Positions 1-29,718 of a DNA stretch of 29,718 bases are shown here, in pieces. Each line of letters begins with the position of its first letter. The stretch's first letter is position 1. Origin of the DNA: a virus (lineage: Duplodnaviria > Caudoviricetes); the IMG/VR virus record IMGVR_UViG_3300017719_000111, positions 1-29,718 of that record, one strand, 5' to 3'. Made by a program: the position numbers and the translations under genes. Below the pieces are notes generated by a model that saw only the letters and a program-made list of their open reading frames with translations, searched no databases and was not told the origin of the DNA.

Positions 1-597
1 ATACAAACGGTGCAAGTTCTTCCAGTGATTTTTATGAAAGTCCTCTACACTAACACGCATGCCTTGATCCAGTGCCATTTTAACACCTTCTCTAAATCCA
101 GCACGCCATGCTTGATGAGGTGTAGCATTATTCATAATAGTGCTAAAAGTTCCATTCATCTGGATGTATTGTGTGTCCCAGCAAAAATCTACTTGTGCAT
201 GTGGGTTATCATCTGGCGCATTTTCGTGTGTACGCATGTTTAATACATGTTGTTTAGGCCAGCACTTGATGCCGCCATTTCCGTATGTAAGATTATTGAT
301 AGTGTTAAGTGCAGTCCAACTAATAACTTTGTTTGTAAGATCAGTATCAGTATTAAAATCAATTGCCTGATTTAAAAAGTCTGCGTTTATAATGTTATCT
401 GCATCTACAGTAATAAATCGATCTGTTGTGGATCTTTCTGCCGCTGCTTTGTGTGCGCTATCACTGCCTTTGACTCCTTTAACATGTTCTGCCCAAGGAC
501 ATTTGCTGACTAAATCGGCAAAGTTTTTTTCTGCATTAGGCTCATCGTAGCTTAGATAAATTACATCATAGTCTACTACTCTAAAAGTATTAGTCAT
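1..597 (-). CDS. Putative GT-A-fold glycosyltransferase-like phage protein, partial (3' end runs off the window)
   Basis: Not in the ORF track; translated by hand. The ATG at 597-595 overlaps the upstream stop (ATGACTAA) and the frame stays open for 199 codons to base 1: MTNTFRVVDYDVIYLSYDEPNAEKNFADLVSKCPWAEHVKGVKGSDSAHKAAAERSTTDRFITVDADNII...YGNGGIKCWP...AWRAGFREGVKM. A hydrophobic strand precedes a DAD (DXD) motif. Confidence 0.75.
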   Translation of the reverse strand, partial: MTNTFRVVDYDVIYLSYDEPNAEKNFADLVSKCPWAEHVKGVKGSDSAHKAAAERSTTDRFITVDADNIINADFLNQAIDFNTDTDLTNKVISWTALNTINNLTYGNGGIKCWPKQHVLNMRTHENAPDDNPHAQVDFCWDTQYIQMNGTFSTIMNNATPHQAWRAGFREGVKMALDQGMRVSVEDFHKNHWKNLHRLY

Positions 598-1138
598 TTA
601 CTTCCTCATAATGATAAGTATCGAATCTACGCATAGTATATACGGAAACTTCTTCATTGTCAAACTCAAAATCATTTTCAAACGCAACTTCTAAACTATC
701 TGGAAATTGTAATAACTTATACAGCACGTTAGGATCATCTTTTTTTGTCACACTAAAATAATAATTTTGTAAATTAATTTCTATATTTTGTTGTTGTAAG
801 CCTTGTGCAAATTTTTCATCAACTTTAACTCTCCAACATTTCTTGATATTATCTTTAGTTATAATAATTTGATTTTCATCAGGTTTTTCTTTTGGAATTT
901 CATACAAAAATGCCCACATAAGTTTTTCATCGTCGACTTGTTTTAAACTTTTGATACTATATTTTTTCTCTAAAAAATCAAATTCAACTTTATGTTCTAA
1001 CAAACTTAATTTACCAGTGATAAAGTCTTCAACTTCTGCAAAGTCTAACTCTAAGTTTTTGAATCGTTCATCTGGCTTATTAGTGACTTTATAGATTGTT
1101 CCATCGTCTTCAAAACATACATATCTTTTTAGATTCAT
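590..1138 (-). CDS. Hypothetical protein (182 aa, acidic) within the glycosyltransferase cluster
   Basis: Tightly packed between the GT genes (1-bp gap upstream, 8-bp overlap downstream). No family recognised. Confidence 0.8.
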   Translation of the reverse strand: MNLKRYVCFEDDGTIYKVTNKPDERFKNLELDFAEVEDFITGKLSLLEHKVEFDFLEKKYSIKSLKQVDDEKLMWAFLYEIPKEKPDENQIIITKDNIKKCWRVKVDEKFAQGLQQQNIEINLQNYYFSVTKKDDPNVLYKLLQFPDSLEVAFENDFEFDNEEVSVYTMRRFDTYHYEEVND

Positions 1139-1139
1139 T

Positions 1140-1988
1140 TTATATTCCTAAATATTTTTCGTACTTTTTGACTAGTTTGTTTGTGACAAAATCTTTTTCA
1201 GTATAATGAAAAACACCTGATTGTTTATAATTTCCAATTTTTAATTGTAAATCATCGTCTATATATACGCCTAATCTATCTTGCCATCTATAAGCAAATT
1301 GCTCTTCCCAGTTTTGGCATCTTGATTTCATATGTACAAAACTCGGATACTTTGTTTTTTCATTAGTAATAAGATGCAAGTTATCCATAATCATTGTTGC
1401 TATAGATGCAGTAATGTCCATACTTGGATGTGGCAAATGCTTGAATTGATTATCAACTTGTTTGTAAAATTGTTGCCAATTATTTGTAATTATTTCTAAC
1501 CAGTTGTTAAATTCGTGTGCCATATCACTCTTTTTAAAATAGTGGCATCCATTGTATAAATTTGGCAGATTGTTTTTATAAAAACGTTGTCTATAAAAAG
1601 AGTCTGCAGGAATTGTTTCACCCCGGTAAGTTGTGACATTAGTTGTATAAAATAGATCGTATGTTTTTAAAAAATCAAACCATAAAGAAAGATCGTCTAA
1701 CACTAACATATCAGTATCAATTACTAATGTTTCTTTATAAGGAACTGCATGGTATATTTTCCATCTATTACTTACCTTCCAGTTTTCTTCTTGTGCATGA
1801 TCGCCCCATGGTATTTCAACTACATGATCAAAAACTTGTTTGTATTTTGTAGGAACAGGGTCGTTTGTAATTAAACATGTATTACTATTTTTATTAGTTG
1901 CTTTGATACTCATTGCTGCAAGGTAGGCTTGTCTAATATAATCAAAGTCACTATTTTGAGCAAGCATTGTAAAATTATTTGTTGTCAA
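1140..1988 (-). CDS. GT-A-fold glycosyltransferase (GT8-like), paralogue 2
   Basis: Contains YIRQAYLAAMSIK, PYKETLVIDTDMLV (DXD), LYNGCHYFKKS and a C-terminal FHYTEK. The TTG start is preceded by GGAGAG and its N-terminus aligns with that of the neighbouring paralogue. Confidence 0.8.
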   Translation of the reverse strand: MTTNNFTMLAQNSDFDYIRQAYLAAMSIKATNKNSNTCLITNDPVPTKYKQVFDHVVEIPWGDHAQEENWKVSNRWKIYHAVPYKETLVIDTDMLVLDDLSLWFDFLKTYDLFYTTNVTTYRGETIPADSFYRQRFYKNNLPNLYNGCHYFKKSDMAHEFNNWLEIITNNWQQFYKQVDNQFKHLPHPSMDITASIATMIMDNLHLITNEKTKYPSFVHMKSRCQNWEEQFAYRWQDRLGVYIDDDLQLKIGNYKQSGVFHYTEKDFVTNKLVKKYEKYLGI

Positions 1989-2808
1989 TAATTCTCTCCA
2001 AACTAAATTTATTCATAACATGACAATTACTGCCTTTTAAATTTACAGCGGTATACTCACCTAATCGGCTTTGTTTTTGTACTAGTATTTTTATTTCGTC
2101 ATCAACTATATCTATTAGTACATCTTTGTCTATACTAAAGAATTTAGTACCTGGTAATTTTCCTGCAAATTCGCCCGCTTGATAACCGTTCATAATATGG
2201 ATTGCAATACTAAATGCAAAATCATTCCTAAATACTGTTGTGCGAAACTGATACATGCTTCTATAATGCATATAGTTTTTTGATATATGTTTTATTAAAT
2301 CAAAGAAAATTTTTGTTTCGTTTGTCTTCTTAAAAAAGAATACAGTAGCCCAATAAAAATCTACACCAGTATCACTTATTCTTTTAAATTCACTGGTACC
2401 ATTATGTATACCAACGTGTGTTGCATCATTGTATAGCAAAAGATCTTTTTGCTGTACAAAACAATTATTTAAAATATCATTACTAATAATAAAATCAGTA
2501 TCCATTACAATTGTTTCATCGTAAGGAGATATATCATATGCATCAGCACGATTGTAATTATAAAATCTAGTTATTTTATTATACATATCGCCGTCGTGAT
2601 GTCTTTTGTTTGTAGTCTTATTTTCATTAATAGCATGTGCTATCACCTTATCAAAACAACTTTCTTGTTCGTCGGTGAGTTCAGTAGATGTCACAATGCT
2701 AGTAGGCAAATTCATATACTTGCGTATACGTTTAGCAAGGAAAACAGCTTGCTTTACATAATCTATTGATTTGTTATTGTTTGCAAATAACAGAACACCT
2801 TTTGTCAT
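1975..2808 (-). CDS. GT-A-fold glycosyltransferase (GT8-like), paralogue 1
   Basis: Contains DYVKQAVFLAKRI, SPYDETIVMDTDFII (DXD), YWATVFFFKK, FRNDFAFSIA and CHVMNK. It has an ATGA overlap with the upstream gene. Confidence 0.8.
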   Translation of the reverse strand: MTKGVLLFANNNKSIDYVKQAVFLAKRIRKYMNLPTSIVTSTELTDEQESCFDKVIAHAINENKTTNKRHHDGDMYNKITRFYNYNRADAYDISPYDETIVMDTDFIISNDILNNCFVQQKDLLLYNDATHVGIHNGTSEFKRISDTGVDFYWATVFFFKKTNETKIFFDLIKHISKNYMHYRSMYQFRTTVFRNDFAFSIAIHIMNGYQAGEFAGKLPGTKFFSIDKDVLIDIVDDEIKILVQKQSRLGEYTAVNLKGSNCHVMNKFSLERIIDNK

Positions 2809-3152
2809 AAACTAACAATACTTTCTACGCTTCTGCTTTTTTTCAATTTGTTGTATTCCATAAAATACTTGTTTGCAGCTTCAAAATATTTTGTATAAAT
2901 TTCATTTGCAAATGTTGATAAATTTTCAACTGTAATAGGCAACTCATTGTCATCAATTAAAATTGTACTTGATTGATCCATTGCAACTAGACTCTGACAA
3001 AAACTTACAAGTTCCTGTGTCACTGTAAATTGCCCACCATTGTAATAATATACAAGATTTTCTTTATACTGCGCAGCTAATAATCTTTTCTGATTGTTTA
3101 ACGTGACCATATAATTGCTGTGATCTAATGCTTTTTGTAGCCGTTCGTCCAT
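2805..3152 (-). CDS. Hypothetical protein (115 aa), possibly a DUF4376-like tail-fibre assembly protein
   Basis: Strong SD (AAGGAG). The pattern of a helix, YYNGGQF, ILIDDNELPITV and a C-terminal helix loosely recalls DUF4376 proteins found next to fibre genes. The family call is tentative. Confidence 0.7.
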   Translation of the reverse strand: MDERLQKALDHSNYMVTLNNQKRLLAAQYKENLVYYYNGGQFTVTQELVSFCQSLVAMDQSSTILIDDNELPITVENLSTFANEIYTKYFEAANKYFMEYNKLKKSRSVESIVSL

Positions 3153-3171
3153 ACTATACTCCTTTGCACTT

Positions 3172-3200
3172 AGTATATAGTATTTTTAAGATTTTGTCAA
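3172..3200 (-). promoter_or_regulatory. Sigma70-type promoter TTGACA-N17-TATACT upstream of the 115-aa gene and GT cluster
   Basis: The minus strand reads TTGACA AAATCTTAAAAATACTA TATACT AAGTGCAAAGGAGTATAGTATG. The -35 box is at 3200-3195, the -10 box at 3177-3172, with a 17-nt spacer. Confidence 0.8.
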
Positions 3201-4301
3201 TTAAAAGTCGGAATCTTTTGTTCCAGTTGGTGTATCTAATACAATGCCATTGTAAATAATGCCGCCGTATAAAAACGTACTAGAAGGTGTTTTTGTATAC
3301 ACAGTGCTAGTAATATTAGCTGTCACACTTTCGTCAGTTTTTGGACCAATAAAGCCGTCTGCTTGCTGGCCACCTGTTCCGGTATCGCCGTCATCTAATT
3401 CAATTTTAAATTCTAATTTAGTAGCTGTAGAAAATGCAGTATTTGTTCTAGCATAAATTCTAAAAAAGTTATCGTCATAAATTTGTTCTACTGGAATAAC
3501 ACCTGTATTACCGCCAGCTCTGCCGCCGCCTTGCTTTTCGAATATTTTAGTCCAAGTGCCACCGCTGCCAATATTTGCCGAACTATATCCTGTTCCACTT
3601 CCTGGTGCAATTGCTTCGCATATCCAATCAGTTTGATTACGTCTGCGAAAACGTACTGTTCCGGCATCACTTAATACTTGTGCCCAGTCCCAATCCTTTG
3701 TGTACGGAGTTCCTGTAGTACCACTAGTAGCAGAAGATTGAAATAAAATTTCTCCGCCTGCTGCAAGATAATAAATTAAATTAGCATGGCTTCCAAAATC
3801 AACACTGACTTCGTGTGTAATTATTTTTGCAGCATCGCTGCTACCGCCGAATGTAGTTGTTCTTGTACTCGATGTACTTGCACCGCCGGCTGTTTCTAAC
3901 GGTTCTAAACCTGTAAAGCTAGTTGCAGGAAATTCTGTAGAAGCATGATTAAATGCAAGCACACTATCAGCTAAGGTGTCTAAATCTAATTTATGCTGCC
4001 ATTCTACAAGATCAGTGTTTTCCATTTGATTTGCATCTATTACACCCGATAAAGAAGAAAAACAATGATTATATCCTGCTTGCAAATCAAGCCATAAATC
4101 TAAGTGCTGTTGTTCTGTGACAGTATCAGTTGCAGCTATTACAGGATCACTACTAAAATTTCTTCCGTATCCTCCAGATGTTGTAAGAGGAGTAGACAAA
4201 CTGCCGTAGTCATTGTATACAGAAACATTACCAAGCCTGCCTGCGACCAGCTCTCTTATTGCATTATAATGCGATGCTAATATCGGTGTTCCTACGGCCA
4301 T
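3201..4301 (-). CDS. Putative virion structural protein (366 aa), paralogue of 4350..5252
   Basis: Ser/Thr/Gly-rich. Shares I.A..YN at the N-terminus and H.(V/I).V.F.S......(Y/F)..AGG.I.F with its neighbour. SD is AGAGG. Confidence 0.75.
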   Translation of the reverse strand: MAVGTPILASHYNAIRELVAGRLGNVSVYNDYGSLSTPLTTSGGYGRNFSSDPVIAATDTVTEQQHLDLWLDLQAGYNHCFSSLSGVIDANQMENTDLVEWQHKLDLDTLADSVLAFNHASTEFPATSFTGLEPLETAGGASTSSTRTTTFGGSSDAAKIITHEVSVDFGSHANLIYYLAAGGEILFQSSATSGTTGTPYTKDWDWAQVLSDAGTVRFRRRNQTDWICEAIAPGSGTGYSSANIGSGGTWTKIFEKQGGGRAGGNTGVIPVEQIYDDNFFRIYARTNTAFSTATKLEFKIELDDGDTGTGGQQADGFIGPKTDESVTANITSTVYTKTPSSTFLYGGIIYNGIVLDTPTGTKDSDF

Positions 4302-4320
4302 TTAAAATCCTCTTTTAAAC

Positions 4321-4349
4321 ATTATAATGCTTAACTTTATATTTGTCAA
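4321..4349 (-). promoter_or_regulatory. Perfect sigma70 consensus promoter TTGACA-N17-TATAAT upstream of the 366-aa gene
   Basis: The minus strand reads TTGACA AATATAAAGTTAAGCAT TATAAT GTTTAAAAGAGGATTTTAAATG. The -35 box is at 4349-4344 and the -10 box at 4326-4321. Confidence 0.85.
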
Positions 4350-5252
4350 TCATAATTCGCTAGTTTTTGTATACGCTGGAGCATCATTTTGTACATATAT
4401 ACCAGTAGCTCGTATATGAGACACAGAACTTGTTAACACGCCTGCTACATATTCATCTGCACCGCCCGAGCCTACATCTTGATCATAAAATACAATGTTG
4501 AAAGTAATAGTGCTACTATTTTTTACTTTTGCTTGAACAAACCAATTATTTTCAGCGTATGTACCTGAAGGATCTCCTTCTTTTAGATACACTGTTTGAT
4601 AACTAGATGTTAAATCTTCATTGCCTATAGAATAACCTATTCCGGTTCCTGTTGATGTAGTTGCTGCTCTTCCAAACTGTACTTGTCCACTGTTAGTGAG
4701 CATTTCTTCCCATGCTTGATTTTTTGCTAAATTAGCGCCGCCAACATTAGTAATATCAATACTAGCATTAAATCTAATTTGGCCGCCGGCATTAAAAAAT
4801 GCTCTACGTTCGTTTGCACTAGAAAACCCTACATCAATTGTATGATTAATCTGTTGCGGAGTTGAAGTTCCGCCCCATTGACTAGCTGCACCATTCTTAA
4901 TACTGTTTACGCCTGCAGATTCAACAGAAGCCTGCGATGGATGTAAAATGAACCTGTCATCTTCTAAATCAGTTATTAAACTTTCAAATTCTGCATACAA
5001 TGCATCAGTTATTTCATCGTTGATAGTGACTGTAGCAATCCCCGAAGGAGTTGTCCCATTTATATGAACAAAAACTTTTTCAAAATCGTTATATAATGCA
5101 TTTATATGCTGTGCTTGTGCTTCGGTTAACACAGGCTCGGCATTAGAAGATACAGTTTGATTGTATCCCTTATCTAAATTTCCTACTCCTAAAAGGCCGG
5201 ATATACGTCCTTGTAATTCGTTATAACGTGCTGCTGAAATAATTTCTGGCAT
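4350..5252 (-). CDS. Putative virion structural protein (300 aa), paralogue of 3201..4301
   Basis: Contains IISAARYN and HTIDVGFSSANERRAFFNAGGQIRF. SD is AGGAG. It lies directly after the fibre genes. Confidence 0.75.
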   Translation of the reverse strand: MPEIISAARYNELQGRISGLLGVGNLDKGYNQTVSSNAEPVLTEAQAQHINALYNDFEKVFVHINGTTPSGIATVTINDEITDALYAEFESLITDLEDDRFILHPSQASVESAGVNSIKNGAASQWGGTSTPQQINHTIDVGFSSANERRAFFNAGGQIRFNASIDITNVGGANLAKNQAWEEMLTNSGQVQFGRAATTSTGTGIGYSIGNEDLTSSYQTVYLKEGDPSGTYAENNWFVQAKVKNSSTITFNIVFYDQDVGSGGADEYVAGVLTSSVSHIRATGIYVQNDAPAYTKTSEL

Positions 5253-5267
5253 ATAATTCTCCTAACA

Positions 5268-6788
5268 TTATGTTTTTATAACACACTCGACAAGTTTTTC
5301 GCCTTCGTCTACATTTGTTTCTAATGCTATTCCAACTAATGCTCTAGTTGCAGTTGTAGTACATACTCCATCTTCCCAAGCATATACAGGCTCGCCTTTT
5401 TTGATAGCACCTGTACATCTTACAGGAACACGACCTCTTAATGCAATTGCTTGTCCGTCGATATCCGAGTTCATCAAATAAGCCGGATTTTCACTTATTA
5501 CTCCAATTGCTAAATCACTACTTCTTGCAGGTCTAGTTTCATCGCTTACTTCCTGTTCTTCGCTAAACTTTTCAGGAGCAACTGCCATTGCAGTGCCAAC
5601 TGGATGTTCTTCTGAAGTTGTATATTTTTCTGCTAAATCTGCATACTGTGCTTTTGTAGCAGTACCATTAAAAAATCTTGCTGTTAAATCTGCGTTTGCA
5701 TCTCTTACTGCAACAGTATTTGCTGTTGCTGCTGTGCTTGCACTACGCCCTGTACCGGCAACGTCTACTGTAGAAGCTTTTGTTGCATTACCTACAAAAG
5801 TTGTTGAATGAATTTCTGCAAATCTTTCACTTGTACTACCAATGTTGTATACGCCATCTGCTTCAGGATACAATCCTTTAATCTCGCCGACTACATTTCT
5901 TACACTAACAATAGCTGTTGGATCTTCGCCTGCTTGACTTGCTTCAAATACAATTTTAGGTCCGCGGTTTTCAAACTTTGCTTGATTGTCTGATTCAATT
6001 TTAATTCTTAAGTCATTACTGTCACCTACTGTAAATCCAGCATCTCCAAAGGTAATAGAATCGGTTCTCTTTAAATAATCGCTGTAAAGTGTGCCGCCTA
6101 GTCTAAGCGCATCGTTTGCAGTTCCCCAAATAATAGGTTCATTGCTTGCACCACTGATATATTCATTTACATTATTTTGCGTTAAACCTGTTGCACTGTT
6201 TACTAGTGTCATACCACGTTTTATTAAACTAAACCCAGTTAAAGTAGGAACACCATCTGGCTGTAAATTAGCAAGTGTAAATTCTTCATTAGATATAACA
6301 TAAACTGCTACATCATTAATTATTGCAACAATAATTGTTTTTTCGTTATCGGCATTATCTAATACATTAACACTAAGCATTTGCGTTGTGCCACTACCAG
6401 CACTCTGAGGACCAACAAGGATAAATTCACCAGCAGCAGTTTTGCCGTATAACTGATTACTTGTACTACTCCACCATAAGTCGCCTTCGTCTAAACCAAT
6501 TGGTTCACTTGGGCTAACTTCTGTGCCGCCTGCTGTTTTCCAGGCACTGCCTGTGTAAAATTTTAATTTTGTAGTGCTTGCATCGTACCAAACTTGTCCG
6601 TCGATTGCTTTCACTGGTGCAGAAGTGCCACTAAAATTTTCTAGTAAATGAAGATAGTTTTCGTTTTGAACTTCACCATATCCACTATAATTTCTTCCCA
6701 CAAATTTAATATCAGTGGTTTGATCAATTGTACCATCTTCTACAACAGTAAGTTGTGTACCGTTAAATCTATTTACAATATATGCCAT
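5268..6788 (-). CDS. Tail fibre/appendage protein with a C-terminal peptidase G2-like intramolecular chaperone/autocleavage domain
   Basis: Has the shared fibre N-terminus (GRNYSGYGEVQNENYLHLLENFS...GQVWYD). The C-terminus AQYADLAEKY...IGVISENPAYLMN...IALRGRVPVRCTGAIKKG matches the D(Y/L)AE...GVIS..P...L.GRVPV pattern of Peptidase_G2 (phi29 gp12-type). Confidence 0.8.
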   Translation of the reverse strand: MAYIVNRFNGTQLTVVEDGTIDQTTDIKFVGRNYSGYGEVQNENYLHLLENFSGTSAPVKAIDGQVWYDASTTKLKFYTGSAWKTAGGTEVSPSEPIGLDEGDLWWSSTSNQLYGKTAAGEFILVGPQSAGSGTTQMLSVNVLDNADNEKTIIVAIINDVAVYVISNEEFTLANLQPDGVPTLTGFSLIKRGMTLVNSATGLTQNNVNEYISGASNEPIIWGTANDALRLGGTLYSDYLKRTDSITFGDAGFTVGDSNDLRIKIESDNQAKFENRGPKIVFEASQAGEDPTAIVSVRNVVGEIKGLYPEADGVYNIGSTSERFAEIHSTTFVGNATKASTVDVAGTGRSASTAATANTVAVRDANADLTARFFNGTATKAQYADLAEKYTTSEEHPVGTAMAVAPEKFSEEQEVSDETRPARSSDLAIGVISENPAYLMNSDIDGQAIALRGRVPVRCTGAIKKGEPVYAWEDGVCTTTATRALVGIALETNVDEGEKLVECVIKT

Positions 6789-6810
6789 TATTGTTGTTCC
6801 TCGCTTATGT

Positions 6811-6818
6811 TATTTATC
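6811..6818 (-). promoter_or_regulatory. T4-late-like promoter box (GATAAATA)
   Basis: The minus strand reads CGATAAATAACATAAGCGAGGAACAACAATAATG in the 31-bp gap before the 506-aa fibre. The TAAATA core recurs in other gaps. Confidence 0.55.
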
Positions 6819-6819
6819 G

Positions 6820-8706
6820 TTATACTGATGATGTGCTAATAACGCCGGTATTCACGTCCCAAAGGCCGCTTGATATTTCTATTGTTATTACACGCCTTGT
6901 GACTGTAAGAGTCACTGTCGCTGTTGGGTCGCTAATTGCAAAGTCACCTATAACATTGACGTTTTGCACACCTGCGCTGTCTACTGCAATTAATGTTTTA
7001 GCAATGCCGCCTTGTACATCAATTGGATCTGTGGTTGCATCATAATAGTAAGCATGAATCTTTGCTACAGTTCCATTTCTTGCTGTAGTAGGTGTTGATA
7101 TTTCTGCCAACATAGTTGCAATTTTTACTATTAGTCCGTCATCACATGTTCCGTCGCCGTATGCTCCAGGATTGTATGTTGTTCCTAAATTAGTAATATC
7201 TACACCCATAACAACTGGTGTTGCTTCAACAGCTTCGTCAACATATTTTTTATGTGCTACGTCAGTAGGATCAGCAGGTTCTAAAACATTTTTAATTCTT
7301 TTTGGATTAGTAAGTTCAATGTCTTCAACACTTGTAATTTGCAAGCCAGTAGTAGTTGAAATTGTGTTTTCTGTGATGGTCATTGTTTCGCCACCTTCAG
7401 GTCCAACTGTTAGATTAACTAATTTTCCTACATTCCTAAGTTCACTATTTACAATCGTGCTACCTAATGTATCCAATGATAATACATTTGTATTTTCAAT
7501 ATGATAGCTGTCAAATGCTGATTCTAATGCAATGCCATGCGAACTTGTCCAGCGGTTGGTTCCTGTTCTGAATGCCCATTCTTTGTCATCGCCGCTTACT
7601 CTAATTACAATTCCTGCTGGTCCGTTTGCTGCTTCAAGACCTGCTAGGTCTGCTTCACTAATTAGTGTACTATCGTCTTGAATTGCAAGCTCGATTCTGT
7701 GATCTTCAACACGCAATTTTGCAACATCTAAACTAACACTGTCGCCTTCGACTAAGATGTTTCCTGTGACACGCAAGTCTCCTGCAATATCAACTGTATA
7801 AGCAGGCAACGCACTTTGGAAAAAACCTACACGTTGCTCACTACTATCAAAATATACACTTTGTGCAATATCGTTGCTACCATTAAATGCAATTTTAAAG
7901 TCTTGATTTGTTTTTTGCATTTTTAAGTTGGTAATTGTGCCGTCTTGTCTAATATTTAAATCAAAATCATCGCCAAGGAATAAGCCGTTATCATCTTTAA
8001 TACTAATACTACCTGTTGTAGTACTGTTGTTGTTTGAACTTAGGAAACTACTTTGATCATATACATTTCCTAAATCATCGATAAGTTGTTTTGCACTATC
8101 AGCAGCACCTAAAAATGTATAAGTTCCAAATCCTGAATTAATGTTAAAACCAGTTTTTAAACTTGTAAATCCTGCAATACTCGGAAAAGGAGTAAAGTTT
8201 TCTTTTGATTCAATTGCAATTAAACTTCCATTTATATACTTTTTAATTACTGTTTTATTTTGTCCAAGTGTATCTTTGAGTGTTTCGATAACATCGCCTG
8301 TACGTGATTGTGTTTTTGTAAATTGAGGACCTACTAATACTGTTTCTGTTCCGTTCCAAAAGAACACTTGGTCTTTTGATCCGTCAATCCATATATCGCC
8401 TTCAATAAGTTCATCTGGTTGAGTAGAACTATAAATTGTACTATCTGTACTTCTAAATGTAATACCGTCATATACTTTTAATCTAGCAGTTGCTCTGTCA
8501 TACCAAAGTTGCCCTTCGATTGGTTTGCTAGGAGCAGTTGTGTTTGAAAAGTTTTCAAGCATTTTGATAAAGTTTTCATTTATACTTTCTCCAAATCCTT
8601 GATAATTTTTGCCTATTAGATTTATATCTGCGGATGTAGTATCCAGTCTTCCATCTACTAGTTCTACTAATAATGATCCGTCTGTTTTATTTAATTTATA
8701 GGCCAT
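6820..8706 (-). CDS. Tail fibre-like virion protein (628 aa)
   Basis: Has the shared N-terminus (GKNYQGFGESINENFIKMLENFS...PIEGQLWYD), a beta-rich shaft (VDIAGDLRVTGNILVEG) and a fibre neck-like motif IKNVLEPADPTDVAHKKYVD. TAATG coupling to the upstream gene. Confidence 0.8.
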   Translation of the reverse strand: MAYKLNKTDGSLLVELVDGRLDTTSADINLIGKNYQGFGESINENFIKMLENFSNTTAPSKPIEGQLWYDRATARLKVYDGITFRSTDSTIYSSTQPDELIEGDIWIDGSKDQVFFWNGTETVLVGPQFTKTQSRTGDVIETLKDTLGQNKTVIKKYINGSLIAIESKENFTPFPSIAGFTSLKTGFNINSGFGTYTFLGAADSAKQLIDDLGNVYDQSSFLSSNNNSTTTGSISIKDDNGLFLGDDFDLNIRQDGTITNLKMQKTNQDFKIAFNGSNDIAQSVYFDSSEQRVGFFQSALPAYTVDIAGDLRVTGNILVEGDSVSLDVAKLRVEDHRIELAIQDDSTLISEADLAGLEAANGPAGIVIRVSGDDKEWAFRTGTNRWTSSHGIALESAFDSYHIENTNVLSLDTLGSTIVNSELRNVGKLVNLTVGPEGGETMTITENTISTTTGLQITSVEDIELTNPKRIKNVLEPADPTDVAHKKYVDEAVEATPVVMGVDITNLGTTYNPGAYGDGTCDDGLIVKIATMLAEISTPTTARNGTVAKIHAYYYDATTDPIDVQGGIAKTLIAVDSAGVQNVNVIGDFAISDPTATVTLTVTRRVITIEISSGLWDVNTGVISTSSV

Positions 8707-10727
8707 TATGCTGTTACTCCGTGATATATAATAAAGTTCAATGCCAAGAACGGGTTAACAACATTCACTGGCGTATTTTGTAAATCAATAACACCACCAC
8801 TTGTTTCTAGTCTTGTTCCTGCTCCAGATATATCACCATTGGTTGGTACACTATCTGTTCCTGTGTAGGTTGCTGTTGTAGCTGCATAATACTGGTTGCC
8901 GTCGCCGTCTTCTAAGTCATGTTTGTGTTCTGGTAAGTTTTCTTGTTGAATAGTTACGTCGGTGCTACCGCCGGTACTACCCAAGTTTCCAGTTGTTATT
9001 GCACTTGCTGATAATGCCCTTCCTGACAATGTAGGATCAGTTGACATTAATGGTAATTGTCCTCTTAAATCAGGAACTCTAAAAAAGCCAGTTGTTGCTG
9101 GATTTCCATAATACCATGTGCTACTGTTTGCAGGATTAAATCCTAACGCATCAGCTAATTCTGTATATGTTGTTCTATCGTATTCATCGCCATCGCAAAT
9201 AAACCATCCTGTAGGTGCTGTTGGACCACCGAACATGATAATTGTACCTACTGGCATTGTGTCAATACTACCAATTAGTTGATCAGGTGTTGCTTTTGCT
9301 AGTACGCCGCCTTGGTTAATTAAAACTTCGTCTGTTGCTCTGTTTACACTAGTAGCTGTTGTCTGATCTGAAATAATTGCAGGAGCAGCCTGTGTTCCAA
9401 AAGATTTTGTACTACCGCCTGTCTGTCCATCAAATACAAAACTATTACTAGTAATTTGTCCTGTCATTGAAAATGTAGTAGCACTATTTAATTTGGCTGT
9501 ACTGCCTGCTGTTCCACTTACATTACCTGTCACATTACCTGTTAAATTTCCTGTAATTCTATTTGCAAATAATGTGTCAAATGGTAAAACAGTTGAACCT
9601 ATATTTCTAGTATTTGCAATATCTGGAAGCAAGTTAGCTAGTGTAATATTTCCATCAACTACAGCATTACCGCCTACATTTATGTTTTTTGCAACACCAA
9701 TTCCGCCAGCAACTTTTAAAGCACCAGTAGTTGGGTTGTTGCTTTCTGTTGTTCCGTTTACAATAACTGTACTATCAGTTTTTATATTACCAACTACATC
9801 TAAACTTTCTGTAGGATTTAAATTGTTTACACCAATATTTGTATTGCTTTTTATTCTAAATGGAACTACAAATGTACCATTATTATTTACACGGAAATCT
9901 AAAGGTGCTCCAGGTATTGTATTTTCAAGTATACCGTTGTTTCCTTCAACTAGCATACTAATTGTTTTTGCATTTCCTACTTCAATACCTTGGTTAGCTT
10001 TAATTTGTAGTTTTTCACTAACTTGGTTTACAATATTATTTCGCATAAAGTTGGATGCAGGTATAGTTGCACCGCTAATTAATAAATTTTCTGCTAAATT
10101 TGCTGTACCATTAAATTTTGCATCATTTAAACTTTTGTTAAAATTTATCCCTACTTTAAATGGCGTTGAGCTACTATATCCTGCAAAAGGTGTCTTTGGA
10201 GAAAACTCAATTCTAGTGTAAATTGTGACAGGAATATCTTCAATATAATTAATAATAACTGTTCTAATATTACTAGCTGTATCAACTATTTCTTCAACTA
10301 ATGCTCCGCTTTTGTTGCCGTCGCTATAGTTAGGACCTATAAGCAACCAGCCGCTGCCTGTGTACAAATAAAGTTGACTAGTGCTAGTGTTTACCCAAAG
10401 GTCGCCTTTGACACTATTTGTTAATTCTGGTTCAAAACTTCCTTTTTTAAGACCGCCTGCTGCTACCCAGTTTGTACCATCGTATATTTTTAATTGATCT
10501 ATTTCTTGTGTTGTATCGTACCATAACTGTCCTTCAACTGGATTAGCAGGAGGATTAGCATTAGCAAAATTTTCTAGCAAATGTAAAAAGTTTTCATTAA
10601 CACTTTGGCCATAGTCGGTTGTTAGTCTGCCTGGTAATTTTACACTAGTTTCAGTATTAATGCTTTGATCTTCTACTGTAATGTTGCCTTTGTTTGCTTC
10701 ATCAGTAAACGGAATATTGTATGGCAT
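8706..10727 (-). CDS. Tail fibre protein with a phage tail-collar domain (T4 gp12 short-fibre-like C-terminus)
   Basis: Has the shared N-terminus. The collar signature is MPVGTIIMFGGPTAPTGWFICDG...FRVPDLRG (about 9257-9060), followed by a tip with NLPEHKH (HxH) and the terminal NPFLALNFII. TAATG coupling to the upstream gene. Confidence 0.88.
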   Translation of the reverse strand: MPYNIPFTDEANKGNITVEDQSINTETSVKLPGRLTTDYGQSVNENFLHLLENFANANPPANPVEGQLWYDTTQEIDQLKIYDGTNWVAAGGLKKGSFEPELTNSVKGDLWVNTSTSQLYLYTGSGWLLIGPNYSDGNKSGALVEEIVDTASNIRTVIINYIEDIPVTIYTRIEFSPKTPFAGYSSSTPFKVGINFNKSLNDAKFNGTANLAENLLISGATIPASNFMRNNIVNQVSEKLQIKANQGIEVGNAKTISMLVEGNNGILENTIPGAPLDFRVNNNGTFVVPFRIKSNTNIGVNNLNPTESLDVVGNIKTDSTVIVNGTTESNNPTTGALKVAGGIGVAKNINVGGNAVVDGNITLANLLPDIANTRNIGSTVLPFDTLFANRITGNLTGNVTGNVSGTAGSTAKLNSATTFSMTGQITSNSFVFDGQTGGSTKSFGTQAAPAIISDQTTATSVNRATDEVLINQGGVLAKATPDQLIGSIDTMPVGTIIMFGGPTAPTGWFICDGDEYDRTTYTELADALGFNPANSSTWYYGNPATTGFFRVPDLRGQLPLMSTDPTLSGRALSASAITTGNLGSTGGSTDVTIQQENLPEHKHDLEDGDGNQYYAATTATYTGTDSVPTNGDISGAGTRLETSGGVIDLQNTPVNVVNPFLALNFIIYHGVTA
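9505..9560 (-). repeat. Short coding tandem repeat with 12-bp period (ITGN-LTGN-VTGN-VSGT) in the fibre shaft
   Basis: The plus strand contains acattacctgtcacattacctgttaaatttcctgtaatt. Four-residue xTGN repeats are typical of trimeric fibre shafts. Confidence 0.6.
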
Positions 10728-11329
10728 TAGGTATTACCCCCACTTAAACTTTGGACTCTTACAGTATAATCAATTTGTATTAATCTGTTAAGTGATTTTT
10801 GCACAGGATGGAAAATTACGTGTGTAAGCAATCGTCCTGATCCACTAGGTGAATATCCAACTAATCCTAGTTCGTCAAAAACAAACTGTTGTTCAGTATC
10901 AGCAGCAGTATCAAATGCATCTTGCCCATCTGGCTCGCCATAATCAAGTAATGCACTAACTACAATATCTGTATAATTTGTACCAGTCACATGTCGTGTT
11001 TCAATTTTATTACGCTGCGGATCAACGTTGTTAACAGAACGGTCGTCAACAACTTTTGAATATGTTTGGTTATACAAACTTGCATTTGTTCCTGTTGAGT
11101 TTGGTGTTAAGTATGTTATAATACCTGTTGGATCAACACTAGTACCTCCATTTCCAAACGCCATTTCGTAGATAAATCCTTCGCCGGCATTACCTAAACT
11201 TTCTGCAAGGCTGATACTCATATTTTCATAATGAATAGCATTACGCTTGTTTATAAATACGTGTCCAGAATCTGGATTGTGTATTTTTATATGTCCTTCA
11301 ATGTGTACACCACTTTGTTCATTAATCAT
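10727..11329 (-). CDS. Putative baseplate/fibre-attachment protein (200 aa), DUF3751-like
   Basis: The pattern IYEMAFGNGG...ASLYNQ...FDELGL...GRLLTHVIFHPVQK...IDYTVRV resembles the baseplate-proximal domain of P2 gpH-type fibres. It lies between the wedge and fibre genes. Confidence 0.65.
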   Translation of the reverse strand: MINEQSGVHIEGHIKIHNPDSGHVFINKRNAIHYENMSISLAESLGNAGEGFIYEMAFGNGGTSVDPTGIITYLTPNSTGTNASLYNQTYSKVVDDRSVNNVDPQRNKIETRHVTGTNYTDIVVSALLDYGEPDGQDAFDTAADTEQQFVFDELGLVGYSPSGSGRLLTHVIFHPVQKSLNRLIQIDYTVRVQSLSGGNT

Positions 11330-11353
11330 TGTTTTTGTTCCGTTCCTATAGTG

Positions 11354-11361
11354 TATTTATC
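11354..11361 (-). promoter_or_regulatory. T4-late-like promoter box (GATAAATA-CACTATA) overlapping the stop codon of the giant gene
   Basis: The minus strand reads CGA TAA ATACACTATAGGAACGGAACAAAAACAATG. Confidence 0.6.
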
Positions 11362-14300
11362 GTGGTAGCGATATTGTTTTGTCTGTTATAAATTTGCATA
11401 TTTGATTTTCGCTATCTGCAATTGTTTTGCCTTGTTCTGACCAAACTCTGCCTGTTTTTCTTACAACTTCAACTAAAGTTCCATCTGCAGGGGGATTAAG
11501 ATAATCTGCAAGATAAATTGCTGTCACTGTAGCTTCACCAAATATAATGGTTTCCATTGTATATTCAGGTGCAATTGTAATATCGCCTTCTGGTGAGTCT
11601 TGATCTTTTGTAGGATCAAACGATGTTATTACATCTTTGCGTAATTTTATACCGCCTAAATAAACATCAAATTCATTAACGCTAGTAGGTATCCAATCTA
11701 ACAAGAATTGTTTTGTACTACTATCACCTACATATTTTGTTTTATATATTTCATCTTTGTAAGGAATATTTTCTTCTATGCCTTGTCCGATTACTTTTGT
11801 ATTCACAGCGTATGTTTCTTTAATACCTGTGCCTAATGTACCTCTACGAATTTGACGTAGCTGGTTGTTGTCAACCGCAAAATACTCAATACGCTCTTTG
11901 TCAATATAAACTACACCCGGTAAACCAATTGCTCTGTTTGGAGATTGAATACCTGTTGCATCTTTTAATTGAATTGTTTGATCATAGTAATTTAATGGCT
12001 GCTGTAATTCATACTCGTTGTCTTTGTTAAGACGCTTGTAATGGAATCTATTGAGCATATCTTTAAATATTCTATATCCAAATTTTGGCTTACTAACAGG
12101 TGCTGCAAATTGTAGTACATCAATTGTATCATTTGGATCAACCTTTTCATACATTTGAACTCCGTCTTTTTTATCTACAATCTTATAATCTTTTTGTGGT
12201 ACAAGTATAATGCCATTTTTAAACACCCAAACATAATTTGCACTTATTGCAGGTTTTTGTAATTTTACATATCCAGTACTCAACAAGTTTTTATCAATAT
12301 ATTCTTGTGTTCCTTCTGGTGCTTGGTTAGTATTCCAAACTACATCATAACTGTTTCTTTCAAGTTCATTTATATCGTGATTACTAAATGTATAGATATC
12401 TACTGTTTCCCAATCTTCAGGAGTTTCTAGTAAACAAAGAACATCTGTTTCTTGTAATCTAACTTCTTCAATTTCTAAATTCTGTGTGCTGTCGTCTCCT
12501 GCAATCATTGCAGGTGTAGAATCAGTACTCTTTAAATCAAATAAATCTCTTACATAGCCTTGAAGTTCAATTATAGCATCATTTTCGCCGCTGTATTTAA
12601 AACTTTCAACTCTTGCATTTACAACTGTACTATCGTCAGTTAGTGCAAATGCTACATCTGTACCTTGAGGAATTTGTGCAAGAGCACTACCTCCTTTGAC
12701 AACTGCTATTGTATTAAAGAAGAAATATTCAGCATCTCTAATTATGAAAATTTCTAGTAAATCTCCTGGCAAACCGATATTATTGGATAGTATTTCTACA
12801 CGGCCATTCAGTGGATCATAATTCCATAATGTTTCTGCTAAGACTTCTCCATTTAGGTATATTACAACATCGCTACTATTCACTAGTGTTGTGTCTTCAA
12901 ACTGCCAAGCATCGATATCATAATCACGTTGTATAGTCATTATGTAAGATTTTCTATACCCTGGATTTAAGAATTTACTTCCTTTAGAACGCTGTACAAG
13001 TATGTTATGCGAGTATGGTTTTTTAACAAACGGTAAAGCAACATCATTATCAAATCTATGAACACGATTGTCGCCGTCTACAGTCATTGTTTTATCAATT
13101 ACCATTTCGCTAAATTGATTTATGTTTGCACTATAAACAGTATACCCAATTACAGTATTTGCACTCGGTGCAGTAGGAAATTCAATTACACCAAAACCAG
13201 CGTCATTTGTATCATAACCATACTGTGTGGCTGGTTCTTGTTTTACACCGTTTAGTGTGACAAATGTACTTTGTTCTGTTGTAAATCTAATAGGTAATTC
13301 AAAAGTTCTTGAATTACCTGTTGATATAATATTATCACTATCGATAATATCAACACCGTTAGTTCCTATACTTAAAATACTAAGATTCTTGCCAGCTTCT
13401 ATTACTGTACTATCACCTAATGCAATGTATTTGTTTTCATAATCTACTACTAGGTCGCTGTTTGGAATTACCTCACCATCTATGGTCACTATAATTGTTT
13501 TTTCAGTCTGTGGAAATAAGTCAAAATTCCAGTTTAGTGTATTTCCGTCTGTAATATAATTCCTTACAGCAATAATACCCTGACCTTGGCTAACTCTATT
13601 ATATATTGTCATATCTAATGTGTCAAGTACTTGTCCTGGAACTTGTTCTTCTGGGCCTTTTGATGTTGTTTCTGTGACAAATCCATCGCCGTCAACAGTA
13701 ATTTCTGCCGGATCGATACCAAGTGCCGAAGTATTTTCAAATGTACCGCCTCTTAAACTTACATCAAATGCTGTGCTTTCTGGAGTAAACGATCCGTCAC
13801 TTGTGCTCTTACGCACTATAACAACATCGTCCATTTGCGTTGTAATCACATCGCTATCTAAGAAAACATTCTTTGTAATACCATCACCTACAGGCGATAC
13901 CATTTTAGCATTTGGATTTGTGCCAGGTAGAGGATAACTAGGATCATCTATTCTTACATTGTTTAAGTATACGTTATAAACAACTCCGGCTTCTAATTCT
14001 GTGGATAGACTTACAGTTTGTGTACTACCATCTAAAACAATAATTTCATCTTCGTTAGCAGTATCATATGAATCAAAGTCTACGCCAAAACCTTGTAGGT
14101 CCCAACCTAGGCTTTCACCGAAGTCAATACTATCCATTTGCACACCACTGTAATCAATGCCATCCATAAGTTGTGCTAAGTCTTTGCCTGGCATACCTGT
14201 AGTTGGATTGTAGAAGAAATTAATTCTGTCTGCTGCTGTAAGTAAGTCTGTAGACTTTTTATAATTAATTACAACTTCTGCATTGTTTGCTGGTGCTGTT

Positions 14301-17300
14301 GTAAAAGAAATTTTACCTTTGTATCTTTCAAAACTTCTTGTTTTATCAAGTTCATTTGACGAAGTGTAATCACTGATTAATTGTTCTACTCCGCCTACTG
14401 TAATAGTTAAATCAGCAGAACGAGTGCTTAGAGGCCATTTTAAGTTAAAGTCTGTTGAGCCGCCATTGCCTAAGAATGTTTCTGTTTCGTCTAATGTAGT
14501 AAACAAATAACTACCAGTCACTCTATCAAACTTCATACGCATGTGCGTATTGCGCACAAGGTTATTTCCTATAATTGCATACACAATTGCTTCTCTACCG
14601 TCTTCATTTAAACTTCCGTTTATTGTGACAGTAGGTGTGTTAAAGTATTTTGCACCTACAGTATCAACTTCGATAAAGTTAATAGTGTTGCCGCCTAAGT
14701 ATGCCGATCCTTCTAATGTAGGACCACCGCCGCCACTAACAGTGACGTTTGCAGTATTAGTATAGCCGCTACCGCCGTCAAAAATAACAAATTCTTTTAT
14801 TTCAAAGCCAACGTTGTCATACCAATTACGATTAGGATATGTTAATACACTTGTAGGAACATTTACAAGTTGATTGTTAACAAACTGTATTGCCGATGGA
14901 ACAACTTTGCCTAATTCTGAATCATAACTAGGAGGTAAATCAAAGTCAGTGACATTTGTTTGAGTAGGATCTACTTTTTCATATGCACTTATATATTCAC
15001 GAACCTTTGCACTAAATGGTTTTACTTCATTTATATACTCTTGATAATTAGGTAAGTTATCATTTTGATATGTTATTTTTTGTTGCAATTCTCCAACATT
15101 GTGTTTAGCAGTGACAAAGCTAGATTTGAATATCCAATCAACATCTACTTGCTCGCTTATTGCATAACGAACACTACTAAAGAAAAGTTTATTCCATTCT
15201 ACTTCTAATTGATCAACAAATAAGTTTTCTTCAATTGCTTTAAGAATGATTTTAATTTCTTCACTTGGTTCTCTATCATAAAAACTTGTATCGTAAATTT
15301 GCTTGTCATAACCAACACTTTCATTTTGATACAATTGGCTACTTAAACAAATTGTACCATTTTGCCTACCTATACTTTTGTAGTTTACAGTGTAGTCAAC
15401 ATTTTGTTGATTGTCAATTTTTTCTAGTAATAACCAACCACCAGTTCCGATTGTTTCAATTTTTACTACACTACCAATTCTATCTGGTGTTGCTTCTAGT
15501 GCATAAGCACCTGGTATAATAAAGTTGATTGCAGTTTCTGCATTGTAGCCTTCAGCATACCAATCTTTATAATCCCAATAAAGACTAACATCGTAGTCTT
15601 GTATTTGATTTCTAAACCATTCGCCTGTACTACTAATCCAATTGTATACTGCCCAGAACCCGCCAATGTCACTGTCGTTTTTAACAAGCACACTAAACGG
15701 ACGTACAATCAACACTGTGTTATCTAAATAATTTTTACCACTGTTTACTATTTCTACATCTACAATCTGACCTAAGTTGTTAATATAAGTTTTTAATTCA
15801 GCATCTGTACCTGTGCCTTCGATTGTGACTGTAGGACCATGTCTTGTACTACCTGTGGTATAATTGCTATCAATATAGCCTCTACCCGAATTAGTAATTG
15901 AAACTTCTGTAATTCTGCCATCAACAATAGTAGGTGTAAGAACTGCTTGAGAAATTTTTGCAGTACCTATAAATCTTAATAAAGATTCACTGTCTATTTC
16001 TGTATCCCAAAGATTACTAAACTTGCTAGGAGCTGGATCAGCTTGCAATAAAGGAGAAATATCAAATTCGTCAACAACCACATATTCGTTTAAGATTCCG
16101 TTTACTCTTTCGATTATTTGTTTTAGTGCTTCTTTTCTGTTTACAAACATACTTTGATTTGGTTCGTTTAAAATACCAAATCTTCTTGCAATACTAACTC
16201 TAGTATCAGGCAACTGAATATTTTGTTCGTTATAACCAACTAAACTATCTACCCACTTGGCAACAAGATCGCTGTTAGGTTTACTACTTGCCAACCCTTC
16301 AGTTAACAAATGATATTCACTATGAATATTATCATCACGATCTTCAGTGGTATAATAATCAATATGTAATACAGTATCTTTGTCTTTAATTAAATTTCTT
16401 ACATTGTGTAAGGCAAAGTTTTTACTATCAAACAAGTTTACAAATCTATATCCCTGACCTGCAGGATCTCTAATTAAGTTTTCAACATCTAACGCTGAAA
16501 TTTTTCTACCGTATGTGTTAGGTAAAGTTGTTTTAGATTTTACCCAGAAATAATATCTAGATGCTGCTACACCTGTAATTGGATCATAAGAATTTTGTAT
16601 TGTATATGTTTCGTCTCCGTATAAACTTAAACCACTTATACCTTCTGATAAACCTTCAGTTGTATCGGCAATACTATCCCATTCGCTTGGTAAGTAGTTG
16701 CTTTCAACCCATTCATAAATGTCAACATCATATCCTGGAATTAACTGGTTCCAATTATTTGTTTTGTACTGGATATCTCCAGTGTATGGATTATACCACC
16801 TTACAGTAGTAAGATTCCACCACAATTTTCCAACATAATTAGTTGACCATAAATCTTTATCACCTGTGTTAGTTGATCCTGTATTGTAAACTGCTGGATC
16901 ATAATACAGTTTATAACTTAATTCTTGTTCTGCTGGCCCGGCAATACGTCCTTGTATAGGATCAATATAATCTATATAACTAATTAGATCTTTAGTCTTA
17001 GTATCATATAGCCACACGCCTTTGATTTTGCTTAAATCTACAAAAGGATCTACACTGCTGTTTATAGTCCATGCAGTTTTGCCAATATCTGATCTATAAT
17101 CTTGTATAATTCCTTTATTGTTTGTGCTATCTGCAAGTATATTTGTTAAGTCCTGTGCAGGAGCAACAACATACAAATGATTTCTATTTAAATATCCGTA
17201 TGCATTTTTTGCTCCAGAGATGTCAGTACTTGAATATAATTTTTCTGAGTAGATTAATTTATTGCTTATATTTTCAAACATATAAACTTGGTTATTATCT

Positions 17301-20300
17301 TCTACAGTATCTACAATATTAGTAGCTGCATTATCAAATATTGTTTCTCCGTTGTCAAATTCTAATGCAAAATTAGTATCGCCGTTTTCACTTGTGACAG
17401 CAAGTCTGTTATCATCTAAAACTACATAAACACCAAATCTATTGTTTTTCTCACCATCGGGTGCATATAATTGTTGATCTAATTCAAATTGCTGATTAGC
17501 TAGTTTATAAACATAAACTTTACCATTTAAAATGCCTTTATCTTTTGAATTAGGAGCACCAATAGCAAGTTTGTTTCCTACACTATTTAAAGAAATACTA
17601 TAACCAAAATATTCATCATCAACTGGACCATCAATGTTTTGATCAAATACATACCTGTTGTTTTCTTTTCTGTAAATTGCAACTCTGTATTCGTCGCCGG
17701 CTAAAATACCAGATAGTGCAATTACTTCGCCATTTGCACTTATATCATATGTGACACCAATATCTGTTGCTAATCCAAATCCGCTACTATCCTCGTTGTA
17801 AAGATCAGTAGTGCTAGTTAGATCGCTAGTTATGTATCCAGTGTAATCTACAAATGTATCTAAAAGGTTCCAAGAATCTGTATCAAAAGTATTGCCTGCA
17901 AACACTGTTTGGTTAGCTTGATATAGTTCACCGTCGTAGTATACAATTTCATTCTCGATGTATTTTGCAATTGTTTGCCATTCGCCTCTATAACTAGGAT
18001 CAATATTATATTCATATTCTTCTATATTATCGACACCGAGATTGTTAATAATATAAACTCTACCATTATCGGCTAAACTTCTTACATATAAACTATGATC
18101 AAAGTCACCTGGGCTAACTGCTTTTATACCAAGTCCAAACTTTTCATTTTCGCCAGGCGCACTACTGCATATAATATCTATTAGCTCAAAACTATTATCT
18201 ATTAATTTTTTGTAAATGTATACAACACCTTGATCGTTGTATCCCAGATTAGTTGCCGACGGATCTGCTGTAATCATGTTTACACGCTGCCAGTCCTGGC
18301 TTTCTAAATTAATTGTGCTACTTTCTACTGTCACAGTTCTTAAGGCCTGCCATAGCACACCTTTGCTGCTAACAATATCAGCTTGCTGGTATTCTTGTAA
18401 AGGATCTAATGCACCTTTGTATCTTGATTTAACATTACTTGCAGTAGGAGCACCAACATACAAATATTGTCCGTTTGGTGTAATTGAAACACTGCTACCA
18501 AAATCACCTTTACTATGATATTGAGGCTGAGGCTGTAATGTTTGTTTAACTGTAAACGGAATAGCATCACTGCTTCTTGTATAAATGTAAACTCTACCGT
18601 CATCAATATCAGGTGTGCCAACTGCCATTATAGTATTATTAAAACTTGCAGAAACACTTCTACCGTATTCGTTGCTGTTTTCCTCAGGTGCAGTAATATC
18701 TTGTAATTTATTGCGTATTACATTTCTGTCATACACTGCACTTACGCCATCACCAATATCGTCTATCCAAATTCTATCGTTTGCATTTAAGTCATATGCT
18801 TGTAAAATTAAATTAGACTCTGATGGCTCAGATACTCTACGTATACAGAATTCAGATACAATACCTAGTGTACTATCTTCTACATCTATAACACTTTCGC
18901 TAATAGGATTATCAGTTTCAATTTCTATATTTGGCTGAGAAATTGTACCGTCTGTATTGTAAACAATATTTCTTTGCACATTAGTGACCAACCAAAACCC
19001 ATTTACATCAGGATGTATATTGTTTACACCAATAACCGAATCTTCATCAAACTCAATAGGTTTGTTAAAATACATTTTAAAGCCAAGTTCTGTGCTTTCT
19101 ACTTTTGTAATAGAAATATCAGATATCATATGCCTATACATTGCCCAGGTATTTAAATCCTTTGTGACCCATACATAATTTCCAATATCAACTGAATCAA
19201 TATCTACCGTTAAAATATCTTCAATTGTTTTTGCAAGGAAATTAATTTGATCTAATTTTACATATCCTGCTGTTTTAGTATATTCATTTACTGCATTTTG
19301 AGTTGGCAAAAATCCTGTGTCATAATTTGCTGGAGCAATTAATACATCAGATTTTGGAAACTGGTAAACTAGATCGGTTCTTGTTTGATCTACTTGATTT
19401 ACTAGCTGCATAGTTTGAGGTTCAATTCTAAATTGCTTTTCGTCTAATTTAAATTCAACTTCATCAAAACTTTTTAGTGCTCCGTATTGTCCAACACGTA
19501 TTGCCCATTCTTCGAATAATTCAATACTATCTTTATTAGCACTGCCTAATTTATCAAACAATTTAGTTATACTATTTGCAGTACCTTTGTCTTGAATAAA
19601 TCCTTGGTAGAATTTGTACTGACTAACATCGTCTTGAATAATATTAGATAGATAACCACGTTTTTGATAACCGATTAAATGTTGTGCTAGTCGTTGTTGT
19701 TCTGCATCAAAGTTGTCAGTATCTAAGTCGTAAAAATCTGCAAACTGATTTGCTCTATAGTCCCAGTTTGGCTGTAATTGATTTTCAGGCTTACTAGGTA
19801 AACGATTCCACAAATCAAAGTCAAAGTTTTCAGTACCGCTGTGTGTAAATTGTGCAGCATAATAGAATTCTTTAAACTTTATTAATTCGCCAACAGTGTA
19901 ATCTTTATATGATTTCCATTCTGTAATACGTGCATCATCATATAAAAATCCTGGAATATTTAAACTACCGTTCCATTCGTCGGTTCTATAACCTACTACC
20001 TTTAAACGCTGCTGTCTATATCCGGTACTTAGACTATAAATTGTATCATTGAATACTGTAGTGTTGTCAATAAACACTACGTGTTCTTTTTGTATAAGTG
20101 GTAATTTTAATAAAAATATTCCATCTTCAGTTGAAGTTAATTGGAAGTTATTAATATTATCTCTATATACATTAAAAAATGATCTATTTAATTTCTTACC
20201 GTTTTGATTTAAAATTTGATAGTTATAAAAGCTATCAAACACATCATCAACAACATAATATTCTTTTGAAAATAAAACATTATTTGCCGATGGACTTAGA

Positions 20301-23300
20301 GTTATAATACTACTAGATGCCCAATTTTGCGAAGTCCAGAACATAAATTCTTTTGCTGCTAATTTCCAGTTTTCTATAGCTTCGGTTTGTTTGTTAAAAT
20401 AGTCAAACACAAATCCTTCGTCGATCATATGTTTTTCATAACCCAACAAGAAGTCTACAACACTTTGTATATCTACAAGTATAGTACCGTAATCTAATTG
20501 CGAAGGAGTATCTTTATAGCGTTTTCTAAATTTTGCATTAACTCCGCCTACTTCAGGAAGTTTAGGCAATTTAGTATATTTGGTATCATCAAACGTATCA
20601 GTAGATGTATGATTGACTTTTGTTCTATAATATACATCTTCAAATTCTACTATTTTTCCAGCTATATATGTTTTGTTTTCGCTCCATATAGCAAAACTTT
20701 CACTAATGCCGCCTACGTTAATATTTGGATCATTAGATGATTCTATTGCTTCATAATATGAAAAATACGGCTGTGTTGTATCGTAGCCGCTAATTTTAAA
20801 TCCTTTAGTAGTTTTTTCTACAATCACACCACTGTATGTCACTACCTTTTGAGGTGCGCTGCTTCTAAATTCTAAGTTGTAATTTTCAAATGGTACAAAA
20901 ACATTTCCTTGATTCAAAGGTGTTTTACTATCAAGAACTAATTTTAATTTTTCTTTATTTGCAAATCCTGCAAGTTTAAATCCTAATTTATTTTTGATAT
21001 TTGTAATATCACTAATATATTTACTGTAAGTAAATTCGTTATTTAAACTTACATATTCTGATACAAAGTTAATTAAACCGCTTGAAATGTTTCCATTTAT
21101 TTTTGGAAATACAATGTCCTTTGTAGTGATTCTTTTATCCGTATCTGTATAGACATAATTACCTGCTTTGTCTCTGCTAATACGTGATCTATCATATCCT
21201 ATACCAATAGTATGCGCTGGACGTAATAAAATCATTGCAACTAATAATGCAAATGGATAATCACTACTGCGTCTCCATGCTGTTTCTTCTGGGGCGTGAT
21301 CTCCAAACTTGAAAGGAATATTTCTTTGCACCGCATAACTGAAATTTTGTACATAACCACTTTCAAGTGGAGATAGTAGTTGTCCGTTTTCGTTTACCGG
21401 TATGTGACTTAACAATTTACTTCTTACATACTTGCTTCGAATACTTACAGGTTTTCCTGGCTCTCTTACTGTGCCGTTTTTAATGTCTGTCCATAATATT
21501 AAATTATTACTTGTATAAGGAGCAGGGCCATAAACACTTTCCCACCATGTTGGTTGAGAACTAAATCCTAACATTTCCCATGGATGTGTATGCGGACGGT
21601 CTGTATCATATGCTTCAATATATACACCTCTCCAAAATCCAGGAACATTTTGATTGTTTAGGTTTACAGTTTGACTATAATTATAAGTAAAACTTTCATC
21701 TAGTCTAACAAAACTGTTGTCAGTATAATCATTAATTTTTGCAACTTCTAGCCATTTTGTAAAATCAGTGATAGTAATATTATTAATGTCACTGTTTGAC
21801 ACTTTAGTGTCTCTACTTAAACCACCTACTACATCATGGATATCAAAAATGTCCGTGTCGTATGTAATCTTTAAGTTATTGTAAATTCTCTTTTCTAGCT
21901 CGAGAATCAAATCATCACGATAATCGTCATACGCAACCATCATACTACCGTCATGTCCACGTATAACATTTAACGGTCCAGTACCTCGGATTTCATTACC
22001 GTTTTCATCGTATTGCACTTGGTATGTTGTATCTAAAAACTTTTCAGGCTTGTATGCAGGATATAATCCAATCTTTGTAGGTGTTGGAGGAATAAAACTT
22101 CCTTCAGTATTTGCATATTCTTGTATTTTAATAATGTCGCCATTGTTTAGGTCTTTTATAATACTAACAAACCCTGTGTCTGTAAATGTATAATCAGTAT
22201 TATGTACAAGTTGCTCATCGTTAATATAAATGTAAACTGCTGTATTGCTAATTACATTTTTTTGAAATACTTTGCTTAATGCATATGTCTTTAATCTATT
22301 ATCAAAGACTTCATATTCAATTTCAACACTGCCGCCAGTGCCGGCCATATCAGTGCTGTAAAAATTCATAGTTTGAACTTTATCTTCATTGAGTGTATTA
22401 AAAACATAATCAACGTGTTCTTTAGCTGTACCTTCGTAAAAATCATCAGTTGCTATTTGAATAAATTGTCTTTTGAATTTTTGATATTCATTAGATGCAA
22501 ATCTAACAGCCTTGATAACATTAGCATCTTTAGATACTAGATTATACATTGCTAGATTAATAGGCCCACTATGTTGTACAAATTTTCTACCAAATCCTGC
22601 TACATCGCCTAAGTCTCTAAGATTGCTCACACCTGGTTGTAAACCGTTGAATCCGTTGAGCTCACTAATCAGTCCTTCAACATGATCATTAACTTCGCCT
22701 AATGTAAATTCAGTAATATTACTGTTTAACGGATTTCTTTCTAAATTATAAGGTACCTCATAATATCCGTTTGCATTTTTATCAGCGTTGCTGTGTGTTT
22801 TTACAACAACTATATCTTCAAATTCTAAATCATCTGTAAAAACAATATTTTTAAAATGGTTGTTATTTGTTAGAACATAATCAACATCTGGTGTTTGAAA
22901 CAAACTATTTACATACACTTTTACTTTTAAGTCTTGTAAATCTGCACTGTTATTGTAAACATCTATAGGTAGATTATTTGTAAACTCTGTACCTGTAAAT
23001 TTTCGTACTACAAACTGCTGAGATTTAATTGTTGCTTTTTTCCATGCATTTACAAAGCTATCTTTTTCATTTGTGTATTTCTTTAAAAATAGTGTATCAC
23101 TTGAAATTTTAACAAACTCGTTGTCAACTTTGTAATTGTATTTTTTCTCCAATAATGAAAAATCAAAAACAATATCGCCAATGTTAACAAAGTTTTTGTA
23201 TGTTAAAGGAAATCCAAGTTCTGGATCATTAGCGCCTTCGCCGACACGATAATTAAAAATTCTATTTCCTACAAATTCTGTACTATCGTAAACATTACTA

Positions 23301-25081
23301 TCGCCAATACTATTTTCGTCTTTGTCAAACAAATCAAATCTAGGTGACTGATTTAATCCAGTTTTATCTTGTGCTTTGTTCCACACAATGCCATCATACC
23401 AGTACATGCAGCCAGCATTTACATCGCCATCTAAAATTAGAATAGTTTCGTTTTCTACAGGCATTGTATCTGTAGTTTCTGTTAAACTAATTTGTAAATT
23501 ATTATTATGTGTTATAAAATTTACTTCATATATTTTGCCATTTACTAGGCTATCAGGATCTGCTGTAAATAATACACGCATACCGTCTGCCAAATCAATG
23601 CCGTCAACGTTGTATCCAACACTACCTTCGATTGTACTAAAAACATCTTGTGTAAATGTGTCTACTAAGTCTACCGCGGCTTTTGCACTATTACCATGAT
23701 TGAACAAACGTAAATTTGGTTCAAATTCAATAATAGGTCTACGTGCTCTTAGGTCTTCAAAAATCTCAATAGGCTGATTATTAATTTCTGCACTTTTTTC
23801 AATTACACTACGATGTGTCCATCTATTGTATCTACTCCATGGATTTTTACTTTTGTCTCTACGGTTAATACAAACATAGTCCTTTGTGCCAGCAAAACTT
23901 TTAGCATCGCCAAATGGTACTCTATCAAACGGATTAATATCAAAAGGAACTTGTGTATCTTGTGTAAAAATTGCAGGAACTTGCAGATCTTTTACTGCAA
24001 CTAATTCGATACTTTCTCCAACACCTTCAACATAGTACAAACCTTGTGCATAAGATGCAGGTGTGACATTTCCTTGGAAATAAATTTTCATACCATTTGA
24101 AAAGTCCCAGCCATCTGATGTTTTGTAAGTTTTCTTTCCTAATATTTCTTCTACTACATTTATTTCAGTAGATTCTTCTATATCAAATAAGTTTAGGTTG
24201 CCGCTGACATTTATGTCGTTTTGACTTATATAGTACAATTCAGCTGGAGCGTTTGTAGGTACAGTAAATTTTAATGTACCTTTTTCAATAAATCCATTAT
24301 CTATATAATCATCTCTAAATTTTACAGTATCGTCGTATTCTTCTGTAATTTCAACACCATCTAAATAAAGATTTTCTGCATATACTGCACTATCTGCATA
24401 AGGTACATTTTTTAATCTACTAAGAGCAATACCAAAAGGATGTCCTTTTGTATCAACTTCAAAGATGTAAGTTTGTCCTCTGTAAAGTGTTAGCTTTTTA
24501 TTACGTGTGACTCCATCTGGAGAGAATACAAATGCTGGATCCCCGCCATCAAATTCAACTGTGACTTTGTATGTGCTTACAACTTCAACGCCATTTCCTC
24601 TTACTGGAACTTCTTGGGCACCATTAGGCAACCAATAATACTCACGGAAATTTGTAAATTTATCAAAATCAATATGTGGGTTCCACGCATAAAATTCTTG
24701 TGCAAAAAGTTTATCATGGTTTTTAGTTGTGCTGTTAAATGCTTCGATCTGTCCTAGCAAATCAATATAATCAGCATTGAACTCAATATTTCCAATATTA
24801 TCTTCAATAATTGTGTATGGCTCTAATTGATAATCTTCACGTTGTTTACTTACATCAGAAATATAGTTGTCATCAACAATTGCTGCTTTAGCTTCTCTGC
24901 TACCAACAAATCCATTTAATTTTTCAACTACACCGGGTGATGTTAATTGGTCTAATGTACTACCAATAAATTTCTTGTTTGTATCAGTGCGAAAGTATCT
25001 TGGTAATAATGAAGAAGTAGTTCTTTTACTATCATTACGTCCTGGAACAGGATATTCGTTTTGATTGTCTTCGTATGCCAT
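11357..25081 (-). CDS. Giant multidomain virion/baseplate protein (4574 aa), positional equivalent of the T4 gp7 wedge initiator
   Basis: An uninterrupted 13.7-kb ORF coupled to gp6 by TAATG. It contains FG-GAP-like propeller repeats (FGSSVSITPNGQYLYVGAP, FGYSISLNSVGNKLAIGAP), four CBM5/12-like W....Y..G..V.....Y modules, I..V.I...G.(G/N)Y repeats typical of T4-like marine phage wedge proteins, and C-terminal G.....F.L / V...G......DY beta-sandwich repeats. Confidence 0.8.
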   Translation of the reverse strand: MAYEDNQNEYPVPGRNDSKRTTSSLLPRYFRTDTNKKFIGSTLDQLTSPGVVEKLNGFVGSREAKAAIVDDNYISDVSKQREDYQLEPYTIIEDNIGNIEFNADYIDLLGQIEAFNSTTKNHDKLFAQEFYAWNPHIDFDKFTNFREYYWLPNGAQEVPVRGNGVEVVSTYKVTVEFDGGDPAFVFSPDGVTRNKKLTLYRGQTYIFEVDTKGHPFGIALSRLKNVPYADSAVYAENLYLDGVEITEEYDDTVKFRDDYIDNGFIEKGTLKFTVPTNAPAELYYISQNDINVSGNLNLFDIEESTEINVVEEILGKKTYKTSDGWDFSNGMKIYFQGNVTPASYAQGLYYVEGVGESIELVAVKDLQVPAIFTQDTQVPFDINPFDRVPFGDAKSFAGTKDYVCINRRDKSKNPWSRYNRWTHRSVIEKSAEINNQPIEIFEDLRARRPIIEFEPNLRLFNHGNSAKAAVDLVDTFTQDVFSTIEGSVGYNVDGIDLADGMRVLFTADPDSLVNGKIYEVNFITHNNNLQISLTETTDTMPVENETILILDGDVNAGCMYWYDGIVWNKAQDKTGLNQSPRFDLFDKDENSIGDSNVYDSTEFVGNRIFNYRVGEGANDPELGFPLTYKNFVNIGDIVFDFSLLEKKYNYKVDNEFVKISSDTLFLKKYTNEKDSFVNAWKKATIKSQQFVVRKFTGTEFTNNLPIDVYNNSADLQDLKVKVYVNSLFQTPDVDYVLTNNNHFKNIVFTDDLEFEDIVVVKTHSNADKNANGYYEVPYNLERNPLNSNITEFTLGEVNDHVEGLISELNGFNGLQPGVSNLRDLGDVAGFGRKFVQHSGPINLAMYNLVSKDANVIKAVRFASNEYQKFKRQFIQIATDDFYEGTAKEHVDYVFNTLNEDKVQTMNFYSTDMAGTGGSVEIEYEVFDNRLKTYALSKVFQKNVISNTAVYIYINDEQLVHNTDYTFTDTGFVSIIKDLNNGDIIKIQEYANTEGSFIPPTPTKIGLYPAYKPEKFLDTTYQVQYDENGNEIRGTGPLNVIRGHDGSMMVAYDDYRDDLILELEKRIYNNLKITYDTDIFDIHDVVGGLSRDTKVSNSDINNITITDFTKWLEVAKINDYTDNSFVRLDESFTYNYSQTVNLNNQNVPGFWRGVYIEAYDTDRPHTHPWEMLGFSSQPTWWESVYGPAPYTSNNLILWTDIKNGTVREPGKPVSIRSKYVRSKLLSHIPVNENGQLLSPLESGYVQNFSYAVQRNIPFKFGDHAPEETAWRRSSDYPFALLVAMILLRPAHTIGIGYDRSRISRDKAGNYVYTDTDKRITTKDIVFPKINGNISSGLINFVSEYVSLNNEFTYSKYISDITNIKNKLGFKLAGFANKEKLKLVLDSKTPLNQGNVFVPFENYNLEFRSSAPQKVVTYSGVIVEKTTKGFKISGYDTTQPYFSYYEAIESSNDPNINVGGISESFAIWSENKTYIAGKIVEFEDVYYRTKVNHTSTDTFDDTKYTKLPKLPEVGGVNAKFRKRYKDTPSQLDYGTILVDIQSVVDFLLGYEKHMIDEGFVFDYFNKQTEAIENWKLAAKEFMFWTSQNWASSSIITLSPSANNVLFSKEYYVVDDVFDSFYNYQILNQNGKKLNRSFFNVYRDNINNFQLTSTEDGIFLLKLPLIQKEHVVFIDNTTVFNDTIYSLSTGYRQQRLKVVGYRTDEWNGSLNIPGFLYDDARITEWKSYKDYTVGELIKFKEFYYAAQFTHSGTENFDFDLWNRLPSKPENQLQPNWDYRANQFADFYDLDTDNFDAEQQRLAQHLIGYQKRGYLSNIIQDDVSQYKFYQGFIQDKGTANSITKLFDKLGSANKDSIELFEEWAIRVGQYGALKSFDEVEFKLDEKQFRIEPQTMQLVNQVDQTRTDLVYQFPKSDVLIAPANYDTGFLPTQNAVNEYTKTAGYVKLDQINFLAKTIEDILTVDIDSVDIGNYVWVTKDLNTWAMYRHMISDISITKVESTELGFKMYFNKPIEFDEDSVIGVNNIHPDVNGFWLVTNVQRNIVYNTDGTISQPNIEIETDNPISESVIDVEDSTLGIVSEFCIRRVSEPSESNLILQAYDLNANDRIWIDDIGDGVSAVYDRNVIRNKLQDITAPEENSNEYGRSVSASFNNTIMAVGTPDIDDGRVYIYTRSSDAIPFTVKQTLQPQPQYHSKGDFGSSVSITPNGQYLYVGAPTASNVKSRYKGALDPLQEYQQADIVSSKGVLWQALRTVTVESSTINLESQDWQRVNMITADPSATNLGYNDQGVVYIYKKLIDNSFELIDIICSSAPGENEKFGLGIKAVSPGDFDHSLYVRSLADNGRVYIINNLGVDNIEEYEYNIDPSYRGEWQTIAKYIENEIVYYDGELYQANQTVFAGNTFDTDSWNLLDTFVDYTGYITSDLTSTTDLYNEDSSGFGLATDIGVTYDISANGEVIALSGILAGDEYRVAIYRKENNRYVFDQNIDGPVDDEYFGYSISLNSVGNKLAIGAPNSKDKGILNGKVYVYKLANQQFELDQQLYAPDGEKNNRFGVYVVLDDNRLAVTSENGDTNFALEFDNGETIFDNAATNIVDTVEDNNQVYMFENISNKLIYSEKLYSSTDISGAKNAYGYLNRNHLYVVAPAQDLTNILADSTNNKGIIQDYRSDIGKTAWTINSSVDPFVDLSKIKGVWLYDTKTKDLISYIDYIDPIQGRIAGPAEQELSYKLYYDPAVYNTGSTNTGDKDLWSTNYVGKLWWNLTTVRWYNPYTGDIQYKTNNWNQLIPGYDVDIYEWVESNYLPSEWDSIADTTEGLSEGISGLSLYGDETYTIQNSYDPITGVAASRYYFWVKSKTTLPNTYGRKISALDVENLIRDPAGQGYRFVNLFDSKNFALHNVRNLIKDKDTVLHIDYYTTEDRDDNIHSEYHLLTEGLASSKPNSDLVAKWVDSLVGYNEQNIQLPDTRVSIARRFGILNEPNQSMFVNRKEALKQIIERVNGILNEYVVVDEFDISPLLQADPAPSKFSNLWDTEIDSESLLRFIGTAKISQAVLTPTIVDGRITEVSITNSGRGYIDSNYTTGSTRHGPTVTIEGTGTDAELKTYINNLGQIVDVEIVNSGKNYLDNTVLIVRPFSVLVKNDSDIGGFWAVYNWISSTGEWFRNQIQDYDVSLYWDYKDWYAEGYNAETAINFIIPGAYALEATPDRIGSVVKIETIGTGGWLLLEKIDNQQNVDYTVNYKSIGRQNGTICLSSQLYQNESVGYDKQIYDTSFYDREPSEEIKIILKAIEENLFVDQLEVEWNKLFFSSVRYAISEQVDVDWIFKSSFVTAKHNVGELQQKITYQNDNLPNYQEYINEVKPFSAKVREYISAYEKVDPTQTNVTDFDLPPSYDSELGKVVPSAIQFVNNQLVNVPTSVLTYPNRNWYDNVGFEIKEFVIFDGGSGYTNTANVTVSGGGGPTLEGSAYLGGNTINFIEVDTVGAKYFNTPTVTINGSLNEDGREAIVYAIIGNNLVRNTHMRMKFDRVTGSYLFTTLDETETFLGNGGSTDFNLKWPLSTRSADLTITVGGVEQLISDYTSSNELDKTRSFERYKGKISFTTAPANNAEVVINYKKSTDLLTAADRINFFYNPTTGMPGKDLAQLMDGIDYSGVQMDSIDFGESLGWDLQGFGVDFDSYDTANEDEIIVLDGSTQTVSLSTELEAGVVYNVYLNNVRIDDPSYPLPGTNPNAKMVSPVGDGITKNVFLDSDVITTQMDDVVIVRKSTSDGSFTPESTAFDVSLRGGTFENTSALGIDPAEITVDGDGFVTETTSKGPEEQVPGQVLDTLDMTIYNRVSQGQGIIAVRNYITDGNTLNWNFDLFPQTEKTIIVTIDGEVIPNSDLVVDYENKYIALGDSTVIEAGKNLSILSIGTNGVDIIDSDNIISTGNSRTFELPIRFTTEQSTFVTLNGVKQEPATQYGYDTNDAGFGVIEFPTAPSANTVIGYTVYSANINQFSEMVIDKTMTVDGDNRVHRFDNDVALPFVKKPYSHNILVQRSKGSKFLNPGYRKSYIMTIQRDYDIDAWQFEDTTLVNSSDVVIYLNGEVLAETLWNYDPLNGRVEILSNNIGLPGDLLEIFIIRDAEYFFFNTIAVVKGGSALAQIPQGTDVAFALTDDSTVVNARVESFKYSGENDAIIELQGYVRDLFDLKSTDSTPAMIAGDDSTQNLEIEEVRLQETDVLCLLETPEDWETVDIYTFSNHDINELERNSYDVVWNTNQAPEGTQEYIDKNLLSTGYVKLQKPAISANYVWVFKNGIILVPQKDYKIVDKKDGVQMYEKVDPNDTIDVLQFAAPVSKPKFGYRIFKDMLNRFHYKRLNKDNEYELQQPLNYYDQTIQLKDATGIQSPNRAIGLPGVVYIDKERIEYFAVDNNQLRQIRRGTLGTGIKETYAVNTKVIGQGIEENIPYKDEIYKTKYVGDSSTKQFLLDWIPTSVNEFDVYLGGIKLRKDVITSFDPTKDQDSPEGDITIAPEYTMETIIFGEATVTAIYLADYLNPPADGTLVEVVRKTGRVWSEQGKTIADSENQICKFITDKTISLPR

Positions 25082-28000
25082 TAGTAATCATTTCCTTCGG
25101 TAATAATATTTGTATTTGTGACTGAGCTTTGTATTCCTACATTCAACACTTCGTCGCTAGTTATAACTGTACCTGTAGCTTTTAAACGTGCGGCAGTAAT
25201 ACTATCAATAACTTCTACATCAGAAACATTTGCTGCATTTACAAATATTTCATCATTTTCGCAAACTATTTCGTACAAACTACCAAACACTTGTGTTTCG
25301 CTTTTTGGTACTAAAACTATACTTGCTGCATCTGGAGAAACCTGTGTCATAACATATGCTGCTAATTCACTAAAATAAAATGTTTCACCAAAGTCCCAAT
25401 TTTCTAAACTAAAATATTCATTTATTGCATCAACAACTCGAGACTTTATGTCATTATCATTTACAACTCTGCCTGAGTTTTTAACTATTTTTATAGTTGC
25501 TTGTAAATCTTCATCTGCTAAACTACCAAACAACGGTTTGTATTTTACAGGATGATATATTAGTTCATCGGAAATACTTTTAATTTTTTTAATATCTTGT
25601 CCGTAGCTTAAAAATAAACTATCACTGCTAGGAGGCAACGGTTTTTCATCTAAATTGCCAATAAGATATTTTCTAAATTCTGTATCATATGTTTTTTCTA
25701 AAAGATACAAATCAATAATGTTGCTGCTGCTAGGATCTATTCTACGATTTTCTGCTGCTGCATGTCTGTAATTAAATCGTAAACTATCTCTGCCTTTGTA
25801 AGCACGCCAATTTATATCTAATTCCAATCTTGTCATTGTCGAATTAATTTTTTTAAACACATCTGTGCTGCTTATATAAAAAACTTCATTGCCGGTGTAA
25901 TTGCTAAATGCTCCAACAGCAGCTTCTGTATTTTTTACAATAATGTTATTTGTTTCTGCATTTGCATATTCAAATGTTTCAACATCGTTCATTAGCACTT
26001 TTTTTGCAAATATATATTTTGTATCTGGCAAATAATCAGGTGCAACAATTTGTGTAAACACATCTGGATCGTCGATCACACCGTCGCCGTCTGTGTCAAC
26101 AAATCCTACTTCTAATTTTTTACTGTCAACATAACCTGCAACTGATCTATAAGAAGAAATAACTTGGAATTTATAATCTTGTGTAAAATTTGTTAAACTA
26201 TCAGGAACATTATTATTACTTAATACATCAATTGTATCAGTCACAATTTTTCCAGTTTTGCTATCATATATTCTATCATTGCCATCAAAGTAGAAACGTA
26301 TTTGTTCATCGCTTTCAAACACATATCTCAATCCACGATGAGTCACAGTATAAGTTTCTCCGTTGGTTTCAAACAAGAAAATCCAACTACTGTCTTGATT
26401 TGAGCCTGTAGCATCACCTGCTCTACCTGTGCTAAATGCACTAGTTTTATCTAAGTTTGTTGATGTAATAACTTTCCAATTTGAAGTTTCTACATCATAA
26501 CGCAATCCAAAAGTTTTATAACTAAATGCTTGATCCACCATTTGAGATAATGTATCTGCTACAATGCTTAAATTTAATACTGAAATAATCTCAGATAATT
26601 GCGCACCTGACGGAATATTATCATTTAAAATAACAGGTCCTAAATCGCTATCAATGTCTTGTATTGTACCATTTTCAAAAACACTTACAACTTTTGTCCA
26701 AATATAAGTTTTGTCTCCTAGCTTAGTAGGATTGCCTACAACCAATTTATTGTTTTTATCAAAATACTGACCAGTAGGAGCAATAAATTTAATTAAACTA
26801 CCAGGTGCTACAAATCTCATTGTGTTAGCTGTAAAACTACTAACTGCAACAGGAATGTTAAATTGATCTTGAAATATACCTGAACTTTGATTGGTATCAT
26901 TAGTAGTTGGGTTCCAAGTAAAATTCAAGTCTTCTACACTAATATTTCTATCAAAGTTTTTGTAATAAAAGTTTTTTGTTTGTGTATGTTTAACAATTTC
27001 TAAAACTTTTGAATTAATCACTGCTTCGATGTCAGTTCTTGTTGTAAATCCAAAACTAAATTTCTTTGCTAAATCTTCACTGTAAACGCTACCGTCATCA
27101 CCAAACATTAATGTGTTGCTGTACTTGCCAGTTGCATCACGTAAATCATAATAGCGACTTATTCCACTACTAGTTCTATTAATGCTTTTTGTTTTAATAA
27201 TCTGTTGACTTACTCCTAAAGGACCGATATTATAATCTTCGCCTGTAATAAGTCTATTTTGTGTGTAAAACGTACTAGGTGCATTTGTTTTAATACTTTC
27301 ATTTGTTTCACTAGTATCTGCATTAGATACAGGAACTTGTAAATCTAAAACTAAATTTAGCGTTTCTGTTGTACCGCTTTTACTTAGGTAAGGTATTTGT
27401 ATTTGTATTCCTACTAAGTCTGCAGGATTAATTTTATATTGTTCATTAGCACTGGTTCTGTAATAAACTTTAAAACTTCCTTTTGGCAATGTGCCAAAAA
27501 CACCATCACTGAAAATTAAACTTATACGATCGCTAATTCTACTGAGTACACCATATATATCTCTGACGCCTTTTTCAACACTGTTGTACACAATATTGTT
27601 GCCCTCGATATTGCTAACTTTTGTCCAAATATCTTGCTCGGTGCCGTTGCTGTCTAGTTTGTATAACCAAACGTCAGATTCATTTATATTATCTGTATCA
27701 ATATTTACAGTTGTGTTTGGAACAGGATTATCTATAGTAAAAACATTGTTTTTTAGAGTACCTTGTCTAAAGTGTAAAAAGAATCCACTGTTTGCACTGC
27801 CTGCACCTTGTCCGCTGTCTCTGTATAAAAACGCTAATTTGTTTCCTGGAAACGGTTCTTCTTCATAAATGAAATTATCTCCAGTGTCAATACCTGCACT
27901 AGTAATTTCAAATTTTCTACTTTTGCTGTCAACTGATTTAGTAAAACTGAATACTGGAATATCAGTGTTTGTTCCATTAAATCTATATTGTTCAGTTATA

Positions 28001-28545
28001 ATGCCGTCAACTGTAGATTTTTTTACAGGACGTCCAAAACGTGAATTTGCAGGTAGAGCAGAATTCATTATTTTAATAAATTGCTCATACCAGTCACTGT
28101 TTGTTGCATCGTTCCAAAGTACAGTTTGTCCACTAAGATTGTTATTATTTGCATCAAACACATCTTCGGTTGTACTTATACTATCAATTTTTAGTAAGCC
28201 ATTTGCAGTTGTATTTCTACTTGCATTATAGCTAATCAATCTTGCCAAACGGAGAATGCTTTCTCTACGTTCTGCTGTTTCGATATAATTTTCTCTAGCA
28301 TTTAGGTCTGTGCGGAAGGCTAGGTTTTGACCTAAAAATGCAATCAAATCAATCAGTGCAAGATATTCTGAACTTTCAATATAATCGTTGTAGTCTTCAG
28401 GATAATTTTCTCTAATATAAGAAATCATTGTTCTACGTAGATTGTCAAAGTCATAACTTTGAAAATCAGCGTATTTAAAACTTTGATATATTGCTTTCCA
28501 ATCTTCTGCTAATAGAAGTCGATTTTGCCTATCTGTCGTTGACAT
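25081..28545 (-). CDS. gp6: Baseplate wedge subunit, T4 gp6-like (enlarged, 1154 aa)
   Basis: The N-terminus DFDNLRRTMISYIR...LIDLIAFLGQNLAFRTDLNARENYIETAERRESILRLARLISY, plus IFSDGVFGTLP, ETNESIKTNAPSTFYTQNRLITGEDY and the C-terminal INEYFSLENWDFGETFYFSEL, are gp6/baseplate-J family hallmarks. It follows gp25. SD is GAGG. Confidence 0.9.
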   Translation of the reverse strand: MSTTDRQNRLLLAEDWKAIYQSFKYADFQSYDFDNLRRTMISYIRENYPEDYNDYIESSEYLALIDLIAFLGQNLAFRTDLNARENYIETAERRESILRLARLISYNASRNTTANGLLKIDSISTTEDVFDANNNNLSGQTVLWNDATNSDWYEQFIKIMNSALPANSRFGRPVKKSTVDGIITEQYRFNGTNTDIPVFSFTKSVDSKSRKFEITSAGIDTGDNFIYEEEPFPGNKLAFLYRDSGQGAGSANSGFFLHFRQGTLKNNVFTIDNPVPNTTVNIDTDNINESDVWLYKLDSNGTEQDIWTKVSNIEGNNIVYNSVEKGVRDIYGVLSRISDRISLIFSDGVFGTLPKGSFKVYYRTSANEQYKINPADLVGIQIQIPYLSKSGTTETLNLVLDLQVPVSNADTSETNESIKTNAPSTFYTQNRLITGEDYNIGPLGVSQQIIKTKSINRTSSGISRYYDLRDATGKYSNTLMFGDDGSVYSEDLAKKFSFGFTTRTDIEAVINSKVLEIVKHTQTKNFYYKNFDRNISVEDLNFTWNPTTNDTNQSSGIFQDQFNIPVAVSSFTANTMRFVAPGSLIKFIAPTGQYFDKNNKLVVGNPTKLGDKTYIWTKVVSVFENGTIQDIDSDLGPVILNDNIPSGAQLSEIISVLNLSIVADTLSQMVDQAFSYKTFGLRYDVETSNWKVITSTNLDKTSAFSTGRAGDATGSNQDSSWIFLFETNGETYTVTHRGLRYVFESDEQIRFYFDGNDRIYDSKTGKIVTDTIDVLSNNNVPDSLTNFTQDYKFQVISSYRSVAGYVDSKKLEVGFVDTDGDGVIDDPDVFTQIVAPDYLPDTKYIFAKKVLMNDVETFEYANAETNNIIVKNTEAAVGAFSNYTGNEVFYISSTDVFKKINSTMTRLELDINWRAYKGRDSLRFNYRHAAAENRRIDPSSSNIIDLYLLEKTYDTEFRKYLIGNLDEKPLPPSSDSLFLSYGQDIKKIKSISDELIYHPVKYKPLFGSLADEDLQATIKIVKNSGRVVNDNDIKSRVVDAINEYFSLENWDFGETFYFSELAAYVMTQVSPDAASIVLVPKSETQVFGSLYEIVCENDEIFVNAANVSDVEVIDSITAARLKATGTVITSDEVLNVGIQSSVTNTNIITEGNDY

Positions 28546-28568
28546 ATGCCATTCCTCACTTTACAGTG

Positions 28569-28601
28569 TATTTACCTGAAGTGATAATGTGCGTATTTAA
28601 A
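28569..28601 (-). promoter_or_regulatory. Two tandem TAAATAC late-type boxes upstream of gp6
   Basis: The minus strand reads TT TAA ATACGC (overlapping the gp25 stop, 28601-28594) and then GGTAAATACACTGTAAAGTGAGGAATGGCATATG (28576-28569). Confidence 0.55.
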
Positions 28602-29034
28602 GAAGGCCGTTGTTTTGGTCAAATTTTATACGCATTGTTTCGCTAATGCTGTAAGGAAGGTATGTAATGCTGCAATCTACTTGCAACCCGCTTTCGTAGG
28701 TATCAACTGTGACAGAATTTACATTTATACGTGGATCAAAATTGATTACTTCGGTAATATCTTTGATTATTAGCTCTTTTAAATCTTCAGTAAATGGCTC
28801 AAATAATACGTCCCAGATTACAGTGCCAAATGTAGGGTTTTCTAGTTTTTCGCCTTTGCGAATATGAAAATGGTTTATAACATCTTGTTTGATTATTTCT
28901 AAATCAAATAGATTAAATCCACGTGGATTAGCTACAGTGCTGATACCCCTGTATTGCTTAGAAGTCACTGGTGCTTCTTCTCCAGGAGAAGATATTGTCA
29001 CGTTCTTATAAAGTGGTTTTTCATTTGTAGCCAT
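28597..29034 (-). CDS. gp25: Baseplate wedge/sheath-initiator protein, gp25 (GPW_gp25) family
   Basis: DLEIIKQDVINHFHIRKGEKLENPTFGTVIWDVLFEP...INFDPRINVNSVTV is the canonical gp25 signature (GE....P.FG.....LFEP...(E/D)PR). Confidence 0.92.
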   Translation of the reverse strand: MATNEKPLYKNVTISSPGEEAPVTSKQYRGISTVANPRGFNLFDLEIIKQDVINHFHIRKGEKLENPTFGTVIWDVLFEPFTEDLKELIIKDITEVINFDPRINVNSVTVDTYESGLQVDCSITYLPYSISETMRIKFDQNNGLL

Positions 29035-29038
29035 ACTG

Positions 29039-29046
29039 TATTTATA
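29039..29046 (-). promoter_or_regulatory. Exact T4 late promoter consensus TATAAATA, 4 nt before the gp25 ATG
   Basis: The minus strand reads GTA TAA ATACAGT ATG. The box overlaps the upstream stop codon. Confidence 0.7.
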
Positions 29047-29718
29047 CTAAAACTTTTTCATAAAGATCGTTTGCCTTTGGTGTAATACTTACAAGTGTGC
29101 CATTTACAAATTTTTGTACTGGTTGTATAATGATTGGTCCTTGAGTAGTAAAGCCGTACAAATCTCTTTTCTTTACTAGTTTTGTACCAAACTTTTTAGC
29201 TGTTTTTTTAGCAGCATTAGCTACATTTGCAAACGTTTTATCTCCAGTTGTTCTAAATGTTTTCTTGTGAAGTGAATTTGCTGCACTAGCAATTGCATTT
29301 GCTTGTGTCGCAGGGTTTTCTTTAAATCTTATGTTATTTGCAACTTGTCTGCCTACATCTTTTACAACATTTGGCCTGTTCAGTGCTTTGCCAATTAAAT
29401 TTGCTCCAACTTGAGCTGATGCTTCGCTTATAACACTTCTTAATCCTACAGGCAATCCGTCTACTGCACTTGATAAGTTTTTTGTAAAGTCGCCTATTCC
29501 TTTTGTAAACCCATCAAACACTGGGCCAACACCTGGTATGCTACTAATTGCTGAACCTAAACCACTTGCTAATTTGCCTGCTGCGTCTCCTAATGCATCT
29601 CCTAGTCCGCCTAATGCTTTTCCTATTGCACCGTCGATTGCGCCTAATGCACTGCCAAGTGCGCCAGTTAACCCTGTAGAACTTAATAAGTTTTGCATCG
29701 TGCTAGGCAAACTTCCTA
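29042..29718 (-). CDS. Gly/Ala/Leu-rich then Lys-rich protein, probably 5'-truncated (C-terminal part of a tail/baseplate-region protein)
   Basis: The frame stays open upstream of the track's TTG start (29710) to the window edge. It has an amphipathic ALG-repeat segment followed by a basic region, and lies immediately upstream of gp25. Confidence 0.65.
   Translation of the reverse strand, partial: GSLPSTMQNLLSSTGLTGALGSALGAIDGAIGKALGGLGDALGDAAGKLASGLGSAISSIPGVGPVFDGFTKGIGDFTKNLSSAVDGLPVGLRSVISEASAQVGANLIGKALNRPNVVKDVGRQVANNIRFKENPATQANAIASAANSLHKKTFRTTGDKTFANVANAAKKTAKKFGTKLVKKRDLYGFTTQGPIIIQPVQKFVNGTLVSITPKANDLYEKVLV

What the first reader, a model, noticed from the sequence alone, without database searches (positions are those of the whole stretch)
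1..29718. Near-total avoidance of GTAAC/GTTAC (GTWAC), with GTCAC/GTGAC used instead
Seen, by manual scan (a few sites could have been missed): only two GTWAC sites, at 8713-8717 and 8953-8957. A rough base-composition estimate at about one-third GC predicts on the order of 60. GTSAC occurs dozens of times: Val-Thr pairs are repeatedly encoded GTC-ACN despite the AT-rich codon bias (e.g. near 1083, 1633, 6900, 6911, 13673, 14626, 24063). Neighbouring words (GTAAT, GTAAA, GTTAA, GTTAT, GTAC, GATC, GANTC) are common. Inference: strong selection against a single 5-bp motif, such as the target of a host restriction-modification, BREX-like or other defence system, of a phage-encoded nuclease that degrades host DNA, or of a DNA-binding protein. 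The motif could serve as a fingerprint for finding the host.
Basis: partly seen in the sequence, partly recalled or inferred. Interest (0 to 1): 0.8.

Follow-up and report, generated by a model that had tools for sequence, protein, structure and literature searches.

The report
Jumbo phage purged of GTWAC sites
This marine giant phage has recoded away almost every GTAAC/GTTAC word, mostly by silent codon changes, while its close relatives keep them; the likely cause is a DNA-cutting enzyme and methylase pair predicted to read that word, likely carried by the phage itself, as in two cultured cyanophages that show the same loss.

Summary
Confirmed: 2 GTWAC in 29.7 kb against 47-69 expected under three nulls. 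The loss holds in all reading frames and is mostly synonymous (Val-Thr: 41 GTS, 2 GTW). The window is the tail module of a ~350-kb marine jumbo myovirus. The purge is recent and lineage-specific: 67 related loci have 2282 sites against 2272 expected. Over ~94 kb of this phage, core genes keep 7 of 125 expected sites and a variable island 19 of 47. No methylase or GTWAC nuclease lies in the part seen; ~250 kb is unseen. New lead: an NPPY methylase plus Tsp45I-like nuclease pair occurs in a GTWAC-poor bacterium and in cyanophages P-SSM4 and S-H38, which are GTWAC-poor (9/44, 8/43). Two control cyanophages are not (91/77, 83/79). Best reading: the phage carries such a pair (0.5); rival: the host does (0.33). 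The specificity is inferred, not assayed.

The parts
1..29718 (.). GTWAC-purged region: 2 sites against 47-69 expected; 51 GTSAC against 24
8713..8717 (+). Surviving GTTAC (Val-Thr GTA-ACA on the coding strand), at the extreme C-terminus of the tail collar fibre gene
8953..8957 (+). Surviving GTTAC (Val-Thr GTA-ACT on the coding strand), C-terminal part of the same fibre gene
8706..10727 (-). Tail collar fibre protein, 673 aa; holds both survivors (2 against 6.8 expected)
   Evidence: (PF07484)
11357..25081 (-). Giant virion structural protein, 4574 aa; no GTWAC; 18 positions that are GTWAC in at least 4 of 11 relatives are all lost
   Evidence: (phrog_10938)
25081..28545 (-). Baseplate wedge subunit, 1154 aa; no GTWAC; 9 positions shared by at least 4 of 11 relatives are all lost; used as the phylogenetic marker
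   Evidence: (phrog_10646)
28597..29034 (-). gp25-like baseplate wedge protein; no GTWAC
5268..8706 (-). Two fibre-like virion proteins (506 and 628 aa); no GTWAC
590..5252 (-). Six ORFs without a Pfam or PHROG match; no GTWAC

Best explanation
This phage lineage has lost nearly all its GTWAC sites, mostly by silent changes, and likely did so after acquiring its own restriction-modification pair (an NPPY adenine methylase and a Tsp45I-like nuclease predicted to read GTWAC) that would lie in the unseen part of its genome. Shown: the purge, its synonymous route, its restriction to one terminal branch, and the uneven survival of sites. Inferred: the nuclease would cut unmethylated GTWAC in host or competitor DNA; the methylase would protect phage DNA, but imperfectly during fast replication, so each site carries a small cost and is removed over time. 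Genes imported later from unpurged relatives keep their sites because the methylase would cover them.
For: (1) The purge is derived: the phage sits on a 0.05 branch inside an unpurged clade (SH-aLRT 100); 67 related loci have 2282/2272; 0 of 25 and 0 of 30 sites of two 83%-identical relatives are kept, against about 40% for 5-mers in general. (2) A bacterial genome with GTWAC 71/131 and normal GTSAC 101/95 carries an NPPY methylase next to an ORF with weak Tsp45I-like similarity. (3) That methylase hits 7 of 50,697 phage records, all cyanophages. In the 2 carriers examined it abuts an annotated restriction endonuclease, and GTWAC is 9/44 (P-SSM4; GTSAC 63/46, the same signature as here) and 8/43 (S-H38); 2 control cyanophages give 91/77 and 83/79. 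(4) 26 sites survive in 94 kb, and the site-rich island block is near-identical in 4 of 4 marine runs, which fits protection by a methylase. (5) An unpurged relative, 74% identical over window 1-3000, shares a neighbouring gene at 98%, which suggests recent co-infection of one host that did not purge both phages.
Against: No such pair was found in the ~97 kb of this phage that was reached; about 250 kb is unseen. The carrier test is small (2 carriers, 2 controls, 30-35 kb each), and S-H38 also lacks GTSAC (11/47), so the family's specificity varies. The bacterial nuclease resembles Tsp45I only at E 0.1 and did not hit the cyanophage nucleases; the link runs through the methylases (27-30% identity). 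Every relative purges words of its own (AATT, GCWGC, CATG), including a 335-kb relative with no detected methylase, so purges in this clade can arise without a phage methylase. L073 is short (5 sites against 7 expected), so point 5 is weak.
Confidence: 0.5

Rival explanations
1. The host (likely an alphaproteobacterium) carries an orthodox Type II system for GTWAC, possibly of the same NPPY plus Tsp45I-like family, and the phage removed the sites to escape it. The clade's predicted 7-deazaguanine DNA would block most other enzymes but not this one.
For: This is the standard cause of site elimination (PMC6286503). Relatives purge different Type II-like words. The family occurs in bacteria. GTWAC m6A exists in 3 marine archaeal genomes. 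The phage has folE and queE; a relative has the full DpdA3/DpdL set. Recalled and unverified: MaeIII (GTNAC) still cuts 7-deaza-G DNA.
Against: At least 26 fixed sites would still be cut; a gene-sharing relative is unpurged; no host or host enzyme was identified; 0 of 6 cultured DpdL-pathway phages purge GTWAC.
Confidence: 0.33
2. The enzyme reads GTNAC (MaeIII-like), and the phage's own modification (7-deazaguanine, or a GTSAC methylase) shields GTSAC, so only GTWAC needs purging.
For: S-H38 lacks both words. Marine viruses with GTSAC-like methylases or TSAC methylation exist. DpdA of phage iggy modifies GA, and GTGAC contains GA.
Against: GA-containing words are not uniformly spared (GGATCC 0.16-0.5, TCGA 0.38 in one relative). 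The clade's DpdA is DpdA3-like, a type reported to replace all G. P-SSM4 shows the same W-only loss.
Confidence: 0.07
3. A bare phage nuclease without a methylase, a DNA-binding protein or another defence (ADP-ribosylation, BREX-like) makes GTWAC costly.
For: It would also give synonymous loss in all frames; most of the genome is unseen.
Against: A bare nuclease would not tolerate 26 sites. The nucleases seen (SegE-like GIY-YIG, Smr, gp46/47) also occur in unpurged relatives. The palindromic W/S split is typical of Type IIP enzymes (established knowledge).
Confidence: 0.1

Closest known systems
Restriction-site avoidance in lytic dsDNA phages (Rusinov et al. 2018, PMC6286503; abstract and Results read)
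   Same: Near-elimination of a short palindrome by synonymous change; core O/E 0.06 falls in their 'eliminated' class (<0.1).
   Different: No characterised GTWAC restriction enzyme was found in print, and the driver may be the phage's own pair rather than the host's.
Tsp45I family (GTSAC; Pfam PF06300) and MaeIII (GTNAC; recalled)
   Same: Same GT-N-AC frame. Canonical PF06300 carriers deplete GTSAC and not GTWAC (5 of 5 strong Bacteroidota carriers, O/E 0.11-0.54), showing that W and S can be told apart.
   Different: The candidate GTWAC family pairs a distant nuclease with an NPPY methylase rather than the DPPF-type methylase seen beside PF06300.
Methylase plus 'restriction endonuclease II' pair of cyanophages P-SSM4 (PSSM4_046/047) and S-H38
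   Same: T4-like marine phages with GTWAC O/E about 0.2; P-SSM4 also has raised GTSAC.
   Different: The pair is seen there and not yet in this phage; its specificity is only inferred from composition.
GTWAC m6A in Marine Group II archaea (Hiraoka et al. 2022, PMC8919816; passages and supplement rows read)
   Same: Shows that a natural GTWAC-specific adenine methylase exists in seawater; the motif had no REBASE match.
   Different: No gene was assigned, and the phage's genes point to a bacterial host.
7-deazaguanine pathway DpdA3/DpdL of phiST and PA5oct (Cui et al. 2023, PMC10516641)
   Same: folE and queE in this phage; folE, queE, queD, dpdL and dpdA3 homologues in a 335-kb relative.
   Different: Shared with unpurged relatives, so it is context and not the cause.

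Membership tests
Restriction-site avoidance | Site far below compositional expectation | tested here: met
Restriction-site avoidance | Loss by synonymous change in all frames, not codon bias | tested here: met
   (18 of 23 and 22 of 30 sites with unchanged residues)
Restriction-site avoidance | Site is a palindrome of Type II form | tested here: met
   GTWAC; both forms lost; GTTAAC, GTATAC and GTAC are spared
Restriction-site avoidance | Host encodes the cognate nuclease | not testable with these tools
   host unknown; only an alphaproteobacterial hint
Phage-encoded Type II restriction-modification pair | Methylase and nuclease genes in this phage | tested here: inconclusive
   none in ~97 of ~350 kb
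Phage-encoded Type II restriction-modification pair | Carriers of the pair deplete GTWAC and non-carriers do not | tested here: met
   2 of 2 cyanophage carriers and 1 bacterial carrier; 0 of 2 control cyanophages and 0 of 4 control bacteria (small samples)
Phage-encoded Type II restriction-modification pair | Enzyme cuts or methylates GTWAC | not testable with these tools
   needs an assay or a methylome
Canonical Tsp45I family (PF06300) | Carriers deplete GTWAC | tested here: not met
   6 of 8 carriers deplete GTSAC only, 1 distant carrier neither clearly; the one GTWAC-poor carrier also has the NPPY pair
7-deazaguanine-modified phages (DpdA3/DpdL) | folE, queD, queE, dpdL and dpdA3 present | tested here: inconclusive
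   folE and queE in this phage; full set only in the relative
Thymine-shield pattern of earlier scan notes | Survivors flanked by T on both strands | tested here: not met
   5 of 25 against 100 of 440 in relatives, p 1.0

The most novel reading that the evidence does not exclude
The recurring GTWAC purge of aquatic T4-like and jumbo phages is the self-avoidance footprint of a mobile, phage-carried restriction-modification cassette with an undescribed GTWAC specificity, of which P-SSM4 gp46/gp47 is a cultured example. Phages use it against host or rival DNA, and the decay of the word dates both the cassette's arrival and later gene imports.
Probability: 0.4. Interest if true: 0.75.

Novelty: new variant of a known kind. 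Interest (0 to 1): 0.58.

Why it matters
Site avoidance is well known, but no enzyme for GTWAC was found in the papers searched, although the purge recurs in many aquatic phages and GTWAC methylation is reported in marine archaea. This work names a concrete candidate pair in a cultured phage (P-SSM4), so the specificity can be tested with one cloning and digestion experiment. If the phage carries the pair, a missing motif is not a host fingerprint but a marker of the phage's own weapon. The core/island contrast also gives a simple way to tell old genes from recent imports.

Tried and rejected
Codon or short-word bias: rejected. T-flank (thymine) shield: rejected here. GA-shield by deazaguanine: not supported. 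Deazaguanine pathway as cause: queE is shared by unpurged relatives, and 0 of 6 cultured DpdL-pathway phages purge GTWAC in 40-50 kb. Marine Group II archaeal host: considered because 3 such genomes methylate GTWAC; disfavoured by ALA synthase (TIGR01821, above cut-off) in the relative and by MetK, whose best plasmid hits are alphaproteobacterial in 18 of 20 listed rows (51-54% identity, weak). The relative's binning in a Marinimicrobia genome was not taken as host evidence. Canonical Tsp45I: GTSAC, not GTWAC (one search had shifted labels and is superseded). The candidate nuclease was not found in 401 Bacteroidota genomes at E 1e-10. MANTIS preprint: passages read, no GTAAC/GTTAC. Seela and Roling 1992 is not held, and searches did not confirm the recalled MaeIII result.
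Full report
Observation. The window has two GTWAC sites, at 8713 and 8953. Expectation is 47 by a maximal-order Markov model (z -7.9, the lowest of all 5-mers), 64 by 300 synonymous-codon shuffles (minimum 50) and 69 by 100 dinucleotide shuffles. GTSAC is doubled (51 against 24). The loss holds in all three frames: Val before Thr is GTS in 41 of 43 cases against 73 of 654 elsewhere; AAC or TAC never follows an nGT codon (0 of 60); TTA is never used between G and C (0 of 11). Neighbouring words such as GTAC, GTTAAC and GTATAC are near expectation.

What the DNA is. The 14 main ORFs, all on the minus strand, form a myovirus tail module: fibres, a 4574-aa virion protein, a baseplate wedge and gp25. 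Cultured kin (PA5oct, Atu_ph07 and others) are only 33-37% identical. CheckV rates a 36.8-kb overlapping contig at 10% complete, and a relative's contig is 335 kb, so the genome is about 350 kb. Fourteen runs hold at least 95% of the sampled words, 13 labelled marine or seawater and one a viral metagenome. ALA synthase in the relative and MetK in a 98%-identical contig hint weakly at an alphaproteobacterial host.

The purge is recent and lineage-specific. Of 70 related loci, only the three with 100% baseplate identity lack the word; the other 67 have 2282 sites against 2272 expected, the lowest being 4 of 8. A quick IQ-TREE tree of 42 baseplate proteins (partial and duplicate rows left out) puts the phage on a 0.05 branch nested among unpurged relatives with SH-aLRT 100. 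None of 25 and none of 30 sites of two 83%-identical relatives is kept, against about 40% for all 5-mers. Residues are unchanged at 18 of 23 and 22 of 30 coding sites, and all 27 positions that are GTWAC in at least 4 of 11 relatives are lost.

Extent. Walking with exact patterns gave about 94 kb of this phage, with 26 sites against 143. In 48 core and structural genes there are 7 sites against 125, and in 29 genes of a radical-SAM island 19 against 47; Val-Thr GTW:GTS is 7:72 in the core, 11:12 in the island, and 40:5, 99:9 and 137:5 in three relatives (core against island p 1e-4 to 2e-6). Three adjacent radical-SAM genes are unpurged (9 against 7.9). That block is near-identical in 4 of 4 runs laid, so the sites are tolerated. 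I infer that these genes arrived after the purge. Survivors are not T-flanked (5 of 25 against 100 of 440).

Context. Relatives purge other words: AATT 141/567, GCWGC 35/413 with GCSGC raised, CATG about 0.3; CGCG, GTGCAC and GCTAGC are low across most of the clade. The phage has folE and queE. The 335-kb relative also has queD and homologues of the PA5oct proteins that Cui et al. 2023 list as DpdA3 and DpdL (sections 15-16, passages and one supplement row read). This set replaces all G by 7-deazaguanine in phiST, so the same is predicted here. It is shared with unpurged kin, and 0 of 6 cultured DpdL-pathway phages purge GTWAC, so it is not the cause. No PF01555 or PF02086 methylase was found on the phage contigs of five relatives, and no DNA methylase among 74 proteins of this phage.

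The enzyme. Literature searches found GTWAC as a methylation motif only in Hiraoka et al. 2022: m6A in three Marine Group II archaeal genomes, without a REBASE match. An earlier scan note predicted GTWAC for an NPPY methylase with a Tsp45I-like partner, which led me to test that family. Of 8 PF06300 carriers sampled at 40-152 kb, 6 deplete GTSAC only, one distant carrier depletes neither clearly, and one (G093) has GTWAC 71/131 with normal GTSAC; four relatives of G093 without PF06300 are normal in 13-44 kb each. It hits 7 of 50,697 phage records, all cyanophages. In P-SSM4 and S-H38 it abuts an annotated restriction endonuclease, and 30 kb around it have GTWAC 9/44 and 8/43, with GTSAC 63/46 and 11/47. 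P-SSM2 and S-SM1, which were not among the hits, have 91/77 and 83/79 in 35 kb. No homologue was found in any sequence held of this phage or its relatives.

Mechanism. Shown: purge, silent route, single branch, core/island contrast, and the co-occurrence of the pair with GTWAC loss in three other genomes. Inferred: this phage acquired such a pair; the nuclease attacks unmethylated host or rival DNA; methylation lags behind replication, so sites cost a little each and are lost, while imports survive under the methylase (0.5). The main rival is ordinary escape from a host enzyme of that specificity (0.33); Rusinov et al. 2018 (abstract and Results read) show that this is the usual cause, and the unmethylated 335-kb relative purges GCWGC without a detected methylase. 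Against it stand the tolerated sites and an unpurged relative sharing one gene at 98%, which is weak because that contig is short. A GTNAC enzyme with shielded GTSAC (0.07) and other agents (0.1) are less likely. That MaeIII cuts 7-deaza-G DNA is recalled and could not be checked.

Novelty. Site avoidance is known, and the scan noted GTWAC purges in seven other phage windows. What is added is a dated, lineage-specific case and a testable candidate enzyme pair in cultured phages. I did not search the literature or REBASE for the specificity of the P-SSM4 pair, so it may already be described. Verdict: real, a new variant of a known kind, interest 0.58.

Noticed in passing
L245:14279-15924 (P-SSM4) and L246:14313-15879 (S-H38): Cyanophage nuclease plus NPPY methylase pair; carriers are GTWAC-poor (S-H38 GTNAC-poor), two control cyanophages are not.
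   Followed up: partly
L113:13301-20000, L114:44-949, L110:12027-12530; L155/L156: folE, queE, queD, dpdL and dpdA3-like genes; the DpdA3-like protein has over 7400 homologues, the best 120 at 79-86% identity, so 7-deazaguanine DNA may be common in marine jumbo phages.
   Followed up: partly
L131-L134; L107-L123; L124-L127; L078-L079: Each relative purges its own word: AATT (0.25), GCWGC (0.08), CATG (0.30), TTAA (0.70).
   Followed up: partly
L092:2415-16830 and L080:150-14980, just beyond window position 1: About 29-kb island of radical-SAM, P450, AMP-binding, hydroxylase and methyltransferase genes next to the tail fibres; partly unpurged.
   Followed up: partly
L080:12679-14052 against L073 and L075: A radical-SAM gene is 98% and 92% identical to relatives that are about 74% identical over window 1-3000, a sign of recent recombination.
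   Followed up: partly
window, whole: TAAATA is depleted (34/66) in this phage and its relatives, probably because it is the late-promoter core (recalled T4-like motif).
   Followed up: no
L248 (S-SM1): GTAC is absent from 35 kb of S-SM1, though normal or mildly low in the other phages examined.
   Followed up: no
L176-L185 (G093): This bacterium strongly avoids AGNCT (0.09-0.14) besides GTWAC and carries several restriction-modification pairs.
   Followed up: no
L107-L110: The 335-kb relative carries ALA synthase, pseudoazurin, PstS, IscU, PEP carboxykinase and GMP reductase, yet is binned in a Marinimicrobia genome.
   Followed up: partly
window 11357-25081: The 4574-aa virion protein has FG-GAP and carbohydrate-binding (CBM5/12) repeats.
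   Followed up: no
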